Of a DNA stretch of 64,000 bases, positions 1-64,000 are shown one piece after another. The stretch's first letter is position 1; each line of letters starts with the position of its first letter. The notes beneath the pieces were generated by a model. That model ran no database searches. It was not told the DNA's origin and worked only from the letters and a program-made list of their open reading frames with translations. A program made the translations under genes and the position numbers. Location: sequence record PV400810.1; one strand, 5' to 3'. The DNA comes from Pseudomonas phage vB_PaeM_GXNNA8.

Positions 1-62
1 TTTTATTTACCAATTTTATGGTCTAATGACCGAACCCTCTATCTACTTCTGTGGACACGCCC

Positions 63-644
63 ATGGCCTTTCCAAACGATCTACTGTTTCTGGAACGGTT
101 CATCGCTTTTAATAAAGAACGTTATTCCGATGAACCGAACATTGTTAGCGTATTAGAGCAACTCACCCTGGACAACACTACCCTCTCTGACCTCAGGAAA
201 GTTGAGGTAGAAGGCGGTGAATTTGCTCGGGTGGTCAATATCGATTCCGAAGGTAAACTGACCGGTAAGAACCAACGGTACCTCCCAGCGGATTATGTGA
301 AGAATAAGGTCTCCATGCTGGAGACCCCTGATCCGGTTGATTGGGACGTTTTACAAACCCAGGGAGTGGAAGGTATTTACCAAGTCAAACGAGACGAGGA
401 TATCATTGAAGGCGCGGTATTGGTGTTCAAAGGGAGTCGTAACCCTGAACACATTAAAGCCCTAATCAAAACCAAATGCTACTACGACTTGACGGATGAT
501 GAAATTACCCTCGACGGGGAGTTCACTCAGGCTACCATTGACTCCAACACCGTTACCGGTACCCTGGCTGTCGTAGAAAGCCATTACGATGCCATTCCTC
601 GTTTTAACGGGCAATTCCGTTACGACGGCACCCTCACGTATTAA
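63..644 (+). CDS. hypothetical virion-associated protein; paralogue of 12331..12966
   Basis: ORF track gives 51..644 with a GTG at 51. The ATG at 63 (MAFPNDLLFLERFIAFNKERY...) aligns with the N-terminus of the 12331..12966 product (MASNLPIQTIFLDKFVEFNKDRY...LTL..T.SD). Confidence 0.6.
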   Translation: MAFPNDLLFLERFIAFNKERYSDEPNIVSVLEQLTLDNTTLSDLRKVEVEGGEFARVVNIDSEGKLTGKNQRYLPADYVKNKVSMLETPDPVDWDVLQTQGVEGIYQVKRDEDIIEGAVLVFKGSRNPEHIKALIKTKCYYDLTDDEITLDGEFTQATIDSNTVTGTLAVVESHYDAIPRFNGQFRYDGTLTY

Positions 645-659
645 ACAGGACTTATTCTC

Positions 660-2102
660 ATGGCTGACAATCCCGTGGTGATTAATGAACAACCGGGATG
701 GGTTGAACCTTTGTTGGCTCTGATGCCGGATGACAAGGTTGAAGCCACCGAAGAAGGCACCGGCAATGCGAACAAGCAAGCGCGTGTGCTGGACGCTCGT
801 ACCCGTTATTTGAAAGAAGAAGTGAATACCCTGACCACCAAAGTCAATGCGGTAAGTAATGACCGGTTGCCGTTTAACCGCAATATCGTGGTGTACGGTG
901 ACAGCCGTGCTTACCAGTGCGTGAAAGGTAACGTTGGTCTGGCCTTCTGGACCAGTGCGAAGACCGAGGGGGTCGTAGCCTTCCCGGATGCCATGAACGC
1001 CGGTGTCGATGGGAATACTACCTCCCAACAAGCCCAACGTCTTCCCCAACTCCTGGCTTCCTTGGATAAGTTCGATGTGATTATCCATTTGGGTTCGGGG
1101 AATGACCGTCTGCGTAACCAGACGTTCAATGAAACGATCAATAACCTCTCCGAGATTTACGCTACATTGCTGGCCAATGGTAAGACCGTCATTGCGATCG
1201 CTGAAACCCCGGTAGAACAAGCCGCTATTGGAATCAGTGATGAACAATTGGCTATTCATTACCAAGTGCACCAGTGGATGCTCTCTGAGCTGCCTAAACG
1301 GGGCGTTATCGTGGTTAACCCCTGGGATGACATGGTAGAACCGGGTAATGTCAATAAGCCGCTGGCAGGCATGCTGGGGGACGGTGTACACCCAAGTCCC
1401 AAAGGAGCCGAGATCATCGGTAACCATGTCGCCGCTGCGGTGAGCAAGCTGTTCAAGAATACCATTACCTTGCCAACCAGTTATATCCCGTTCAGCACGA
1501 CACCACCAGAGACCGCGCACTTCTTCGGGAGTATTAACCCTAACCCTTTGCTGACCGGTAACGATGGTGTTGCGGGGGATTCGGGAGGTGCTACTATTAC
1601 CACGGTTGAGATCGCCTCGAATACCGGTATTGGGGGTAATCAACTAACCGGTTTGACCATTGGTATCACCAAGGAAGCCAACCCTTCGGGGGGCGAATAC
1701 CAGGTGATGTCCTTTACGGGCACGCCTACCGGTGATCAACCAACCCTGGGAATGGAACAGGATCTCTCTATTACAAACCTGACCGTAGGGATGAAACTGG
1801 TAGCTCAGGGTCGTTGGGCGATTCAAACCGATGCTGAAGCGGTCTTGCAAGTAGGGTTGGAACTGGAAGTAACCTACCAGAACGATCAAGTCCAAACTGT
1901 ACGCTCGGGTCAGAACACTGAACTGAATTACCCCCTGCGTCAAGGGGATCTCTCGGGGATCTTCGATACCCAAATCCTTGAATTGGCCAGTGTACCTAAG
2001 ACCTTGAAACTCCGGGTCGTGATTGTGTTGAAGAAAGGGGTCGCCCAAACGACCACCGTGCGGGTGGGTCAATTGAACACCCATCTTGTCTTTACCCCTT
2101 AA
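660..2102 (+). CDS. tail fibre / receptor-binding protein with SGNH (GDSL) esterase domain
   Basis: SGNH blocks are present: GDS (VVYGDSRAY), GxND (HLGSGNDRL) and DGxHP (GDGVHPSPKG). The N-terminal motif QARVLDARTRYLKE is shared with the next fibre gene. The C-terminal part is predicted beta-rich. Confidence 0.8.
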   Translation: MADNPVVINEQPGWVEPLLALMPDDKVEATEEGTGNANKQARVLDARTRYLKEEVNTLTTKVNAVSNDRLPFNRNIVVYGDSRAYQCVKGNVGLAFWTSAKTEGVVAFPDAMNAGVDGNTTSQQAQRLPQLLASLDKFDVIIHLGSGNDRLRNQTFNETINNLSEIYATLLANGKTVIAIAETPVEQAAIGISDEQLAIHYQVHQWMLSELPKRGVIVVNPWDDMVEPGNVNKPLAGMLGDGVHPSPKGAEIIGNHVAAAVSKLFKNTITLPTSYIPFSTTPPETAHFFGSINPNPLLTGNDGVAGDSGGATITTVEIASNTGIGGNQLTGLTIGITKEANPSGGEYQVMSFTGTPTGDQPTLGMEQDLSITNLTVGMKLVAQGRWAIQTDAEAVLQVGLELEVTYQNDQVQTVRSGQNTELNYPLRQGDLSGIFDTQILELASVPKTLKLRVVIVLKKGVAQTTTVRVGQLNTHLVFTP

Positions 2103-2119
2103 TCAGAGGAATTTCTTAA

Positions 2120-5100
2120 ATGGCTATTGGTGATGAAACAGTAACACCGGGTGAACTACCGGCAATTGTCGAGGAGTCTCGATGGGAAGAACACCTCCCG
2201 GCTATGGTGACTGACGTACGAGTTCGCGGGGGAGACAACGGCGAGGGTGCGGCTAACTTCCAAGCTCGGGTGTTGGATGCACGTACCCGGTGGCTGAAGG
2301 AGAGTCTAGAATCCCTCTCAACTCAAGGGGTTGTTCTTAAAGGTAAACTCAATTCGGAAGCTGAACTGGAGGCTATTGATACCCAAGGGCTTCCGATCGG
2401 TACGGCCTACTTCGTTAACTTTGCCCTACGGGTATGGAACGGTAACGAATGGGCGTCTTCGGGTTCCTTGCAAGGGGAACGGGGGATTAACATGTTGGGT
2501 GTTTGGCCTGACAACCTCGATCTCCCTCTGCCTGAAGGGAATAAACCCGGAGATGCCTACCTGTGGCGGAATGACATCCATGTTCTGGTTCCGGGTAAAA
2601 CAGCAGGTGAGTTTGTCTGGGAAAGTTTGAACATTCGAGGTCCTGAGGGTAAGAGTACCTTCCAGCTGTGGAAAGAGATTCCTGGGAATGAAGAAAAGAC
2701 CCTTCAGGAATTCCTGGCTTCCCAACGAGGAGATAAAGGTGCTCAGGGAGATGATGCGTTCGAAACCTGGAAGAAGATTCCCGGTAACGAGAACAAAACC
2801 ATTACAGAGTGGCAGGAAGCCATTCGGGGTGAACGCGGTGCTAACCTTCAGGTACAGGGAACTGTGGCTGACCGTAATGCGTTGAATGCTAAAGACCCGG
2901 TTGATCAACATGGCTGGGTGACGTTGGATACGGGCCACCTGTGGATCTATATTGCAGACCGTACGGATTGGGTTGATGTCGGTCAGTATAAAGGCAAGGA
3001 CGGCAAGGACGGTACTGACGGTAAGAGTATCGTGGTGAAAGGGGCGGTAGACCTGGCTAGTGAACTCCCGAGTAACGCGGTCGAACAGGATGTCTGGTCG
3101 GTTCGCGCGGACAATACAGTCCGTATGTGGATTGAGAATAACTGGGTAATTCTGGGTAAATTCAAGGGAGAGGATGGTAAGAACGGTGTTGACGGTCGTA
3201 ACCTGATCGTTAAAGACACTGTAGCGACCATAGATGACCTCCCCAACCCCGGTGTAGAACAGGATGTTTATTCGGTTCAGGATGAGAATACCCTGTACAT
3301 CTACCTGAACAGCGCATGGCGGAAGCTGGGGGGGTTTAAAGGGGATAAGGGTGATGCAGGACCGGGTGGTCTGAACAGTGTTCAGGTCTGGTTGAATAAA
3401 CCCGAGAACCAAGGTAAGACGGAAGATGATTACTGGGCGGCCATGAAAGGCGAACCCGGTGAGAACCTGAATGTCTTGGGGACTGTAGGGACCCGTGCTG
3501 ATCTGGACAACTTACCCAACCCTCCGACTAACCAAGATGGGTATGTGACACGAGACACCCTTCGGTTGTACGTATGGAGTGCAGCGAGTTCGACCTGGTT
3601 GGACCTGGGTCCCTTTAAAGGGGAAGACGGTATCAATGGCCAGTCCACGTACGAACTCTGGATTTCCAAAGGGAACACCGGCAGTGAAGAGGAGTTCCTA
3701 GCCAGCCTCCATGGTCGTGACGGCACCAACATTGTTCTTCGGGGTGTGGTTGACACAGTAGCGGATCTTCCTGCGGATCCTGAAGATCAATGGGTCTATG
3801 CGGTTCGTGATGAAAACGCGATCTATGGATTCATTTCGAATGCGTGGGCGAATCTGGGTGTCTTTAAAGGGAAGGATGGTGAGGACGGTAAGGATGGCCT
3901 GAATGGCAAGTCCTTGGACATCATTAAAGTCCTGACACCTGCGGATGCAGATCCTCCTCCGATTAACGAGGAAACTCAAGGTAAAGCCTACGTTGACCTG
4001 AATAAAGACCTCTGGGTGAATACTGGAACTCGTTGGGATAACGTGGGTCCGGTCTCCATGCCAGGAAGTGATGGCGCTCCCGGTGCTGGGTTGAACATGG
4101 TGGATGTAGTACCCACCTTGGCAGAACTGCCTGCGCCAGGTGGTTATAAGCAAGGTGACGCTATCCTCGTTCTGGAGAATCATTTAACGTATTTCGTGAA
4201 TGATGAGGGCGAGTGGAGTCCTGGGTTTGATTTCCGGGGTGAACCGGGTAAGGACGGGGAACGGGGTGAACAAGGTCCCGAAGGTCCTACGGTGCCCATT
4301 AAAGGGGATTATGCGAACCTGGCAGCTTTACAAGCGGCTATTCCTGCGGGGGTTGCGGGGGATGCGTATTACCTGGCGGAGTCCAACACTCTAGCCATCT
4401 GGAGTACGTCGACTAACGCCTGGCGTGAAACCGGTGAATGGCGCGGTCAAACCGGTAAGACCGGGGGTGACGGTCCTCCCGGACCTCAAGGGAAACCCGG
4501 TATTCAGGGTGAGCAAGGCAGCCGGTGGCTTACGTTGCCGCCGGGTGTAGACGCACCTTCGGATGCCTTCAGTGGTCGAGTCGGTGACTGGGCAGTCTCT
4601 GAGACCTTCAATGTGTTCTACAAGACCGTTGATCGGGGTTGGGTCCTGTGGGGGCGTTTGGTGGCGGGTGATGTCAATTCCCCCATGGAGTCTGAAGGCC
4701 GGGTTGTCCGGTTGGGTAACCGTTGGGTCCCCCTCCCTATTGGTCCCGTACCGAATGCGGTTCCAGGGTCGTATTACGCCCAGGCTGTCAATGCAGAAGG
4801 TGACGGTACCGAATGGAAAGCTATTGAGTTTCCGAAGGGTATTGAAGACCTCCAAGCCAAGGATGGTAAACAGTACGTTCGGGTCTTCCGTGCCGGTACG
4901 GATATTCCTGAATGGAAGGAGTTGGATCTCACCTTTGACCGCTATGATTTGCCGATTAAGGTCTTTACGACCAGTGGGGAAATCAATCCGTTGGTGGATC
5001 AGTACATCCAGATCAATAACACCGCGGCGGGGGGTAAGCAAATGGTGATTGCTGATGGACCTAAAGCCCCAGTACGGGGAATGGTCTTGACGGTTAATGT

Positions 5101-5260
5101 CACCGGTGGAGCGGGTGTTGTGACCTTCTCCGGTAAAGGTGCAACACCCTTGGTGTGGCATAACGGAACTCCCCCTTCTGTCAGTGGATCTGAACTGGTC
5201 TACGTCTTTACCTGGAATGGAACCAAGTGGATTGGTGCGTTGGGGGCTGTTGTTCCTTAA
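2120..5260 (+). CDS. tail fibre protein with collagen-like G-X-Y tracts and tandem ~55-aa repeats
   Basis: 1046 aa. N-terminal QARVLDARTRWLKE anchor motif. Multiple Gly-X-Y runs (GKDGKDGTDGKS, GDKGDAGPGG, GEPGKDGERGEQGPEGP, GQTGKTGGDGPPGPQGKPGIQGEQG). These are interleaved with about 8 repeats of the pattern [IL]xVxGxV..LP...QD.Y.V.D.N.LY.W....W..LG.FKGEDG. Confidence 0.85.
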   Translation: MAIGDETVTPGELPAIVEESRWEEHLPAMVTDVRVRGGDNGEGAANFQARVLDARTRWLKESLESLSTQGVVLKGKLNSEAELEAIDTQGLPIGTAYFVNFALRVWNGNEWASSGSLQGERGINMLGVWPDNLDLPLPEGNKPGDAYLWRNDIHVLVPGKTAGEFVWESLNIRGPEGKSTFQLWKEIPGNEEKTLQEFLASQRGDKGAQGDDAFETWKKIPGNENKTITEWQEAIRGERGANLQVQGTVADRNALNAKDPVDQHGWVTLDTGHLWIYIADRTDWVDVGQYKGKDGKDGTDGKSIVVKGAVDLASELPSNAVEQDVWSVRADNTVRMWIENNWVILGKFKGEDGKNGVDGRNLIVKDTVATIDDLPNPGVEQDVYSVQDENTLYIYLNSAWRKLGGFKGDKGDAGPGGLNSVQVWLNKPENQGKTEDDYWAAMKGEPGENLNVLGTVGTRADLDNLPNPPTNQDGYVTRDTLRLYVWSAASSTWLDLGPFKGEDGINGQSTYELWISKGNTGSEEEFLASLHGRDGTNIVLRGVVDTVADLPADPEDQWVYAVRDENAIYGFISNAWANLGVFKGKDGEDGKDGLNGKSLDIIKVLTPADADPPPINEETQGKAYVDLNKDLWVNTGTRWDNVGPVSMPGSDGAPGAGLNMVDVVPTLAELPAPGGYKQGDAILVLENHLTYFVNDEGEWSPGFDFRGEPGKDGERGEQGPEGPTVPIKGDYANLAALQAAIPAGVAGDAYYLAESNTLAIWSTSTNAWRETGEWRGQTGKTGGDGPPGPQGKPGIQGEQGSRWLTLPPGVDAPSDAFSGRVGDWAVSETFNVFYKTVDRGWVLWGRLVAGDVNSPMESEGRVVRLGNRWVPLPIGPVPNAVPGSYYAQAVNAEGDGTEWKAIEFPKGIEDLQAKDGKQYVRVFRAGTDIPEWKELDLTFDRYDLPIKVFTTSGEINPLVDQYIQINNTAAGGKQMVIADGPKAPVRGMVLTVNVTGGAGVVTFSGKGATPLVWHNGTPPSVSGSELVYVFTWNGTKWIGALGAVVP
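2636..4580 (+). repeat. in-frame tandem protein-level repeats (~165 nt units plus collagen triplets) inside the fibre gene
   Basis: Repeated motif blocks in the translated 2120..5260 product. The DNA copies are diverged, not identical. Confidence 0.6.
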
Positions 5261-5269
5261 CAGTATGAC

Positions 5270-5307
5270 TACCAGGGGGGTCTACGGGGCCTCCCTGGTA
5301 TTCTTTT
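5270..5307 (+). terminator. rho-independent terminator after the collagen-like fibre gene
   Basis: Imperfect stem accagggggg / cctccctggt followed by a T-run (attctttttgg). Confidence 0.5.
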
Positions 5308-5323
5308 TGGGGTATAAGTCATC

Positions 5324-6826
5324 ATGATAGAAGCGTTACTCTTTACATCGACCGCGAATGCCTTTCCGGACGATCCTTATCCGGGGCCTTCTAAATTGAA
5401 AGCGGGTAGTCTTGCCCAAGGATGGTACGGGATCACTCCTGCAACGGAATTGTTTGGTTACGAGGATTTAGCGAAACTCACTGGGATTGCCTTTGGTAAA
5501 GTGATCAATGAAGGCAAACCGTGGTTGAAGTTTTCGAACCACAATGAAACCTGTTACATTCCTCAAATGCCGATCCGGAATAATGTTCGGCGTATTCTGT
5601 TGACCCAAGCCGGTCTACGGACAGGGAGCTATGAGCTCCGGTACCGAGGGGTTATTTACACCGTGGGTCTCTTGACCATGGGGAGTGATGGCAATACAGC
5701 AACGTCTGAATGGGACCGGTTGTTGTATAACGTCCATGTATCAGATCCCAATGGATTCAACTGGCCCACTCGGTTCACGGATGCAGAACTGGGGATGAAT
5801 CAAGCGGCCAGCGGGGGTAATACTAACGGGAATACCAACTGGGGTAAAGACATTACGGGTAATGAACCCGGTACCACTCAAGCGTATCGGGGGTGGTACA
5901 CCATTAGGAATGTCACGTACTCTGCCAGTGATTCTGAAGTCCCTACCCAGGGATGGCGACCTATTCTGTATGCCAAGGGGACGTACCCGTTTATTGAAGG
6001 TCAGAGTGAAGCGATGGTTAACTGGCCGGGTTCATTGTTATTCAATACCGGACGGGGATGTGTCCATGGAAACCATATCTACTACTACGGTGGGGTAGAG
6101 ACCGCTACCAAAGAGTTCCGTCGGGTTAACTTTGAAACCCGGGTACTTGAAACCCTGAGTCCAACAGGGCCTACCAATCCCCCCCGGAAGAACTCCATCC
6201 TGGTTTCTGATGGTAAGGATGTTCTTTACTTCCTAGGAGGCGCTGCGAATGATGCGTACGGGTATAATCCCACTACGAACATCGTCACCCGTTTACCCAA
6301 TATGCCCCTGACTCCGCTGACAGGTGGAGCGGTTTATCTCAATGGGAAGGTGTACATCTGCGGGGTACAGTCAGGAACCCCCACCACGAATAAAGGCTTC
6401 TTGATTGCGTACGATCCTGTTGCCAATACCCACACCGTCCTTAAGGCCTTCGCTGAGAGTGGAGATTGTTCTGACTTTACGGTAATGGTTTATCAAGGGA
6501 AGGTGAGTGTTATTGGTGGGGTAGTGGCGGGGGCGAACAACCCTGGGATGTACCAGTATAACCCGGCTACGAACACCTGGACAACGGTGACTCTTCCTGG
6601 TATCCCAGTTGGTGCAGCCTTTGTGCTGGGGAATAATGGGGAACTCTACGCGATTGCGGGGAGTGTTAATGATCAACCAATTCAGTATTTTGAACCTCGG
6701 TTGAACAAGTGGGTGCTATTGGGAAGTTTGGGCTCGGGTGTTGCTACGAGTGCGTGGGGGGTGAACTACAACCAAGCCCTCTACCTCTTTGGCGGTTCCC
6801 AAGGGTATCGGATTAAAATCACGTAA
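5324..6826 (+). CDS. Kelch-repeat beta-propeller protein (putative receptor-binding/fibre protein)
   Basis: Six Kelch-like blades end in double-glycine motifs (YYYGGVET, LYFLGGAAND, VYICGVQSG, VSVIGGVVAG, LYAIAGSVND, LYLFGGSQG). It sits in the structural operon. Confidence 0.7.
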   Translation: MIEALLFTSTANAFPDDPYPGPSKLKAGSLAQGWYGITPATELFGYEDLAKLTGIAFGKVINEGKPWLKFSNHNETCYIPQMPIRNNVRRILLTQAGLRTGSYELRYRGVIYTVGLLTMGSDGNTATSEWDRLLYNVHVSDPNGFNWPTRFTDAELGMNQAASGGNTNGNTNWGKDITGNEPGTTQAYRGWYTIRNVTYSASDSEVPTQGWRPILYAKGTYPFIEGQSEAMVNWPGSLLFNTGRGCVHGNHIYYYGGVETATKEFRRVNFETRVLETLSPTGPTNPPRKNSILVSDGKDVLYFLGGAANDAYGYNPTTNIVTRLPNMPLTPLTGGAVYLNGKVYICGVQSGTPTTNKGFLIAYDPVANTHTVLKAFAESGDCSDFTVMVYQGKVSVIGGVVAGANNPGMYQYNPATNTWTTVTLPGIPVGAAFVLGNNGELYAIAGSVNDQPIQYFEPRLNKWVLLGSLGSGVATSAWGVNYNQALYLFGGSQGYRIKIT

Positions 6827-7509
6827 TGAGGAGAATGAGTATGGATAAGGTAACCGTGGTATATGAAAGCACCGCCTTGATTGATACGCGTACGGGGGAG
6901 TATCCTCTTTACATTGAGGATGTTCGGAAGAAGTTCCCTGACTGGCCCATTCCCAGTAAACTGCAAGCCAGTGCCTTGGAAGGAGAACCCTTCCTGATGG
7001 CTGTCGTTCAACTGACCCAGCCACCCGCCGGGGATGTACCGGTTGAACTCCCCCCTAAACAGATTGATGGGTATTGGACCCAGCAGTGGACTACTCGGGA
7101 CTTTACCCCTGAGGAAGTCGCAGAACGCCTCCGATCCGCTAAGGACATTCGTAAGAATGAAATCCAGAATGTGATTGCGGCGGCTTTCTACACAGGCATG
7201 GAAGTGCGATTCGGGGAGACGGTCCACACCCTCTTGATCGAATCCACCCACCGAATCCATTTGACGGCCTTGAGTATTCAGGCGAAAGAAGCATTGAGTG
7301 AAGAGAAACCCTTCTCCGCTTCTATTCGTACCAAGGAAGGTGTAACGCTTTCCCTGACCGCTCAAGAAACCATTGACTTGTCCAATGAAGTGACTTCTCG
7401 TATCCAGGAAGGACTGGAAACGATATGGTCCCTTATGGATAGAGCTGAAGCAGCCACCACCGCAGAGGAACTCCCTCCCGTTCCGGGTCCTTTGTTTGTG
7501 TTGAACTGA
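6826..7509 (+). CDS. hypothetical protein (possibly fibre assembly/chaperone, by position only)
   Basis: 227-aa ORF. Its start overlaps the upstream stop (ATGAGGAGAATGAGTATG). It lies between the two Kelch genes. Confidence 0.5.
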   Translation: MRRMSMDKVTVVYESTALIDTRTGEYPLYIEDVRKKFPDWPIPSKLQASALEGEPFLMAVVQLTQPPAGDVPVELPPKQIDGYWTQQWTTRDFTPEEVAERLRSAKDIRKNEIQNVIAAAFYTGMEVRFGETVHTLLIESTHRIHLTALSIQAKEALSEEKPFSASIRTKEGVTLSLTAQETIDLSNEVTSRIQEGLETIWSLMDRAEAATTAEELPPVPGPLFVLN

Positions 7510-7517
7510 AATCAGTA

Positions 7518-7540
7518 AGAGAGGGTGTTAATCCCTCTCT
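7518..7540 (+). terminator. short hairpin between 6826..7509 and 7525..8481
   Basis: agagaggg-tgttaat-ccctctct, then ttaggag (which also serves as RBS). Possible attenuator. Confidence 0.35.
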
Positions 7541-8481
7541 TTAGGAGCGGCTACATGTTAGAAAGTCAACTATTTACCCTTTCTGATGATAACCCCTACA
7601 TTCTGGGACGAATGGAATGGGTGACTCAAGTTCCTTTCAACGGTATTGCTAACTTCAGTGCGGGTATCGGTGGAGGGAAGATTCATATCTTCGGAGGTCA
7701 GTTTGCCGGTGGGGGTCAACAACAGACGTATACCCGTTATGACTTTACCACCCGTACGTGGGCCACTAGCGGGAATATCTCCGTATGGGCCTGGAGTGGC
7801 GGGTGTTACTGCAACAGTTCCTTCTGGGGTATTACGGGTAATAATGGGAACTACGTGAGTCACGTGTGGAAATTGAATCCTTCAACAGGGTCTTCAACGA
7901 ACTTGAATAATCTCCCGGATGGAGCCCGGGGACAAGGTCGGTGTATTACTCTGGATGATAAGACGATCTTCTGCATGGGGGGTTACATGGGGAGTACCAA
8001 TAAACCCACAGCCCTCAACCACCAGTATGACACCACCACCAACGTCTGGACCCGTAAAGCGGATATGCCGATGGCGCTCAATGGGCATTACATCGGACAG
8101 TTCAATGGAAAGATCTATGTATTCGGGGGATGGAACGACCCCGCGGGTACGTCAAGACTGGTCAGGGAATACGATCCCGTTACCAACACCTGGAGAACGG
8201 TAACAGAAGCACCTATTGCCAGTAGTTGGACTGGGGGGACTTCGTGGAAACAGTTTCTGATTCTCTGTGGTGTTGAAAACGGTTACATCGTGTTCCATAT
8301 TTACGACATACTGAAAGACCGTTGGTACAAGCAAATGACCACGGTAACTAAACGGTATGCCTTTGAGATGCTCACGGATGACAGCGGGATTTACCTGGTA
8401 GGGGGTGTTAATTCTTCCACCATTGGATCAGGAGATTACTACCAAGCAGGACGCTACCGAGATATCTACCGTTTCTTTTGA
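7525..8481 (+). CDS. Kelch-repeat beta-propeller protein
   Basis: Kelch blades: IHIFGGQFAGGG, IFCMGGYMGS, IYVFGGWNDPAG, IYLVGGVNSS. RBS AGGAG upstream. A hairpin terminator follows. Confidence 0.7.
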   Translation: MLIPLFRSGYMLESQLFTLSDDNPYILGRMEWVTQVPFNGIANFSAGIGGGKIHIFGGQFAGGGQQQTYTRYDFTTRTWATSGNISVWAWSGGCYCNSSFWGITGNNGNYVSHVWKLNPSTGSSTNLNNLPDGARGQGRCITLDDKTIFCMGGYMGSTNKPTALNHQYDTTTNVWTRKADMPMALNGHYIGQFNGKIYVFGGWNDPAGTSRLVREYDPVTNTWRTVTEAPIASSWTGGTSWKQFLILCGVENGYIVFHIYDILKDRWYKQMTTVTKRYAFEMLTDDSGIYLVGGVNSSTIGSGDYYQAGRYRDIYRFF

Positions 8482-8500
8482 AACAAAAATAAAATACACC

Positions 8501-8532
8501 CCTAGGAGTAGCCCTTATGGGCTACTCCTAGT
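8501..8532. terminator. bidirectional hairpin terminator between convergent genes
   Basis: Perfect 14-bp stem: cctaggagtagccc-ttat-gggctactcctagg. Confidence 0.6.
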
Positions 8533-8539
8533 GCGGTGT

Positions 8540-9040
8540 TTATTCCATTAACAAAACCGTGTAGATCTCTCCTCTGTCAATTTCCTTAAACCCAACTTTC
8601 CGGTAGAAGTTGATACCAGCTGTATTCTGGGTAAAGCATTGAACGTAGAGGAACCGGTTCACAGGATGTCCACCCCGTTGTAACTTGGACACCATAATCC
8701 GCCCTAAGCCTAGCTTCCGGAAGTCTTCTTCAACAAAGAGTGAGGTGATCTTGTTCTTAACCACCGCCAGATATCCCACGGCTTCTCCCAAGTGAGTAAC
8801 GAGTACTATCTTGTCGGTTATTTTGAAGAAGTCTTCGTACCGTTTCTCAATAACGGAGGGGTGGGGATTTTTACGGGCGGAGGGTTTAAACAGCTTACGG
8901 GTTGTTTTAGTACCAATGACGAGATGGAGTTCGTGGTGAAAGAGGTTTTCATACAGTGGTTTGAGTCTCTCCTTTAAATCGTCTGTAAAGGCACTTCTAG
9001 CGATAATTCTGATCTGGTAATGGGGTAGGGTACCTTTCAT
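8540..9040 (-). CDS. GNAT family N-acetyltransferase
   Basis: Acetyl-CoA motif FVEEDFRKLGLGRIM (R/Q-x-x-G-x-G/A) and C-terminal NFYRKVGF. Confidence 0.75.
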   Translation of the reverse strand: MKGTLPHYQIRIIARSAFTDDLKERLKPLYENLFHHELHLVIGTKTTRKLFKPSARKNPHPSVIEKRYEDFFKITDKIVLVTHLGEAVGYLAVVKNKITSLFVEEDFRKLGLGRIMVSKLQRGGHPVNRFLYVQCFTQNTAGINFYRKVGFKEIDRGEIYTVLLME

Positions 9041-9123
9041 GTTAAAAACTCTTTAAAGGGTGTTACAGCGCGTTACAGCATAGGTAGAGGTAGGGGTGTT
9101 ACCCCCCACCTCGTACTCACAGA

Positions 9124-9987
9124 CTATTTCGAGAACTTTTCCAACAGACGCTGGGTGTTGACTGACAGGTCAGATGTCTTTTGTTTGTGAGCGACATGTC
9201 GGGTTTCTTTCTTCTGGAGGTTATACCCCCGGGAGATTTGTTTACCCGGGAACTGGGAAATGTCCAACGGGAAGACAAACCCATTGCAGGCAATGAGATT
9301 CTTGTTAGGTCCCCTAGGATCCCAGTACAGCGCAACGCGAACACTGTCTTCATGAATGTGAGTGATCGTGAATTCCAGACGAACCATTTCCGGGAAGACC
9401 GCTTTAAACAGCTTGTAGAAGAAGTCCGGAAGGTGTTTAGCGGTGTTCTCGAAGAGCCCTCGACCTTTGCTGAGGTTGCTGGCGTACAGGGCGACTACCG
9501 CATCCTGAACCGACAACGACACCTTATCGATGATAAACGAGAAGGCAACGTCTTCACGGATCACCAAATAAGACGTATGGGTAGCGGTTCCCACGATGAC
9601 GATTTTGAAGGCCCCACCCTCCCGTTCGCTGATAACCGCATAGAGGATAATACCAGCGTCCAACTCAATGCTGCGACGAGGAGCGTCTTTCTCTTCCTTG
9701 GTGTGGGGAAGACCGGTGGCGATGTTGATCACCAACGTACGGGGATCGGGTGACGAACTGTAGGCCTTACACAACCCGTAGGTTTCCAGGGTGTGGTAGA
9801 ACGCTTTCTGGCCTTCGGTCAGACGGTGATGAACTTGGAGGACCAGTTGGTCAGGGTTCTCGATCGTATCCGGTCCCATGAGGTTTACCGGGAGGAATTT
9901 CGATTTACCGGGATGCGTCTTAGAAGACACTACCCGAACATCACCACCTTGGAAACTGTTGGTCTTCTTCTGGTTTTCTTCTTTCAT
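9124..9987 (-). CDS. hypothetical protein
   Basis: 287-aa ORF. No confident motif (a THIHED patch was noted). Confidence 0.5.
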   Translation of the reverse strand: MKEENQKKTNSFQGGDVRVVSSKTHPGKSKFLPVNLMGPDTIENPDQLVLQVHHRLTEGQKAFYHTLETYGLCKAYSSSPDPRTLVINIATGLPHTKEEKDAPRRSIELDAGIILYAVISEREGGAFKIVIVGTATHTSYLVIREDVAFSFIIDKVSLSVQDAVVALYASNLSKGRGLFENTAKHLPDFFYKLFKAVFPEMVRLEFTITHIHEDSVRVALYWDPRGPNKNLIACNGFVFPLDISQFPGKQISRGYNLQKKETRHVAHKQKTSDLSVNTQRLLEKFSK

Positions 9988-9999
9988 GATGTAATCCTC

Positions 10000-10578
10000 T
10001 TACTTTCGGATGAGACGAACCACTGCATCAATGGGATGCCATTGAATCGGAACACTGTGGTCTTTAGCATTATCCAAGGTCGTTGTTACGATCAACCGAC
10101 CGGGTTTTTCAGGCTTCCATTCCAGAGACGCAATATACCCTTCCCCTTTCCATTCACCTTCAACAGAAATCACTCTGGGGACTAAGGATTCGTTCAAGAG
10201 CTCCATGAGATGGGGATACGCCACACTGTGCAGGTAGATAGCCTCCCGGGTACCGGTCATCCAGAGCCCTTTAAACAGGTTAAACCATATCTCCCGGTAC
10301 GCTGTACTGGGTAAAGGAACCTGAATAGTCCTCCGTCTTCCCTGGGTGGGGAAGAAGTAATACCGGCTCGCCTCCCGGTCACTGATCCCCACCAACCACC
10401 CCTCAGGCAGTTTAACGGACGAATAATACCGGATCGCGTATTGGAGCTTGTGGCGTACTAAGTGACACCGTTTCTTGTGGGACTTTTCCAAATGACCAAT
10501 GAAGAAAGAACCATCGTTGGGATCGATGTACAATCGACTGGACAAGAGACCCACAGGTTGGTCTGAGGTATTCAGCAT
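10000..10578 (-). CDS. hypothetical protein
   Basis: 192-aa ORF. Confidence 0.5.
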   Translation of the reverse strand: MLNTSDQPVGLLSSRLYIDPNDGSFFIGHLEKSHKKRCHLVRHKLQYAIRYYSSVKLPEGWLVGISDREASRYYFFPTQGRRRTIQVPLPSTAYREIWFNLFKGLWMTGTREAIYLHSVAYPHLMELLNESLVPRVISVEGEWKGEGYIASLEWKPEKPGRLIVTTTLDNAKDHSVPIQWHPIDAVVRLIRK

Positions 10579-10607
10579 GGGATTGATTCCCTCGGTAAGG
10601 TTACCGT

Positions 10608-11492
10608 TTAATGGCAGAACGAGTGATAAGGTACCAGGGTGGTACGATCTTTCTCACCGACGAACCAGTACTTATCTGTAGGTTTGAGTTTAACGGTACC
10701 GAATTCTCCCCGGTCATAGTTCATCCGCCACCAGTTCCCTTTACTCGCATCGAATCCCAGGATAATGATTTTATCCCCAGGGAGTTTGACTTCGGTGACT
10801 TCTTCGACTGTACTCTCATCCACGAGGTGGTAACCCAGAATCGATTGATACGCGTAGCGGTAGTACCGCTTACCGGTAATTTCAAAATCCCCGTAAGGGA
10901 CTTTGCACTCCGCAACTACGGTATAGCGACCGGTGAGCATTTGTTTCTGGACGAACATCCACCCCCCATAGAGACCACTTCCCACAACCGCCAAGAGCCC
11001 AACAACAATGGACCACAGTCGAATACGTTTCTTACGGTTATATTCCCGTACTCGCTTCAGCGCTGCCAATGCGCGTTCTGCGGCGTCTACGGTGTCTTCT
11101 TGGGTGAGTTCAGCCTTCTTACGAACCACCATCTCCAACAGGCCTTCTACCTGCTTGGTCTTCGGTTTAGTACCCAGGGTATTTCCTTTCAGGACATTCT
11201 CTTCATGTTCCTGGGTTACCGAAGTCTTCAAGGATTCCACTAATCGGTCCTCTTCCTGTTTGAGAGCGGCTTTCCACTCGATGTATTCAGGGGTTCCCTT
11301 CTTCGGCTGAAGGGCGGGGTGAGAATAGCGGTTGAGGATGTCCGACGTACCTGGATGTTGTATGACGTCCTCTTTGGACACCGGAGTTACGTCTTCCCCT
11401 GCGTTGTCCAGTTCATTGAGTGCCTTATCCAAGTCTTCATCAGAGATAGACGTAAGACCTTGTTTATCAGGATTGTTCTCATTCTTCGGCAT
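10608..11492 (-). CDS. single-pass membrane protein (acidic cytoplasmic N-terminus, TM, periplasmic C-terminal domain)
   Basis: Hydrophobic segment LWSIVVGLLAVVGSGLYGGWMFV near the middle of the protein. Confidence 0.55.
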   Translation of the reverse strand: MPKNENNPDKQGLTSISDEDLDKALNELDNAGEDVTPVSKEDVIQHPGTSDILNRYSHPALQPKKGTPEYIEWKAALKQEEDRLVESLKTSVTQEHEENVLKGNTLGTKPKTKQVEGLLEMVVRKKAELTQEDTVDAAERALAALKRVREYNRKKRIRLWSIVVGLLAVVGSGLYGGWMFVQKQMLTGRYTVVAECKVPYGDFEITGKRYYRYAYQSILGYHLVDESTVEEVTEVKLPGDKIIILGFDASKGNWWRMNYDRGEFGTVKLKPTDKYWFVGEKDRTTLVPYHSFCH

Positions 11493-11592
11493 GGTTATTA
11501 CCTTTTTGGGTTGGTGTATTGAAAAATTTAAAGCGGTAATAACCCCTACCCCGCTCCACCGGAGCGTTAAGCCCAGTGGAGCAGGTAGAGGA

Positions 11593-12153
11593 TCAAAGTC
11601 CCACCCGAGTGAGTAGGAAGGGGACTGAAGTGTTCATCCCAGTCCGGAGATCTTGGTAATTCACCAAACCGAACAAAGGATGAGGCGTTTTGAAGGTAAT
11701 CCCTACGTTGTAAGGATGGCCGTCTACGGTCACGTCAATACCGGGGGTGCGCATGGGACGGAGAATACTCAGGATCGTTTTGGGATAATCGCGTTCCAGA
11801 AACTCGTCCTGCAATTTGTATACCGTTTCCGACACAGTAATACCCAACCGTACGTAGTAGTACGGGATGTTGTTATTCCGGTTGAACGCGAAGACCGCTT
11901 CTTCGCCGTACGCTTCAATATCTCGGTTATTCAGAATTCTGCCCGATACAAAGTTGGGGGTCTTAACGATGTTGTCGAGCAGATCGAGCGCGTAAATAAA
12001 CTCTTTGATCAACTGGGGGTCGAGGCCAAGTTTGTCAAACGTTTTCACAAACGCGGGATTAAAGGCATCCCGGATCTCGTGCAGAGGAAGATCATCGTCT
12101 TCCTTGCCGGGGGACGTAGAAAAGTTACCCCTTTTAGCAGTACTCATACTCAT
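11593..12153 (-). CDS. hypothetical protein
   Basis: Track ORF extends to 12174. The ATG at 12153 (MSMSTAKRG) has an AGGAA SD; the ATG at 12174 has none. Confidence 0.5.
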   Translation of the reverse strand: MSMSTAKRGNFSTSPGKEDDDLPLHEIRDAFNPAFVKTFDKLGLDPQLIKEFIYALDLLDNIVKTPNFVSGRILNNRDIEAYGEEAVFAFNRNNNIPYYYVRLGITVSETVYKLQDEFLERDYPKTILSILRPMRTPGIDVTVDGHPYNVGITFKTPHPLFGLVNYQDLRTGMNTSVPFLLTRVGL

Positions 12154-12235
12154 GGTGAATATTCCTAATGACATTTAAAGCACCAGTTGCAAGAGAATTC
12201 ATTCATCCGTGAACTTTTATTGCCCCTGGCTCACA

Positions 12236-12256
12236 CTGATGATGTAGATTTGAAAT
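12236..12256 (-). promoter_or_regulatory. conserved promoter-like motif (AAATCTACATCATCAG in gene orientation)
   Basis: Weakest family member. Sits between the terminator at 12291..12323 and the gene 11593..12153. Confidence 0.35.
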
Positions 12257-12290
12257 TCACTGGAATTGAAATGAGGTACGAAGGAGAGGT

Positions 12291-12323
12291 AAACTACCCA
12301 GTGGGCTAGCCCACTGGGTAGTT
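12291..12323 (-). terminator. hairpin terminator after 12331..12966
   Basis: Perfect palindrome aaactacccagtgggc-tagc-ccactgggtagtt. Confidence 0.65.
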
Positions 12324-12330
12324 ATCTGGC

Positions 12331-12966
12331 TTACGGTTGGGGTTCGGGTTCAGGCTGAGTGATTTCTTTGAATTCCAGACGACCGTAGTCAGTTTCCGGA
12401 ATCTCGATGATCGGAGCCTTACCAATTTCGTACACGAGCTCGCCGCGGGTGAACGGGTTGGTGGTTACCTTGAGCACCTTGGCGGTGGCGGTGTCGACAT
12501 CGGCGTCGTCCAGGACGTATTCGAAGTTGGCCTTGAACAGCGCCAGGGCGTCGGCGGCTTGGGTTTCAGTGGTGGTGGTGGAAGCCAGCACCAGGCCCAC
12601 GCGTTGAACCGCTTCTTCGCCTTCACCGACCAGGTAAACGTAGGCACCCGGGGTGGTCTGCTCGGCCAGTTGGTCTTCGCCGGTCAGAGGAGCACCTTTG
12701 TTCACCACCACGAAGGCGAACGGAGTGTTGATGTTTGCCGGGAGCCATTTTTGTTCGACACCCTTGAAGTTGCGGCTCACAGAGGTGACCGTGGCGCTTT
12801 GCAGCTCGGGGTTGGTACCGTCGGCGGTGATATCGGAGATCGTGATGTCCGCGAGGGTCAGGCCGTCAAAGAGAGCGAGCATTTCTGCGTCGTCTTTGTA
12901 GCGGTCTTTGTTGAACTCGACGAATTTGTCGAGAAAGATCGTTTGGATTGGAAGGTTTGAAGCCAT
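12331..12966 (-). CDS. abundant virion-type protein (paralogue of 63..644); atypically GC-rich codons
   Basis: N-terminus MASNLPIQTIFLDKFVEFNKDRY...LTLADITISD aligns with ORF 63..644. Strong SD (AAGAGGA). Terminator downstream. G/C-ending codons are visibly enriched compared with neighbouring genes. Confidence 0.7.
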   Translation of the reverse strand: MASNLPIQTIFLDKFVEFNKDRYKDDAEMLALFDGLTLADITISDITADGTNPELQSATVTSVSRNFKGVEQKWLPANINTPFAFVVVNKGAPLTGEDQLAEQTTPGAYVYLVGEGEEAVQRVGLVLASTTTTETQAADALALFKANFEYVLDDADVDTATAKVLKVTTNPFTRGELVYEIGKAPIIEIPETDYGRLEFKEITQPEPEPQP

Positions 12967-13077
12967 TGCTTTATCCTCTTAAAGGTGGTCCAATGGGAGT
13001 AAGTCAAAAGAAGTTACAAGACTCACTGCATAGGATGTCTACCTCCTTCAAATGCTTCGTCATCCATCGATTTCCTT

Positions 13078-13119
13078 AAAAAAAAAATAAAGGAGTAGGG
13101 GTCTTCCCCCTACTCCTTT
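13078..13119 (-). terminator. rho-independent terminator of the chaperonin gene
   Basis: Hairpin aaaggagtagggg-tcttc-cccctactccttt followed on the minus strand by a 10-nt T-run. Confidence 0.7.
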
Positions 13120-13128
13120 ACAAACCCC

Positions 13129-14811
13129 TTACCGCACCTTAACCGCCGACAACTTCTCCCCTAGGATCAGTGTCTTCGTAGTGGCCAAGATCTTAGCGGT
13201 TTGGAGTCCGCCTTTCAGCGCAGTGATAGAGGCATACGCGGTGTCATAAATACCCAATCCCTCCGGGGTACCAATCTCACCAGTTGCCAGATTCATGACG
13301 GTCGGCGTATTGAGCCAATCATCATTAAAATGGAAACTCCCATTTTCCTTATACAGTGACGTGTCCTTGAACAACAGCTTATGCTGAATAGTGGACAGCC
13401 GCATCAACTCATTGGCAACGCCTGAGTTGATATACCGCTTAGCAAACTCAGCGCTCTGGTCTTTATCTTCGAGGCCTTCCTTGATCGTACCGAAGACCGC
13501 CTTAACCAGGGATACACCACCGCCAGGAAGGATACCGTTCTCCAAGGCGGAGCGAATGGCTTTCACCACATCCTCGTACCGGTCTACCCGTTCCTTGACT
13601 TCAGAATAGGTTTCACCGCCTACGGAAATGGTGATCAACTTACCCCGTAGGGTCCGAATACGCCGTTCGTTGTACCGGGCGCGTACGGAGAACTTATCGC
13701 TGAGGCTAAACCCCTCCAACAGTTCCTCAATACCCCGAGCATGTTGTTCGATCCGGTCTTCATCCTTAGGTGTGGTACTCTTCAGGATAGACCGATTCCC
13801 CCCCAGTTCCAGTTGGCCGTGTTGGCCATTGATCGAATGGGCATCCAACTTGGTCAGGTCCGCTACGTCACTGAGCATAGGGGCGTTCAGCATGACCGCG
13901 ATGTCTTGCAGTTCGGAAGTCCCAATTGCACCACCTACCGGCGTACTCAACGGAATCAACCAAGGGCGCCCATCTTCTACCAGGGTTGGGTGCGCCGCAT
14001 TCAATTGCATCAGGGTCGAGTTAGCGGCTTCTTCGAAACTTCGTGCAATCAGCAGGATGGGAAGGGTCAGGTGTTGTTTGTGAGTTTTCACAAGGTGATT
14101 CACCCCATCAATCAACTTCTGGGTGTCTTCCTTGTCAATCCGACGATCGATAACGAACGCCGTAAACCCTGTTAATTCTGTCACACCCCCTTGATGGCCT
14201 TTCGCAAACCAGGGATTCGCGTAGAACATACGGATGGTACGCCCTGTGGTTTGTTCGATCTGGTCTTCGAAGTTGACCCCTTCCTTGAGTTCAATATCCG
14301 GATAACTCCCTTTATTCTTCGCATAGAGGTCGCTGACCAGTCGGGCGAGCTTTTCATCCTGGTTAGACGAGGTCAGTGCCACTTGATACAACCGAGGGTC
14401 ATCCACTTCCACTCGTATCGCCATGGATTCCAAACGTTGGATAACCCGCTCTACCAGGTCTTCAATGTTCCGGTGGTGTTGGAAGCCTGGGAAGTCCTTG
14501 AACAGGTGATAGAGCGCATGGGTCAGCATGATGGTGGTGGTAGTGCCATCCCCGCATTCCTCATCGGTCTTCGTAGCCGGCTCGGTAATTACCCGGTTCA
14601 CCAATTCATGGGCTTCATCTGCAAAGCGAATGGAACGGGCTACCGTCACCCCATCCTTGGTGGTCTTGGTGGAGACCCCATTCTTGATCATCACCAACTG
14701 ACCATTCGGACCCATGGTCGAAGTGACGGCGTCATACACCTCACTCAAGACCTGTTTAATAATCCCTTGGGCTTCTTCACCATGTACCAGCAGCGTTTGA
14801 GACATCTTCAT
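13129..14811 (-). CDS. groEL: GroEL-like chaperonin (phage-encoded Hsp60 family)
   Basis: GroEL signature blocks: MGPNGQLVMI (compare LGPKGRNVVL), TKDGVTVARSI, CGDGTTTTIMLT (compare AGDGTTTATVLA), GGGVSLV near the C-terminus. 560 aa. No GGM tail. Confidence 0.9.
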   Translation of the reverse strand: MKMSQTLLVHGEEAQGIIKQVLSEVYDAVTSTMGPNGQLVMIKNGVSTKTTKDGVTVARSIRFADEAHELVNRVITEPATKTDEECGDGTTTTIMLTHALYHLFKDFPGFQHHRNIEDLVERVIQRLESMAIRVEVDDPRLYQVALTSSNQDEKLARLVSDLYAKNKGSYPDIELKEGVNFEDQIEQTTGRTIRMFYANPWFAKGHQGGVTELTGFTAFVIDRRIDKEDTQKLIDGVNHLVKTHKQHLTLPILLIARSFEEAANSTLMQLNAAHPTLVEDGRPWLIPLSTPVGGAIGTSELQDIAVMLNAPMLSDVADLTKLDAHSINGQHGQLELGGNRSILKSTTPKDEDRIEQHARGIEELLEGFSLSDKFSVRARYNERRIRTLRGKLITISVGGETYSEVKERVDRYEDVVKAIRSALENGILPGGGVSLVKAVFGTIKEGLEDKDQSAEFAKRYINSGVANELMRLSTIQHKLLFKDTSLYKENGSFHFNDDWLNTPTVMNLATGEIGTPEGLGIYDTAYASITALKGGLQTAKILATTKTLILGEKLSAVKVR

Positions 14812-14847
14812 ACTCCTGTTAAACCATACCTAATTGCATTACACCTG

Positions 14848-14866
14848 GGTAATATAGGTTTATTAA
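14848..14866 (-). promoter_or_regulatory. conserved promoter-like motif (AAACCTAtATTAcc in gene orientation) upstream of the chaperonin gene
   Basis: Member of the 7-copy motif family. About 35-55 nt upstream of the start codon. Confidence 0.45.
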
Positions 14867-14869
14867 TTT

Positions 14870-15574
14870 CTACTGGGGATCGGGAAGAACGTCCTCAGAG
14901 GGTGTGTCACTCTGGAGCTCCTGGGGTTTATCCCAACCTAAGACCTTGCATTGCTTACGAAGACTCTTGATCTTAACCTGAGCCTCCTTCAAATAGGTCA
15001 CCAGGCATTGGAGAGCGCTGAGTTGAACTTCTAACAGCGCTTTGTTAAAGACCATCCCATCATTGTGGTGAATGTTCATCCACATCACAATGGTCCGGTG
15101 ACAATCCCCAACGCAGAACCTACCTGCCTTATCCTGGTCGATGAAATAGAAATAATGCCCCGTGAAGGGCGCTTCAATGTTCTCAGGGTTGAGCCACTGT
15201 CGCTTATAGACGGGTTCCTTTAGGGGTTTCTTCGGGTTATTGAGGACCTTTCTGAACGCCTTGCAATACTCCCGTACGCCCTGCTCCAGTAGATTGAGCT
15301 TATTGAAGAACAACACCAATTCAGGATCATTATCGTGCGAATGTAACCGAACAGTGATGTTCTCCATGTGGATATTGAAACGACCCGTCCAAAAGGTGGT
15401 GGGGGGATAGGCTAAAGGACTGACACTCATGGAGTAGAACACCGCGTCACCCCCAGTCCATTCCTCTTTACCCTCACCACCCTGGTCGCATAACCACCCT
15501 CTTCCATATTCCAACAACGATTGTCTTGACATAACCACCTCATAACAAATAAAGGACATACACCCTCCTGCCAA
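14870..15574 (-). CDS. hypothetical protein
   Basis: 234-aa ORF. Start uncertain (internal Met MSRQSLLEY possible). Confidence 0.45.
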   Translation of the reverse strand: MAGGCMSFICYEVVMSRQSLLEYGRGWLCDQGGEGKEEWTGGDAVFYSMSVSPLAYPPTTFWTGRFNIHMENITVRLHSHDNDPELVLFFNKLNLLEQGVREYCKAFRKVLNNPKKPLKEPVYKRQWLNPENIEAPFTGHYFYFIDQDKAGRFCVGDCHRTIVMWMNIHHNDGMVFNKALLEVQLSALQCLVTYLKEAQVKIKSLRKQCKVLGWDKPQELQSDTPSEDVLPDPQ

Positions 15575-15589
15575 TAAGGCAGGAGGGTG
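15561..15589 (-). terminator. hairpin terminator after 15599..15859
   Basis: 12-bp stem caccctcctgcc-aataa-ggcaggagggtg. T-rich tail on the minus strand. Confidence 0.55.
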
Positions 15590-15598
15590 GGTCGTTAG

Positions 15599-15859
15599 CT
15601 ACTTCCGGACCAGGTAGTACGCTCCCCCAATCCGTTCGAACCGGTAACTCACCCCTTTGTTGCTAGCGGGGACGTCCGCATTCACTTCAATCTTGTTGCC
15701 CAGGTTGAAGGCAGCCAGGACTTTACCAACCACATCGTCAGCGGTAACCACCTCGCCCTCTACCGGGTTAATCACGTGAATACCTTCTGCTTTCAGTTGG
15801 TCCGACAGGATAGCAAAAGCAGCCAGACCCAGTTTTTGTTGGATTTTGATGGTAGTCAT
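15599..15859 (-). CDS. hypothetical protein
   Basis: 86-aa ORF with good SD (AAGGAACC-N-ATG). Confidence 0.5.
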   Translation of the reverse strand: MTTIKIQQKLGLAAFAILSDQLKAEGIHVINPVEGEVVTADDVVGKVLAAFNLGNKIEVNADVPASNKGVSYRFERIGGAYYLVRK

Positions 15860-15930
15860 TCAGGTTCCTTATAGGTCATTAACGATTGAGTTGTCATTCC
15901 GAGGTAAAGAATAGGAGCGGGTGTTCGGAA

Positions 15931-16479
15931 TTAGTGAGAGTGGGCTTTAGCCCGACAGCTTTCAGTATGGATGAGATAACGTTGCATCATGTCCTCATCC
16001 ATGCTTTTCAAGTACGCGGATTCTTTATCCAATACAGTGAACCAATGTTCCAGGAGCTCAGGATAACGGTCTCGCTCTTTACACACCAGGATAAAGGGCA
16101 CACCACCACCCCATCCCCACACACGATCCATGTGGCGAAACAGCGACATGTCTATTTCAGCCAAGAGATCCTCGTGAACCAGCAGGTGCGCAATCCTCTC
16201 CCCCACTTTTTCTACCAGGTGGTCGTAATGCACTTTGGGGAACGAATGGGCAAAGGCAAAGGGATTGGTCTCAGTGGTGCGGTGTTTACGAATACGAACC
16301 TGTTTCAGTTCTTCCCACTCCCAGACATTAATCGGGGTTAACGAGACCTCGATAGCCTCATGGAACTTCCCACCCATCCGACACAAGCACCGGGAGAACG
16401 TCTTCCAATACCCACTGAAATGGAACCAGTCACCGTTCTCACTGATGATGTACTCAGGCGGTGAAGTGTTTGTCTTCAT
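15931..16479 (-). CDS. hypothetical protein
   Basis: 182-aa ORF. Confidence 0.5.
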   Translation of the reverse strand: MKTNTSPPEYIISENGDWFHFSGYWKTFSRCLCRMGGKFHEAIEVSLTPINVWEWEELKQVRIRKHRTTETNPFAFAHSFPKVHYDHLVEKVGERIAHLLVHEDLLAEIDMSLFRHMDRVWGWGGGVPFILVCKERDRYPELLEHWFTVLDKESAYLKSMDEDMMQRYLIHTESCRAKAHSH

Positions 16480-16933
16480 TCATTTTTCTCCGTACAGAAC
16501 CCGACACAGCGGGGTTAAAAGGTTTCCAACCGCCCAGTAACTTGATTTCGATTTTGTTATTCTCATTGAACCGTACAGCGGGCTTAATAAACGGTTGAAG
16601 TTCTTCATCCAGATTCCGGTAATTAGCCGACTCATTCCGGTGGAAGACATAGTCATCGATGACGTCGTCTTCTTCCTTACGCAGTTCGTTAATAACCCCG
16701 ATCAGTGCTTCGACATCATAATCCGGGAACCCTGGAGCGACACCCATAATCCAGCGAGGGTTCGGTTTACCATCCAACGTGGTATGAGGGACGGTCTTCA
16801 ACACGACCGATACCACGGTTTTGAGGTAGTCCGTGGTTACATCCTTGATGAGGGCGTTGGTCTCCTCTTGACTCAAGAGAGGCTCATGTTGACGTTTGAA
16901 GACCCGTTTAATCCACTGTGTGAACACATTCAC
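16454..16933 (-). CDS. hypothetical protein
   Basis: 159-aa ORF. Overlaps its downstream neighbour by 26 nt. Confidence 0.5.
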   Translation of the reverse strand: MNVFTQWIKRVFKRQHEPLLSQEETNALIKDVTTDYLKTVVSVVLKTVPHTTLDGKPNPRWIMGVAPGFPDYDVEALIGVINELRKEEDDVIDDYVFHRNESANYRNLDEELQPFIKPAVRFNENNKIEIKLLGGWKPFNPAVSGSVRRKMNEDKHFTA

Positions 16934-16936
16934 TAT

Positions 16937-17215
16937 TCACCTCTTCTTACCGCGTGTCTCTAGAACAAACCGCCCCTTCCGTATCGCAAACTTAAAACTG
17001 GCTAGCTGTTGTGGCGTCAGGGAAAGTGACGGATCCTGTAAACGAAGCTGGACCCCAATAGGGTTATTACCACTGAAAGTATACACGTACCCTATTAGGG
17101 TTTCGTCACCTCCCCTCGTCAGAGTTACCACACGGACCCCCACATCCAGCAATTGGGTTTTCAACACCGCTCGCTGGGAGTCTGAGAGTCCGTGTTTAAC
17201 CTCAACCTTTACCAT
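16937..17215 (-). CDS. hypothetical protein
   Basis: 92-aa ORF in a tightly packed operon. Confidence 0.45.
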   Translation of the reverse strand: MVKVEVKHGLSDSQRAVLKTQLLDVGVRVVTLTRGGDETLIGYVYTFSGNNPIGVQLRLQDPSLSLTPQQLASFKFAIRKGRFVLETRGKKR

Positions 17216-17541
17216 AGCCCATTTTCGTCCTTGAAACTCTTGAGCGTGGAGGTGGTGTTTTCGACCCTCGCTTCGAATGCCTGGAGAAGGTCTTTATAGA
17301 GCAGCTCCAGGCCTGCCTGGTACTGTTCTTCTCGGACCGAGACCTCTCGGTAGTCTTTGGACCTGTACCCGTAGGTCCGCGAGGCATCGCTCACCCGCTG
17401 CATACTGAAAAGTATTAGCTCCAGTACGTCACTCGATTTCTCTTGGATCTCTAGAGTCGTACGTGCCTGTTGGTTGATTTCACTATACCCTGAGGTAATG
17501 TGTTGCATCATCAAAGGCGTGGGAATAAATTCGACTGTCAT
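17209..17541 (-). CDS. hypothetical protein
   Basis: 110-aa ORF. Confidence 0.45.
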   Translation of the reverse strand: MTVEFIPTPLMMQHITSGYSEINQQARTTLEIQEKSSDVLELILFSMQRVSDASRTYGYRSKDYREVSVREEQYQAGLELLYKDLLQAFEARVENTTSTLKSFKDENGLW

Positions 17542-17549
17542 ACGTCACC

Positions 17550-17777
17550 TTAAATGTAAAGAGGTTGTTCTTTCGGAATTAGCATGTCCTTGTACAAGAA
17601 CAAAGTGTCCCCTGTCTTAATACCCGGAAGGATACCTTTAATGAAAAAGCAAAGGGCGCCGTGGGCGATAACAATACCCGTGTCTTTGACTGCCTTTACT
17701 TTAAAAATGTCGTACGGGGATAAGTCCGCTAATTCCTCCGGTTTTAACACGAGATGAATGTTGGGAAGCATCGTCAA
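17550..17777 (-). CDS. hypothetical protein
   Basis: 75-aa ORF. Confidence 0.4.
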   Translation of the reverse strand: MTMLPNIHLVLKPEELADLSPYDIFKVKAVKDTGIVIAHGALCFFIKGILPGIKTGDTLFLYKDMLIPKEQPLYI

Positions 17778-18171
17778 CGTCGCTTCCTCCTTTAGGGATG
17801 AATGAACAGTGCGTAAACAGCGCTTTATCGCTGAAAAACGTATCCGAGTCTTCTACCAAGCGACTGATCCCTATTTCAGGTTGCTCGCCCACTAAGTAGA
17901 AGTACAAAATCTCATTGCGTTCCGCATTCAGGTAGGTTACGACCGTGTCATCAAAGTCGTAGTCTCGGGGTTCCACCCCGATAAACAAACGCCCTTGGTA
18001 GATTACTCGGTCGGCGGTGAGGTCGAACGTATTAACCTGGAGACTCATGGACAGGGAATGGAAACGCTCAGGGTCTTGGGTAAACCCGTATTGGTGACAG
18101 ACAAAGCTGTCTTCGTTGGCCTTTACAACCAGAGAAACCAGGAGCGTGGTGATCAAAACAATCCATTTCAT
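17701..18171 (-). CDS. secreted/periplasmic protein (signal peptide)
   Basis: Internal start MKWIVLITTLLVSLVVKA|NE has SD AAGGAG. The track ORF extends to 18246 without an RBS. Confidence 0.5.
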   Translation of the reverse strand: MKWIVLITTLLVSLVVKANEDSFVCHQYGFTQDPERFHSLSMSLQVNTFDLTADRVIYQGRLFIGVEPRDYDFDDTVVTYLNAERNEILYFYLVGEQPEIGISRLVEDSDTFFSDKALFTHCSFIPKGGSDVDDASQHSSRVKTGGISGLIPVRHF

Positions 18172-18181
18172 ACCGTTCTCC

Positions 18182-18742
18182 TTAAAACAATTGTTCCAGT
18201 GTGACATTTTTATCCACGTCAGAAAGGTGATTCCGGAAACCGTCAACGATGACCGCCAGCTTATCGAGGAAGATACGTTCGAGGTCAGGGTTATTCAGCG
18301 TGGTCGAGAAAACCATTTCATTGATGTCTCTACCAAATAACTCGACTTTCAACGCTGCGCCCTTAATCTTCCCGTGGATCAGGATGGGGTATTCTTGTTG
18401 GAGTACGAAGGAGCAGTATTCGGGTACGCTCTTATACCCACCCCTCTCGTACTCTCGAATCTTTTGTTTAACCCAGAACTGTAAGTTCTCGAACAGTTCA
18501 ATGACTTCCAAGACCTTGTCGTGGTAAGCTTTCAGTTCCCGTGGATCAGTTAGTTTCTGGGGATCGATGTACCCTACTCGAATGATTTCACCCATTTTCC
18601 CGAAACTGAAACCCGTTATCAACTTGAGTCGTCCGTCCTTGGTTTTAATCGCCGTGGATTCATAGACCCCGTGGACCGAACGGAAGACAGGAGGAAGGAC
18701 GCGGTTACTGAACACAATCGTAGTCATCTTAGACTCCAACAT
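18182..18742 (-). CDS. hypothetical protein
   Basis: 186-aa ORF. Confidence 0.5.
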   Translation of the reverse strand: MLESKMTTIVFSNRVLPPVFRSVHGVYESTAIKTKDGRLKLITGFSFGKMGEIIRVGYIDPQKLTDPRELKAYHDKVLEVIELFENLQFWVKQKIREYERGGYKSVPEYCSFVLQQEYPILIHGKIKGAALKVELFGRDINEMVFSTTLNNPDLERIFLDKLAVIVDGFRNHLSDVDKNVTLEQLF

Positions 18743-18773
18743 TGTTGCTAGGAAGTGAGTAGGAAGTAAGGGT

Positions 18774-19256
18774 TTAATCCAGGAGAGATCGCACGCCCTT
18801 TAAGGCCTGTTCTTCATGTTGGCTATCTTCCTTAAAGATAAAGCCATTCCGTTCGTAGAAGCGACGCGCGGAGGGATTCCACGCCATTACGGTGACAAAG
18901 ATCGGATGACCCAGCTTGATGCGGTGGAATTGTTCAACCAGAACCTTACCGACGTGCTTGTTCCGGTACTTCTCTTCTACAAACAAGACTTCGATGTCAT
19001 TGGGGCGTTCGTAGGCGGACAGCAGCATCCCGATGGGCGTATCCTCATCCAAGGCCAGAATACAGAGATCCGTATCCGCGAAGAGCTCATCATAAGCGTT
19101 TGCCGAGTTTGGGGCTTCGTATTGGTCTTTGAGGTGGGCGGGTATTCCCGACAAGGCAAACTCGTAGTCGAACAGTCGGGTAGAGAAGTCGATGATGGTC
19201 TCCCGTATCCCCTCAATCTGATGAAACCGGTGGAGAATGTCTAAACGAATTGTCAT
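18774..19256 (-). CDS. GNAT family N-acetyltransferase (second copy)
   Basis: LFVEEKYRNKHVGKVLV and ARRFYERNGF motifs. Confidence 0.7.
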   Translation of the reverse strand: MTIRLDILHRFHQIEGIRETIIDFSTRLFDYEFALSGIPAHLKDQYEAPNSANAYDELFADTDLCILALDEDTPIGMLLSAYERPNDIEVLFVEEKYRNKHVGKVLVEQFHRIKLGHPIFVTVMAWNPSARRFYERNGFIFKEDSQHEEQALKGVRSLLD

Positions 19257-19282
19257 AGGGCGTGTCCTATCTTAATACGGAT

Positions 19283-19309
19283 GAACAGGAGGGATGCCCC
19301 TCCTGTTCT
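19283..19309 (-). terminator. hairpin after 19320..19766
   Basis: gaacaggaggg-atg-cccctcctgttc, 11-bp stem. Weak U-tract. Confidence 0.45.
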
Positions 19310-19319
19310 GCACCGGAAG

Positions 19320-19766
19320 TTAATTCACACGACAGGGCGCTATGGTGACGACCCGGACAATGGGGTTCTCATCTTCCTCTTCACTGCTGACGGTGGGATC
19401 ATCAGTAACGAAGAGGAGGAAATAAGGAGTTCCTACACCGTTGAACTTCTTAAACAGCATGATGGTGTCATTATCGGCATAGTTCCCCGTCTTCGAAATC
19501 AAAGGTTCTATCGTCAGGATTTGATCTTCCTTGAAGAGTGAATTCGCTTTGATTACATATCCCCGAGTCGTTCGAAGCACTACGGTCCTTTCCCACTGGA
19601 TGGGATTGTCCGTTATGACTTCATCACTCCCCTCAACGGTATCCACCTCGTTATCAGTGTACCCTTCACAGGTGTAGGTCTCAGGACCGTTGAGCGCGCT
19701 CTCACGGTTAACCGCACCGAACGCTACCACGGGGAACAGCAGAATTGCAAAGATAAAGTGTTTCAT
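19320..19766 (-). CDS. secreted protein (cleavable signal peptide)
   Basis: MKHFIFAILLFPVVAFGA|VN. Acidic mature part. Confidence 0.55.
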   Translation of the reverse strand: MKHFIFAILLFPVVAFGAVNRESALNGPETYTCEGYTDNEVDTVEGSDEVITDNPIQWERTVVLRTTRGYVIKANSLFKEDQILTIEPLISKTGNYADNDTIMLFKKFNGVGTPYFLLFVTDDPTVSSEEEDENPIVRVVTIAPCRVN

Positions 19767-19802
19767 GAACGCAGAACTCCTTATTCTCTTTAGTTCAGAA
19801 CA

Positions 19803-19976
19803 TTACTTCGTTTTCTTCAACAGTGCCCGTCTGAACAAGAACTGTGTAACTTGGGATTTCCCATACGAAGCGTTAACTTGAGGTAAGTCGTACATCTTCG
19901 TATTGAAACACGGAACTTCTGTATGACGGAAGCTCGTTGGCAACGGGTATTTCTTGAATTGGCGTAACAGGGACAT
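19803..19976 (-). CDS. small basic protein (57 aa) missed by the 60-aa ORF cutoff
   Basis: Hand translation gives MSLLRQFKKYPLPTSFRHTEVPCFNTKMYDLPQVNASYGKSQVTQFLFRRALLKKTK. AGGAGAG SD sits 8 nt upstream. The ORF fills an otherwise empty 280-bp gap. Confidence 0.35.
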   Translation of the reverse strand: MSLLRQFKKYPLPTSFRHTEVPCFNTKMYDLPQVNASYGKSQVTQFLFRRALLKKTK

Positions 19977-20046
19977 TTTGTTGACTCTCCTGGGTCTTTA
20001 AGGATTGCTCACGTACCCATTCAGCTATTTCACGTAGAGTTGACAT

Positions 20047-20256
20047 TCAGTTCTTATTACCCGAGAGAAAACGAGTGGTGAGTTCAACGGCATCCTTACC
20101 AAACCGACGCTCAGCAGCTAGGAACCCAGCCCCGGGAGATGTTCCTATCTCCATTGTCATCACGAAGCTGATACGAGCCAACCACAACGCTTCCCGATCA
20201 AACTGGAGACCCAGTGGGCTTACGGGTGGACGGTTAATTGAACGTCGTATGCTCAT
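20047..20256 (-). CDS. hypothetical small protein
   Basis: 69-aa ORF. Confidence 0.3.
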   Translation of the reverse strand: MSIRRSINRPPVSPLGLQFDREALWLARISFVMTMEIGTSPGAGFLAAERRFGKDAVELTTRFLSGNKN

Positions 20257-20561
20257 GCTGTTTCCCCCTTAGTCTGTTTAGCTCGTAAGGCAAGAATCGC
20301 TTTCCCTGCATTGCGAGCGGTGGGTGTGGTGACCCTGTTGATAATCCGGTACCAAGTGATCCAAACAGGATTCAGTTTACCCGACTTCGTCACCAGATCT
20401 GGTTCAGGCATCTTCTTGACCCGTTCCACCTGATGATAACTGACCTCCTTAGGTTTCAGGCCGTATTGGTTACCGTACCACGTTCTCCATTTAGGATTGA
20501 ACTCTCCGTTAGGAAGAATCATAGGAACTTCTTCCTCAGGACTCCCAGGGGATTTGGTCAT
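20253..20561 (-). CDS. hypothetical protein with internal NPxWxTWY duplication
   Basis: FNPKWRTWYGNQYG and LNPVWITWYRIINR. Confidence 0.45.
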   Translation of the reverse strand: MTKSPGSPEEEVPMILPNGEFNPKWRTWYGNQYGLKPKEVSYHQVERVKKMPEPDLVTKSGKLNPVWITWYRIINRVTTPTARNAGKAILALRAKQTKGETA

Positions 20562-20575
20562 CGTAATACCCGTTC

Positions 20576-20980
20576 TTAGTTCTGACGATCAGCCTGATGT
20601 TCAACCAGGAATTTGATGAACTCCTTCTCATTACCCGGTTGATTGGGGTCCGTGTTGAACACCATGGGTGTTTCCCCCTGTCTTTCCAGACGGAGACCGG
20701 ACGTAAAGGGAACGTAAAACAATTCGAACCCTGTATCGAAATCGTAATAGACCCTGAACTTGAGATTCCCGACGTACCCTTCACCGAACGCTCTCCCGAA
20801 GACGTACTGGAATTTAATCCACGCTTCCAGTCCCGATTCAGTCCCACGCTCACAACGACTCATCAAGTATTTCTCATGGTTCCGTATATGGTCTTTGTTC
20901 GTAACGTAGTCGACAAACTGCGAGATCGGCCCCTCGGTGCATTCATCGTCTCGGTCAGTTTTCAACGAACGGTCTATCAT
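20576..20980 (-). CDS. hypothetical protein
   Basis: 134-aa ORF preceded by the promoter-like motif. Confidence 0.5.
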   Translation of the reverse strand: MIDRSLKTDRDDECTEGPISQFVDYVTNKDHIRNHEKYLMSRCERGTESGLEAWIKFQYVFGRAFGEGYVGNLKFRVYYDFDTGFELFYVPFTSGLRLERQGETPMVFNTDPNQPGNEKEFIKFLVEHQADRQN

Positions 20981-21027
20981 GAGGTGTTACTCCTTTGGGT
21001 TAAACAATGATCGTGTCGCTCATTCAT

Positions 21028-21048
21028 ATGAATAATGTAGGTTTGAGA
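21028..21048 (-). promoter_or_regulatory. conserved promoter-like motif (tcAAACCTACATTATTCAT in gene orientation)
   Basis: Motif family member. About 50-70 nt upstream of 20980. Confidence 0.45.
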
Positions 21049-21123
21049 ATAAATACGTTTTAAACTAAAAGAAATAAACACCCACCACCCCAACTCCTTT
21101 TACAGAGTGGGGTGGTTAGGCGG

Positions 21124-21290
21124 GTTACAGGACCAAGGTATTCAGTTCGTGAGTGGGATCATCCTTAATCCGTTCCAATTCCTTCTTAAACACCTTAACC
21201 TGTAGCTTCACATCGGTAGCGATAAGGTATTCAGGAAAGGTTAAGAAGGGGTTATAGGGAACCTTGGGGCGTTCGACTTTAGGTTTCATG
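21124..21290 (-). CDS. small ORF (~54 aa) below track cutoff
   Basis: MKPKVERPKVPYNPFLTFPEYLIATDVKLQVKVFKKELERIKDDPTHELNTLVL. Followed by a hairpin and a T-rich tract. Confidence 0.25.
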
Positions 21291-21749
21291 GCATCCCCAT
21301 CGTTTATTCTTCAGATCCAGTAATGAATAACCAAGAATCATCGCTTCCCTGGGGGTCATGTTTTCTTCGATACACATATACATAACCCAGGCCTGACTTA
21401 CATACCGACCATTTTCCGTTTTTAATTGGGGTGGGGCGGTCCAGAAACGTTGACGGTGGGTGATGGTTTTATCGATATTGATACGCACCACATTACTAAC
21501 CGGAATAAGGTTCCTGTAATCCTGGATTCCTGACGAACGATTACGTTCTTTCCACCAACTGATCCACGCCGGTGAGGTCATAGGGGCGATGTAGAGTTTG
21601 TTATTTCTTTTCTTCGCAATAACAAAGATGGTGGGTTCATTCGGGTCCGGGGTGTAGAAGGGGGTTTCGTCGCTGTATTGCGTCATCTCGTCCAGAGATT
21701 CATTCAGAAACCGTTCAATAAAGCTTGCTTGCTTATCGGAGTTTGCCAT
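21279..21749 (-). CDS. hypothetical protein
   Basis: 156-aa ORF. Confidence 0.5.
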   Translation of the reverse strand: MANSDKQASFIERFLNESLDEMTQYSDETPFYTPDPNEPTIFVIAKKRNNKLYIAPMTSPAWISWWKERNRSSGIQDYRNLIPVSNVVRINIDKTITHRQRFWTAPPQLKTENGRYVSQAWVMYMCIEENMTPREAMILGYSLLDLKNKRWGCHET

Positions 21750-21751
21750 AA

Positions 21752-22357
21752 TTAACCTACCTTCTTCAACAGAGCTTTCAGTTCATTATCTGCACGCTGG
21801 CGATCTTCTTCTTCCCACTGACGTTTACATTCTTCCCAATACTCATCCTTAAAGGCATGATCAACTAGGAAGGTGATACCTGAGAATCCAAAGTCTTGGA
21901 AGAGCACAATACGCCCCCGGAAGCTTCGACGACGTTCCTTAACCATCCACGCATTCAGCGCCTGATCGATAATCGCCTGCTCTTCCTCAGGGTCCCATTC
22001 CCCATCTTGGTTACTCAACCACTTCGGGTTGGTCTTCAGGCTGAAACCATAGAGGGTTCCCTTATCAAAGATCATCCCATGGTTCCCTTCCTCAATGAAC
22101 TGTTTCATTAAGACAGGATACTGGTCCATTTCAGCGAATGCGTGTTCCAGCCAGTGAATAGGATCTTTCCCCAGAATAATGTTGCTAATAAAGGTGTCCC
22201 GAATGAACTCAGGGAGTTCAGGCAACATCCTCATGCAGACCTTCTTCATCTTCTTAGGATTACGGGTAAAATGGTCTTTAAGGTATTGGAGCGCTCGGAT
22301 CTCTTGATCGAAGTTAGGGAGCGTTGGATCGTTGACATATGCGTCCATTAATATCAA
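21752..22357 (-). CDS. hypothetical protein
   Basis: 201-aa ORF. Confidence 0.5.
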   Translation of the reverse strand: MILMDAYVNDPTLPNFDQEIRALQYLKDHFTRNPKKMKKVCMRMLPELPEFIRDTFISNIILGKDPIHWLEHAFAEMDQYPVLMKQFIEEGNHGMIFDKGTLYGFSLKTNPKWLSNQDGEWDPEEEQAIIDQALNAWMVKERRRSFRGRIVLFQDFGFSGITFLVDHAFKDEYWEECKRQWEEEDRQRADNELKALLKKVG

Positions 22358-22363
22358 CCTCGC

Positions 22364-22717
22364 TTATTCAGATGGATTAAGGTGATAACGAATCTGGGGG
22401 ATATGCCCATAGTCCTTCTCAAACTGGGCTTGGGAATCCCCAATAAGGGTTCTTTTATACCGCACTTTAAGGTAGACATTCTTAAGGAAATTCCAAATCC
22501 CTTTCTTTCTCTTCTCAGAATACCCGTGGATATACCCCAAGTAGAGGCAATTGAATTGGCACGAAGACAAGGAGTAATCCTTGAATTCGAGTGGAGCTCC
22601 GTAGTACCCAGCCTTATACCCCATGGTGTAGAAGAACTGATGGCTGAACTGGAGGGGTTTATGTGGTGTGTTGGATGTGTTCACGACCTTACCTCTAACA
22701 AAAATAAACACTCTCAT
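22364..22717 (-). CDS. hypothetical protein (start uncertain)
   Basis: 117-aa ORF. No SD at either candidate start. The promoter-like motif ends only 7 nt upstream of 22717. Confidence 0.4.
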   Translation of the reverse strand: MRVFIFVRGKVVNTSNTPHKPLQFSHQFFYTMGYKAGYYGAPLEFKDYSLSSCQFNCLYLGYIHGYSEKRKKGIWNFLKNVYLKVRYKRTLIGDSQAQFEKDYGHIPQIRYHLNPSE

Positions 22718-22723
22718 TACACA

Positions 22724-22743
22724 AGAATGATGTAGGTGTATTA
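22724..22743 (-). promoter_or_regulatory. conserved promoter-like motif (ACACCTACATCATTCTT in gene orientation)
   Basis: Motif family member between the terminator at 22762..22795 and the gene start. Confidence 0.4.
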
Positions 22744-22761
22744 AAAAATAGAGAACGAATA

Positions 22762-22795
22762 CCCAACTACGAGGGAATAACCCCTCGTAGTTGGG
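22762..22795 (-). terminator. rho-independent terminator after 22809..23471
   Basis: 14-bp stem cccaactacgaggg-aataa-cccctcgtagttggg. T-rich tail on the minus strand. Confidence 0.6.
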
Positions 22796-22808
22796 CGCCG
22801 TCAGTCGA

Positions 22809-23471
22809 TTAACTGAGTTTAATCATGAAAGATCCGTTTTCTCCATCGACTTCGTAGCTGACATCAAAGACCTTGTTACCGTCTTTGTCATTTACAACCG
22901 ACAGGGTCTTTTTCATCAGGGGGATGAACGCTTCAGGTTGTTCCGGGTATTGGAACACGTCCTTCCAAGCGGGTGGGTTCCTCTCCTGAACCGGGAAGAA
23001 CGAAGAGAGAGGGAGAGGGTACACAGAACCACACACCGCATTCGAAGAGATATCCGAATGTTGCAAGGGTATCTCCTTGCCCAGACCATGTAGGATAAAT
23101 TTATCCCCATCGAGATCCGAGCGGACCATCGAACCGAGCAACACATGCGTGGGGATTTCGAACCGAGCACCAATCAACACCCGACCGTCGTCATACACGA
23201 AGCTTTTGAACACAAGTTTGATGAACCCGTAGATCGTAAAAACCCCGGGTTGTAGGGAAAGCTGCTTTAATCCGGGTTTACCGATGTTACTCCATATCAC
23301 CTTGCACTGGTCGAATTCCAACTGCTTACCGACCCACTCGGCATCACCAAACTGAGTGACGTACTCAACCAGAGCCTTCTGTGTACGGGTCAGTATGGTG
23401 TTGGCCAGCGCACCTCTGGTACTCCAGAACTTTACAGCGGAAATGAGGCGTTCTTTCGAATTGTAGGACAC
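22809..23471 (-). CDS. hypothetical protein
   Basis: Track ORF extends to 23558, which runs into the upstream terminator hairpin. The GTG at 23471 (MSYNSKERLI...) has an AAGGA SD. Confidence 0.5.
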   Translation of the reverse strand: MSYNSKERLISAVKFWSTRGALANTILTRTQKALVEYVTQFGDAEWVGKQLEFDQCKVIWSNIGKPGLKQLSLQPGVFTIYGFIKLVFKSFVYDDGRVLIGARFEIPTHVLLGSMVRSDLDGDKFILHGLGKEIPLQHSDISSNAVCGSVYPLPLSSFFPVQERNPPAWKDVFQYPEQPEAFIPLMKKTLSVVNDKDGNKVFDVSYEVDGENGSFMIKLS

Positions 23472-23527
23472 GGCACTTTTCCTTTCAGGGGTTTGGAGTG
23501 AGAGCGAATAAAATCGCCCTCGGGTTA

Positions 23528-23573
23528 CGGAATAACAGCGACAGAGACCTCCCTCCATCGCTGTTATTCCGTA
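23528..23573 (-). terminator. hairpin terminator after 23578..24792
   Basis: Perfect 14-bp stem cggaataacagcga ... tcgctgttattccg. Confidence 0.6.
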
Positions 23574-23577
23574 TCGA

Positions 23578-24792
23578 TTAGAACATGGCGGTTATCGTGG
23601 CCAGAATGCCCTGGGGTTGAGAAACCGGTTCCGGTTGTGCCGTGACCTGCTCCCGAACGGAAACCGTCGCTACGGGCTCGCCTTGGGGCTGCTGAGGACC
23701 GAAGCCCAGAAGGCCTTGAGTGGTACGTCCGAGGTTGGAACCCGCCCCACCCAGGATCAGACCGATCGAACCACTCACGATGTAACGACCCGGTTCGCTC
23801 TTCATGAGGCCTTCTGCTTTCTCAGCCGCGAAGTAACCGGCCGCCGCACCCAGCCCCGTACCCACAACCGAACCGATGCTCACATTCCCACGTGATGCCA
23901 TTTCGACACCGCCGCCGATGATCGCCGCAGCAGCCGCCACCGCGCCGGAACCGAAGCCTTCTTCACGACCGCCCCGGAGGGTGTAGACAACACGTTCCTT
24001 GAAGGTACCCGGCGCTTGCCGTTGGGCTTTAGCCGCATCACGGCGCGCCTTTTCAGCTTCCACACCGGTGGCGTTGATGTCTTTTACCGCCTTGCTGTAT
24101 TGATTGATGAACTCCTGGCTGAGTTCGGGGTGGTCGTCCAGGAAGGCACGGAGCGCACCCGCCGGGGACGAGTGGTCTTGACTCTTGACGAGCTCTTCCA
24201 GTTCGGTCTTCAGGTGAGTCGGGAGACCGCCGTTGATCAGCCAGGCGTCGATAGTGTAGGACAGGATGTTGTCGGCCTTGAAGGTCACCCCCAGTACCTC
24301 GACGACCTCGTCGCTGTCATTGCTGTCGGACCAGCTGGAAGCCCCCGCCTGTTCTTCATAGGCGGCGCGGGCACCTTGGGATCGTTCCAGGAGTTGTTGG
24401 GCGAGCGGTTGGTTTTCTTCTTTCATGGTGTTCTCCAGGTGGGTCATTGCATCAGTTTCAGTGGGGGTTGCCGGAACAGCCTCTGCCTGCGAGGCCTGTT
24501 CATTCACTTCACCCATCACACGGACGGGAATGTCAACTTGCCCGGACAGTTTATCCGTTACGATCAACTTCTCCGGTTTCTTACCGGCGTGACGAACGTC
24601 GTTCATCGTAAACCGGGAACGAGTCGCCTCGTTGATCTTCTTCAGCGCAGACGGACGCTTTGCTTTATTGAAACGCGTCTCGTCGAAGAGGTGGTGGTAG
24701 ATGATCGACAGGATCTCCTCACGGTCTGTCTTTTCACCGATGTCACTCAAGACATTCGCCAGGGCGGCATTGAAGTCAGTAGTCACGCTCAT
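23578..24792 (-). CDS. protein with C-terminal glycine-zipper (GxxxG-rich) membrane-active region
   Basis: GSGAVAAAAAIIGGGVEMASRGNVSIGSVVGTGLGAAAGYFAA...SGSIGLILGGAGSNLG. Acidic/helical N-terminal half. Confidence 0.55.
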   Translation of the reverse strand: MSVTTDFNAALANVLSDIGEKTDREEILSIIYHHLFDETRFNKAKRPSALKKINEATRSRFTMNDVRHAGKKPEKLIVTDKLSGQVDIPVRVMGEVNEQASQAEAVPATPTETDAMTHLENTMKEENQPLAQQLLERSQGARAAYEEQAGASSWSDSNDSDEVVEVLGVTFKADNILSYTIDAWLINGGLPTHLKTELEELVKSQDHSSPAGALRAFLDDHPELSQEFINQYSKAVKDINATGVEAEKARRDAAKAQRQAPGTFKERVVYTLRGGREEGFGSGAVAAAAAIIGGGVEMASRGNVSIGSVVGTGLGAAAGYFAAEKAEGLMKSEPGRYIVSGSIGLILGGAGSNLGRTTQGLLGFGPQQPQGEPVATVSVREQVTAQPEPVSQPQGILATITAMF

Positions 24793-24861
24793 CTTGATAA
24801 CCCTTTTCTGTCTTTAGAAGGGAAAGTCACTTACCTGCAAACAATCCCGTTGTCTATTCAC

Positions 24862-24882
24862 CTTGGTAATGTAGGTTTGTTT
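24862..24882 (-). promoter_or_regulatory. conserved promoter-like motif (AAACCTACATTACCAAG in gene orientation)
   Basis: Motif family member. Sits between the terminator at 24915..24946 and the gene 23578..24792. Confidence 0.45.
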
Positions 24883-24914
24883 CATTCCTTAACTTAATTT
24901 TTTACTCCCTTAAA

Positions 24915-24946
24915 CCTACCCCTACCCTGTCAAGGGTAGGGGTAGT
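24915..24946 (-). terminator. hairpin after the 2H phosphoesterase gene
   Basis: 12-bp stem cctacccctaccc-tgtcaa-gggtaggggtagt. Weak U-tract. Confidence 0.45.
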
Positions 24947-24954
24947 ATAGGGTC

Positions 24955-25380
24955 TTATTTGGTTCCGAACGATTCTTTACTGAAGGTGAGTTGTCGACCA
25001 CCCCAGGTTGCAAACGCTTGCTTCACTTTCAGCATGTCGTATTCATCGAAGTCATAGGTGACGGACATGTGCGGTAAGAAGCTATCAAAGGAATGGATAT
25101 ACCCACCGTCTTTCAACCTACGGTGTTCATCAGCGAGGTCTTTGCTGGTAAGGTTAAACACCAATCCATCTCCCAGTACATCAATCCCTGTCACGTAGGC
25201 AGTGAATTCCGCGTCAGGATTCAGTTTTACCAGCGGTTCTTCTGCCCGTTCATCGTACATCAGGGTACAATGCAGGTTATACTCCGCAGCTGGTGCAATA
25301 CCACACTCCAAGAGCAAGCCAAAGATTTCCTCTACTTCAGGTCCTACCAAGGACACATCCACATACCCGTAATTATTCAT
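24955..25380 (-). CDS. 2H-family phosphoesterase (two H-x-T/S motifs); Acb1-like / LigT-like
   Basis: 141 aa. H37-C-T39-L (NLHCTLMY) and H104-M-S106-V (LPHMSVTY). Spacing and size are typical of 2H cyclic-nucleotide or 2',3'-cyclic phosphodiesterases. Confidence 0.6.
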   Translation of the reverse strand: MNNYGYVDVSLVGPEVEEIFGLLLECGIAPAAEYNLHCTLMYDERAEEPLVKLNPDAEFTAYVTGIDVLGDGLVFNLTSKDLADEHRRLKDGGYIHSFDSFLPHMSVTYDFDEYDMLKVKQAFATWGGRQLTFSKESFGTK

Positions 25381-25412
25381 TCCACTTATCCCGAAAAAAA
25401 ATAGAGAGAACA

Positions 25413-25443
25413 GGGTGGTTAGCTTGTATACTAACCACCCCCC
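25413..25443 (-). terminator. terminator after the DHH gene and small ORF
   Basis: 10-bp stem gggtggttag-cttgtatac-taaccaccc. An 8-nt T-run lies about 11 nt further downstream on the minus strand. Confidence 0.55.
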
Positions 25444-25460
25444 ATCAAATGGAATACCTG

Positions 25461-25628
25461 TTAGTTACGTAAACATTGAGTAACCGTAACTGTTTTAATC
25501 ACCTTCCGATTCTCCAAATATCGGATAGACTTCATAAGTCGATGGTCGTCCACGCGAGTCACTAAGTCACCAATAAAAACGGATTTACCTATCAGGTCAA
25601 TGATTAAGAACAGTGCGTGAGTGCCCAT
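25461..25628 (-). CDS. small ORF (~55 aa) translationally coupled to the DHH gene stop
   Basis: TAAATGGGCACT: the ATG immediately follows the DHH stop codon. Product MGTHALFLIIDLIGKSVFIGDLVTRVDDHRLMKSIRYLENRKVIKTVTVTQCLRN. Confidence 0.25.
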   Translation of the reverse strand: MGTHALFLIIDLIGKSVFIGDLVTRVDDHRLMKSIRYLENRKVIKTVTVTQCLRN

Positions 25629-26882
25629 TTAAGTACCGGAATACAGTGACAGGTGTGACTGGGAGAAACGGGGATCGTCGTAGGAGAGTGAAAACCCTGC
25701 TGCGTTAGGATGACCGCCTCCTCCAAAACGTTCAGCCACTTCCGCTAGATTCACTTTATCCTTACCCCGTAGAGAGAAGATACGGCTATCCTTACCATCC
25801 ATGTAAGTGACTACAAAGTCAATACCGTCTCGACCCTTCAGTTTATCCCCTACATCACTGGCGTGGAAATAACTGGCATTAACAATCAAGCAGTTGTAAC
25901 CCTCCAACGTGTAAGGCCGCGCACTCGGGAGTAGTTTTTCAACATCCAATTCCTGCTTACGAAGGACGGTACGACCTTCTTCTACCACGTCTTGGTAATC
26001 CCGATGAATCAGTTTATCGAAACTCTCAACGGTGAGGGGATACCCAAAGGCGGCCGCGGTCCATTCCTTACTGCCTTCGTACTCCCATTTCCACAGATCC
26101 CGATCTTGTACTGCCAGAATGCCCGGAGGCGTCGGTTGTTGAGGGTGGAAGTAGTCGTACGACAACTTAGCGCCTGAACGTGTCATATCGATGATAATCT
26201 CAACCCGATCACCCCGCGTTGATTTCCCGGAATAACCAACGACGAGTTCACCCAGTTCCCGTTGAGCACTCTCGTGATGATCCAAGATCAGCAAGCCTGT
26301 ATCCGGTAAATTAGCAATCGCTTCTACAACTGCTTTCTTAAAACTGAAATCAACACAATAGACCATTCTCCCTTGTAGATACTCCAATCCCGAACCAAAA
26401 AGTTCGTACGGATCATCATGATAGCTCATAGCCACCAATTCAACCAAGGGGAGTGCACTTCTTACCGCCCAAGCTGCCGCAGTACCATCCAGACAGTTCT
26501 TATGATAGATGCACACCGGTGCATTCGATAGGAAGGACACCCCGTCAGCCGTATAACGGCGATCCTCCACCCAATAAAATTCTCCAGCTGACGGTCCATT
26601 TACGCTGTAGCAAAGCGTGAGTTGCAGTTGTTTACCGGGATGTTCCTTGACCGCCTTAATAAAGGCCAACTGGAGTTTAATATCCGCTTCCTTTCTTTGT
26701 TCTTCCTGGATAAGCTGTTCAAACACACGGTCAGCACCCTCTCTGAAATAATCAGGATCGGTATATCCTACGACTTCGGGTCGTCCTGTCTTTTGATTCG
26801 CAGTAATACCGAAGAGGAACTGTTTACCCCCATCTTCTACTACTGATACATCAATAAAGCTTTTCATAGTGTTAATCTCCAC
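25629..26882 (-). CDS. DHH/DHHA1 phosphoesterase (NrnA/RecJ-like) with ~110-aa N-terminal extension
   Basis: DHH motif I (YHKNCLDGTAAAW), motif III (LILDHHE), DHHA1 GGGH motif (GGGGHPNAAGF). Confidence 0.8.
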   Translation of the reverse strand: MEINTMKSFIDVSVVEDGGKQFLFGITANQKTGRPEVVGYTDPDYFREGADRVFEQLIQEEQRKEADIKLQLAFIKAVKEHPGKQLQLTLCYSVNGPSAGEFYWVEDRRYTADGVSFLSNAPVCIYHKNCLDGTAAAWAVRSALPLVELVAMSYHDDPYELFGSGLEYLQGRMVYCVDFSFKKAVVEAIANLPDTGLLILDHHESAQRELGELVVGYSGKSTRGDRVEIIIDMTRSGAKLSYDYFHPQQPTPPGILAVQDRDLWKWEYEGSKEWTAAAFGYPLTVESFDKLIHRDYQDVVEEGRTVLRKQELDVEKLLPSARPYTLEGYNCLIVNASYFHASDVGDKLKGRDGIDFVVTYMDGKDSRIFSLRGKDKVNLAEVAERFGGGGHPNAAGFSLSYDDPRFSQSHLSLYSGT

Positions 26883-26892
26883 GGTTGATTGA

Positions 26893-27384
26893 TCAGAACC
26901 CTAAGACTTTCATGTATTCCATATCGTGGGCTTCCGGATTATTGGCAGCATCCTTGGCTAATTGGTCTGCCTTTTCATTACCTTCATCCCCTGAGTGACC
27001 TTTAACCCAATGGAACTTTACCTTATTCTTCTTCAAGAGTTCATTGAGGACTTCCAACAGATCCCGGTTCTTAACCGGTTGTCCGGAGTTATACCCCATC
27101 CAGTTGTTCCGTATCCATCCTCTCATCCATTTAGTAGCGCATTTAATGACGTATTGGGAGTCCGTGAAGATGTCCACTTTGATATTAGGACCAAACTCTT
27201 CCAGCGCTGCAATCACACTCATGAGTTCCTGGCGGTTGTTAGTGGTTTTGTAATACCCTTTACTCAGGGAGAATTCCTCCCCTTTGTATTTAGCGTAAAC
27301 ACCGTAACCGCCCGGACCTGGATTCCCTAACGCACTCCCATCGGTATAAATGACATATCGGTCATTCCTCTTTGTTTTGGACAT
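26893..27384 (-). CDS. rnhA: ribonuclease HI
   Basis: YTDGSALGNPGPGGYGV, conserved ...TNNRQEL...HSGDEGNEKAD. 163 aa. Confidence 0.9.
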   Translation of the reverse strand: MSKTKRNDRYVIYTDGSALGNPGPGGYGVYAKYKGEEFSLSKGYYKTTNNRQELMSVIAALEEFGPNIKVDIFTDSQYVIKCATKWMRGWIRNNWMGYNSGQPVKNRDLLEVLNELLKKNKVKFHWVKGHSGDEGNEKADQLAKDAANNPEAHDMEYMKVLGF

Positions 27385-27464
27385 TCGTTAACCTCCCTTT
27401 TACAAGTAAGTAGACAATTAAACCCTTACTCTCCAGGTAATCCTGGAGAGTAAGGTACTGCGTA

Positions 27465-28772
27465 TTAACAATACGGGAGGGACTCTGGATCCTCGAAATC
27501 TGATGTGATACTACGGTTAACAGCCATCACATCGTCCATCAACTTGATGATCTTCATCCGAGAAATCACCGACTTCAGGACATAATTCAAGATGCTCTTG
27601 AAGAGGAGTCCGTCTTCAGAGATCTCGTTATTGACCATCGGGGTTTTTATCAAGAGTTCACCCAGTTTTTCACTGAGTTCTTCCCAAGTTACGTCGCTCC
27701 CCAGTTCAAGGCCGGACGAACCACCCGAGCGGATGGAGATTACATACTGTGTTTTTGAGGTGCGGTGCAGAATAAGATTTTGAGGATGGAACGGAAGTTC
27801 GATCTCCGTAAGACCCAGTTTATTAGGCGCGTAGAGTGACCTCATGTAAAGCGTCTTATTCCGGAGGGTGAAGTTGCGAAGGATCAGCGTTTCAGAAACG
27901 CTCAAGTAACAACCATGAAGGTAAGCTTTCGAGAGAGACAGCATGGATGCGGTGAGGGTGGTGGTGGTAAGATGCGATTTAACGATGGCAAACTTCCCAG
28001 CGGTAATGTGGGTACGATCCACATACGACTCTTTCACTAAGCCCTTGCCATTGATGGGAGAATCTTTAATCTCGGATTCGATGAAACGGCAGTCGTTGTA
28101 CCGAGCACGTTGATCAACCCCTCGTTTAAATACATCCGCTCTTTTTGGGAAGTCGATCAGTTCGTCGATTGGTCGCAATTCGGTCGATCGTGTACGAGCG
28201 ACACTGCTCTTGTTAACCACACAGTCGTTAACCTCGACATTCAGAAGGTAATTCTCCCCTTCAAACTCACAACGATTAACCACCGAGTTGACTACCACAG
28301 CACTCCCCTTACGCTTACTGACGTTAAGGAAAGGAACGTCAGTAGGGGTTTCCAGCGTAACTTCAGAATAGGAGTCGACCAAGAGATCAAGTTCAACACC
28401 GTAAAGAGTCGTCTTGAAATGAGAGAAGAGGTCGATTTCCGCGGTTACACCTACTGACCAGTATTTATTCCCAAGAATTTCACGTCCTTCTTTGGAACGG
28501 ATCCATTCGCCGTACGGCTTGGTATCGAGAGCCACCAGTTCCTTACCGTCAACCACCACCTTGGGCTTAGAAGGCTCAGGAGCGGAACGGTGTTCTTTAT
28601 TCTCGGTGGGTTGGGTAATGGATTTCTTATCCGACTGTTCCTTGTCGTGTTTCATCTTCTTACCCAGTTCCTTGGAGTGTTTCAAAGCCTTCTCGGCCTT
28701 CTTGAGTTTCATTGCTACTACCGGGTCAGTGGTAGTGTGTTGTTGGTCGTAGGTGTCGGTTTTAACGGTCAT
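27465..28772 (-). CDS. hypothetical protein (Lys-rich N-terminus, beta-rich body)
   Basis: 435-aa ORF. 4-nt overlap with the ligase gene end. Confidence 0.5.
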   Translation of the reverse strand: MTVKTDTYDQQHTTTDPVVAMKLKKAEKALKHSKELGKKMKHDKEQSDKKSITQPTENKEHRSAPEPSKPKVVVDGKELVALDTKPYGEWIRSKEGREILGNKYWSVGVTAEIDLFSHFKTTLYGVELDLLVDSYSEVTLETPTDVPFLNVSKRKGSAVVVNSVVNRCEFEGENYLLNVEVNDCVVNKSSVARTRSTELRPIDELIDFPKRADVFKRGVDQRARYNDCRFIESEIKDSPINGKGLVKESYVDRTHITAGKFAIVKSHLTTTTLTASMLSLSKAYLHGCYLSVSETLILRNFTLRNKTLYMRSLYAPNKLGLTEIELPFHPQNLILHRTSKTQYVISIRSGGSSGLELGSDVTWEELSEKLGELLIKTPMVNNEISEDGLLFKSILNYVLKSVISRMKIIKLMDDVMAVNRSITSDFEDPESLPYC

Positions 28773-30754
28773 TCTCGGTGTCCTTTAATGAACTGAATGA
28801 GGGAGTCGATGCTCGAGTAATCCTTTGCAATTAGCATAGGTATACCCGATTCGGTTGCAATTAACAGTTTCGATTTACCAGGACGATCACCCACAATGAC
28901 GAAGGCACAGTCCTGAGTAAGCCGATCACTGAGTTCAATCCCTTCCTTAGCGAACAGGTTACAGAGTTCTCCTCGGGAAGGTCCAATGTTGCCGGTAATA
29001 CAGACTTTAATGCAGTCGTCCTGCGTTCCGGTGTACTGGAGAGTCAACATCCCTTTTAGGGCGTGGAAGTTGTCCTTAAAGACCGGGGAGTCGAACGCGT
29101 TCACGACCCGATAAGCAATCCCCACTGAAACCCCTCGTACACTTTGTAGGAACTTAGGATTGGTAAGGGATTCTTCGATCTTCCCTTCAGGGATGGCGTT
29201 TGCCAGGCGTTTAGCCAAGGTGATCCCAATATCCGGGATACCCAACGCCTTTAAGAAGCGGTGTAAAGGAACGGGTTCCTGAAGAACACGCTCCAAACCT
29301 CTTCGAGTCGTCGGGGTAAGACATTGATCCTTAATGTCTTCAGGAAGGGCAAGTATATCAGCCGGTTGTTTAACCCATCCTTTCTCAACCAATTCACTGA
29401 CCTTAACGGGCCCTAAACCGTCTACATCCAGTCCAAACTTATCGAACGTCGTTACGCACCGCATAACAATCTGCGCAGGGCACTCTGCGACGTTGTTACA
29501 GACGAGTTCGGAACTGTCCCTACCTACCACTACCTCTAGGAGAGAATCGCATAGGAGAGAATCGCAGCTAGGGCAGTTCGTAGGCGCTTCTAGAAGGTCT
29601 CCTTCCCCACACTCCTCCACCCGGTTCAACCGAGGGATCACATCGTTGTTCCGGGTAATAACAATCCGGTCACCGATTGATAACCCTAAGTCCATAAACG
29701 AACCGTAGTTATCCAACGACGCACACTGACAGATAACTCCTTGGATTGTTACGGGGGTAAACTGGACCACTGGAACTACCCGGCCAAACCGAGAGGTTTT
29801 CCAGATACAGCCTTCAACCTGGGTTAACGCTTCTTCCGCAGGGAACTTGTAAGCAATAGCCCAGTGAGGGAATTTACTCCCATTTCCACTGGCGTCTTGT
29901 TCCTTGAACTTGTCGACTTTAATCACAATCCCGTCCACCGGACGAATGTTCCCCCTCCGGTTCTCTGAGATTGCAATCCAATCCCTAGATTCAGGAACAC
30001 CAAACCCTAAACCTAAGAGAACCTGTCTCAATTCGGAGTAGGCTTTCGTCCCCAATCGATCACTGGCGTAATACGCCGCGAAGTACAGCGTTCCTCGGAT
30101 ATCCTCCCGTTGGTTCTGAGGGAGGGACCGCACCCACCCACTCACGGCATTACGGGGATTGGACCGTTTACCCCCTGTTTCATTAAGAGAATTAAAGCGT
30201 TCCAGACTGATATACCCTTCACCCCGAATAACCAATCGATCCCCCTGGGGTTTATGACGGTCAGGAAGCGTCCTTAAGGTACGAGGAAGGGTGACTTCAT
30301 CAAAGAGGACTATGGAATGTGTCACATCTTCCCCGACTAATCCAGATCCCCGGGTACTCATACTGACCAGTTGTCCCTGTTCATACACCAGCTCCAGGGC
30401 CAACCCATCCAGTTTCTCTTCGTAAAAGAAGTTTGTACCATCCGGGAACTTCAACAGGAACGCGTCCGCTTCCTCCACACTCAAGGCTTTCTTCAAGCTG
30501 AGCATGGGTTCCTCGAACCGTACGGGTCGAATGGCTTCCCCAGAGGGTTCATGAATAGGAACGGGTCGATTATAGAAATCGAACTTAGCCGCTATTTCAG
30601 GGTATCGGTCGTACAACTCATTGAGTTCTTGCTCCAACGCGTCATACGCTTCATCAGAGATCTCATTCCGGTTCTCGACGAAATAGAGATGGGCGTGATA
30701 CGTCAGTTGTTCATGGAGGTATTTAATCCGTTCAACAGGTGAGTGTTTACCCAT
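28769..30754 (-). CDS. ligA: NAD-dependent DNA ligase
   Basis: KxDG adenylation motif (EEKLDGLALEL), N-terminal Ia domain, Cys4 zinc finger, HhH region. 661 aa. Confidence 0.9.
   Translation of the reverse strand: MGKHSPVERIKYLHEQLTYHAHLYFVENRNEISDEAYDALEQELNELYDRYPEIAAKFDFYNRPVPIHEPSGEAIRPVRFEEPMLSLKKALSVEEADAFLLKFPDGTNFFYEEKLDGLALELVYEQGQLVSMSTRGSGLVGEDVTHSIVLFDEVTLPRTLRTLPDRHKPQGDRLVIRGEGYISLERFNSLNETGGKRSNPRNAVSGWVRSLPQNQREDIRGTLYFAAYYASDRLGTKAYSELRQVLLGLGFGVPESRDWIAISENRRGNIRPVDGIVIKVDKFKEQDASGNGSKFPHWAIAYKFPAEEALTQVEGCIWKTSRFGRVVPVVQFTPVTIQGVICQCASLDNYGSFMDLGLSIGDRIVITRNNDVIPRLNRVEECGEGDLLEAPTNCPSCDSLLCDSLLEVVVGRDSSELVCNNVAECPAQIVMRCVTTFDKFGLDVDGLGPVKVSELVEKGWVKQPADILALPEDIKDQCLTPTTRRGLERVLQEPVPLHRFLKALGIPDIGITLAKRLANAIPEGKIEESLTNPKFLQSVRGVSVGIAYRVVNAFDSPVFKDNFHALKGMLTLQYTGTQDDCIKVCITGNIGPSRGELCNLFAKEGIELSDRLTQDCAFVIVGDRPGKSKLLIATESGIPMLIAKDYSSIDSLIQFIKGHRE
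29537..29566 (-). repeat. perfect 15-bp in-frame tandem duplication inside the ligase zinc-finger region
   Basis: taggagagaatcgca x2 gives CDSLL-CDSLL in the protein and adds a fifth Cys. Confidence 0.8.
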
Positions 30755-30785
30755 TGTGATCTCCTAAACCGTATAAAGAGGAAGA

Positions 30786-30811
30786 CGTACCAGGGGAGTG
30801 ATCCCCTGGTA
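30786..30811 (-). terminator. hairpin after 30823..31317
   Basis: gtaccagggga-gtga-tcccctggtac. Confidence 0.5.
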
Positions 30812-30822
30812 CTGTCCTAAGG

Positions 30823-31317
30823 TTAAGCCCTGACTTTGTGTTCTTCCTTTAGCAACGCATTCAAGAAACAGATGTCGCTGTAATCCTGTTTACGACGGAG
30901 TCCTCGTTCAGGGCGACTGTAACTCCCGCGTTTCTGAATCAACAGTGACATCGCATCAAAGATGTAGACTTCAGGACATTGATCCAGCTTAACAGGAACG
31001 GTGGGGAAATAGAGGTTACGTTTACGCACCCAGTAATGGCGGCGTGTGGTGACGTGACCGGTTTGATCCATGGAATCAATAGTCGTTTCAATATGGAACA
31101 CATTGTCTCTCATAGGGCTGAGAATAGCGTTCTGGGTTTCAGCAATGCGTTCAAAGAACGGACTGTCCACCCAAATGTTCAAATCATAGGTGGTTTCACG
31201 ACCCCCCATGAGCATGATAGCCCCACCCCCACCAATAGCGATCTTATCCAATGGGGTGTTATGAGTCTCAGAGAACTGTTGAACGGCTTTTACCACTTCC
31301 AATTGACTATAAAACAT
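30823..31317 (-). CDS. small glycine-loop protein, paralogue B (possible minimal nucleotidyltransferase or Rossmann/LOG-like nucleotide-binding fold)
   Basis: IAIGGGGAIMLMGGRETTYDLNIWVD; C-terminal RKQDYSDICFL. Aligns with 31332..31772. Confidence 0.55.
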   Translation of the reverse strand: MFYSQLEVVKAVQQFSETHNTPLDKIAIGGGGAIMLMGGRETTYDLNIWVDSPFFERIAETQNAILSPMRDNVFHIETTIDSMDQTGHVTTRRHYWVRKRNLYFPTVPVKLDQCPEVYIFDAMSLLIQKRGSYSRPERGLRRKQDYSDICFLNALLKEEHKVRA

Positions 31318-31331
31318 ACCGTAACCTGACC

Positions 31332-31772
31332 TTACAACAATGCGCGTGCGGTGAATGGTTGAGACTGAGTGAGAATTTCCAGTTGGCGGATATCACGGTG
31401 ATCCTGTTGGGTCTTAACGTCCGTTCGATCAGCCAGCTTCGTGAGCCAGTGTTTCTGATTCAGTAACTCCGTAGGGCTGTACAACCACACCCCCTCAATA
31501 CAAACCACCCCTGTGTTCTCGTCGTATTCATGGAGATCGACCAGGGGGGTGTATTGAACCCGTTTATTCACGGTTTCGTTCTCGATAACCCCGAACTTAT
31601 TACTCGCCCAGTTGAACACACTGGTAGGGACATCCACATCGAGGTTATTTGTTTCCTCTCGGATCCCCATTACCACCAAGGCGGCACCCGCCGACAGGAT
31701 CACCTGATGCGGCGGGAGGGCGAGGTCTTCGACCAGTTCACGATACCGTTCTATCACTTCAGCTTTGTTCAT
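31332..31772 (-). CDS. small glycine-loop protein, paralogue A
   Basis: ILSAGAALVVMGIREETNNLDVDVP; C-terminal QQDHRDIRQL. Tandem with 30823..31317. Confidence 0.55.
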   Translation of the reverse strand: MNKAEVIERYRELVEDLALPPHQVILSAGAALVVMGIREETNNLDVDVPTSVFNWASNKFGVIENETVNKRVQYTPLVDLHEYDENTGVVCIEGVWLYSPTELLNQKHWLTKLADRTDVKTQQDHRDIRQLEILTQSQPFTARALL

Positions 31773-31784
31773 GACTCATGACTC

Positions 31785-32078
31785 CTAGTTCATCGGAGCG
31801 CTGACTCCGAAATAGGACAAGATGTTAAGAACCGACTGCTCAACGGTGTAATCCCCCCCTGGATTCAACAGCGTATAACTCACAGGGGTCTGACCGGTTT
31901 CATCAAAAGTCACAATCGCTTGCATCGCCCCTCCAAAGACAATGCACGCATTAATGGATTCTTGAGGATCCGAATGGTAATTAATGGTCACTTTAGCCTG
32001 ACCCGGCCCCAGCATAAGTGTACCGTCCGGTTGAAGATAGGCATCCAGGGTAACCGATCGTGGGAGTTGAACGTTCAT
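31785..32078 (-). CDS. hypothetical protein
   Basis: The track start at 32096 is TTG. The ATG at 32078 (MNVQLPRSV...) has an AAGGA SD. Confidence 0.45.
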   Translation of the reverse strand: MNVQLPRSVTLDAYLQPDGTLMLGPGQAKVTINYHSDPQESINACIVFGGAMQAIVTFDETGQTPVSYTLLNPGGDYTVEQSVLNILSYFGVSAPMN

Positions 32079-32094
32079 TAGAGGTATTCCTTGC

Positions 32095-32118
32095 AAATGA
32101 ATAATGTAGGTTTAAAAT
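32095..32118 (-). promoter_or_regulatory. conserved promoter-like motif (ttttAAACCTACATTATTCATttg in gene orientation)
   Basis: Best-conserved copy. Lies directly between the SbcC-like stop and the next gene. An upstream TTATCA is a possible -35. Confidence 0.45.
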
Positions 32119-34586
32119 TAATTGATAACACTGTGTTGATTGACTTCACCCGGTAAACTCAACCCTTCATAACACATCGCAATTACATTCGGGTTGGTGA
32201 ACATTCCGTATTGAGTAATGTAATGGCTAATCATGAAGAGTTGTTTAGCGTCCTTCTGGGTGGTTAACTCGTGAATGAAATTGAAGAAACGACCGCGTTT
32301 GATTTCATCGAAGGTGGTACCCACCTCATCCAGCATCAGGGGGAAGTTGCCGTGGTAGCGAATGGCGACATACCGGAACGCGAAGTCAATGATACCTGCT
32401 TCACCCAAACTGCAATCACTGACATCTGGCGTGGGTTCATCATCACCGGTAACCACCGGGAACTTCCAGTTCAAATCCCCGTTGTCCTTATGGCAGGGTT
32501 TAACAAACAGGGTGGTGTTCCACACCGATTGAATCACCGCATTCATATTGGCGCAATAGGTCTTGATGAAATCCGTCATCAGCTTACCGATCAACCCCTT
32601 ATTCGGACACAGACCGTTCATTAACCCATCCACAATCTTCAGACGGCGTTTTAAACGATCAATGTCTTCCGAAATAGACGCGACGACTGCACTCAACGAA
32701 CGGCTTTTGATAATGGAGGCGAGGTATTCATCCTTCTCATCCGTTAGCAAATGAATCCGTTCATCAACCCGTTTACGCAGTTCCACTAACCCTTGTTGTT
32801 CCAGCCCATTGAAGATCTCGTCTTTAAGACAGCGGAGGGTCTCCAGGTCTCGGGTGTAGGTGTGGATGGTCTTTAGGTTCCTTGTAAGCTGTTCAATACG
32901 CCGACGGTAGAAACCAATACGACTGTTCTCCACTTCCAGGTCGTGTTCCAGACTCTTTAAGTAGGTGGCGATGTCTAATACCGAATCCTTCTGTAACAGC
33001 CCTATACGCGTGTTTAAGAGCTTTTCTTCTTCCAATAGGGCATCGATACGTTTCTTACAGTTAAAACGCCCCATGAAGGCCCTGAGGGCGTTTAAAAGGA
33101 TGTTGGTATCCGACTTACCCATGTCGTATGCTTTAATCAGCTCAGGAAGGCATTTAACGTCACCATTCATCCGACAGAACTGATGTAAGGCTAACATGCT
33201 GTGGTACCACTCACTGTCCTGTTCGACTAATTTTTCCAGGGTTTCAACATCCTGCACCAGTTTAGTCACACTCAACTTAAGGGCTTCCGCTTTAACCCGT
33301 GCTGCACGCAGTTCATTCGCGGTAATCCCGACCTTGAATTCATGGGTACATTCCGGACAAGTCACCAGTTCCATGGCATCATAATGTTTCAACTGGTGGG
33401 TGAGAGTGTCCAGCTCATTCTTAGAGGCCCTCAGTTGATTACGGGTTTGCTCCAATTTGACGGTATACTCTTTATACCGCCCTCCGGTTAACTCAGGAGT
33501 ACTGGCATTCACCACCCGACGCAATTGAGCCACCAAGGCCTCGTACACCAATTCCAAACCGGTAAAGTCATAGGCGTCATCGTTGAACAAAGGGTAATTA
33601 CCCAATAGCACCCCATGTTGTTTGTATTCTTCCCGGAGAGCAGTGAGTTCCACCTTGAGTTGTTCCGCTTGATGATGGAAGACAAAGGGATCTTCTTTGA
33701 TCTCTTCCATTCCTTCCAAAACCCCTACATGCTCACTGATGACCATTTGAATGGCAGTGGCTTGACCTTCGTGAACACTCAAGATAGCTTGAACTGTTTC
33801 GATTCCCTGTCTGAGTTCAACCTCGGTCTCAAAGAACCCACTGACTCGGTTCAACGCCATCTGCTCAGCCAGGCGCTTGAAAGTATCAATCTTACTTTGG
33901 AGCTCAGGGTCTACTTTCACCTGCTCCAAACCCCCTCGTACCAACAAGGACTCCCTCAGTTCAGTCTCAATCGTCTTAACTCGACGTTCCAGCTCTTCCG
34001 GACCACATTCGGTGATCTGCTTGAGTTTAGCACTCTCTTCCGTATACCGCGTGACTTGGTTCTTAATTGCAGCCGCCAGTTCACGACGTTCTGTCTTAAG
34101 CTTGTTAAAGACCCCTAAGGCGTAACTCGTGTCATTCGGGTAGATGAACATAAAGAAGTCTTTACGTTGAGCCACTGGCATCGCTGAAAACAGACTGTTG
34201 GGTTTAAGCCCGGACAGAATACGGCTGATAGTACTGTCTAACCGGAAATGGATCCATACCAAGTCCTTCTGTTCCGTAAAGGTTCCATTCTTGTTTAACT
34301 CTTTCCCGTTAAACTTGAAACTGTGACCATTGCCTAAGTCTGTTTTAGAATCCAAAACGAAATGGTCCAATCCCCGTTTAATCTCCACGTACTTGCGTCC
34401 AACACCGCGGTAGTTGGCATTTTCAGGAGCCAGGGGATTGGCTTCTCGGAGGATACTGGTTTTCCCGACACCGTTCTGAGCGATCAACAGGTTAACCAAA
34501 TGATTCAGATCCAATTCTACCCGTTTGATTCCGCTGCTTAACAGAGGAATGTAATTCTCTAGGATCAATTTAGTTAATATAAACAT
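32118..34586 (-). CDS. sbcC: Rad50/SbcC-like recombination ATPase (gp46-like) with zinc hook
   Basis: Walker A AQNGVGKTSIL. Long coiled-coil region. Central CPEC hook (CPECTHEF). C-terminal signature-like CSLGEAG, Walker B LMLDEVG, and a D-loop/H-like FMISHY. Confidence 0.75.
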   Translation of the reverse strand: MFILTKLILENYIPLLSSGIKRVELDLNHLVNLLIAQNGVGKTSILREANPLAPENANYRGVGRKYVEIKRGLDHFVLDSKTDLGNGHSFKFNGKELNKNGTFTEQKDLVWIHFRLDSTISRILSGLKPNSLFSAMPVAQRKDFFMFIYPNDTSYALGVFNKLKTERRELAAAIKNQVTRYTEESAKLKQITECGPEELERRVKTIETELRESLLVRGGLEQVKVDPELQSKIDTFKRLAEQMALNRVSGFFETEVELRQGIETVQAILSVHEGQATAIQMVISEHVGVLEGMEEIKEDPFVFHHQAEQLKVELTALREEYKQHGVLLGNYPLFNDDAYDFTGLELVYEALVAQLRRVVNASTPELTGGRYKEYTVKLEQTRNQLRASKNELDTLTHQLKHYDAMELVTCPECTHEFKVGITANELRAARVKAEALKLSVTKLVQDVETLEKLVEQDSEWYHSMLALHQFCRMNGDVKCLPELIKAYDMGKSDTNILLNALRAFMGRFNCKKRIDALLEEEKLLNTRIGLLQKDSVLDIATYLKSLEHDLEVENSRIGFYRRRIEQLTRNLKTIHTYTRDLETLRCLKDEIFNGLEQQGLVELRKRVDERIHLLTDEKDEYLASIIKSRSLSAVVASISEDIDRLKRRLKIVDGLMNGLCPNKGLIGKLMTDFIKTYCANMNAVIQSVWNTTLFVKPCHKDNGDLNWKFPVVTGDDEPTPDVSDCSLGEAGIIDFAFRYVAIRYHGNFPLMLDEVGTTFDEIKRGRFFNFIHELTTQKDAKQLFMISHYITQYGMFTNPNVIAMCYEGLSLPGEVNQHSVIN

Positions 34587-34636
34587 GGTATGAATTCTTT
34601 AAGTGAAGTGAGTCTCTAGATAATGAGGACGCGAGT

Positions 34637-35644
34637 ATGAGTTTAGTGAACGTGGTTAAATGGTTGGGTGTAGGGACGGTTGCCGCCACGAAGGACACCA
34701 ATACCCACGAAGCAATGATCCACCTTCCGTTGCATTCCCCTACCGCCGACGGGAGAACCCTGGCTAAGACAGAACAGAAGGAAGAAACCAGCCAGAATAA
34801 AGAAGGGGAGATGATTACCAGTAAAACCCTGGTCTCTAACACTGTACCAGCGGTCTGGCGATCTATTGGGAATGGGAACCGACTTACCTCACCGGATGTC
34901 CGGGAAGGGGCTAAGGTGTGGGTGTTTCAAATCACAGGTCAGAACCAGTATTACTGGGACATCTTTGGGGACAATACGGATCGTTTCCGCTTAGAGACGG
35001 TTTTGTGGGGCTGGGGGGCTAACCCTGGATTGGCTCAGGACGTCGCCTTTAACCCGGATAACTTCTATACAGCCAGGGTCAGTACCCACGACGGGTTAGT
35101 GGGACTGCGGACCTCTCAGTCCAATGGGGAACGGTCGGGCTTTGATATCCAAGTCAATGCCAAAGAAGGCCGCATCGATATTCGAGGAACTGATGGGAGT
35201 ATCTTCAGTTTCGATGATTACAAACATCAGTTCACCTATACCAACAAGGAAGGGTCCACCATTGCTGTCAATAAGGAGAAGATGGCCTTTTACACCAAAG
35301 ACAGTATTAGCTTTCATGCGGAGAAGGAAATCAATGTCTTAACGAAGACCTTTAACCTTCAGTCCGACACCATTAACATGAAAGCCAATTTGGCGAACAT
35401 CGCCATTGGTCAGACGAACTGGGAAGGGAACATTACCCATACGGGCAATACCGAACAAGAAGGGAACTATACTCAAGAGGGTAATTATACCCAAAACGGG
35501 AATACCACCCGTACCGGTAACAGTGTGAGTACAGGTCTTGTTATTGGACAAACCGATGTGAGAACCGTGAGAGTGTCCCTGAACCTCCATATTCACGGAG
35601 GTGTAGACCCGGGCAATGGAACCACCTCGCCACCCGTGGCTTAA
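34637..35644 (+). CDS. baseplate central spike protein (gpV/gp5/gp138-like: OB-fold, beta-helix, HxH apex)
   Basis: Hexapeptide beta-helix repeats GNITHT-GNTEQE-GNYTQE-GNYTQN-GNTTRT-GNSVST, then apex LNLHIHGGVDPG (HxH). An alternative start is the Met at ~34811. Confidence 0.65.
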   Translation: MSLVNVVKWLGVGTVAATKDTNTHEAMIHLPLHSPTADGRTLAKTEQKEETSQNKEGEMITSKTLVSNTVPAVWRSIGNGNRLTSPDVREGAKVWVFQITGQNQYYWDIFGDNTDRFRLETVLWGWGANPGLAQDVAFNPDNFYTARVSTHDGLVGLRTSQSNGERSGFDIQVNAKEGRIDIRGTDGSIFSFDDYKHQFTYTNKEGSTIAVNKEKMAFYTKDSISFHAEKEINVLTKTFNLQSDTINMKANLANIAIGQTNWEGNITHTGNTEQEGNYTQEGNYTQNGNTTRTGNSVSTGLVIGQTDVRTVRVSLNLHIHGGVDPGNGTTSPPVA

Positions 35645-35656
35645 TCCACTGGACCT

Positions 35657-35687
35657 CCCCTACCTCCCTTAACGGGGAGGTAGGGGG
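35657..35687. terminator. bidirectional hairpin between the spike gene and the fibre cluster
   Basis: 12-bp stem cccctacctccc-ttaac-ggggaggtaggggg. Confidence 0.6.
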
Positions 35688-35699
35688 ATTCATTAAGGG

Positions 35700-38570
35700 T
35701 TAATCAATGATGTCACGTCGGGTAAAGAAGGTGTTAACCCCCAAGTTCCCGTCATCCACAAAGGTGGGAATAGCCGTACCCCGACGGGTAGAACTCACCA
35801 CATGACCACCCATCACGATGTACGAATGATCGATGGTAAGAATCCCGTTCGTTGCAATCCCAAAGAGGACTTCCGAGTTATTGACCTCTCGGCGTACGGG
35901 AGACCCCAACCCTACCAACGCATCCCCTTGGCGTACCAAATAACAGTACGTCGTTCCGGTAGGGTTGACCTTAATGGGGTATTCCTTATCCAGGATATAC
36001 GCACGACCCCTTATAACCACCCTGGATCGAGCAGGGATGCTCACCCAGCCGCTTTCATTTACGTCGTACGGATCCACCACCCCCGCTCCGCCGACCTCCA
36101 ACAGATTCGTGGAGTAGCCGGTGTTAGCAGGGTCGTACTGGTAGATTCCCTTCCGAGGGATCAAGACAGGTGGGTGAACTTCGTTCACCGTATCAAAGGG
36201 TGATGACGCCGTATACAGTTTCGCTGGATTGACCCGTCCTACGGTGTAGGTGGGTGTAAACGGGTAATCCGTGATTTTGAAACTGATATCCCCGTAGAGG
36301 TCCCCAAAGGGTCGACTGACCACAACCGCCCATTCATACCGTTGGGTTTCAATCACTTGGACATCCACGTAGGTCATCCACGGGTTATCACCGGAATGGG
36401 AATAGCGGTACGCGCCCGGTACGACCATACCTGCTGGGGTAACCGGTTTAGTAACGAAGCCCGTAGCGGAGGGGAAGTTCAGCCTAAAGACCCCACCACT
36501 CACCGTATACGGAACCACAGCAGCCTCTGCGTAACACATCCCATCGGTAATCACGACCAACGCGAAGTTATCCGCGACAGCAAAGACGTTGATCACACTT
36601 TCCCTGAGGGCGTTGTTGACTTGAGGGTTCGCGATGGCTGCACGAGCCAGAATACCCCCACTGGCGGCTTGCAGGGTAATCAAGCTGGTTGGGGAGAGTT
36701 TGACCTCAGCGCCCAACTGGACTCGTCCATTCGCCAGGGCGATTGAAGCATACCCGGTATACTGGTTATCCGGTGTGAAACACAGGGCGTTGATACTGAC
36801 TCCATCCACCAGCAGGCTAGCAAACGACGCCATAGCTCTAGGGATACGGGTCAACTCCCGATTAATAATCCCAACATCCGCTGGAACAATACCGAACTTA
36901 TTCCCAGTGGTTACACCCACAATGGAGGTGTTCGACCAGGTCAACTCACTCCACTCATACAACCCGGTTTCACTGTCAACGGAATAAGCCAGATACCGCG
37001 TGGTACCAGCGGTGTGTTCAATGGGGAATAAGCGATCAGGAACCGGCCCAAACGGGCTATGGCGTGACGGAGGATAAAACTCTGTACGAACTTCATCCAT
37101 CCCCACTTCAGCCCGTTCTCCCAACACCCATTCCCTCAAGCCTTTATGGGGGGTGGTAAATCGCTTAACCCGTAGACCGTTCTTCGTGGCGACCGCTTTA
37201 ACCACTTCCCCTGACTTCAGAACGACCCCGGGATACCAGGTCGGATTATTGAAATCCCAGGTGTTCGCGTACCGCAGCCATTTAGCATCGGCGGTGGGTA
37301 GCATATTCGGTTGAATAATGTCCTTGGCCAAATTACCCAGTTGGGTAAAGGTTGCCGTCCCTCCATTCTCCAAGGTACCCGGGGCAATGGATTCCACGAA
37401 GGAGAGGTTATACGGTCGGCGAATACCCCCTTGGACCACATTCACCGGAATAACGACAAAGAGGTAGATTTCCCGGTCTTGAATGTTCCAGAAGAGGGCT
37501 GTGGTGGGTTGCAGTCCTCCATTCATCTCCAGGGTCTGACCTGCACTCAGGGTCACAAAGTCATTAATGTCGTACGAATGACTCCCGTTAGCCGGTCCGG
37601 TATACGGTGCCTTATTGATTTGAGTAAACCGGGCGGTGTACGACGCAGTCACCTGCTCCACCAAAGTGGGATCGGTTTCCAGGAAGTTCACGTTGAAGAA
37701 ATAGTGCTTTAGGGTCAGAACCGTACCGACTCGGTCCCAGCTAATCCCCAGCCCTTTATACACCGCCGTGCTATACCCTTGATACAGCAGGAAGTTCGCA
37801 TTACTGGGGGTTAATGGGAGGGTGTTCTTGAACTCGTAGATCTTCTTCTCAGCCAGGGGTTTAAAGAAGGCTACTTTGCCCGAACTGGTAAACCCTCCTA
37901 CCGCATTCCAATTCCGTCCAGTGTAATACGCGTTGAGGTTCTGAATCTCCGAGAACTGTGTTCCCCCTGCGTTCGCCAGAGAACCAGACAGGAAGGCTGT
38001 GTACCGTTGGTAACGAGACGGATCGGTAACCGGAGACAACACCAGACGGTCATTGTTGATCATCATCCCGACATTCAGAGAGTACCCAAAATAACGAATG
38101 GGTTGAATCACTGTTGGAGCAACCACCGGGTATTCATCCGGGTTGTAGAACGACGAGAATTGGAACACGTCATTGGGTTGATAATCCGCACCGTTATAAC
38201 CGACGTTGTTGGTTACAACCGCAGCGCGAGCACCGTGAGGGGTCACATACGCCAACACAGGCGTTAGAGACTGTTGTTCCGCCAGGGTAGCCGTCCGGTA
38301 GTTGTCCTTAAGACCCAATCCAATCGTCAGTTTGGTTTCACCGTGGACCGCCCCCCGGGAATTGATGTGGGCGTCAATGGGGACAATGGCTTGGTTAATG
38401 AAATCATTCAGGTTTGCGTTGAACAACCGGATCTTTTCTTTAGTCCCCTCATTGTAGCTGTGAACACACGCTTCCAGTTTGTAGGTCATCTCATTGAGCT
38501 TGGAGATCACTCCACCGAACCTGGGTTCAGGGTTTTCGATGAAAGGGGGTTCCCCGCCAAGGATAATCAT
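35700..38570 (-). CDS. tail-fibre family protein (956 aa)
   Basis: N-terminal fibre motif HINSRGAVHGETKLTIGLGLKDNYRTATLAEQ (H..H..TK..GLG..N type). Long beta-rich body. Confidence 0.7.
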   Translation of the reverse strand: MIILGGEPPFIENPEPRFGGVISKLNEMTYKLEACVHSYNEGTKEKIRLFNANLNDFINQAIVPIDAHINSRGAVHGETKLTIGLGLKDNYRTATLAEQQSLTPVLAYVTPHGARAAVVTNNVGYNGADYQPNDVFQFSSFYNPDEYPVVAPTVIQPIRYFGYSLNVGMMINNDRLVLSPVTDPSRYQRYTAFLSGSLANAGGTQFSEIQNLNAYYTGRNWNAVGGFTSSGKVAFFKPLAEKKIYEFKNTLPLTPSNANFLLYQGYSTAVYKGLGISWDRVGTVLTLKHYFFNVNFLETDPTLVEQVTASYTARFTQINKAPYTGPANGSHSYDINDFVTLSAGQTLEMNGGLQPTTALFWNIQDREIYLFVVIPVNVVQGGIRRPYNLSFVESIAPGTLENGGTATFTQLGNLAKDIIQPNMLPTADAKWLRYANTWDFNNPTWYPGVVLKSGEVVKAVATKNGLRVKRFTTPHKGLREWVLGERAEVGMDEVRTEFYPPSRHSPFGPVPDRLFPIEHTAGTTRYLAYSVDSETGLYEWSELTWSNTSIVGVTTGNKFGIVPADVGIINRELTRIPRAMASFASLLVDGVSINALCFTPDNQYTGYASIALANGRVQLGAEVKLSPTSLITLQAASGGILARAAIANPQVNNALRESVINVFAVADNFALVVITDGMCYAEAAVVPYTVSGGVFRLNFPSATGFVTKPVTPAGMVVPGAYRYSHSGDNPWMTYVDVQVIETQRYEWAVVVSRPFGDLYGDISFKITDYPFTPTYTVGRVNPAKLYTASSPFDTVNEVHPPVLIPRKGIYQYDPANTGYSTNLLEVGGAGVVDPYDVNESGWVSIPARSRVVIRGRAYILDKEYPIKVNPTGTTYCYLVRQGDALVGLGSPVRREVNNSEVLFGIATNGILTIDHSYIVMGGHVVSSTRRGTAIPTFVDDGNLGVNTFFTRRDIID

Positions 38571-38593
38571 AAAGCTACTCCATTTAAAAGATC

Positions 38594-38614
38594 AGGGGGA
38601 GGTTTACTCCCCCT
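38594..38614 (-). terminator. hairpin after the 1193-aa fibre gene
   Basis: agggggag-gttta-ctccccct. Confidence 0.45.
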
Positions 38615-38619
38615 TTACC

Positions 38620-41600
38620 TTAAGGTAAAAGTTCCGAGGCTTTCAAGAAGCTAAACGTACCTTCATCCTGCGGTAAACCAGAACTCACCGGAATAATCCC
38701 TCCCGTCCGTGTGTAACTTAATAGGAACTCACCGATGGTAAAGACTTTCTGCCGGGTAATACTGGCGATCTGGTTGGTGTTCGTCACGGCGGTTGCGACA
38801 TGCAGCAACTCACTGGAACGCCGCAGTTTAACATCGGAGACAATATACCGCCCTTCCGACTCTTCAACCGTCGCATAGATGTAGAACGTTTTGTTACGAG
38901 GATTCGAGGACACATTCCTCAAGTCGATAGACCCACCGGGCATTTTGTACACGGTACCGTTGATCATCATCTCGACTTCTTCTTGGAAGAAAATCGTCCA
39001 ACCCACTTCCGGGTAACAGGAACCAATCAGATACGTGTTCGCTCCGATCTTCCCTACATACCCCGCACCGCCAGTGTCCTCAAAGACGTAGCCTTGCTGT
39101 TGGGTAATTAACCCGGCTTTAGGAATGGCGTGGTTCTGCACGCACCACGCCGCGGACATTCCTTCCCCGTTGTTAAAAGGTGTAACACTGGAGAATTTCT
39201 GAGTGGTCTTATTAAGGCTGAAAGTCAGGACTGCTTTGTTGAACCCCAAGGCGTCGCCTCGGACGTTGTACAACGACGAAATACGCCCGGAGAGGGTATT
39301 CGTTGCTTCATCCACATAAAGCGACACTTGAGGACACGCCACAACATCCGCTTCTGTGTCACTCCACTCATCCCCAGCCCCACTGTTGTTCACCGTGGTG
39401 ATAAATGCGGTTTGATCAAGAATCGTAAGGTCATCAATCGGGTAGACCCCCGAGACTGGATTACCAATCACCGGTGCACAGGCCAACAGTTTACTCTTGA
39501 CCACATACCGACCCCCTTCGATGTCCCGGGTATGAACCAACACCAGCACGTAGTTCATCCGACTGAACCCTTTACCACTGACGGGATTGATCACCATCAA
39601 CTCAACCGCCCATTTCTCCCTGAGGGTATCGGGGATCAACTGGATCAGTTTATCCATGACGTTACGCTTAACACCCCAATGGCTTTCACCCTTCAGAGTA
39701 AAGGTTTGATCCCCAGCGTCCATTACCCGACTGAAGGTCCTAGGGCAGGATAACACGATCCCATTTCCTTTAGGGGCTTTAAAGGTAAACTCCCGAGGGC
39801 ATGTGGTATCGGATTCAACCCCTGAGGCCAGGTCGTCGAAATGGTTCATTCCCATTACAGAGAAACAACTGTTCCCCATTTCAATCCCTTCAGCGGTCAG
39901 GAACGCTGCACTCCCGGTTACACTGATCAGGGAAGTATTACGATCTAACCGGTTCTCGTACACCTCCGCACTGATCGGTCGAGCCGATAAGGTGGGGTAG
40001 TTGCTGTTGGTAATCCCAGGACGGACGGCGTATTCACCGCTGACCTTCCGGTAAAAAAACGACCGATTATTGTCCACAGCGCTGTCTGCCCAGAAATACT
40101 CCCCGGCAAGTTCATACCCCACTGCACTGACTCGCCCCCCGTTCTTGATAGGGTAACTGGGTGTTTCCCATTTTCCCACCCCCGAGAAGTTCGCATTGTC
40201 TGCGTGCATGTAATCCCGCAGCATCCCACTGGCGGTTACATTAGGGTTTTTGTTGAACTGCAAGCGACTAAACAACCCCGGGAAGGAGACCCTCAAGCCT
40301 AGACGTGACATCCCAACAATCACCTTATTCTCCAACAGGAGGTGACTGGAGTGATCAGAGATGTTGAAGAAGACGTCACTAATGCCTGCATAATGCACAG
40401 AGGCCGTTGAATTTTTGCTGATGATCTTGCTCAGATCAACGGTCTGTACGGGGGGTTGTTTAACCACTACGAAGGTCGCGGTTTCAGGGTTGAAATCGTA
40501 ACTGCAATCGATGTACACCCCGGTTACACGGTCCACCCCGTTGATGTTCCCAGTAAAGAACATCATCCCGAAGTAATGCATGGAACAATATTGAGGTCCT
40601 ATGTCACTGGTTTCAGAGAAGAACATCAGGGGACGTCGTTGGGATCCCTTAACCCCTTTCTTGGCCTTATAAGGCGCAAAGGTAATGGGGCCGTAGGTAC
40701 TGAATTCACCGTCTGGAGGAGCAGGGGTGAACTCAATGTAGTCAACATTGCTCTGTAAGGCCCCTGGGACGTTCGTCAGTGAGACTTTAACCCGACTGAA
40801 GGTAAGAGGCTGCCCATTCTTAATCGCGCTGAGAGGGGCCCTGTAGGCCCGTGTACGGCTATGCCCCCAACCACCCCATTGACCTTCAGTTATAGCTGTC
40901 ACAAACAAGTAGACCCAATTACCCAACGTGTGTATTTGACTCCACTCCGTTAGGCGAACCGACGTCCCCAGATCTTGGATAGCCAAATCAATGTTACACT
41001 TCACAAACACATGCGCGGAAGGATCCAGTGTGCCATTGGTCAGCGCCGCGTACACCTGGTTCGTCCCATCCCGGGTTACCATGATGATAGTCCGACCACT
41101 CCCTGTAAAGACCCGGTTAGGTACGAAGCCAATGGCCGTTAACGACGGGGGTTGGTATTTATACCCGGTGAAGGAAACGTCAGGATTCAGACTCAAATGA
41201 TTCCGAACCACGGTGTAATACAACCCTTCCGTCCGTCCGTCGTAATGAGCCCGAATAAAGACCAGGTTATCATTCAGTTCCAATACCGCTGCGCAGTCAG
41301 GAGTAACACCCCCTAACCCTTCAAACGAACCACTAATACCCGGAGGGATATAATCCGTTCCTCCAAATCGACTAATGGCAATAATCCCTGAACGCATGGA
41401 AGCCGACGTATCCGGTGTATACCCCCTGACCAGTTCCTTAACACCCAGCGTGGTACTGAAGAGGTTATCAGCCGTACCCGCCTTATCCTGTTCGGGAGTA
41501 GCTGTAGCAAAGTTATCCAGATTGCCCAGGTTAAGGTTGGTCTTCGTTTGGAGGTGAGGGGCGTTGTAATTCTTGTCGTGTTCGACAAGACGACGCATCT

Positions 41601-42201
41601 GGGCGTCACGGAAGTTCCTGAGCTTCGTAAACGCCTCATTGATCACAACTTCCGATTGATCCTCTAGCTCTGGATCTCGGCTCCGGTAAATGTTCGCCAT
41701 GGTGTCCAGGAAGAACGTCAGCTCATACCAATCCCCAATTTCGGTATCGGCTTTATGCAAATGGTATTCGGGAGGCAGAGTGGGTGGAACACCGAAGACC
41801 TTCTCCCACTCAATGGGAATCTTCCCTTCCCGCATTTTTTCCAGCCATTCATCCAGGTTATTACGCGGTACGAACCACGCCCCAATGGTTTGGTAGTCTC
41901 CGGTAACGAAAGCGTTGTTCTGACGAATACTCTCACTTAACCGAATGAAACAACAAACATTCCGACCGCTGATCTCACAGAACGGGATAAAGGCTTCCTC
42001 CAACCAGTAATCCCGGTTGAGGGTCATCTCAGCACCCCGTTCGTCATACAGCGTGAACAGGCCAGGTTCAGCAAAGAACGGGGACCCATTCGGGATCAAC
42101 CAAGGACAGGTCTTATCCTTGATCAGCATTTTCTCCCCGGTGATCTTATTCTCCGGGCGCGTTCCACGAATATCAAATTGAACGATTTTAAACGGATCCA
42201 T
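38620..42201 (-). CDS. tail-fibre family protein (1193 aa); paralogue of 42257..45811
   Basis: End-to-end similarity to the neighbouring gene. Conserved blocks: PFFAEPGLFTLY, PEYHLHK, LQTKTNLNLGNLDNFATAT, IPPGISGSFEGLGG, and a shared C-terminus ...SSGLPQDEGTFSFLKASELLP. Confidence 0.75.
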   Translation of the reverse strand: MDPFKIVQFDIRGTRPENKITGEKMLIKDKTCPWLIPNGSPFFAEPGLFTLYDERGAEMTLNRDYWLEEAFIPFCEISGRNVCCFIRLSESIRQNNAFVTGDYQTIGAWFVPRNNLDEWLEKMREGKIPIEWEKVFGVPPTLPPEYHLHKADTEIGDWYELTFFLDTMANIYRSRDPELEDQSEVVINEAFTKLRNFRDAQMRRLVEHDKNYNAPHLQTKTNLNLGNLDNFATATPEQDKAGTADNLFSTTLGVKELVRGYTPDTSASMRSGIIAISRFGGTDYIPPGISGSFEGLGGVTPDCAAVLELNDNLVFIRAHYDGRTEGLYYTVVRNHLSLNPDVSFTGYKYQPPSLTAIGFVPNRVFTGSGRTIIMVTRDGTNQVYAALTNGTLDPSAHVFVKCNIDLAIQDLGTSVRLTEWSQIHTLGNWVYLFVTAITEGQWGGWGHSRTRAYRAPLSAIKNGQPLTFSRVKVSLTNVPGALQSNVDYIEFTPAPPDGEFSTYGPITFAPYKAKKGVKGSQRRPLMFFSETSDIGPQYCSMHYFGMMFFTGNINGVDRVTGVYIDCSYDFNPETATFVVVKQPPVQTVDLSKIISKNSTASVHYAGISDVFFNISDHSSHLLLENKVIVGMSRLGLRVSFPGLFSRLQFNKNPNVTASGMLRDYMHADNANFSGVGKWETPSYPIKNGGRVSAVGYELAGEYFWADSAVDNNRSFFYRKVSGEYAVRPGITNSNYPTLSARPISAEVYENRLDRNTSLISVTGSAAFLTAEGIEMGNSCFSVMGMNHFDDLASGVESDTTCPREFTFKAPKGNGIVLSCPRTFSRVMDAGDQTFTLKGESHWGVKRNVMDKLIQLIPDTLREKWAVELMVINPVSGKGFSRMNYVLVLVHTRDIEGGRYVVKSKLLACAPVIGNPVSGVYPIDDLTILDQTAFITTVNNSGAGDEWSDTEADVVACPQVSLYVDEATNTLSGRISSLYNVRGDALGFNKAVLTFSLNKTTQKFSSVTPFNNGEGMSAAWCVQNHAIPKAGLITQQQGYVFEDTGGAGYVGKIGANTYLIGSCYPEVGWTIFFQEEVEMMINGTVYKMPGGSIDLRNVSSNPRNKTFYIYATVEESEGRYIVSDVKLRRSSELLHVATAVTNTNQIASITRQKVFTIGEFLLSYTRTGGIIPVSSGLPQDEGTFSFLKASELLP

Positions 42202-42218
42202 GGACTAAACCTTGAAAA

Positions 42219-42252
42219 GAAGGAGGGAGGGGGGTTAACCCTCTCCCTCCTT
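42219..42252 (-). terminator. hairpin after the 1184-aa fibre gene
   Basis: aggagggagggg-ggttaa-ccctctccctcctt. Confidence 0.45.
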
Positions 42253-42256
42253 GGGT

Positions 42257-45200
42257 TTACGGAAGCATTTCAGAAGAACGTAACCACGGGAGTTGACCTT
42301 CAGCATTCACCAAGCCTGACGACGCCGGGATGCAGTTCCCCCGTTTCGTCTCGGAGATCCGGTTCCCGTTAATCGTAAAGACATTAAACCGTTCAATGGT
42401 GAGGATCTGACGGTCATTCGTAACGGCTCGTCCGACCCACACAATAAACGGTGTCTCAGCTCGTTTCTCCAAAGTCACTTCGTAGCTCGCATTCCCGTTC
42501 TTAAGAACTGCGTACAAATAGAACGTCTTATTAGCGGGATTAGGGACTATTGCCGACAAATCCACGGAGATGGTCTTCAACGTGTAGTTCTGTCCGTTGA
42601 AGACCACCCTGAGTTCCGATTGGAAGAACAAGTACCAACCGGTAGCGGGGTAAACCGATCCCAACAAGGGGTTATTCACCGACCCTTCAAAGATCGTAGC
42701 GGCTCCCCCAGTGGAAACGTTGTACGCCATTTGGTTAGCTACCCCGTTATCCGGCGTAACGGTCTTGTGGTTAGCACCCCCACTTTGACCGGTAATACCA
42801 GGTATACATTCAGTCCACCGTTTCGTACTACGGTTCGTATACCGGAACGTCCCAAACGAGGTGAGTGAGTCTCCTGGACCTGCTGCAATGACCCCACTGT
42901 CAATAAAGCCTTCCAACTCGGTGGCACTCTTGAGGTAATACCCTACCCTCATCGCTCCCCCACCCGATGTGTTAGCTCCCCCGCCCAGGAAAGCATCCCA
43001 ACTCGCAGGTGTCAACCCAGTAGCACCCTGCGGATGGACACCATGCACCACATCCAGCACAGTATAATCACTGACCACTCGGGCATTGACGGGTCCGGTA
43101 TAAACCGGGTCGATGACCAAGATTGTCCAGTGACGAGACGTGGTGCCAGGTTCTCCGTAGTTGATGATCATTATCACCGGTAACCAACCGAACTTATCGG
43201 TCAGGAAACCAGTGGGATCACACAGCCCGATAAACATCGCGGGGGAGTTTCTACAGGCAGTCGGATTGGCGACATGGTTTACAAACCGAGCTGTAATGGA
43301 CGATGGGTAGAGAATAGTCCCCGTAGGTACCATGGTCATCGAACCATCCGGATTGATCTGCTGGGTATGTCCTGACATAACCTTGATGTCTTGAGGAAGA
43401 TTACCAGCGGGCCATTCCCCTTCTGCTTTCGACAGGTCTAGGTTCACTTTCTGCGTTCCCATACAGAAGGTGAATTCCCCCAAGTCTGTGTTGTACTGAT
43501 CCAACAGGTTAGAAGGAACTGTCACATAAGCTCCACCCACCTGAGGAGGTCCTTCCACTCGGAAGACCGCGTTACTCAGAGGACGAGAAACAACCTTGTT
43601 GAAGAAGAGGTTAGAGACTTCAGGACGCTCCGCTAACTTCCCAGGGGACTGCCGGTACCACAGTTGGTTGGTAATAACACTCGGTAGGGTATTGGTCCCC
43701 GCGGTATACACGTCCCCTCCATTACCCAACAAGAAGGAACGCGGTTTGATCGAGGAAGCAATCGGGCTGGTAATTTTCTCCGCAATGAGTTGCTGGTTTT
43801 CAATATCCCCTAAGTCGGTCATCCACGTCCGGTTCATGACGTCATACCGGGACTTGAACGACCTGGGTACTACGTAGAAGGCTGACCGGGGGAACGACTG
43901 ATAGGCACCATAGGACGCCACAATCGTCCCATCATCCAGCACTTCCATGCCTTGTTCCGAATCGTTGAACACCAATTGGTTAAGGCGGCGGTTTTTTGGG
44001 TCGCCAGAGGACGGAATGTTCAGGAAATCGATTTCCCTTCGAGGTGTTTGATGGAGGAGGGTCATCACACCGGTTTCAGGGTCCATCTCATACACCATCT
44101 CTAGCGGGAGGTCCCAGGTACCTATTACTCCAGGAACCACGTACCGCCCCCACCAGGCCGCCATAAAGCGTACCAGGTATTTACCCGGCTTGTTCGGAAT
44201 AGGGCACACCGCCGTTGGCTGAGAACGGTAAATCCCCGTAAAGGCGAGGTTACTGCTTTGTTTAAAGGTAAAGTAATACCGTTCCCAGGTATCATTGTTA
44301 TTCACCCGCCGATACCCCTGAGGGGTACACCACCGGAAGAACGGTGCGTTATTCCATTGAACACCGTCACCGTCTTTAAAGGTGGGGCGCACCAACGTAG
44401 CGGTTACCGGGATCTGGGCGTTGACATCACTGGTTCTAACCCGGTACAGGTACCGATACCGGTAATCCGTTACACCATCAGCTTGTTCTCCATTCTCCAC
44501 GTTGTGGGCGTGGAAGATGTAGATCCAGTTCCCCAGATACGCCACGCTCAAACTTCTGAACCAAGTATTCCAGGAGAAGTTCGGATTGCCATTCCAGGGA
44601 GCCTTTAGCGCATCCAGGTTAATGGGGGTGAGAATGTGTTTAGTGGGATCCAAGGTACCATTGGTCAACCCAATGTAAAACAAGTTCTTGCGAATATCCC
44701 CCAGCATAATGACTTCACGTCCACTCCCTTGGACAATCCGATCACATTCCGCATTATCCGCTAAGAGCAGAGGGTGGGAATAGCGGTAACTGGTATAGAC
44801 TAACCGGGGGTTGGTATAGGGATCTTCCAGAACCGAGTAATACAGTCCGTCAATACGACCATCCATTCGGTTAGACAGAAAGACGATGCTGCCATCTGCT
44901 TCCATGGTAATGGCTGCACATTCACTCTTACCCCCCAAGCCTTCAAAGGATCCATCAATAGACGGGGGAATGAAGTTCGTGTTACCGAATTGAGCAATGG
45001 GAAGTTTACCGTTCTCAATGAAGTCCTTGGGATTAAAGCCATAGTGGTCAATAATGGCTTGAAGTCCCGATACCGTGAGGTGACGGTCACGTCTACCTTC
45101 CAAGGCACCGGAAGCGGTAGCGGTGGGGAAGTTGTCTACTTTCTCCAATCCCACTTGCAAGGCCGTCAGTCCGTGGCTGTTATAACTCGCTTTATGACGA

Positions 45201-45811
45201 GCCAAGAAATCAGCCAGTGACTTCTTGTAAATCCCCAGGTAATGATTGAACAGTTCAAACGCATGGTCAATCTTAATCTGAAGGTACGGTTTCCCATGCG
45301 TTTCAACCGCGTCAGAGATCATCCCCAAGACTTCAACAAAGTCACCAAAGGCCATGATGTCGTAGAGTAGGCTGTGAGTATGCCACTCCGGTGGGAAGAC
45401 CACGGGTTTGTTCTTGATGTTCTCCCACCAGACCGGACGGTCATCTTCAGAGGCGGCAATCACCATGTGGAGCAGGGTGGTATCAAACAGGCTGAATTCC
45501 CCTACCACATCGTAATCCAACTTCCCTTCGGTAATCGTAGGGTCCAGCAGTTCGATCATACACGCAACTTTCTGAGCGGTGAGTTCCGTCAACCGAGGCA
45601 TCAAGCGATAAATACGGTACTGGGACTCGTCCATGGGTTGACCGTTCGGGAACGTCACTTTCAGGCTGTCTACAAAGAACGGACTGTGGATAGGCACAAT
45701 AATCCGGGACCAGATTCCTGGATCGACTTTAAACGGTTCACCTCGAATTTGGTTCTCCAGGTTATTGTGAACAATATCGGTTTTGTATTCCCGGACGATT
45801 GGAAAATGCAT
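42257..45811 (-). CDS. tail-fibre family protein (1184 aa)
   Basis: PEWHTHSLLYD, TALQVGLEKVDNFPTATASG, IPPSIDGSFEGLGG. C-terminus ...SSGLVNAEGQLPWLRSSEMLP. Confidence 0.75.
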   Translation of the reverse strand: MHFPIVREYKTDIVHNNLENQIRGEPFKVDPGIWSRIIVPIHSPFFVDSLKVTFPNGQPMDESQYRIYRLMPRLTELTAQKVACMIELLDPTITEGKLDYDVVGEFSLFDTTLLHMVIAASEDDRPVWWENIKNKPVVFPPEWHTHSLLYDIMAFGDFVEVLGMISDAVETHGKPYLQIKIDHAFELFNHYLGIYKKSLADFLARHKASYNSHGLTALQVGLEKVDNFPTATASGALEGRRDRHLTVSGLQAIIDHYGFNPKDFIENGKLPIAQFGNTNFIPPSIDGSFEGLGGKSECAAITMEADGSIVFLSNRMDGRIDGLYYSVLEDPYTNPRLVYTSYRYSHPLLLADNAECDRIVQGSGREVIMLGDIRKNLFYIGLTNGTLDPTKHILTPINLDALKAPWNGNPNFSWNTWFRSLSVAYLGNWIYIFHAHNVENGEQADGVTDYRYRYLYRVRTSDVNAQIPVTATLVRPTFKDGDGVQWNNAPFFRWCTPQGYRRVNNNDTWERYYFTFKQSSNLAFTGIYRSQPTAVCPIPNKPGKYLVRFMAAWWGRYVVPGVIGTWDLPLEMVYEMDPETGVMTLLHQTPRREIDFLNIPSSGDPKNRRLNQLVFNDSEQGMEVLDDGTIVASYGAYQSFPRSAFYVVPRSFKSRYDVMNRTWMTDLGDIENQQLIAEKITSPIASSIKPRSFLLGNGGDVYTAGTNTLPSVITNQLWYRQSPGKLAERPEVSNLFFNKVVSRPLSNAVFRVEGPPQVGGAYVTVPSNLLDQYNTDLGEFTFCMGTQKVNLDLSKAEGEWPAGNLPQDIKVMSGHTQQINPDGSMTMVPTGTILYPSSITARFVNHVANPTACRNSPAMFIGLCDPTGFLTDKFGWLPVIMIINYGEPGTTSRHWTILVIDPVYTGPVNARVVSDYTVLDVVHGVHPQGATGLTPASWDAFLGGGANTSGGGAMRVGYYLKSATELEGFIDSGVIAAGPGDSLTSFGTFRYTNRSTKRWTECIPGITGQSGGANHKTVTPDNGVANQMAYNVSTGGAATIFEGSVNNPLLGSVYPATGWYLFFQSELRVVFNGQNYTLKTISVDLSAIVPNPANKTFYLYAVLKNGNASYEVTLEKRAETPFIVWVGRAVTNDRQILTIERFNVFTINGNRISETKRGNCIPASSGLVNAEGQLPWLRSSEMLP

Positions 45812-45821
45812 AACCGGCTCC

Positions 45822-46565
45822 TTAATTAAGGTTCAGCGTACCCGCAGCCAGTCGACGGAGGGCTTCCTTCATAACGGCTACAGTGACGACGAGGTTGTCC
45901 GAATTGCCCGTGATATCATTGACCGTGGCTTTGCCCAAGTTCTCTACATTGTCGAGACCCAGCATTCCCTTATCCGCCCTGTGGGCTTGCGCCAAGTCAG
46001 CCGCTAGGTGTTGTTCCAACAGGGTCTTCAAGGTCGTTGGGGAATCGGAGGTGGTTTGGGTAACCGCTAAGATCAGATCACGCAGGTAATCCATCATCTG
46101 AGCAAAATCATAGACCTGGGCAGCCGGCTGTTCATGAGGATCCGAAGGGAACTCGGTCGGGACATTGACCAGGTTCTCCCAGAGGGCTTCCCGGGGGCTG
46201 TTAATGATGTTGGCTACCAAGGTAGCGTACGCCACATCATCCAACACGAACGGTCCACCAATGGTGTCATATTCCCCCATCAGGACCACTTCAACCGGTT
46301 TCAGCAGAATCACGGAACTGTACACGTTCTTCTGATAGGTCTTAATAAACCGTTGGAAAGGATGACCAAAGATGAAGTCTTGTCCCGGAAGGAGTGGTTG
46401 GTTACTCCCTTGACGGTACAGTTTGAAGTTGTGGGCAAAGAAAGGAGCCGCACGGGGAACGAACTCGACGCGGTTGAGATTACCGGAGGTTTTAATGGTT
46501 TCGTTCGTTACTCTGCAATCTACACGTTCTTGGAAGGGGTTCCAACCATAGACGATGTTCGCCAT
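45822..46565 (-). CDS. short tail-fibre N-terminal-module protein (247 aa)
   Basis: Contains only the shared N-terminal module: PFFAHNFKLY, EYDTIGGPF, EFPSDPHEQPAAQVYDF, GMLGLDNVENLGKATVNDITG. Confidence 0.65.
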   Translation of the reverse strand: MANIVYGWNPFQERVDCRVTNETIKTSGNLNRVEFVPRAAPFFAHNFKLYRQGSNQPLLPGQDFIFGHPFQRFIKTYQKNVYSSVILLKPVEVVLMGEYDTIGGPFVLDDVAYATLVANIINSPREALWENLVNVPTEFPSDPHEQPAAQVYDFAQMMDYLRDLILAVTQTTSDSPTTLKTLLEQHLAADLAQAHRADKGMLGLDNVENLGKATVNDITGNSDNLVVTVAVMKEALRRLAAGTLNLN

Positions 46566-46680
46566 TAGAATTTCTCCAAAGTCAATAAATGAGACATTTT
46601 ATGATTAATCCCCTAGAGAGTATAGTACCCATAGGGCCTGTAGGGTAGATTTCATAGAATCGTTAAGGAGTTGAACCCCT

Positions 46681-47922
46681 ATGTACATCTATAAAAGGGC
46701 GGTTGGGATCAACCAAATCTTCCCCCGAGGAGAGGAATTGGTGGATATCGGTGAGATGACCACCAAGGAACTGGTGGCTACGTTTTGTGAATTAAAGATT
46801 GTGGTGAAAGATGGGTTGTATGGCCGGGATGTGGTCATTGACCTGGTAGACTATCATAACCAGTTCCTGTTGTTCGATGGGGTGATCCAACAGTGGTTAG
46901 ACACCCAGATCAATGTCCCCCTTAAGACCAGTAATACCCTCCCCGGCAGTGAGTACCGGTATGTAACAGCTCAAGACATCCAATACAAATGGTTTACCCT
47001 GTATCCTGGTGACGCTAAGATTGCCAATGATCGCCAGGAACACCTGGACGTTGCGAGCGCACCGGATATTCGGGTTATCAAGACCGATCGAACGGCGGTG
47101 GATTATAACGCCTTGGTTGAACGGGGGTTGTGGACAATCAATGGAGGGCATTTGGTACGAGCGGTGGCGGATGACCAGGCGGTGTACCTGTTGAACGGTG
47201 GGAAGCACTTCAATGTGAATGACAACATTCATGTGAACTACCTTAACTTCAATACCCTCTCTAAACTCAAGACCTACACCTTCCAAGAGACGGATATCGA
47301 CTTTGAGGATCACGACAGTTACAACTTCCTGCACGTACGGTCTCCAGTCAGTCTAAGGAATAAGACAGTCTGGATGAGTATTGGAGGTCGGTTGTACCTG
47401 AATGACGTGGTACAGGTAATGAGTGACCGTACCTTAACGCTGCGTACGGAGAAGGTGGATTGGTTTTCCGCCCTCTTTATTTCGAAATCGATGATCGACC
47501 TCAGTCGGATCATTGATCCAGAACGTGAAGTCGTGGATAAACGGTTCTTCAGTACAGAGAGCTTCTGGAAGACTCTGTTAACCGATCCCAGTACCTTCCT
47601 CATCGTACTGGATAATCCCAACCTGTATGTGTCCGTGGAGCCCATCACCACGTACCAGTATCCCTTCACCTACCACACCCATGAAACCCGTTCTATTCCC
47701 TTAATGGTCAGTAATGGCCTTATTCCCAAGTACTTCACTCGCAAAATCATCAACAGGAGACTTTTAGACATCGACCTAGGCATTCAACGTAAATTCCTCA
47801 ACAAGACCACCGGTATTACCAACGGTGGAAACCTTTATCACGGGTATACCAATCGCTTCGAACCCAGTTCGTTGTACAACGGTTACCACCTTTACATTCG
47901 AAGTGTTATTCAAGAGGATTGA
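46681..47922 (+). CDS. hypothetical protein (upstream of spanins; no lysozyme/amidase motif seen)
   Basis: 413-aa ORF. Confidence 0.5.
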   Translation: MYIYKRAVGINQIFPRGEELVDIGEMTTKELVATFCELKIVVKDGLYGRDVVIDLVDYHNQFLLFDGVIQQWLDTQINVPLKTSNTLPGSEYRYVTAQDIQYKWFTLYPGDAKIANDRQEHLDVASAPDIRVIKTDRTAVDYNALVERGLWTINGGHLVRAVADDQAVYLLNGGKHFNVNDNIHVNYLNFNTLSKLKTYTFQETDIDFEDHDSYNFLHVRSPVSLRNKTVWMSIGGRLYLNDVVQVMSDRTLTLRTEKVDWFSALFISKSMIDLSRIIDPEREVVDKRFFSTESFWKTLLTDPSTFLIVLDNPNLYVSVEPITTYQYPFTYHTHETRSIPLMVSNGLIPKYFTRKIINRRLLDIDLGIQRKFLNKTTGITNGGNLYHGYTNRFEPSSLYNGYHLYIRSVIQED

Positions 47923-47928
47923 CCTGTT

Positions 47929-48420
47929 ATGAACCCAATACCGTTAGGAGGATCCATTATGACATGGATTAGAGACGTGATTCTGATATTGATTCTGGCG
48001 GTTGTCGCGTGGCAGGCCATTGTGCCACGTAACCCCACTATCAGTGTAGAAGCGGTTAATGGGATTCAACGCGTTACCAACCAGTTGCAACGGGTGGCTG
48101 ACAACATGGAAAACAATTCCAATGCCACAGCCGCCTTAACCCAAACCCTCGCCCGTCAGTTGGAACAGCGAACTGAAGAGGACAACTCAGGCTATGCAAA
48201 ACTACTTGAAAAATATGGGGTGGATGTTAATCTGTCTAGTATCCCTGATCCTAGTGGGATGCAGCAACAACCCCAAACTGTCCGAGACCAACTCAATCCT
48301 CCAGGTTCAAGCGGAGCAAGTAAGGATCAACACGTACCGGAAGCAAGTCCTGGCAGCTCAGGAAAGGCTGACCCAAGTGCTCCCTCAACTCAAGAACCCA
48401 CCCGCGGAGATGCCTCCTAG
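47929..48420 (+). CDS. i-spanin (Rz-like inner-membrane spanin subunit)
   Basis: N-terminal TM VILILILAVVAWQAIV, helical periplasmic segment, then a low-complexity Pro/Ser tail where the o-spanin overlaps. Confidence 0.65.
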   Translation: MNPIPLGGSIMTWIRDVILILILAVVAWQAIVPRNPTISVEAVNGIQRVTNQLQRVADNMENNSNATAALTQTLARQLEQRTEEDNSGYAKLLEKYGVDVNLSSIPDPSGMQQQPQTVRDQLNPPGSSGASKDQHVPEASPGSSGKADPSAPSTQEPTRGDAS

Positions 48421-48643
48421 TCAGTTAAGTAGTTTAACGACCTTTCTGCTGGAGTATGACTGCTTGGAGAAACCCTCTCGGGAGGCACGAGAGCTCTGTT
48501 ATCGAGTTACCCGGGTACTGCTGATCAATACGACCCGGGCGTTGGATGACAGCAACATGAAGTTATACGCCAGCCAGCGTACCATTTCACAGTTGATTGA
48601 TAACATCAATGTGTTAATTGAGAGTTTAGCTCTACCTGAATGA
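48194..48643 (+). CDS. o-spanin (Rz1-like outer-membrane lipoprotein), overlapping the i-spanin in a different frame
   Basis: Lipobox LILVG|CSN. Pro-rich (PQLKNPPAEMPPSQL). Conserved Cys residues. Starts inside 47929..48420 and extends past its stop. Confidence 0.65.
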   Translation: MQNYLKNMGWMLICLVSLILVGCSNNPKLSETNSILQVQAEQVRINTYRKQVLAAQERLTQVLPQLKNPPAEMPPSQLSSLTTFLLEYDCLEKPSREARELCYRVTRVLLINTTRALDDSNMKLYASQRTISQLIDNINVLIESLALPE

Positions 48644-48657
48644 CAGACGCGTGATAA

Positions 48658-48693
48658 ATCCTACCTGTAGCCCGCAAAGGCTACAGGTAGGAT
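48658..48693. terminator. bidirectional terminator between convergent spanin and holin-like genes
   Basis: Perfect 15-bp stem atcctacctgtagcc-cgcaaa-ggctacaggtaggat, then a T-rich tract. Confidence 0.7.
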
Positions 48694-48704
48694 TCCTATT
48701 GGGT

Positions 48705-49076
48705 TTATTCTGTCTTGGGCTTAGGCGCAATGATCTCAGCCACCTTGGTTCTCATTTTGTTACTAAACCCCGATTGAGACATAATAGTCTTTAAGGTACC
48801 GTTAACGTTCATCCACCCCCATGCACAGATCACCGGCCCCACCATCATGATGAACATACTCATCTCACTGGGCCATTTACCATTGGTGGTTACTGACAGG
48901 TAAATAGTAAACGAGTTAATCAGTGCCGTTAAACACACCACCAACACGGAAAGGATACCACCGAGGTTAATCAACAATACTTTCCATTTACCAAAGATCT
49001 CCCGTTCCACTCCTCCTTCAACAGGAGGAGAATTGGCGGGTAGCTCTGGGTCATCGTCTTGAGTTGTTTCAGTCAT
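48705..49076 (-). CDS. two-TM small membrane protein (holin candidate)
   Basis: Start MTETTQDD has a GAGGT SD directly after the RuvC stop. TM1 VLLINLGGILSVLVVCLTALI; TM2 MSMFIMMVGPVICAWGWM. Basic C-terminus. Confidence 0.45.
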   Translation of the reverse strand: MTETTQDDDPELPANSPPVEGGVEREIFGKWKVLLINLGGILSVLVVCLTALINSFTIYLSVTTNGKWPSEMSMFIMMVGPVICAWGWMNVNGTLKTIMSQSGFSNKMRTKVAEIIAPKPKTE

Positions 49077-49080
49077 ACGT

Positions 49081-49671
49081 TCACCTCTCTGAGACACCGT
49101 AATGCCGGGCGATCTGCTCACACCGATAGAGGCCGATAGCGACACTGTCAGCGGAGTGCTCATCCAGAACCGTCAAATCAATCTCACCAGCGTCTAACCA
49201 CGGATAGTCCATCACCCCTTTATGAACATCCTCCTTCTTACTCCCACTGAAATCTGCACCCACCACGGCTTTAGCTAAACGAGGGAGGAGATACGACAAA
49301 TGAATACCGTGGGTAACGAAGGTTTCACGTAACAAGGAGACCACTTGAATCAACTGCTTAAATGTAAGCGGAGACATACCGAGGAAGTTATCCTCACAGA
49401 TCCCACTGTCGGGTTCGAAGATAGCTAACAGTTGACTTAAACTGCGCGCCATACCGTAACTTCTTGCCGCAATACCAGTGTCCGCGCGATCATCAAATTG
49501 TGCTGGAATGTCAAACAACAACTTATTACCAAAGATCGTGTTCGCGTAAATCAACTTAAACGGTTCAGCTTTAGCAATATTGATGTCGAAGACACTCACC
49601 CCCATACAGGTAGTGGACGGATCTATGGCTAAGACCCGTACACTATCAGAGGGCTTTAGGACGCAAAGCAC
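49081..49671 (-). CDS. ruvC: RuvC-family Holliday junction resolvase
   Basis: VLAIDPSTTCMGVSVFD (compare ILGIDPGSRVTGYGV), KLIYANTI, catalytic E in GICEDNF, and C-terminal DEHSADSVAIGLY (compare DAADALAIAI). Confidence 0.8.
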   Translation of the reverse strand: MLCVLKPSDSVRVLAIDPSTTCMGVSVFDINIAKAEPFKLIYANTIFGNKLLFDIPAQFDDRADTGIAARSYGMARSLSQLLAIFEPDSGICEDNFLGMSPLTFKQLIQVVSLLRETFVTHGIHLSYLLPRLAKAVVGADFSGSKKEDVHKGVMDYPWLDAGEIDLTVLDEHSADSVAIGLYRCEQIARHYGVSER

Positions 49672-50288
49672 ACGTAACAGGCGGGGTGGGCGTAGGGTAG
49701 GTAAATCACCACGATGAACTCAGACACAAGATCATTCAACATGAACTTGGACGGAGCCCATTGGGCGTCACCACGATATGCCACGTGGAATGCCGTCACA
49801 GAGCGTGGAAGGTCCGCACTCCAGTTATTGGTCCACCGACCACCCGCAATGTTGTACTGATTCAACAGAGTGGCCATCCGTTTGGCATAATCCATCGGAT
49901 CAGGGGTCATGGGCGGCGGCGCGTCGGTAATATACCGCAGCCAATCCAGCTCTGTGACGCTCCCCACAAACTCCGGTGGACCCGCCCAGATGATGTTCTC
50001 ATCGGCATTCACGACCGCCGCCATGGGATTGACCAGGGTGGTGTCGTCCAGCGGCTTACGTGCAACACCCGCTTTGTTGACGAAATGCACCACAACCTCA
50101 CCCGTCACAGGGTCGAGCAGGTCCAGAATGACTTTATCACCATCAACGATGGCTTGGGCTTCCTTGAAGTCTTCCGGTTTCAGGGTGGTTTGATAGAAGG
50201 CGTTGGCTATCTCAATTGCCTGACCTGCCGTCATATTCTCAACCAGTGGAAGGTGAACTTCTCCTTTTAGTATGGCTGGGATTTCCAT
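49656..50288 (-). CDS. hypothetical protein
   Basis: 210-aa ORF. Confidence 0.5.
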   Translation of the reverse strand: MEIPAILKGEVHLPLVENMTAGQAIEIANAFYQTTLKPEDFKEAQAIVDGDKVILDLLDPVTGEVVVHFVNKAGVARKPLDDTTLVNPMAAVVNADENIIWAGPPEFVGSVTELDWLRYITDAPPPMTPDPMDYAKRMATLLNQYNIAGGRWTNNWSADLPRSVTAFHVAYRGDAQWAPSKFMLNDLVSEFIVVIYLPYAHPACYVCFAS

Positions 50289-50291
50289 GGG

Positions 50292-51239
50292 TCAGTTTCC
50301 TTGTCCAGTTGGGGGTTGAGTTGAATTGGTATGCAAGAGCATGGGTGCGCTTGCACCGTGGTCAAACGCAAGCTGGATCTTGATGTTAGAGAGCGCATTG
50401 CGGCCATCACGTTCAGTCATGTAGTGGGCAAAGACTGCACTCATGACCTCGGTATACTGGATAGTCGCGCCTCCAGCAATCTCCCCACGGAATTGAGTAT
50501 CAATCCCATAAGCAACACCCACTTCGTTAATGGATGCGTATCCCGCATCCCCGTAGTAGATTTTGCAGGCTTGTGAAATCTCACGCAAATCAGATTGAGT
50601 CAACGAACAGTCCAAAATAGCCGAACTGTTAATGTACTCATTGCTGACAGGAATGTTACCCTCACTGGTAAAGTCAACCGGTTGTGGGTTATCCAGGTCG
50701 TCTTTACGGTGAATGTAAGGTTTAACATCCTCCAGACCGGTTACAGGATCACGAGTGATCTTGTTTTCGGTTGGATTATAGTTATCGAAATTAACCAACT
50801 TCAACCAATAGAACTCGTAAGGAATACCGTTTCTAGCCTCCACGGTCCTCATACGAAACTTCTCGCGGTTAAGGTTGTCCAAAGGGGCGTCCAAAGGACG
50901 TGCAATAAAGGGAACGGGTGTAAACAGGTTCATGTCAATCGGTTGGTGTTGGTTCACCTTCAATCGACTGACCCCCCGACTGTCTTTACCATCACAGTTG
51001 GATCCCCTTACACCAATCCCGAAATACTTCAAGTAGAAATCTCGGGAATTCTTACTTCCCAGGGATTCTTCAGCCAGAATACCATAATGCTCATTGAGCG
51101 TGGTGTACTTGGGAATGGTAATCGGTTGACCAGTGACGATACATTTCGCGATCAGATTACCCATGGAGGTATTCGTGGTCGTCTGAGCGGGAACCTCAGA
51201 TCGATTCTGATCCTGGAGTTCATTAGCAGAAAGTGCCAT
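50292..51239 (-). CDS. hypothetical (likely structural) protein
   Basis: 315-aa ORF. Confidence 0.5.
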   Translation of the reverse strand: MALSANELQDQNRSEVPAQTTTNTSMGNLIAKCIVTGQPITIPKYTTLNEHYGILAEESLGSKNSRDFYLKYFGIGVRGSNCDGKDSRGVSRLKVNQHQPIDMNLFTPVPFIARPLDAPLDNLNREKFRMRTVEARNGIPYEFYWLKLVNFDNYNPTENKITRDPVTGLEDVKPYIHRKDDLDNPQPVDFTSEGNIPVSNEYINSSAILDCSLTQSDLREISQACKIYYGDAGYASINEVGVAYGIDTQFRGEIAGGATIQYTEVMSAVFAHYMTERDGRNALSNIKIQLAFDHGASAPMLLHTNSTQPPTGQGN

Positions 51240-51247
51240 GGTAATTC

Positions 51248-51646
51248 CTATTTAAAAGCCATCGAAAAGGAGTGCTTAAAGCGCATAGAATCCGTGGAAC
51301 AGATCACTGTTACGCGGTCTCCAATAATGAGTTTACCCACGTCCTGGGGCAGCAGGGATTCGTTCGTATGGGTATTAAACCAAGCGCTGATCATCTCAGC
51401 GTTAATATCAGAACGGTGGAGTTTAAGACTGCTGTCAAGGTCCAGGGAACGATTCAGGGTGTGGGGTGTCAAACTGATGCGTTCGTGCTCATACCGTGTG
51501 CAAGGGATGCCGTCCCCGTGAAGGATGAACATCGCATTGAGGGTGGTGGGATTACGGCCTTGATATTCAATGTTCAAGGCCGTTGCTTTATCTAACCCGT
51601 GAAGACGACAAAAAGACTCCTTAATGAGTCTCAACTCTTTGGTCAT
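51248..51646 (-). CDS. hypothetical protein
   Basis: 132-aa ORF. Confidence 0.45.
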   Translation of the reverse strand: MTKELRLIKESFCRLHGLDKATALNIEYQGRNPTTLNAMFILHGDGIPCTRYEHERISLTPHTLNRSLDLDSSLKLHRSDINAEMISAWFNTHTNESLLPQDVGKLIIGDRVTVICSTDSMRFKHSFSMAFK

Positions 51647-51660
51647 TAGACTCTTCTCCT

Positions 51661-54042
51661 TTAGTCCTTATTAACGTCTTTAAATTGAAGTCTTCCACTA
51701 GGAGTGACCGCCGTAACCGGCCCTCTTAAGACCAGTCTGCCGTAGTTGGCGGGGTCAATCACCGTCGGGGGACTCAGCTCCTTAAACACAAGGCGGCCAT
51801 AGTCCGCTGGACCTACGAGTGTTTCCTTATGCAGCTCTTTGAATACCAGACGCCCATAATTAGTTTCAGGGAGGCCCATACGATCTGCTGGTAACAGCCT
51901 GAAATAGGAGTCATCGATTATCCGAACTGCATAGTCCAACAGGTTGGTGCTGAGATCCACCCGTTCAAAGATATCATCGCTACGCGCCACCCCATACCCT
52001 TCTGCAATCGCTGCCACCTCAGGGATCATAGGTTCAACCAGGGGATGAACCTCTTCAACGGTACGAACACCATCGAAATGGGTGGGAACATCCATCTGAA
52101 CATGGGTGTAATCCCCGAAGGCACCATTTCCCTTCCCAATCCACCGGGGATCCCCAACAAAGATCTCACTGGGGAGCTCCGTTAAGTCCGTACCGTCATC
52201 GATTTCCTTAATGACCTGGATGGTGTAAGACGACAGCTGCATCATGATATCAATGAGGTTTGACTGTTTAATCCTCAAGGACGGGTTATTGTTGCTGTCC
52301 CAACCCGTGATGCGTTTGAAGATCTCCCAGGCAAAGTTACGGGCTTCTTCCGGGGTGTATTCCGTAAAGTCGAACTCATACCGATTCAAGAGTTGTTGGT
52401 AGGTAGTCAGGTCCGTGATCGTGGCGTTTCCAGACTCGTACATGAACTTCGTGGTGTTCTCCATCCGCGTACGCATGTTCAAGTCGTAGAACTGACTCGA
52501 CATCTTCTTGTGTTTCCACATGAGCGCGTAAACTTCTTCAGAATACGCCATGAGGTATTCCGGTGCAATAAAGGTGTTCACCGGAATCCACACGTTACGG
52601 ATGTCATACGCCATAATCGGCGTAATGAACGAAGGACCCCCAATATCAATCAAGGCTTCCAGGGTGGGAGGAACCGCTTTTAATACGTTGTGGTAATACG
52701 CCGGACAGATGTTGACCGGTTTTTGATCCCTGGCGAAGTCCACCAAGTACCGCCACACGTAGTAGGCATCCCCAACCGGGAGTCTGACCTGTTTACCGGA
52801 TTTAGGATCGGTAACCAGAATACGCCCTTTAAAGTACCCCTTAGCGGTTAAGTAAATCCATTCATTAAAGACTACCGACATCTTGGTATCGATGTGACGG
52901 TTGGTGTAATCCATCATTTTGGATTCCAACGTCTTCGTGGGCAGTTCAGAATGGTTACTGTGTTTCCCTTTCTGCAACGCGTCGTGATAGTACATGGACG
53001 CTTGATTAGGGTTCTCTTTTGCCAAGGGTTGTTGTTTATCGATCATGTGTCGGGTATCGATAAACGTGGCTTCTCGACCGTAGTCTTCCTGCAAGTTAAG
53101 CTGGAGCCTACGGTACAGGGGATTGGGAACCAATTCTTCCAACTGATTCGCTGTATTCTCCACCATATCAAACTTGGCCAGGGGAATACGAGCGTGGGTC
53201 AGGAGGTTGTCCATCAACTTCCCAAAGGTATACTGCTGACCGGGGTTGTTATCAATCCATGCGATGTTGCGGTACAACCACATGGTTTGATACCGATCTA
53301 AACTTTCCTTGTACTTGGAGAACGCCCCGTAGGAATCAATGTGACTCCAAATATAGAAATCATGAGCATACCGCGTCCCAATGGCTTCATGCCGAATGGT
53401 GCAAATGGCTTTGAACAGGTCAGCATACAGCAACATAATCCCGAAAGGGAGCATCAAGTCATCTGTTAACCGGTATTCGTGACGGAAGACTTGTTCCACT
53501 TCACTGTAGATCCAAGCTTGGAGTTGAGGGATCAATTGGTCCTCATTCCATTGCACCAAAGCCTTATTGTATTTGAGGATCTTATAGTCCTCAGCCTCTA
53601 TGGTCTCCTCGTAGGGGATTGGTGCAATAATGCCGCGAATCAATTCAGCTTGTCCCGGGTACCGTTCGACCAAGCGATTGAACCAATAGCCCCCGGTAGC
53701 ATACTCCCTGGCCGTCGCTAAATGGGTCACCAAGTTGTCTTTATTGAAGACAATTTCGTCACCGGTATCAATCGACGTAATAGTCATGATCTGATCATTG
53801 GGGTGGTAGTCCCCATTCAGGTTCATGTAGTACCGCCAGGTCCTTTTATCCAACCCGACAGGATAACCCGCTTCCTCCAGGACTTTGTTATCCCGTAAGG
53901 CAATGGCTTCTATTTTGATGACCATGGTTCTGACTAGACGAAACACGTCAGTCAGATAAGCATTAAATTCAATATTGTCCATAGTTCGCTCGAAGAGGTT
54001 AAGAATGGTCGATACATCTCGTAGACAGTCCAAGGGTAACAC
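51661..54042 (-). CDS. large hypothetical virion protein with C-terminal NYGRLVFKEL tandem repeats
   Basis: 793 aa as listed. The track start at 54042 is GTG; an ATG at ~53982 (MDNIEF) is an alternative. C-terminus: NYGRLVFKELHKETLVGPADYGRLVFKELSPPTVIDPANYGRLVLRG. Confidence 0.55.
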   Translation of the reverse strand: MLPLDCLRDVSTILNLFERTMDNIEFNAYLTDVFRLVRTMVIKIEAIALRDNKVLEEAGYPVGLDKRTWRYYMNLNGDYHPNDQIMTITSIDTGDEIVFNKDNLVTHLATAREYATGGYWFNRLVERYPGQAELIRGIIAPIPYEETIEAEDYKILKYNKALVQWNEDQLIPQLQAWIYSEVEQVFRHEYRLTDDLMLPFGIMLLYADLFKAICTIRHEAIGTRYAHDFYIWSHIDSYGAFSKYKESLDRYQTMWLYRNIAWIDNNPGQQYTFGKLMDNLLTHARIPLAKFDMVENTANQLEELVPNPLYRRLQLNLQEDYGREATFIDTRHMIDKQQPLAKENPNQASMYYHDALQKGKHSNHSELPTKTLESKMMDYTNRHIDTKMSVVFNEWIYLTAKGYFKGRILVTDPKSGKQVRLPVGDAYYVWRYLVDFARDQKPVNICPAYYHNVLKAVPPTLEALIDIGGPSFITPIMAYDIRNVWIPVNTFIAPEYLMAYSEEVYALMWKHKKMSSQFYDLNMRTRMENTTKFMYESGNATITDLTTYQQLLNRYEFDFTEYTPEEARNFAWEIFKRITGWDSNNNPSLRIKQSNLIDIMMQLSSYTIQVIKEIDDGTDLTELPSEIFVGDPRWIGKGNGAFGDYTHVQMDVPTHFDGVRTVEEVHPLVEPMIPEVAAIAEGYGVARSDDIFERVDLSTNLLDYAVRIIDDSYFRLLPADRMGLPETNYGRLVFKELHKETLVGPADYGRLVFKELSPPTVIDPANYGRLVLRGPVTAVTPSGRLQFKDVNKD

Positions 54043-56977
54043 GCAGGTGGATTTTGCTGCTTTGCGTAAATCGTTGACGACTCAAAACCCAGTGGTTGCA
54101 GCGACCCTGCGTAATGCTACGCCTCGTAACGGTTCATCCCCTGAACGGGATGAGATCAACGGTCATCGGACGGTTAACCCTTACAAACTGGAAAAGCTGA
54201 GTAATATCATCAGCAACAACATTAACGCGGCTACTGATTTGCGGTTAATCACGCCGTATATCGACAAAGCCACCTTGATCTGGCAGACGTGTCTACTCTA
54301 CCCCAATGGGAAGCAAGACAAAATCCTCACCTACGACACCCAACCGTCCCCTATTAAAAATGCAAAATTGCATGATGAACTCCTCACCATCTGGGATGGC
54401 TACTATACCAATGACTATAAGATCGAGAAAGATTTGAGGGAAATGATCGCGGATATTCTCTTCAATACCGGGAGTTATGTGCTGTTTAACTTGAGTCGCC
54501 CAGGTCTCGATTATTTGATCAACGGTGCGGAGCAATCCGGGGATGTTGCCGGTAACGAACAGTTCATGACCCAGGCTAAAGAGATGCTAAGTCATGAGTT
54601 CGTAGTCGTCAACGGTAAAGTCCGGGTGAAGAACAAAGGTGTCTTTGTCGGTAATAGAACCAGTCATAATACAAATAACACCGTCAGTGGTCTAGAATCC
54701 CTTTTCCTGAACCCTTCTTCTCAGGATGCTGGAGTGGAATTCAATATCTTTGAAGACGATAAAGACTCTGTCTCGAAGGAATTGGCTCAGCTGATTGATA
54801 TTACCCTGACCGATAACCCAGCGGTCTTGTACCTCCAGAAGTTCGAGGAAAGTAAACGTCGGTCGAATGTTGCCGCGGTAACGGGAGCGGAAGGGTTGGA
54901 CCTTATTATCCAAACCGCTCTGGTGGCTCGTACGAACCCTGGAGATGATCAACAGCACTATACGGATGCAGATGGTAAGAAACGCAAACGTAAGAAGCCT
55001 GCTGATCCTCAAGCCACTACCGTTAACTTAACAGAAGGTGAATTGAATGAGTTGAGTAACCGTTTGTTCCCTCAACGGAATCCGGTGAGTCAGATCATTC
55101 AATTCAGTAAACCCGTCGATGCCTTGAAGATTGCACCCTATGGACGGGGGATTACCTACAAGGTTCCCAGTGAAGCGGTGATTCCGATTCACATTAACGG
55201 GAGTAATGGAACTCAAACGGACTTTATCCTCCTCACGGATCCTCGGGATGGGAGTTTCCTGAAGAATACGAATGACTTCGAGTACTACCAGAGTAACCGA
55301 AGCAATGCCAGTATGATTGCTAACCGCCCTAAAAACGGTAGTACGAACAACCTGGTTAAACAGCTTCGTCAGATCCAAGAAGGGAAAGAATGTGATTTCG
55401 ATATGACCGAGTTCATTGAGATCTCGAAATCGAATATCATTCGACGGTACATGCAGTCAGTCCTCAGTGGTCGCGGGGAGAATATCAGCATTGAAATCGA
55501 TGAGGAAGCCAACAAGATCTTCCTGCAACGCATTTTCCGTAGGCAGGGGATTCGGTGTTTGTATGTGCCTGGGGAAGCGATGACCTATATGGCCCTGAAC
55601 TATAACCGTTTAGGGATTGGTCAGTCGTTGACTCAAATGGCTAAAATGCACATTGCTCGTTTAGCGGCCTTAGACCTCGCTGACGCGTTGGCGAACCTAG
55701 AGGCGGCTACACCCCACACCCAAATGACGATTAACCTCCAGGAGAACGACGCAGAGCCTTTTGCGGGTATTGCGGCGACCAGGGCAGCGTTCTTTGAAGC
55801 TAACCCACGGTTGCACAGTATTCTCTCAACATCTCAACTATCAGTCCCCATGATTGTGGATACCTTGAGGGAGAACTCCTTAACAGTTAAAGTCAACGCG
55901 GGTGAGAACCCTTACTTCCCTGCCTCGGATATTCAGCTCGATCAATTGGAAAAGAACATCTTCCGCCCGGTCGATCAGAATAGTCGTACGGAGCTGTTGA
56001 ACAAGATCGCCAACTACTTCCACCTGTCTCGGAGTTGGTTGGATGTCAGTGACGATCAGAACAACTTCCAGATTGAGGCCCTGGCTGAACACCAGATGCT
56101 CCTGAACCAAATCGTTAACTGGCAAGAACGCCTGGCAGACTTCATTATTGACTTCGAACGTAAGCATGCTCACGTGAACGGGCCTTTAATGAAGAAGTTG
56201 GTGACCAAGATCTCGGAGAATAAGAAACTCTGGTCACCGGACAGTAAGGAGAAACTGGAAGGGTCTGACGAAGAGATCATTAAAATGATTCTCGTCGACT
56301 TCTTGACTAACCTTAAAGCCCACTTCCCCATCCCCAGTTCTGTTGAAACGACCGCTAAACTCAAGGACAGTTTGGATACGGTGAGTCAGCTGGTGGAGTC
56401 GTGGGTTGCCATGGCGGGTCATTCGGGTAACCTGAAACAGATTGCTGAGCTCTTGGGTATTCCGGAATCTGATGACGGAGAAGGGAATAACAAGAACCTG
56501 ACGGCGATTAACGAGCAAGTGAAGTCAGTGCTCACGGTTGAAGCCTTCAGGCGCTATAACCTCCCGATGCCATTTGACGACATCCTTAACGATGGTAAGG
56601 GTGGTGGTCTTGCTTCCTTGGTGAACGCCGTTGTGAGTCAGCGTCAGAATGTCGGGGAGTTCCTGGCAGCCCTGATTGCAGGGACTCGTGATGCGGATGC
56701 TAAGGTCATTAAGGCACACGCCAAGAAGATCGATAAGGCTGATAAAGACCTCCAAGAAGCCAGGGATAAGGCGAATCTCCCTGAAGGGGATCAGAACGCC
56801 TTAGAGAATACCCCTCCCGGGGAAGAGGAAGAACCGGAAGGTATAGAGGAAGAGGAAGGTTCTGAAGCAGGTACTGAAGGAGAGGAGGAAGAAGAAACCT
56901 CTCCTGAGGGTGAAGAAGGCAATGAGGATGGGACCAATCCTGAAGAGAACAGTCCCGATACCAATCCCTTTGCTTAA
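54005..56977 (+). CDS. large hypothetical protein with poly-acidic C-terminal tail (possible portal/scaffold-type virion protein)
   Basis: The ATG at 54005 has a GAAGAGG SD; the track TTG at 53975 lacks one. C-terminus GEEEEPEGIEEEEGSEAGTEGEEEEETSPEGEEGNEDG. Confidence 0.6.
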   Translation: MVDTSRRQSKGNTQVDFAALRKSLTTQNPVVAATLRNATPRNGSSPERDEINGHRTVNPYKLEKLSNIISNNINAATDLRLITPYIDKATLIWQTCLLYPNGKQDKILTYDTQPSPIKNAKLHDELLTIWDGYYTNDYKIEKDLREMIADILFNTGSYVLFNLSRPGLDYLINGAEQSGDVAGNEQFMTQAKEMLSHEFVVVNGKVRVKNKGVFVGNRTSHNTNNTVSGLESLFLNPSSQDAGVEFNIFEDDKDSVSKELAQLIDITLTDNPAVLYLQKFEESKRRSNVAAVTGAEGLDLIIQTALVARTNPGDDQQHYTDADGKKRKRKKPADPQATTVNLTEGELNELSNRLFPQRNPVSQIIQFSKPVDALKIAPYGRGITYKVPSEAVIPIHINGSNGTQTDFILLTDPRDGSFLKNTNDFEYYQSNRSNASMIANRPKNGSTNNLVKQLRQIQEGKECDFDMTEFIEISKSNIIRRYMQSVLSGRGENISIEIDEEANKIFLQRIFRRQGIRCLYVPGEAMTYMALNYNRLGIGQSLTQMAKMHIARLAALDLADALANLEAATPHTQMTINLQENDAEPFAGIAATRAAFFEANPRLHSILSTSQLSVPMIVDTLRENSLTVKVNAGENPYFPASDIQLDQLEKNIFRPVDQNSRTELLNKIANYFHLSRSWLDVSDDQNNFQIEALAEHQMLLNQIVNWQERLADFIIDFERKHAHVNGPLMKKLVTKISENKKLWSPDSKEKLEGSDEEIIKMILVDFLTNLKAHFPIPSSVETTAKLKDSLDTVSQLVESWVAMAGHSGNLKQIAELLGIPESDDGEGNNKNLTAINEQVKSVLTVEAFRRYNLPMPFDDILNDGKGGGLASLVNAVVSQRQNVGEFLAALIAGTRDADAKVIKAHAKKIDKADKDLQEARDKANLPEGDQNALENTPPGEEEEPEGIEEEEGSEAGTEGEEEEETSPEGEEGNEDGTNPEENSPDTNPFA

Positions 56978-56996
56978 TCAAAAATAAACGTTATAC

Positions 56997-57038
56997 CCCC
57001 TAACCCCTAGCCCCTTTAACAGGGCTAGGGGTTAGGGG
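56997..57038. terminator. strong bidirectional terminator between convergent genes
   Basis: 17-bp stem cccctaacccctagccc-ctttaaca-gggctaggggttagggg, then tttatt. Confidence 0.75.
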
Positions 57039-57049
57039 TTTATTCAGTG

Positions 57050-57607
57050 TTACTCTTTACTCTCAATGATGTACGGCATGAAGAAGGTCGGACCCAGGCC
57101 TTCCATTGCACGGTAGAAGTTCAGCGAGCGCAGTTCTACCGAGGTTTCAGGATTACCCACCAGGATCGACAGGTTTTTCAGGTCGATCTTCTTGCGTTTG
57201 GCGAATTCCACATAACGCTGTACGGCGACATCGATGTAGTATTCTTCGGGGATAAGACCCGGACGGGTAACCTTACGGACTTCTTCCACCATCTCAATAA
57301 GGAGTTCTTTATTGAATTCCCCATTGTCATAGAGCGACAGTACATTGATCAGAATGTTGTCGAAGTCCTGGTTATCCTCTTCACTCTCGTCTTTCGAGGC
57401 TTTGGGAGACGTTTGAGGGGTAGCGGGAGCTGGCTGAGCGGGAGGAGTCACCGGAGGGGTGGTTACCGCTTTAGCCTTCTCGTCCTCAGGAGTGGAGGGG
57501 TTCTTCTGATCGTTGTTTTTCGACATCGCTTTAACCTCTTGGTAAGTCGGGGGATAAGACATAATATTCGTACAGTCTGTATCCGTTAGAAACCGGTCGA
57601 GTAACAC
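57050..57607 (-). CDS. hypothetical protein (Pro/Thr-rich N-terminal region)
   Basis: 185-aa ORF. The internal start MSKNNDQ at ~57526 is plausible. Confidence 0.5.
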   Translation of the reverse strand: MLLDRFLTDTDCTNIMSYPPTYQEVKAMSKNNDQKNPSTPEDEKAKAVTTPPVTPPAQPAPATPQTSPKASKDESEEDNQDFDNILINVLSLYDNGEFNKELLIEMVEEVRKVTRPGLIPEEYYIDVAVQRYVEFAKRKKIDLKNLSILVGNPETSVELRSLNFYRAMEGLGPTFFMPYIIESKE

Positions 57608-57976
57608 GGCATTAAGACAAAAAATAAAAGGAGCGAGGGGAGGAGGAACCCACCTGCTTAGAGCCGATGGCTGTCCCTCCTCCCCTTAACTTGCTAGGTG
57701 TTCAACCAGCGCTAGTTTAGCACCTTCACAAGCCGCCTCACCGTCCGAGAACCTTCCCGCCGACAGCACCGAAAAGGAGACTGAAGTCCAGGTCAATAGC
57801 TCAACAGTGTGACTTGACGATAGCGGCTATACCGTCCATAGGGTTCGGAGTATGAGTTTTGCCAAGCTCATACTCGACGAGTACCACGCCTTATCACCCT
57901 TAAGTTCAGGCGGGACCCGCAGACGCGGATTAATATGACACGTTGTCCGTATATAATACCGTCAACGTGTTAAAAC

Positions 57977-58222
57977 TTACTCTCCGTAATCGAGAGTGTC
58001 GTAAACCATCGACCGAGCCACTTCGGCGATAGTGTCGTCGTCGATCAGACGATGACCGTCCTCATTGCGATCTGCTTTATTCCACGCAGAACTTTCACCG
58101 AGTGCGTTCACACATATCTTCCCCCGGTAACCCCTGGCGTCGAGGATAAGTCGAGCACGACGAATCACCTCCGTATCGAATTCCCCGTGGGTCTTGAACA
58201 CCTTAAGGTTCTTTTTAGCCAT
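57977..58222 (-). CDS. hypothetical small protein
   Basis: 81-aa ORF immediately downstream of 58234..59259. Confidence 0.45.
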   Translation of the reverse strand: MAKKNLKVFKTHGEFDTEVIRRARLILDARGYRGKICVNALGESSAWNKADRNEDGHRLIDDDTIAEVARSMVYDTLDYGE

Positions 58223-58233
58223 GATTGACGTCC

Positions 58234-59259
58234 TTAAATTGCCACTAACTCAACATGAGTCAATTGATTGAGATCGGAGGTCAGTTGCTCAGTATAGGAT
58301 ACCTGATACGCACCGCCCAGGGTATCGATGTGGAACACAACAGCATCCAAGGCCAGCTTATTCACACGACGTACTTTAACCAGGATTTGCTGATCCTCAG
58401 GCACCGTAAGTTTCACGGTCTCTTTATCGGGTGTCACAGGGGGGTAGAGGGACTCAATGAAGAGTACAGCTTTCTTAGCCTCAAAGACCTGATCAATCCA
58501 TTCACTCCCGTTATGAAGCAAACGGTAACCCTTGTCTTCAGATCCCTCAATATGGAAAAAGGGTTTGGGATGTCCTATACCCTTAGTGACCCTTACGACC
58601 TGGACGTTGATAAGACCTACACCCAATCCTCGGAAGAGTATAGTCACGTGGCCCTCTGTAGAGAATTTTGTCATGGCAATGTCTCCCTTTACGAACTCGT
58701 GGTTTTCATCCAATTGGTAAGGAACGCCAGGTTCGAGACCGTCCTCACCGATATATCCAACTGCTGTGCGGTAACGATTGGCTTCACTGTCGAAGTACTG
58801 GATGTGGATCTTTCCATTCTTTCCAGCGGACGCAACGCCATCGAGTCCAACGATAGCAGTCCCCCAATCTCCAGCGGTAGCTTTCCCTTTCTTTCCGGCG
58901 GTGGCAGTACCTAAGTATCCGACAGTAGCCGTACTGTAATTTCCGGCGGTGGCGATGCCATGGTCACCAGCGGTGGCGCTGGCGCAATCTCCGGCGATAG
59001 CCATGCCTTTATTTCCGGCAGAGGCGATACCAAAGCGTTCAACGATGGCTGTCCCATAGTCTCCAGAAACAGCGTGTCCATTGTTCGCAGCGGTGGCGAC
59101 GCTATTTTTTCCAGCGATGGCGGTCCCGTGTTCCCCCACATGGCAAGACCCGTTGTCACCGACTTGAAGGACATGACCACAGCTGGCTCGTTGAAAGGGT
59201 GTTTCTTTATGTTTCATGACCTTCTCCAAAATACAGCGATTGGGTATCCAATCTGTCAC
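58234..59259 (-). CDS. octapeptide-repeat (GxAxAGxx) beta-solenoid protein with C-terminal globular domain
   Basis: About 14 consecutive 8-residue repeats: EHGTAIAGK NSVATAANN GHAVSGDY GTAIVERF GIASAGNK GMAIAGDC ASATAGDH GIATAGNY STATVGYL GTATAGKK GKATAGDW GTAIVGLD GVASAGKN. Confidence 0.6.
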   Translation of the reverse strand: MTDWIPNRCILEKVMKHKETPFQRASCGHVLQVGDNGSCHVGEHGTAIAGKNSVATAANNGHAVSGDYGTAIVERFGIASAGNKGMAIAGDCASATAGDHGIATAGNYSTATVGYLGTATAGKKGKATAGDWGTAIVGLDGVASAGKNGKIHIQYFDSEANRYRTAVGYIGEDGLEPGVPYQLDENHEFVKGDIAMTKFSTEGHVTILFRGLGVGLINVQVVRVTKGIGHPKPFFHIEGSEDKGYRLLHNGSEWIDQVFEAKKAVLFIESLYPPVTPDKETVKLTVPEDQQILVKVRRVNKLALDAVVFHIDTLGGAYQVSYTEQLTSDLNQLTHVELVAI

Positions 59260-59392
59260 TCTCGGTAGCTTAAAGGCTAAACGGCTTATTAAGCAAACCG
59301 CCCGGGTTCTACCGAAAACCCGTTTAAGAAGGGTTGGAGACTACACGTGTGATTTAACGGCGTTTACGTGAGTCCCCTCCTTCACGCAGGGG

Positions 59393-59896
59393 TTATTCCT
59401 TTAAAGACAGAGTGGAGTGGTCTTCAGGTTCAGGGGCATGCAGTACTTCAATGCAACGAAAGACAGCGAATGTAGCGTTATTCTCCGCCCTTAACCTTTT
59501 AGCTTCCGTAATAGCTTTTGCTCTGGAGGAATGTCGGTAAGGTCGAGGTGACATATACACGACACCATTTTCACCTACCCTCCCAATAACGTAACGTCCA
59601 ATCGGGTTGGTATAGTGTTCTTGAGTGACGTTATTTTGGAACAGTACGTTATTGTGATAAAATTTGAACCCTCTGAACATCCAGAGGGTTCTCTTATCTT
59701 TGTATTTCCCTTCCTGGTCCTTCTCCAGGTAGATCTCCGCTTTGTTTGTACCCATCACTGGCTGAAGATGTTTTTTCTTCATATGAAACTCAAACTCTTC
59801 ACGCAGATTGAGTTTCATATCCTCAGTAACCTTACGGTGATCGTTAGGAGAAGGGGGAGGTGTTTCATTTTGAATTATTCGATCGGTCACTTTCAC
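59393..59896 (-). CDS. hypothetical protein
   Basis: 167-aa ORF. Confidence 0.5.
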   Translation of the reverse strand: MKVTDRIIQNETPPPSPNDHRKVTEDMKLNLREEFEFHMKKKHLQPVMGTNKAEIYLEKDQEGKYKDKRTLWMFRGFKFYHNNVLFQNNVTQEHYTNPIGRYVIGRVGENGVVYMSPRPYRHSSRAKAITEAKRLRAENNATFAVFRCIEVLHAPEPEDHSTLSLKE

Positions 59897-60651
59897 ACCT
59901 CCGGGTCGTCGTAATCGTCTTCATAACGGTCATCAAACGACCTGTTGTATTCGAATGCTTCGATCCTGGCCTGACGTTCAGCTTCCTTACGCCGGCTGGT
60001 GCGCGCACGCGGCAGACAACGGTTGAAGATCTTGCGGAACTTCTTCTTACTGATGAGATAATGGCAGTAAGCACCATCACCACAGGAGGTTGCCTGACGA
60101 ATGATATCACCGCACATCAGCGAAATCAACTTATCCATATCGATCAGATGAGTGGCGAAGTTATTTTTATTAACCTCTTCCAATTTTCCGTAGATGAAAT
60201 GATAGATCGAGTCGATGTAGTAGTAGTTGGGGTGTTTGTTGATGGGAAGGTGGGTGTCAGGATCCAGGGGGTGGGTGGCTCTGGTTTTCCACAGACTGTC
60301 CTCCACGTCATTCTCCTCAGCACGGAGAGGACCATCCCCCCGTTTAATGATCTTGCGCGCCCAGTGGACGTTAATCGCCGCACGGTCCTTTAGAACAGCC
60401 ACCCAACTGTCCGGCCCATTGGGGACTACACCCTCCACTTCCGCTTCGAACGTTGCGTACCGCTGACCAGGAAACTCACGTTCGTCCTCTTTCAGAAAAC
60501 GCTGGGTTGGGGACTCGAACACCGCGATCGTTCCTTTGGGGAAGTGGGCAGCGCCAAAGGGACATTCGCGTTTCTTTTCTTTACGATTCTGGATGACCCA
60601 TTCCAGTCGGTCTTTACTGAGACGTCCAACAGGTACACGAAAAGGTTTCAT
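59893..60651 (-). CDS. hypothetical protein with Cys cluster (possible metal-binding)
   Basis: MCGDIIRQATSCGDGAYCHYL and an N-terminal CPFGAAHF. Confidence 0.5.
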   Translation of the reverse strand: MKPFRVPVGRLSKDRLEWVIQNRKEKKRECPFGAAHFPKGTIAVFESPTQRFLKEDEREFPGQRYATFEAEVEGVVPNGPDSWVAVLKDRAAINVHWARKIIKRGDGPLRAEENDVEDSLWKTRATHPLDPDTHLPINKHPNYYYIDSIYHFIYGKLEEVNKNNFATHLIDMDKLISLMCGDIIRQATSCGDGAYCHYLISKKKFRKIFNRCLPRARTSRRKEAERQARIEAFEYNRSFDDRYEDDYDDPEV

Positions 60652-60837
60652 AATACTATCCTTCTGTTTAACAGATTGTTTAACAACGGTTTAGTGGAGA
60701 TTCTCAACGAAGTGAATATCCCACTGGGTGTATTGGGTTTCCCGCATGAAGAGTTCAACCGCTTCTATCAAGGTCATTTGGTGGGGGGCTTCCCAAGTGT
60801 CCTTGTTGTAACACGTGAATTTCCAAAACATGACCAA

Positions 60838-61392
60838 TTACCCCTGTGCTAGTTCATGAAGACGTCCAGCTGCTTTGAGTTTACGGATTTCACTGATCGA
60901 CTTACCGTATTTAGCGGCGAGTTCCCTGACCGTCCCTTCCGGAGCCGGTTTATTCGCAAAGCAGAACTTTTTGGGTGTTTCTTCTCGGCTGACACTCTGG
61001 GAGTGATCAGGGAAACGTCGACTGAGGTCTTCCAGGAATTCCTTAGCTTTGGTGATGTAAACCTTAAGGTAGGCGTGGCCTTCCGAGATATCACTTTCAG
61101 TCAATCGTTGTAACACAACCCTTTCTACGATTCCCTTGGCGGCACTGCCTTCAGTATCGTAGATCATTTTATTTATCAGTCCAACCGCATAACCATTTAT
61201 TGACTCTCCATAACCCTCTATTGACTCTCCAGAGGGCACACTCTTGAAACTGTGCAGCATGTGCTTCAAGTAGATAACATCACCAGTGTGCCCTGTTTCC
61301 ATCAGGAATAACGCCACTTCAAATCCGTTGTAACACCCCAGATCCTCTTGACGAGCAACGTCGAGTTCTTCCATTTGTTTTTCAGTAAACAT
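60838..61392 (-). CDS. putative DNA-binding protein (C-terminal helix-turn-helix)
   Basis: C-terminus TVRELAAKYGKSISEIRKLKAAGRL. Preceded by the promoter-like motif. Confidence 0.5.
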   Translation of the reverse strand: MFTEKQMEELDVARQEDLGCYNGFEVALFLMETGHTGDVIYLKHMLHSFKSVPSGESIEGYGESINGYAVGLINKMIYDTEGSAAKGIVERVVLQRLTESDISEGHAYLKVYITKAKEFLEDLSRRFPDHSQSVSREETPKKFCFANKPAPEGTVRELAAKYGKSISEIRKLKAAGRLHELAQG

Positions 61393-61416
61393 TGGTTTAT
61401 TCCTCGTGGCTTAATA

Positions 61417-61439
61417 CATCAATAATCTAGGTTTAAAAT
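61417..61439 (-). promoter_or_regulatory. conserved promoter-like motif (ttttAAACCTAGATTATTGATg in gene orientation)
   Basis: Motif family member. Sits between the terminator at 61458..61491 and the gene start at 61392. Confidence 0.45.
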
Positions 61440-61457
61440 ACGCTATACCGTAATAAA

Positions 61458-61491
61458 CCCTCCTACCTCCCTTCAAAGGGAGGTAGGAGGG
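61458..61491 (-). terminator. hairpin terminator after 61513..61809
   Basis: Perfect 14-bp stem ccctcctacctccc-ttcaaa-gggaggtaggaggg. Confidence 0.6.
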
Positions 61492-61512
61492 TATTTACAC
61501 GGTGTTTACGGG

Positions 61513-61809
61513 TTAGAGCTTAGAAGAGAGTTTGTCTCGGGGGTTCGAGTGGGAAGTACCGGGGAGCAAGGGCTTATTCTTGAGGGTGCCGGAAATGGTC
61601 TTACCGTCCGCATTCACCACGTAAAGATCCCCATCAATCACCCGGAGCAAGGTTCTCCCATCAGCAAACTCGACCGTGAGCTCCCGCCGTTCCTTATGTG
61701 GGTCCCAAGAGATAGCAAACCGATCTCCCTGGCCCACAATAATACCTTCATAGTCACGGGAGGTGCCATTCCCACAGTCCTCTCGCATGACCTTTATAAT
61801 GAACGACAT
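61513..61809 (-). CDS. hypothetical protein
   Basis: 98-aa ORF. Confidence 0.45.
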   Translation of the reverse strand: MSFIIKVMREDCGNGTSRDYEGIIVGQGDRFAISWDPHKERRELTVEFADGRTLLRVIDGDLYVVNADGKTISGTLKNKPLLPGTSHSNPRDKLSSKL

Positions 61810-62026
61810 GACGGTATCCTCTGCACATAGCGGATAAAGAAAAGGTCCTGTTCCCTACCCCTCTGAGAAAGGTAGGGAACAGGTACACCGTCACCCCTGT
61901 CAAGAAGCCGCGGTCCATCCTGGAAGAGAGAAGAGAACAGGATGGCTGGCGGAGCGGGACAGTGCAGGGCATTTGGGGGAGGGTAGTGCCGAGCCTGTGT
62001 GTCCCAGTCTTTGGGGTAACGATGTT

Positions 62027-62102
62027 TGGTTCCGTGACCAGGGTTCGAACCCGGGACCTACTGTTTACGAAACAGTTGCTCTACCTACTGAGCTATCACG
62101 GA
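62027..62102 (-). tRNA. tRNA-Thr (anticodon CGU), CCA encoded
   Basis: Hand-folded cloverleaf. Acceptor TCCGTGA/TCACGGA; D arm GCTC-AGTAGGTA-GAGC; anticodon arm ACTGT-TTCGTAA-ACAGT; T arm CCGGG-TTCGAAC-CCTGG; discriminator A; then CCA. Confidence 0.85.
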
Positions 62103-62443
62103 GTAAACTTAACCTAAATGGATCACCACGATTTCAGTTCCAAAGGTGTCAGCCACCCATTGGTTGAAGTCTTTACGCTTGAGTCCACAGTAGGAGAAAA
62201 TAACAGACGAAATTCTACCGGGCGAACCAGTCCAACAAACCGTATTCGTTCATTGTGTTTTTCTTCCAGTGTTACACTTGAATCGAAAGGGGGTCCGTTC
62301 GCCATTGTCATACCTATTCACCCCATCACAAGGAATAGATAGACCTGTACTGTTTTATGCTCTCGGCCACGGACGACTGCGAGTAACCGCTAAGGGTTAC
62401 TGTTACGAGAGCACCCCTTACAAGGGAAAGATTACGGAAACGA

Positions 62444-62635
62444 CTAACTGGACTTGGAAGGGGTCTTTTTCGAAGATTCCGCTTTATCGGAACTGGGGTC
62501 GAACCACCCCGCCTTCTTGTCTTCCTCGTACCAATGCTTAGCCACCTCGTGATCGATACCCACTTTCTTAGCGAACTCAGCGCTGTGGGCGGCGTCTCGC
62601 ATAAGGTTGGCTTGTTTACGTGATACACTTGGCAT
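62444..62635 (-). CDS. hypothetical small Lys-rich protein
   Basis: 63-aa ORF with AGAAGAGG SD. Preferred over the overlapping Arg-rich 114-aa frame. Confidence 0.45.
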   Translation of the reverse strand: MPSVSRKQANLMRDAAHSAEFAKKVGIDHEVAKHWYEEDKKAGWFDPSSDKAESSKKTPSKSS

Positions 62636-62692
62636 AGGGTTACCTCTTCTAGAAAAAGAGCGCCCGACATAGATTGGAACGGATGTGGAAGA

Positions 62693-63040
62693 TTAATGCT
62701 GACCCTTTACCTCCGCCCAGAAGGAAGCCTTCAGGTTACAACCCCACGCATAGAACTTGACGTAGTAACGAAGGGTCTCCTCCACCGTTTCAACCAGTTC
62801 TTGGGCGTGTTCAGCGCTCATAACCGATTCCTTAGCCGGTGGGCCCAGGTCTACCCGTTCCTTAAAGGCGGCTGTAAGCACCGGGTAGTTGGCCTCGAGG
62901 GGAAGATCGTTGGTCAGGAAGTACTTGTGGTACAACAAACTCAACCCCGAGCAGACCCCCAGGTAGCGGTCATCGCTGACGGTTTGAAGTTGGAGACACT
63001 CTTTAACCAATCGAGCCCAATGGACCATTCTCATGTTCAT
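62693..63040 (-). CDS. hypothetical protein
   Basis: 115-aa ORF. Confidence 0.45.
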   Translation of the reverse strand: MNMRMVHWARLVKECLQLQTVSDDRYLGVCSGLSLLYHKYFLTNDLPLEANYPVLTAAFKERVDLGPPAKESVMSAEHAQELVETVEETLRYYVKFYAWGCNLKASFWAEVKGQH

Positions 63041-63073
63041 TCTCCCTCGGTGGAATAAGGATTAACGGAATGC

Positions 63074-63880
63074 TCAGTGATGAGCAGACGGTTTGGTGTT
63101 ACGCCGGGTGATTTCTTGGTAATGGACCTCCTCCAACGACAGGGAAGGATTGTCATTACGCTTACTCAACACATACCCCAACAGCAGGGGTTGGTGGATA
63201 ACGATTTCCCGGGAAGTGAGAGGGAATTTCTCACTGTAGTACGGCACCCAGCTCTGTTGTTTCAGCAGTTGTTCGATTACCCGGGTTTTCTCATCCTTAG
63301 CGAATTCGATGTTCTCGTGGGTGAATTCGAGCTCATGGGTAATGATGTACCAATGGATCCAAGGATGCGCACCGCCCAAGCGGTCGCAGTAGAAGACACT
63401 GGGTTCGTTGTCCCCTGGGACGTAGAAGCGTCCGGGGTCGCTCTCTTCAAAATTATCCCCTGTGTGGTATACGATAGAACTGAACTGACCGTTGGGTAGG
63501 GTTTTATTCCGATAGAACTCCACATCCCAACGATCCACCACTTCCATTCGAGGGTCCGAAGGATCCTCCGAATTGCAACGGATAATGTAGATCACGAAGG
63601 TGTAGGACCCATCCGGGTCTACAGGCCGATCCAACCCCGCAGAGCGGAGGTCGTACAATGCCCGATAAGGATCCTTGGAGTACAACCCCTCTTCCTCATC
63701 AACTATCCGTTTAACCACTTTAACGGCTTCAGGGAGCGTTGTGAAGGCTTTTGCGTCGTACCAGTGGGTCATGTAGCGGGGATGGTCAAACGCCTCACCA
63801 TAAGCGTTATAGAAGCGTGTAACGGCATCTCCTTGGTTATTGAGACGGGAATCAATCCGGATGATGTAGGAAATGGACAT
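63074..63880 (-). CDS. hypothetical protein
   Basis: 268-aa ORF. Confidence 0.5.
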   Translation of the reverse strand: MSISYIIRIDSRLNNQGDAVTRFYNAYGEAFDHPRYMTHWYDAKAFTTLPEAVKVVKRIVDEEEGLYSKDPYRALYDLRSAGLDRPVDPDGSYTFVIYIIRCNSEDPSDPRMEVVDRWDVEFYRNKTLPNGQFSSIVYHTGDNFEESDPGRFYVPGDNEPSVFYCDRLGGAHPWIHWYIITHELEFTHENIEFAKDEKTRVIEQLLKQQSWVPYYSEKFPLTSREIVIHQPLLLGYVLSKRNDNPSLSLEEVHYQEITRRNTKPSAHH

Positions 63881-64000
63881 GATGATTTCCTTTTAAGGGG
63901 GGGTAGGGTTGTAGGACGTGGGGAAGAGTATTCCATCAATGGAGGGTGTGTGGGATTTCTTCGACTTCACTCATGTATTCTTCGGCGACACGAAGCACGC

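Follow-up and report, generated by a model that had tools for sequence, protein, structure and literature searches.

Conserved intergenic elements of an EL-type jumbo phage as probable early promoters of the phiKZ class

The virion RNA polymerase (RNAP) early promoters of phiKZ-like phages are a well-described class. In phiKZ itself, 28-32 of them with a TATATTAC core have been mapped (PMC8244752, PMC10914365, PMC7598289). The early promoter of AR9 reads AAATATATATTAT-(6N)-G+1, and in phiKZ and phiR1-37 transcription starts 6 nt downstream of the consensus (PMC5312081). Early promoters were also predicted for OBP, N1M2 and 201phi2-1 (PMC7058600 Table 2; PMC11512511), the OBP motif being assigned to the early class as it precedes early, not middle or late, operons. 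According to a review, every RNAP-encoding jumbo phage carries such a motif upstream of its early operons, and the motif proved to be an early promoter wherever tested (PMC7598289). For the Pseudomonas jumbo phage EL, the consensus WTTTYAAACCTACATTATY is in print (PMC7058600, Table 2), and the EL record (AJ697969 / NC_007623) holds nine 'putative phage promoter' features which originate from the 2005 EL genome paper, cited in the same table. The seven-copy motif studied here was correctly spotted by the original prediction, yet it was already known, since the EL consensus is published and was annotated in 2005; as a discovery the EL motif counts for little. For EL-type phages, the searchable literature yielded no data on start sites, transcriptome, expression timing, primer extension or response to rifampicin.

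The window, which is the whole 64,000-nt stretch of PV400810.1 that was analysed, showed about 97% identity by megablast to EL (Elvirus, phiKZ-related), which places the genome among the EL-type chimalliviruses, a kind of phiKZ-like jumbo phage. The seven minus-strand copies proposed originally were all present, within 1-2 nt of the coordinates given, and are referred to below by their upper coordinate:

12230..12256, minus strand: putative promoter copy ATTTCAAATCTACATCATCAGTGTGAG, +1 predicted at G 12232; ahead of the gp148-152 block and its EL gp148 homologue, which starts at 12153 or 12174
14840..14866, minus strand: weaker putative promoter copy TTAATAAACCTATATTACCCAGGTGTA, a TATATTAC variant, +1 predicted at G 14842; ahead of the gene for the GroEL-like chaperonin (13129-14811, EL gp146)
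21023..21049, minus strand: putative promoter copy TTCTCAAACCTACATTATTCATATGAA, +1 predicted at G 21025; ahead of the gp132 homologue, which starts at 20980, and of a series of small hypothetical genes (gp132-145)
22718..22744, minus strand: weaker putative promoter copy TTAATACACCTACATCATTCTTGTGTA, +1 predicted at G 22720; ahead of the gp128 homologue, whose GTG start is at 22684
24857..24883, minus strand: weaker putative promoter copy GAAACAAACCTACATTACCAAGGTGAA, +1 predicted at G 24859; ahead of the gp127 homologue, which starts at 24792
32092..32118, minus strand: strongest consensus copy ATTTTAAACCTACATTATTCATTTGCA, +1 predicted at G 32094; ahead of gp119 (ATG 32078) and a ligase / RNase H / DHH / RNA-ligase block, and overlapping the stop codon of the SbcC-like gene gp118
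61413..61439, minus strand: putative promoter copy ATTTTAAACCTAGATTATTGATGTATT, predicted +1 position 61415, which is A here and G in EL; upstream of the gp098 homologue (ATG 61392)

We consider these seven elements very probably to be early-class promoters of an EL-type chimallivirus with the virion RNAP as their putative reader, both the early timing and the enzyme being suggested by homology with phiKZ and AR9. Four of the seven coincide exactly with promoter features of the EL record: copies 12256, 21049, 32118 and 61439 are homologues of EL features 151700-151718, 142913-142931, 132472-132490 and 103608-103626, respectively, with sequence-identical 19-mers. Copies 14866, 22744 and 24883 are weaker variants that carry no annotation in the EL record, and about nine further motif sites without annotation were found genome-wide in EL. 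The annotated EL 19-mer ends before the conserved GTG and +1 G that are seen in the extended alignment.

All seven window copies were intergenic and co-oriented with the downstream gene, at a coding fraction of about 0.93. The ends of the 19-mers lay 21-84 nt before the first downstream start codon, in agreement with the 10-90 nt given originally. Allowing up to 3 mismatches, the full 17-mer was found 4 times in the window against 0.12 expected, a count of 4 being reached in 0 of 100 shuffles. A loose 12-mer count (up to 2 mismatches) gave 8 matches against 5.06 expected and was rejected as sole evidence; because it was not significant, the three weaker copies (starting at 14848, 22724 and 24862 in the original prediction) needed a better test. 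For this purpose a 27-nt weight matrix was used, built only from sites outside the region homologous to the window (11 other EL sites and 5 from Erwinia phage RisingSun). Its best seven window matches were the seven copies (32.6, 20.7, 31.7, 18.4, 20.4, 28.7 and 21.2 bits in the order listed, a range of 18.4-32.6), and the eighth best scored 10.7. At a score of at least 16 bits, 7 matches were observed in the window and 0.08 were expected from 200 dinucleotide shuffles. Across the EL genome, 18 of 19 matches of at least 12 bits fell on the main coding strand. The EL site set (n=18) comprised 17 of these main-strand matches plus 139694; all 18 were intergenic and co-oriented, and the remaining strong matches, 94638(-) and 207962, were intragenic. 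Among the words enriched in front of genes, homopolymers aside, the 8-mers of the motif also ranked first. Equal frequency within coding regions or on both strands, which had been named originally as evidence against the motif, was not found.

The promoter would be an asymmetric element of about 30 bp, numbered here from the predicted start site, and it is composed of a T-rich block, AAACC, TAYATTAY, 6 nt and a G. A weak A-G is seen at about -29/-28 (A in 15 of 19 and G in 12 of 19 EL sites), followed by the T-rich block (A/T)TTT(T/C) at -24 to -20, by AAACC at -19 to -15 and by the extended -10-like block TAYATTAY at -14 to -7, which is nearly invariant in the 19 EL and 7 window sites. Early promoters of the phiKZ type likewise show conservation that reaches into the -20 and -30 regions. 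The proposal that a TAcaTT -10-like element preceded by AAACC acts as a promoter is supported. The 6-nt spacer after TAYATTAY often ends in GT, and the G that follows, in a column unused in site selection, is present in 18 of 19 EL sites and in every window site except copy 61439 (6 of 7). By homology, transcription would start at this conserved G. A division into two functional subclasses (TACATTAT and TATATTAC) was considered and dropped, as both forms occur in EL and RisingSun before similar gene types and no basis for a split was found.

The same element could also be taken for a promoter of the host sigma70 RNAP, native or phage-modified, with TACATT serving as the -10 hexamer and the A/T-rich block before it in the role of an UP-like element. 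TATAAT is matched at 4 of 6 positions by TACATT and likewise by CATTAT, sigma70 promoters too place an A/T-rich hexamer some 7-14 nt ahead of their start, and independence of host RNAP is not universal in the group, the phiKZ-related phages PhiRSL2 and PhiRSF1 being rifampicin-sensitive (PMC5468394). However, the columns expected to hold a -35 carry at most 0.36 bit, the strongly conserved AAACC falls inside the would-be spacer, and there is no TG extension. A sigma70 scan gave no site at any motif copy, and sigma70-like sites were depleted between 12000 and 31999 (4 vs 18.6 +/- 4.3 expected). Moreover, the element is found in phages of Erwinia, Shewanella, Klebsiella and Pseudomonas, where it follows the phage lineage and not the host, and phiKZ, which has a homologous element, develops independently of host RNAP (PMC7598289). 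Reading by sigma70 RNAP was rejected on the absent -35 and the depletion of sigma70-like sites, and we regard it as very improbable. The same two observations, together with the phiKZ/AR9 architecture, support the phage-specific promoter class, distinct from a sigma70 -35/-10 pair, that was suggested originally.

The motif had been described as usually lying immediately after the hairpin terminator of the preceding gene. This was found for five of the seven copies (12256, 21049, 22744, 24883 and 61439), where RNA folding gave perfect GC-rich stems of 12-16 bp, 17-35 nt upstream of the motif; it did not apply to copies 14866 and 32118, which had no hairpin upstream by RNA folding. The hairpins are:

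12292..12323, minus strand: perfect GC-rich hairpin, 35 nt upstream of copy 12256
21085..21115, minus strand: GC-rich hairpin, then TGTTTATTTCTTTT, 35 nt upstream of copy 21049
22762..22795, minus strand: 16-bp perfect hairpin, then a T-rich tail, 17 nt upstream of copy 22744; the top terminator-like match
24916..24945, minus strand: 13-bp perfect hairpin, 32 nt upstream of copy 24883
61458..61491, minus strand: 15-bp perfect hairpin, then TTTATTAC, 18 nt upstream of copy 61439

The hairpin at 12292..12323 is likely the intrinsic terminator of the preceding gene, and across Elvirus genomes a compensatory C-G to A-T double change preserves its stem. A 249-aa ORF inserted beside the hairpin of copy 22744 matched no Pfam or PHROG family and is unrelated to the motif.

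These surroundings bear on a signal other than a promoter, either a site of RNA processing or stability in polycistronic transcripts or a site for a phage DNA-binding regulator. Action at the RNA level is conceivable in principle for an intergenic motif that is conserved and oriented, and copies 14866 and 32118, with no terminator upstream, would be transcribed by read-through. Such a role is nevertheless extremely improbable. The element lacks dyad symmetry, no structure is predicted for it by itself, and an Rfam scan returned no RNA family at the motif, its sole match being a tRNA elsewhere. The spacing to the conserved G is fixed whereas the distance to the start codon is variable, the five copies behind strong terminators stand where a new initiation signal is needed, and in phiKZ, AR9 and 201phi2-1 primary (5'-triphosphate) ends have been mapped shortly after the homologous elements. 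As promoters, the elements would head units of which most are insulated by strong terminators just upstream, giving a gene-terminator-promoter-gene layout.

Within Elvirus the motif is under purifying selection, with 6 of 162 motif columns variable compared with 98 of 1034 flanking columns (p=0.015), and the changes are confined to degenerate or spacer positions. Copy 22744 is invariant across six Elvirus genomes, and copy 24883 changes within the genus only at tolerated positions (T16A, Y18 and the spacer). The motif is also conserved in RisingSun, a phage of a different genus that was absent from the megablast nucleotide matches: in 41.6 kb of RisingSun there were 4 matches, all intergenic and in sense orientation and none in the virion cluster, and the orthologous chaperonin gene is preceded by the same motif. 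Upstream of the nuclear-shell gene the motif was found at 56-94 nt in EL, RisingSun, FishSpeaker, Miami, OBP and phiKZ. The phiKZ shell gene was located through the phiKZ annotation, since a tblastn search with the shell protein of EL gave no match in phiKZ. For this gene, PHIKZ054, a primary TSS is mapped and the early motif is present (PMC8244752), so that through the shell gene a position orthologous to a mapped early promoter is occupied in six chimalliviruses including phiKZ.

The motif was originally said to be absent upstream of the plus-strand structural genes. No plus-strand match of at least 12 bits was indeed found, but the statement was incomplete, as the minus-strand virion and tail genes at 35700-46565 are also without the motif; the motif follows gene class, not strand. 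No gene with a virion, tail or head annotation follows any of the 18 EL sites, and the same was found in RisingSun. In the window, the operons behind the motif encode small ORFs, which we label as host-takeover-type, DNA ligase / RNase H / RNA ligase and a GroEL-like chaperonin. Genome-wide in EL they include the shell protein, PhuZ, an RNAP subunit, DNA polymerase, ligase and chaperonin. Genomes of the phiKZ class carry two sets of split beta/beta' multisubunit RNAP genes, the non-virion set being under early promoters. The EL genome has eight beta/beta'-like RNAP gene pieces. The units gp023-024 and gp037-039 lie downstream of motif copies, and the gp184-187 cluster has no motif upstream. 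The pieces gp024 and gp038-039 are syntenic with the phiKZ non-virion RNAP (nvRNAP) genes and gp184-187 with the phiKZ virion RNAP genes gp178-180; by this synteny with phiKZ only, the former would be non-virion and the latter virion subunits. Gene content is a soft argument here, because the nvRNAP genes of 201phi2-1 do not all have a nearby early promoter. Two readers had been proposed originally, a phage-modified host RNAP and a phage-encoded RNAP. The eight RNAP pieces and the phiKZ/AR9-like architecture support the second, and the first is disfavoured.

A phage-encoded reader could still be the nvRNAP made after infection and not the injected virion RNAP, in which case the motif would define a middle or continuous promoter class. 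DNA ligase, RNase H and chaperonin are not classic immediate-early functions, several of the downstream genes (ligase, RNase H, DNA polymerase) serve replication or repair and are middle-phase in many phages, and some genes of 201phi2-1 and phiKZ have both early and middle promoters. In phiKZ, however, all that marks the middle promoters is a weak AT-rich / TACT motif centred around -22 to -24, and the late ones show just TATG at the start site (PMC7598289, PMC8244752); neither resembles the strongly conserved extended -10 block. The EL motif instead follows the phiKZ early element nearly base for base, down to the orthologous site before the shell gene with its mapped early TSS. In addition, it precedes the RNAP pieces syntenic with nvRNAP genes, whose expression must predate the nvRNAP. 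Reading by the nvRNAP therefore appears unlikely. For early promoters, the sequence of events would be that a multisubunit RNAP packaged in the virion is injected along with the DNA, recognises the element without a host sigma factor and starts at the G, so that non-structural early operons are switched on immediately after infection. Elsewhere in EL, the early operons would include those of the nuclear-shell protein, PhuZ, the non-virion RNAP subunits and DNA polymerase.

Two bases, the C of TACATTAT at -12 and the nearly invariant C of AAACC at -15, are common to EL and the distant RisingSun genus and are not shared by phiKZ. These EL-lineage bases could possibly be specificity determinants that co-evolved with an EL-type virion RNAP, a suggestion we make tentatively and regard as rather doubtful. 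If it were true, EL-type and phiKZ-type early promoters would be mutually orthogonal, and comparing promoter variants with virion RNAP subunit variants across genera could locate the promoter-recognition determinant of a sigma-less virion RNAP. The present analysis adds to the published motif the three unannotated weaker copies of the window and about nine more genome-wide, the extension of the element to the conserved GTG with a predicted +1 G, its conservation in another genus and its orthologous position before the nuclear-shell gene. Precise start-site predictions are thus gained for the EL-type group, and the comparative set of promoter variants could help to explain DNA recognition by a sigma-less virion RNAP.

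A comparison with promoter sets of jumbo or T4-like phages had been suggested; the match was with the jumbo phages phiKZ and AR9, and the T4-like comparison was not relevant. The phiKZ motif was read directly from the phiKZ genome sequence. On its coding strand between 1 and 50 kb, TATAT[TC]A[CT] occurs 13 times, 11 times in intergenic position and 12 times with a G 6 nt downstream, as in ATTTTAAACAGTATATTAC-6N-G, which is near-identical to the EL form ATTTTAAACCTACATTATT-6N-G. The phiKZ early promoters resemble the EL elements in the T-rich block, which lies upstream of -19, in the extended -10 box and in a start, predicted for EL, 6 nt further on; both are intergenic, on the leading strand and often directly after terminators. 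EL differs from phiKZ in its majority form with C at -12, in the conserved CC at -16/-15 and in a genome of about 49% GC, and it has about 18 copies compared with about 30 in phiKZ, its starts and timing being predicted by homology. AR9 and EL agree in the 3' half (TATATTAT), in the spacer of 6 nt and in the G at the start, and an injected multisubunit RNAP probably reads both; unlike EL, AR9 has a uracil-containing genome, a Bacillus host and an AT-only upstream half without the AAACC block. OBP, N1M2 and 201phi2-1 have the same TTTYARR..ATATTAY..GTG layout as EL, with the motif also carried by the OBP and Miami shell genes, and they differ from EL in the bases that separate the T-rich block from the -10 box, which are lineage-specific.

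Eight Pseudomonas phages, including phage EL (AJ697969 / NC_007623; genus Elvirus, a phiKZ-related jumbo phage), matched positions w20000-34000 (w, window coordinate) at 96.6-97.3% identity by megablast. The window corresponds roughly to EL 99.9-163.8 kb, reverse complemented, and the minus strand of the original prediction is therefore the main coding strand of EL. The public record of Pseudomonas phage MIZ-Pa99 (PV472050.1) carries the taxonomy line Pantevenvirales; Straboviridae, which is probably a mis-assignment, since throughout the region the phage shares ~97% identity with Elvirus EL.

Seven copies of a conserved motif had been described, and all were found, to within 1-2 nt of the stated positions and all on the minus strand (w12256, w14866, w21049, w22744, w24883, w32118 and w61439). 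With the 17-mer and up to 3 mismatches there were 4 matches against 0.12 expected. The count for a loose 12-mer, 8 against 5.06 expected, was not significant alone, so the three degenerate copies required a stronger test. A 27-nt weight matrix was trained only on sites non-homologous to the window, namely 11 sites from other parts of the EL genome and 5 sites of Erwinia phage RisingSun. Its top seven matches in the window were exactly the seven copies (18.4-32.6 bits; the next reached 10.7), and 7 matches of at least 16 bits were observed versus 0.08 expected from 200 dinucleotide-preserving shuffles. All seven are intergenic, though ~93% of the window is coding, and are co-oriented with the next gene; the 19-mer ends 21-84 nt from the next start codon, in agreement with the proposed location shortly upstream of starts. 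Overall, the observation was confirmed in full.

The motif corresponds to the EL early-promoter consensus, which had been published before. Nine 19-nt features labelled 'putative phage promoter' are present in the original EL record and combine to ATTTTAAACCTACATTATT; w12256, w21049, w32118 and w61439 are homologues of four of them. The consensus was printed as WTTTYAAACCTACATTATY, credited to the EL genome paper, in a table that sets EL beside the predicted promoters of OBP, 201phi2-1, N1M2 and phiKZ (TATATTAC) (PMC7058600, Table 2). New in the window are only three weaker unannotated copies, with about nine more genome-wide; also new are the extension of the element to the predicted +1 G and its cross-genus positional conservation.

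A matrix derived from the nine annotated sites gave 19 matches of at least 12 bits across the whole EL genome, 18 of them on the coding strand. The 18 sites kept for analysis are all intergenic and sense by annotation; the matches at EL 94638(-) and 207962 are strong but intragenic and appear to have arisen by chance. When 8-mers upstream of genes were compared in an unbiased manner with the whole EL genome, ACCTACAT, CTATATTA, TAAACCTA and TATATTAC were the most enriched, below homopolymer T words. Near-invariant in the site alignment are C10, T11, A12, A14, T15 and A17 (19-mer numbering), and a G, in a column outside the selecting matrix, follows exactly 6 nt past TAYATTAY in 18 of 19 EL sites, usually within GTG. 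Counted from this G as the predicted +1, the parts of the element are as follows.

Parts of the putative early promoter
-29/-28: weak A-G, columns -4/-3 relative to the 19-mer (A in 15/19, G in 12/19 EL sites)
-24 to -20: T-rich block
-19 to -15: AAACC
-14 to -7: TAYATTAY

With the weakly conserved A-G pair, located upstream of the annotated 19-mer, the element reaches into the '-30 region', for which conservation is reported in early promoters of 201phi2-1 and phiKZ. The conserved G is missing in only one of the seven window copies, w61439, whose predicted +1 (w61415) is A in the window phage (GATGTATT) versus G in EL (GATGCGTT). Recognition as a host sigma70 promoter is unlikely, as the EL site alignment holds no information at the positions expected for a -35 and the conserved bases sit in the would-be spacer. 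In w12000-31999, sigma70-like sites are strongly depleted (4 versus 18.6 +/- 4.3 from dinucleotide shuffles), consistent with a phage avoiding initiation by host RNAP, and in phages of four host genera the motif goes with phage lineage. The missing -35 and this depletion support the earlier claim of a non-sigma70 class.

The proposed placement behind a terminator hairpin held for five of the seven copies, which have a perfect 12-16 bp GC-rich hairpin 17-35 nt upstream, but not for w14866 or for w32118, where the motif and the stop codon of the SbcC-like gene before it overlap. Hairpins of this family, perfect GC-rich stems of 12-16 bp after genes, often followed by TTTAT or T-rich tails, resemble the conserved phiKZ terminator, a stem-loop followed by TTAT (PMC10914365).

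Hairpins in the window
w12292-12323 (-), before a motif copy
w21085-21115 (-), before a motif copy
w22762-22795 (-), before a motif copy
w24916-24945 (-), before a motif copy
w61458-61491 (-), before a motif copy
w13087-13121 (-), further hairpin
w15561-15589 (-), further hairpin
w25412-25441 (-), further hairpin
w27424-27455 (-), further hairpin

In the stem at w12292-12323, a C-G pair has changed to A-T among Elvirus genomes, a compensatory double substitution. The spacer between the homologues of EL gp127 and gp128 (w22745-23577) is ~830 nt here versus ~100 nt in five relatives (EL, phiRU, PaBa1, MIZ-Pa99 and HHBS8_1), and holds an extra 249-aa ORF (w22809-23558, -) that matched no Pfam or PHROG family; the region looks like a strain-specific insertion directly upstream of the putative terminator hairpin. 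Placement after putative terminators also speaks against a non-promoter RNA or protein-binding signal. This reading is improbable given that the spacing to the G is fixed, that the distance to the start codon varies, and that primary ends have been mapped at the homologous elements of three other phages.

Genes following motif copies (gp, EL gene or window homologue)
Window: gp098-102, hypothetical
Window: gp119-126, DNA ligase, RNase H, DHH phosphoesterase, RNA ligase
Window: gp127
Window: gp128-131
Window: gp132-145, small hypothetical
Window: gp146, GroEL-like chaperonin
Window: gp148-152
EL: gp023-024, nuclear shell protein, then RNAP beta-like piece
EL: gp037-039, including two RNAP beta-like pieces
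EL: HslV-like peptidase
EL: PhuZ tubulin
EL: DNA polymerase unit
EL: several small-ORF runs

The plus strand of the window has no matrix match of at least 12 bits. The reported absence of the motif before plus-strand structural genes therefore stands, but not as a strand dichotomy: the distribution tracks gene class rather than strand, because the minus-strand genes of w35700-46565 (EL gp113-116), virion/tail-type proteins by PHROGs, also lack the motif. Adjacent gp115 and gp114 (w38620-42201 and w42257-45811, -; ~1190 aa each) each match phrog_3573 over the whole length, with N-terminal virion/tail-protein domains in common; gp116 (w35700-38570, -) has the N-terminal part in common with them. 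These genes seem to be paralogous structural genes in tandem. A tRNA-Thr (anticodon CGT; w62027-62102, -; ARAGORN and Rfam, 69 bits) sits between the ORF095 and ORF096 homologues, a gap in which the feature tables of the EL records list nothing; it has no motif copy upstream.

EL has eight RNAP beta/beta'-like pieces (gp024, 038, 039, 044, 175, 184, 186 and 187). The gp184-187 cluster resembles the phiKZ virion-RNAP genes gp178-180, including an HNH endonuclease insertion, and had no motif copy in the EL genome scan. We infer the assignment of the pieces to virion (injected) or non-virion RNAP from synteny only; by phiKZ logic, genes for the second RNAP would be transcribed by the injected enzyme. 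The promoter reading is supported, specifically the option of a phage-encoded RNAP. Our literature search found no transcript mapping or rifampicin data for EL-type phages; rifampicin sensitivity is described for two phiKZ-related phages of Ralstonia (PMC5468394).

Among six Elvirus genomes and six sites, motif columns varied less than flanking columns (6/162 versus 98/1034; Fisher p=0.015), and the six motif changes were Y-to-Y, in the spacer, or a T16A already present at other EL sites. RisingSun belongs to another genus (amino-acid identity 40% for the chaperonin, 48% for the shell protein) and was absent from the megablast nucleotide matches. It has four strong motif matches in 41.6 kb, and every one is intergenic and sense, with the G 6 nt downstream. 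One immediately precedes the orthologous chaperonin gene, whereas the 15-kb virion-gene cluster is free of matches. EL, RisingSun, FishSpeaker, Miami, OBP and phiKZ share the gene order virion protein(-), nuclear shell protein(+), RNAP subunit(+), and in all six the shell gene is preceded, at a distance of 56-94 nt, by the best EL-matrix match; the phiKZ shell gene, PHIKZ054, has a mapped primary TSS tied to the early motif (PMC8244752).

According to a 2020 review, a motif can be detected bioinformatically ahead of the presumed early operons in all jumbo phages that encode RNAP, and it turned out to be the early promoter in every case with transcripts profiled (PMC7598289). The early virion-RNAP promoter of AR9, from the transcriptome, is AAATATATATTAT-(6N)-G+1, and transcription in phiKZ and phiR1-37 likewise begins 6 nt past the respective consensus (PMC5312081). 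Early promoters of 201phi2-1 are conserved at -10, -20 and -30 (PMC11512511), and dRNA-seq of phiKZ gave an early motif with an extended -10 box and, upstream of -19, a T-rich element (PMC8244752). On the coding strand of phiKZ 1-50 kb, TATAT[TC]A[CT] occurs 13 times, 11 times intergenic and 12 times with G 6 nt downstream; one example, caaaccATTTTAAACAGTATATTACtaacttG, is almost superimposable on EL ATTTTAAACCTACATTATTcatttG. A middle-class promoter of the non-virion RNAP is unlikely, since the middle and late motifs of phiKZ are weak and of another kind, whereas the EL element agrees with the phiKZ early one. The proposed comparison with related jumbo phages thus matched the motif in both sequence and position to phiKZ early promoters and, by homology, the putative promoter belongs to the well-characterised chimallivirus virion-RNAP early-promoter class.
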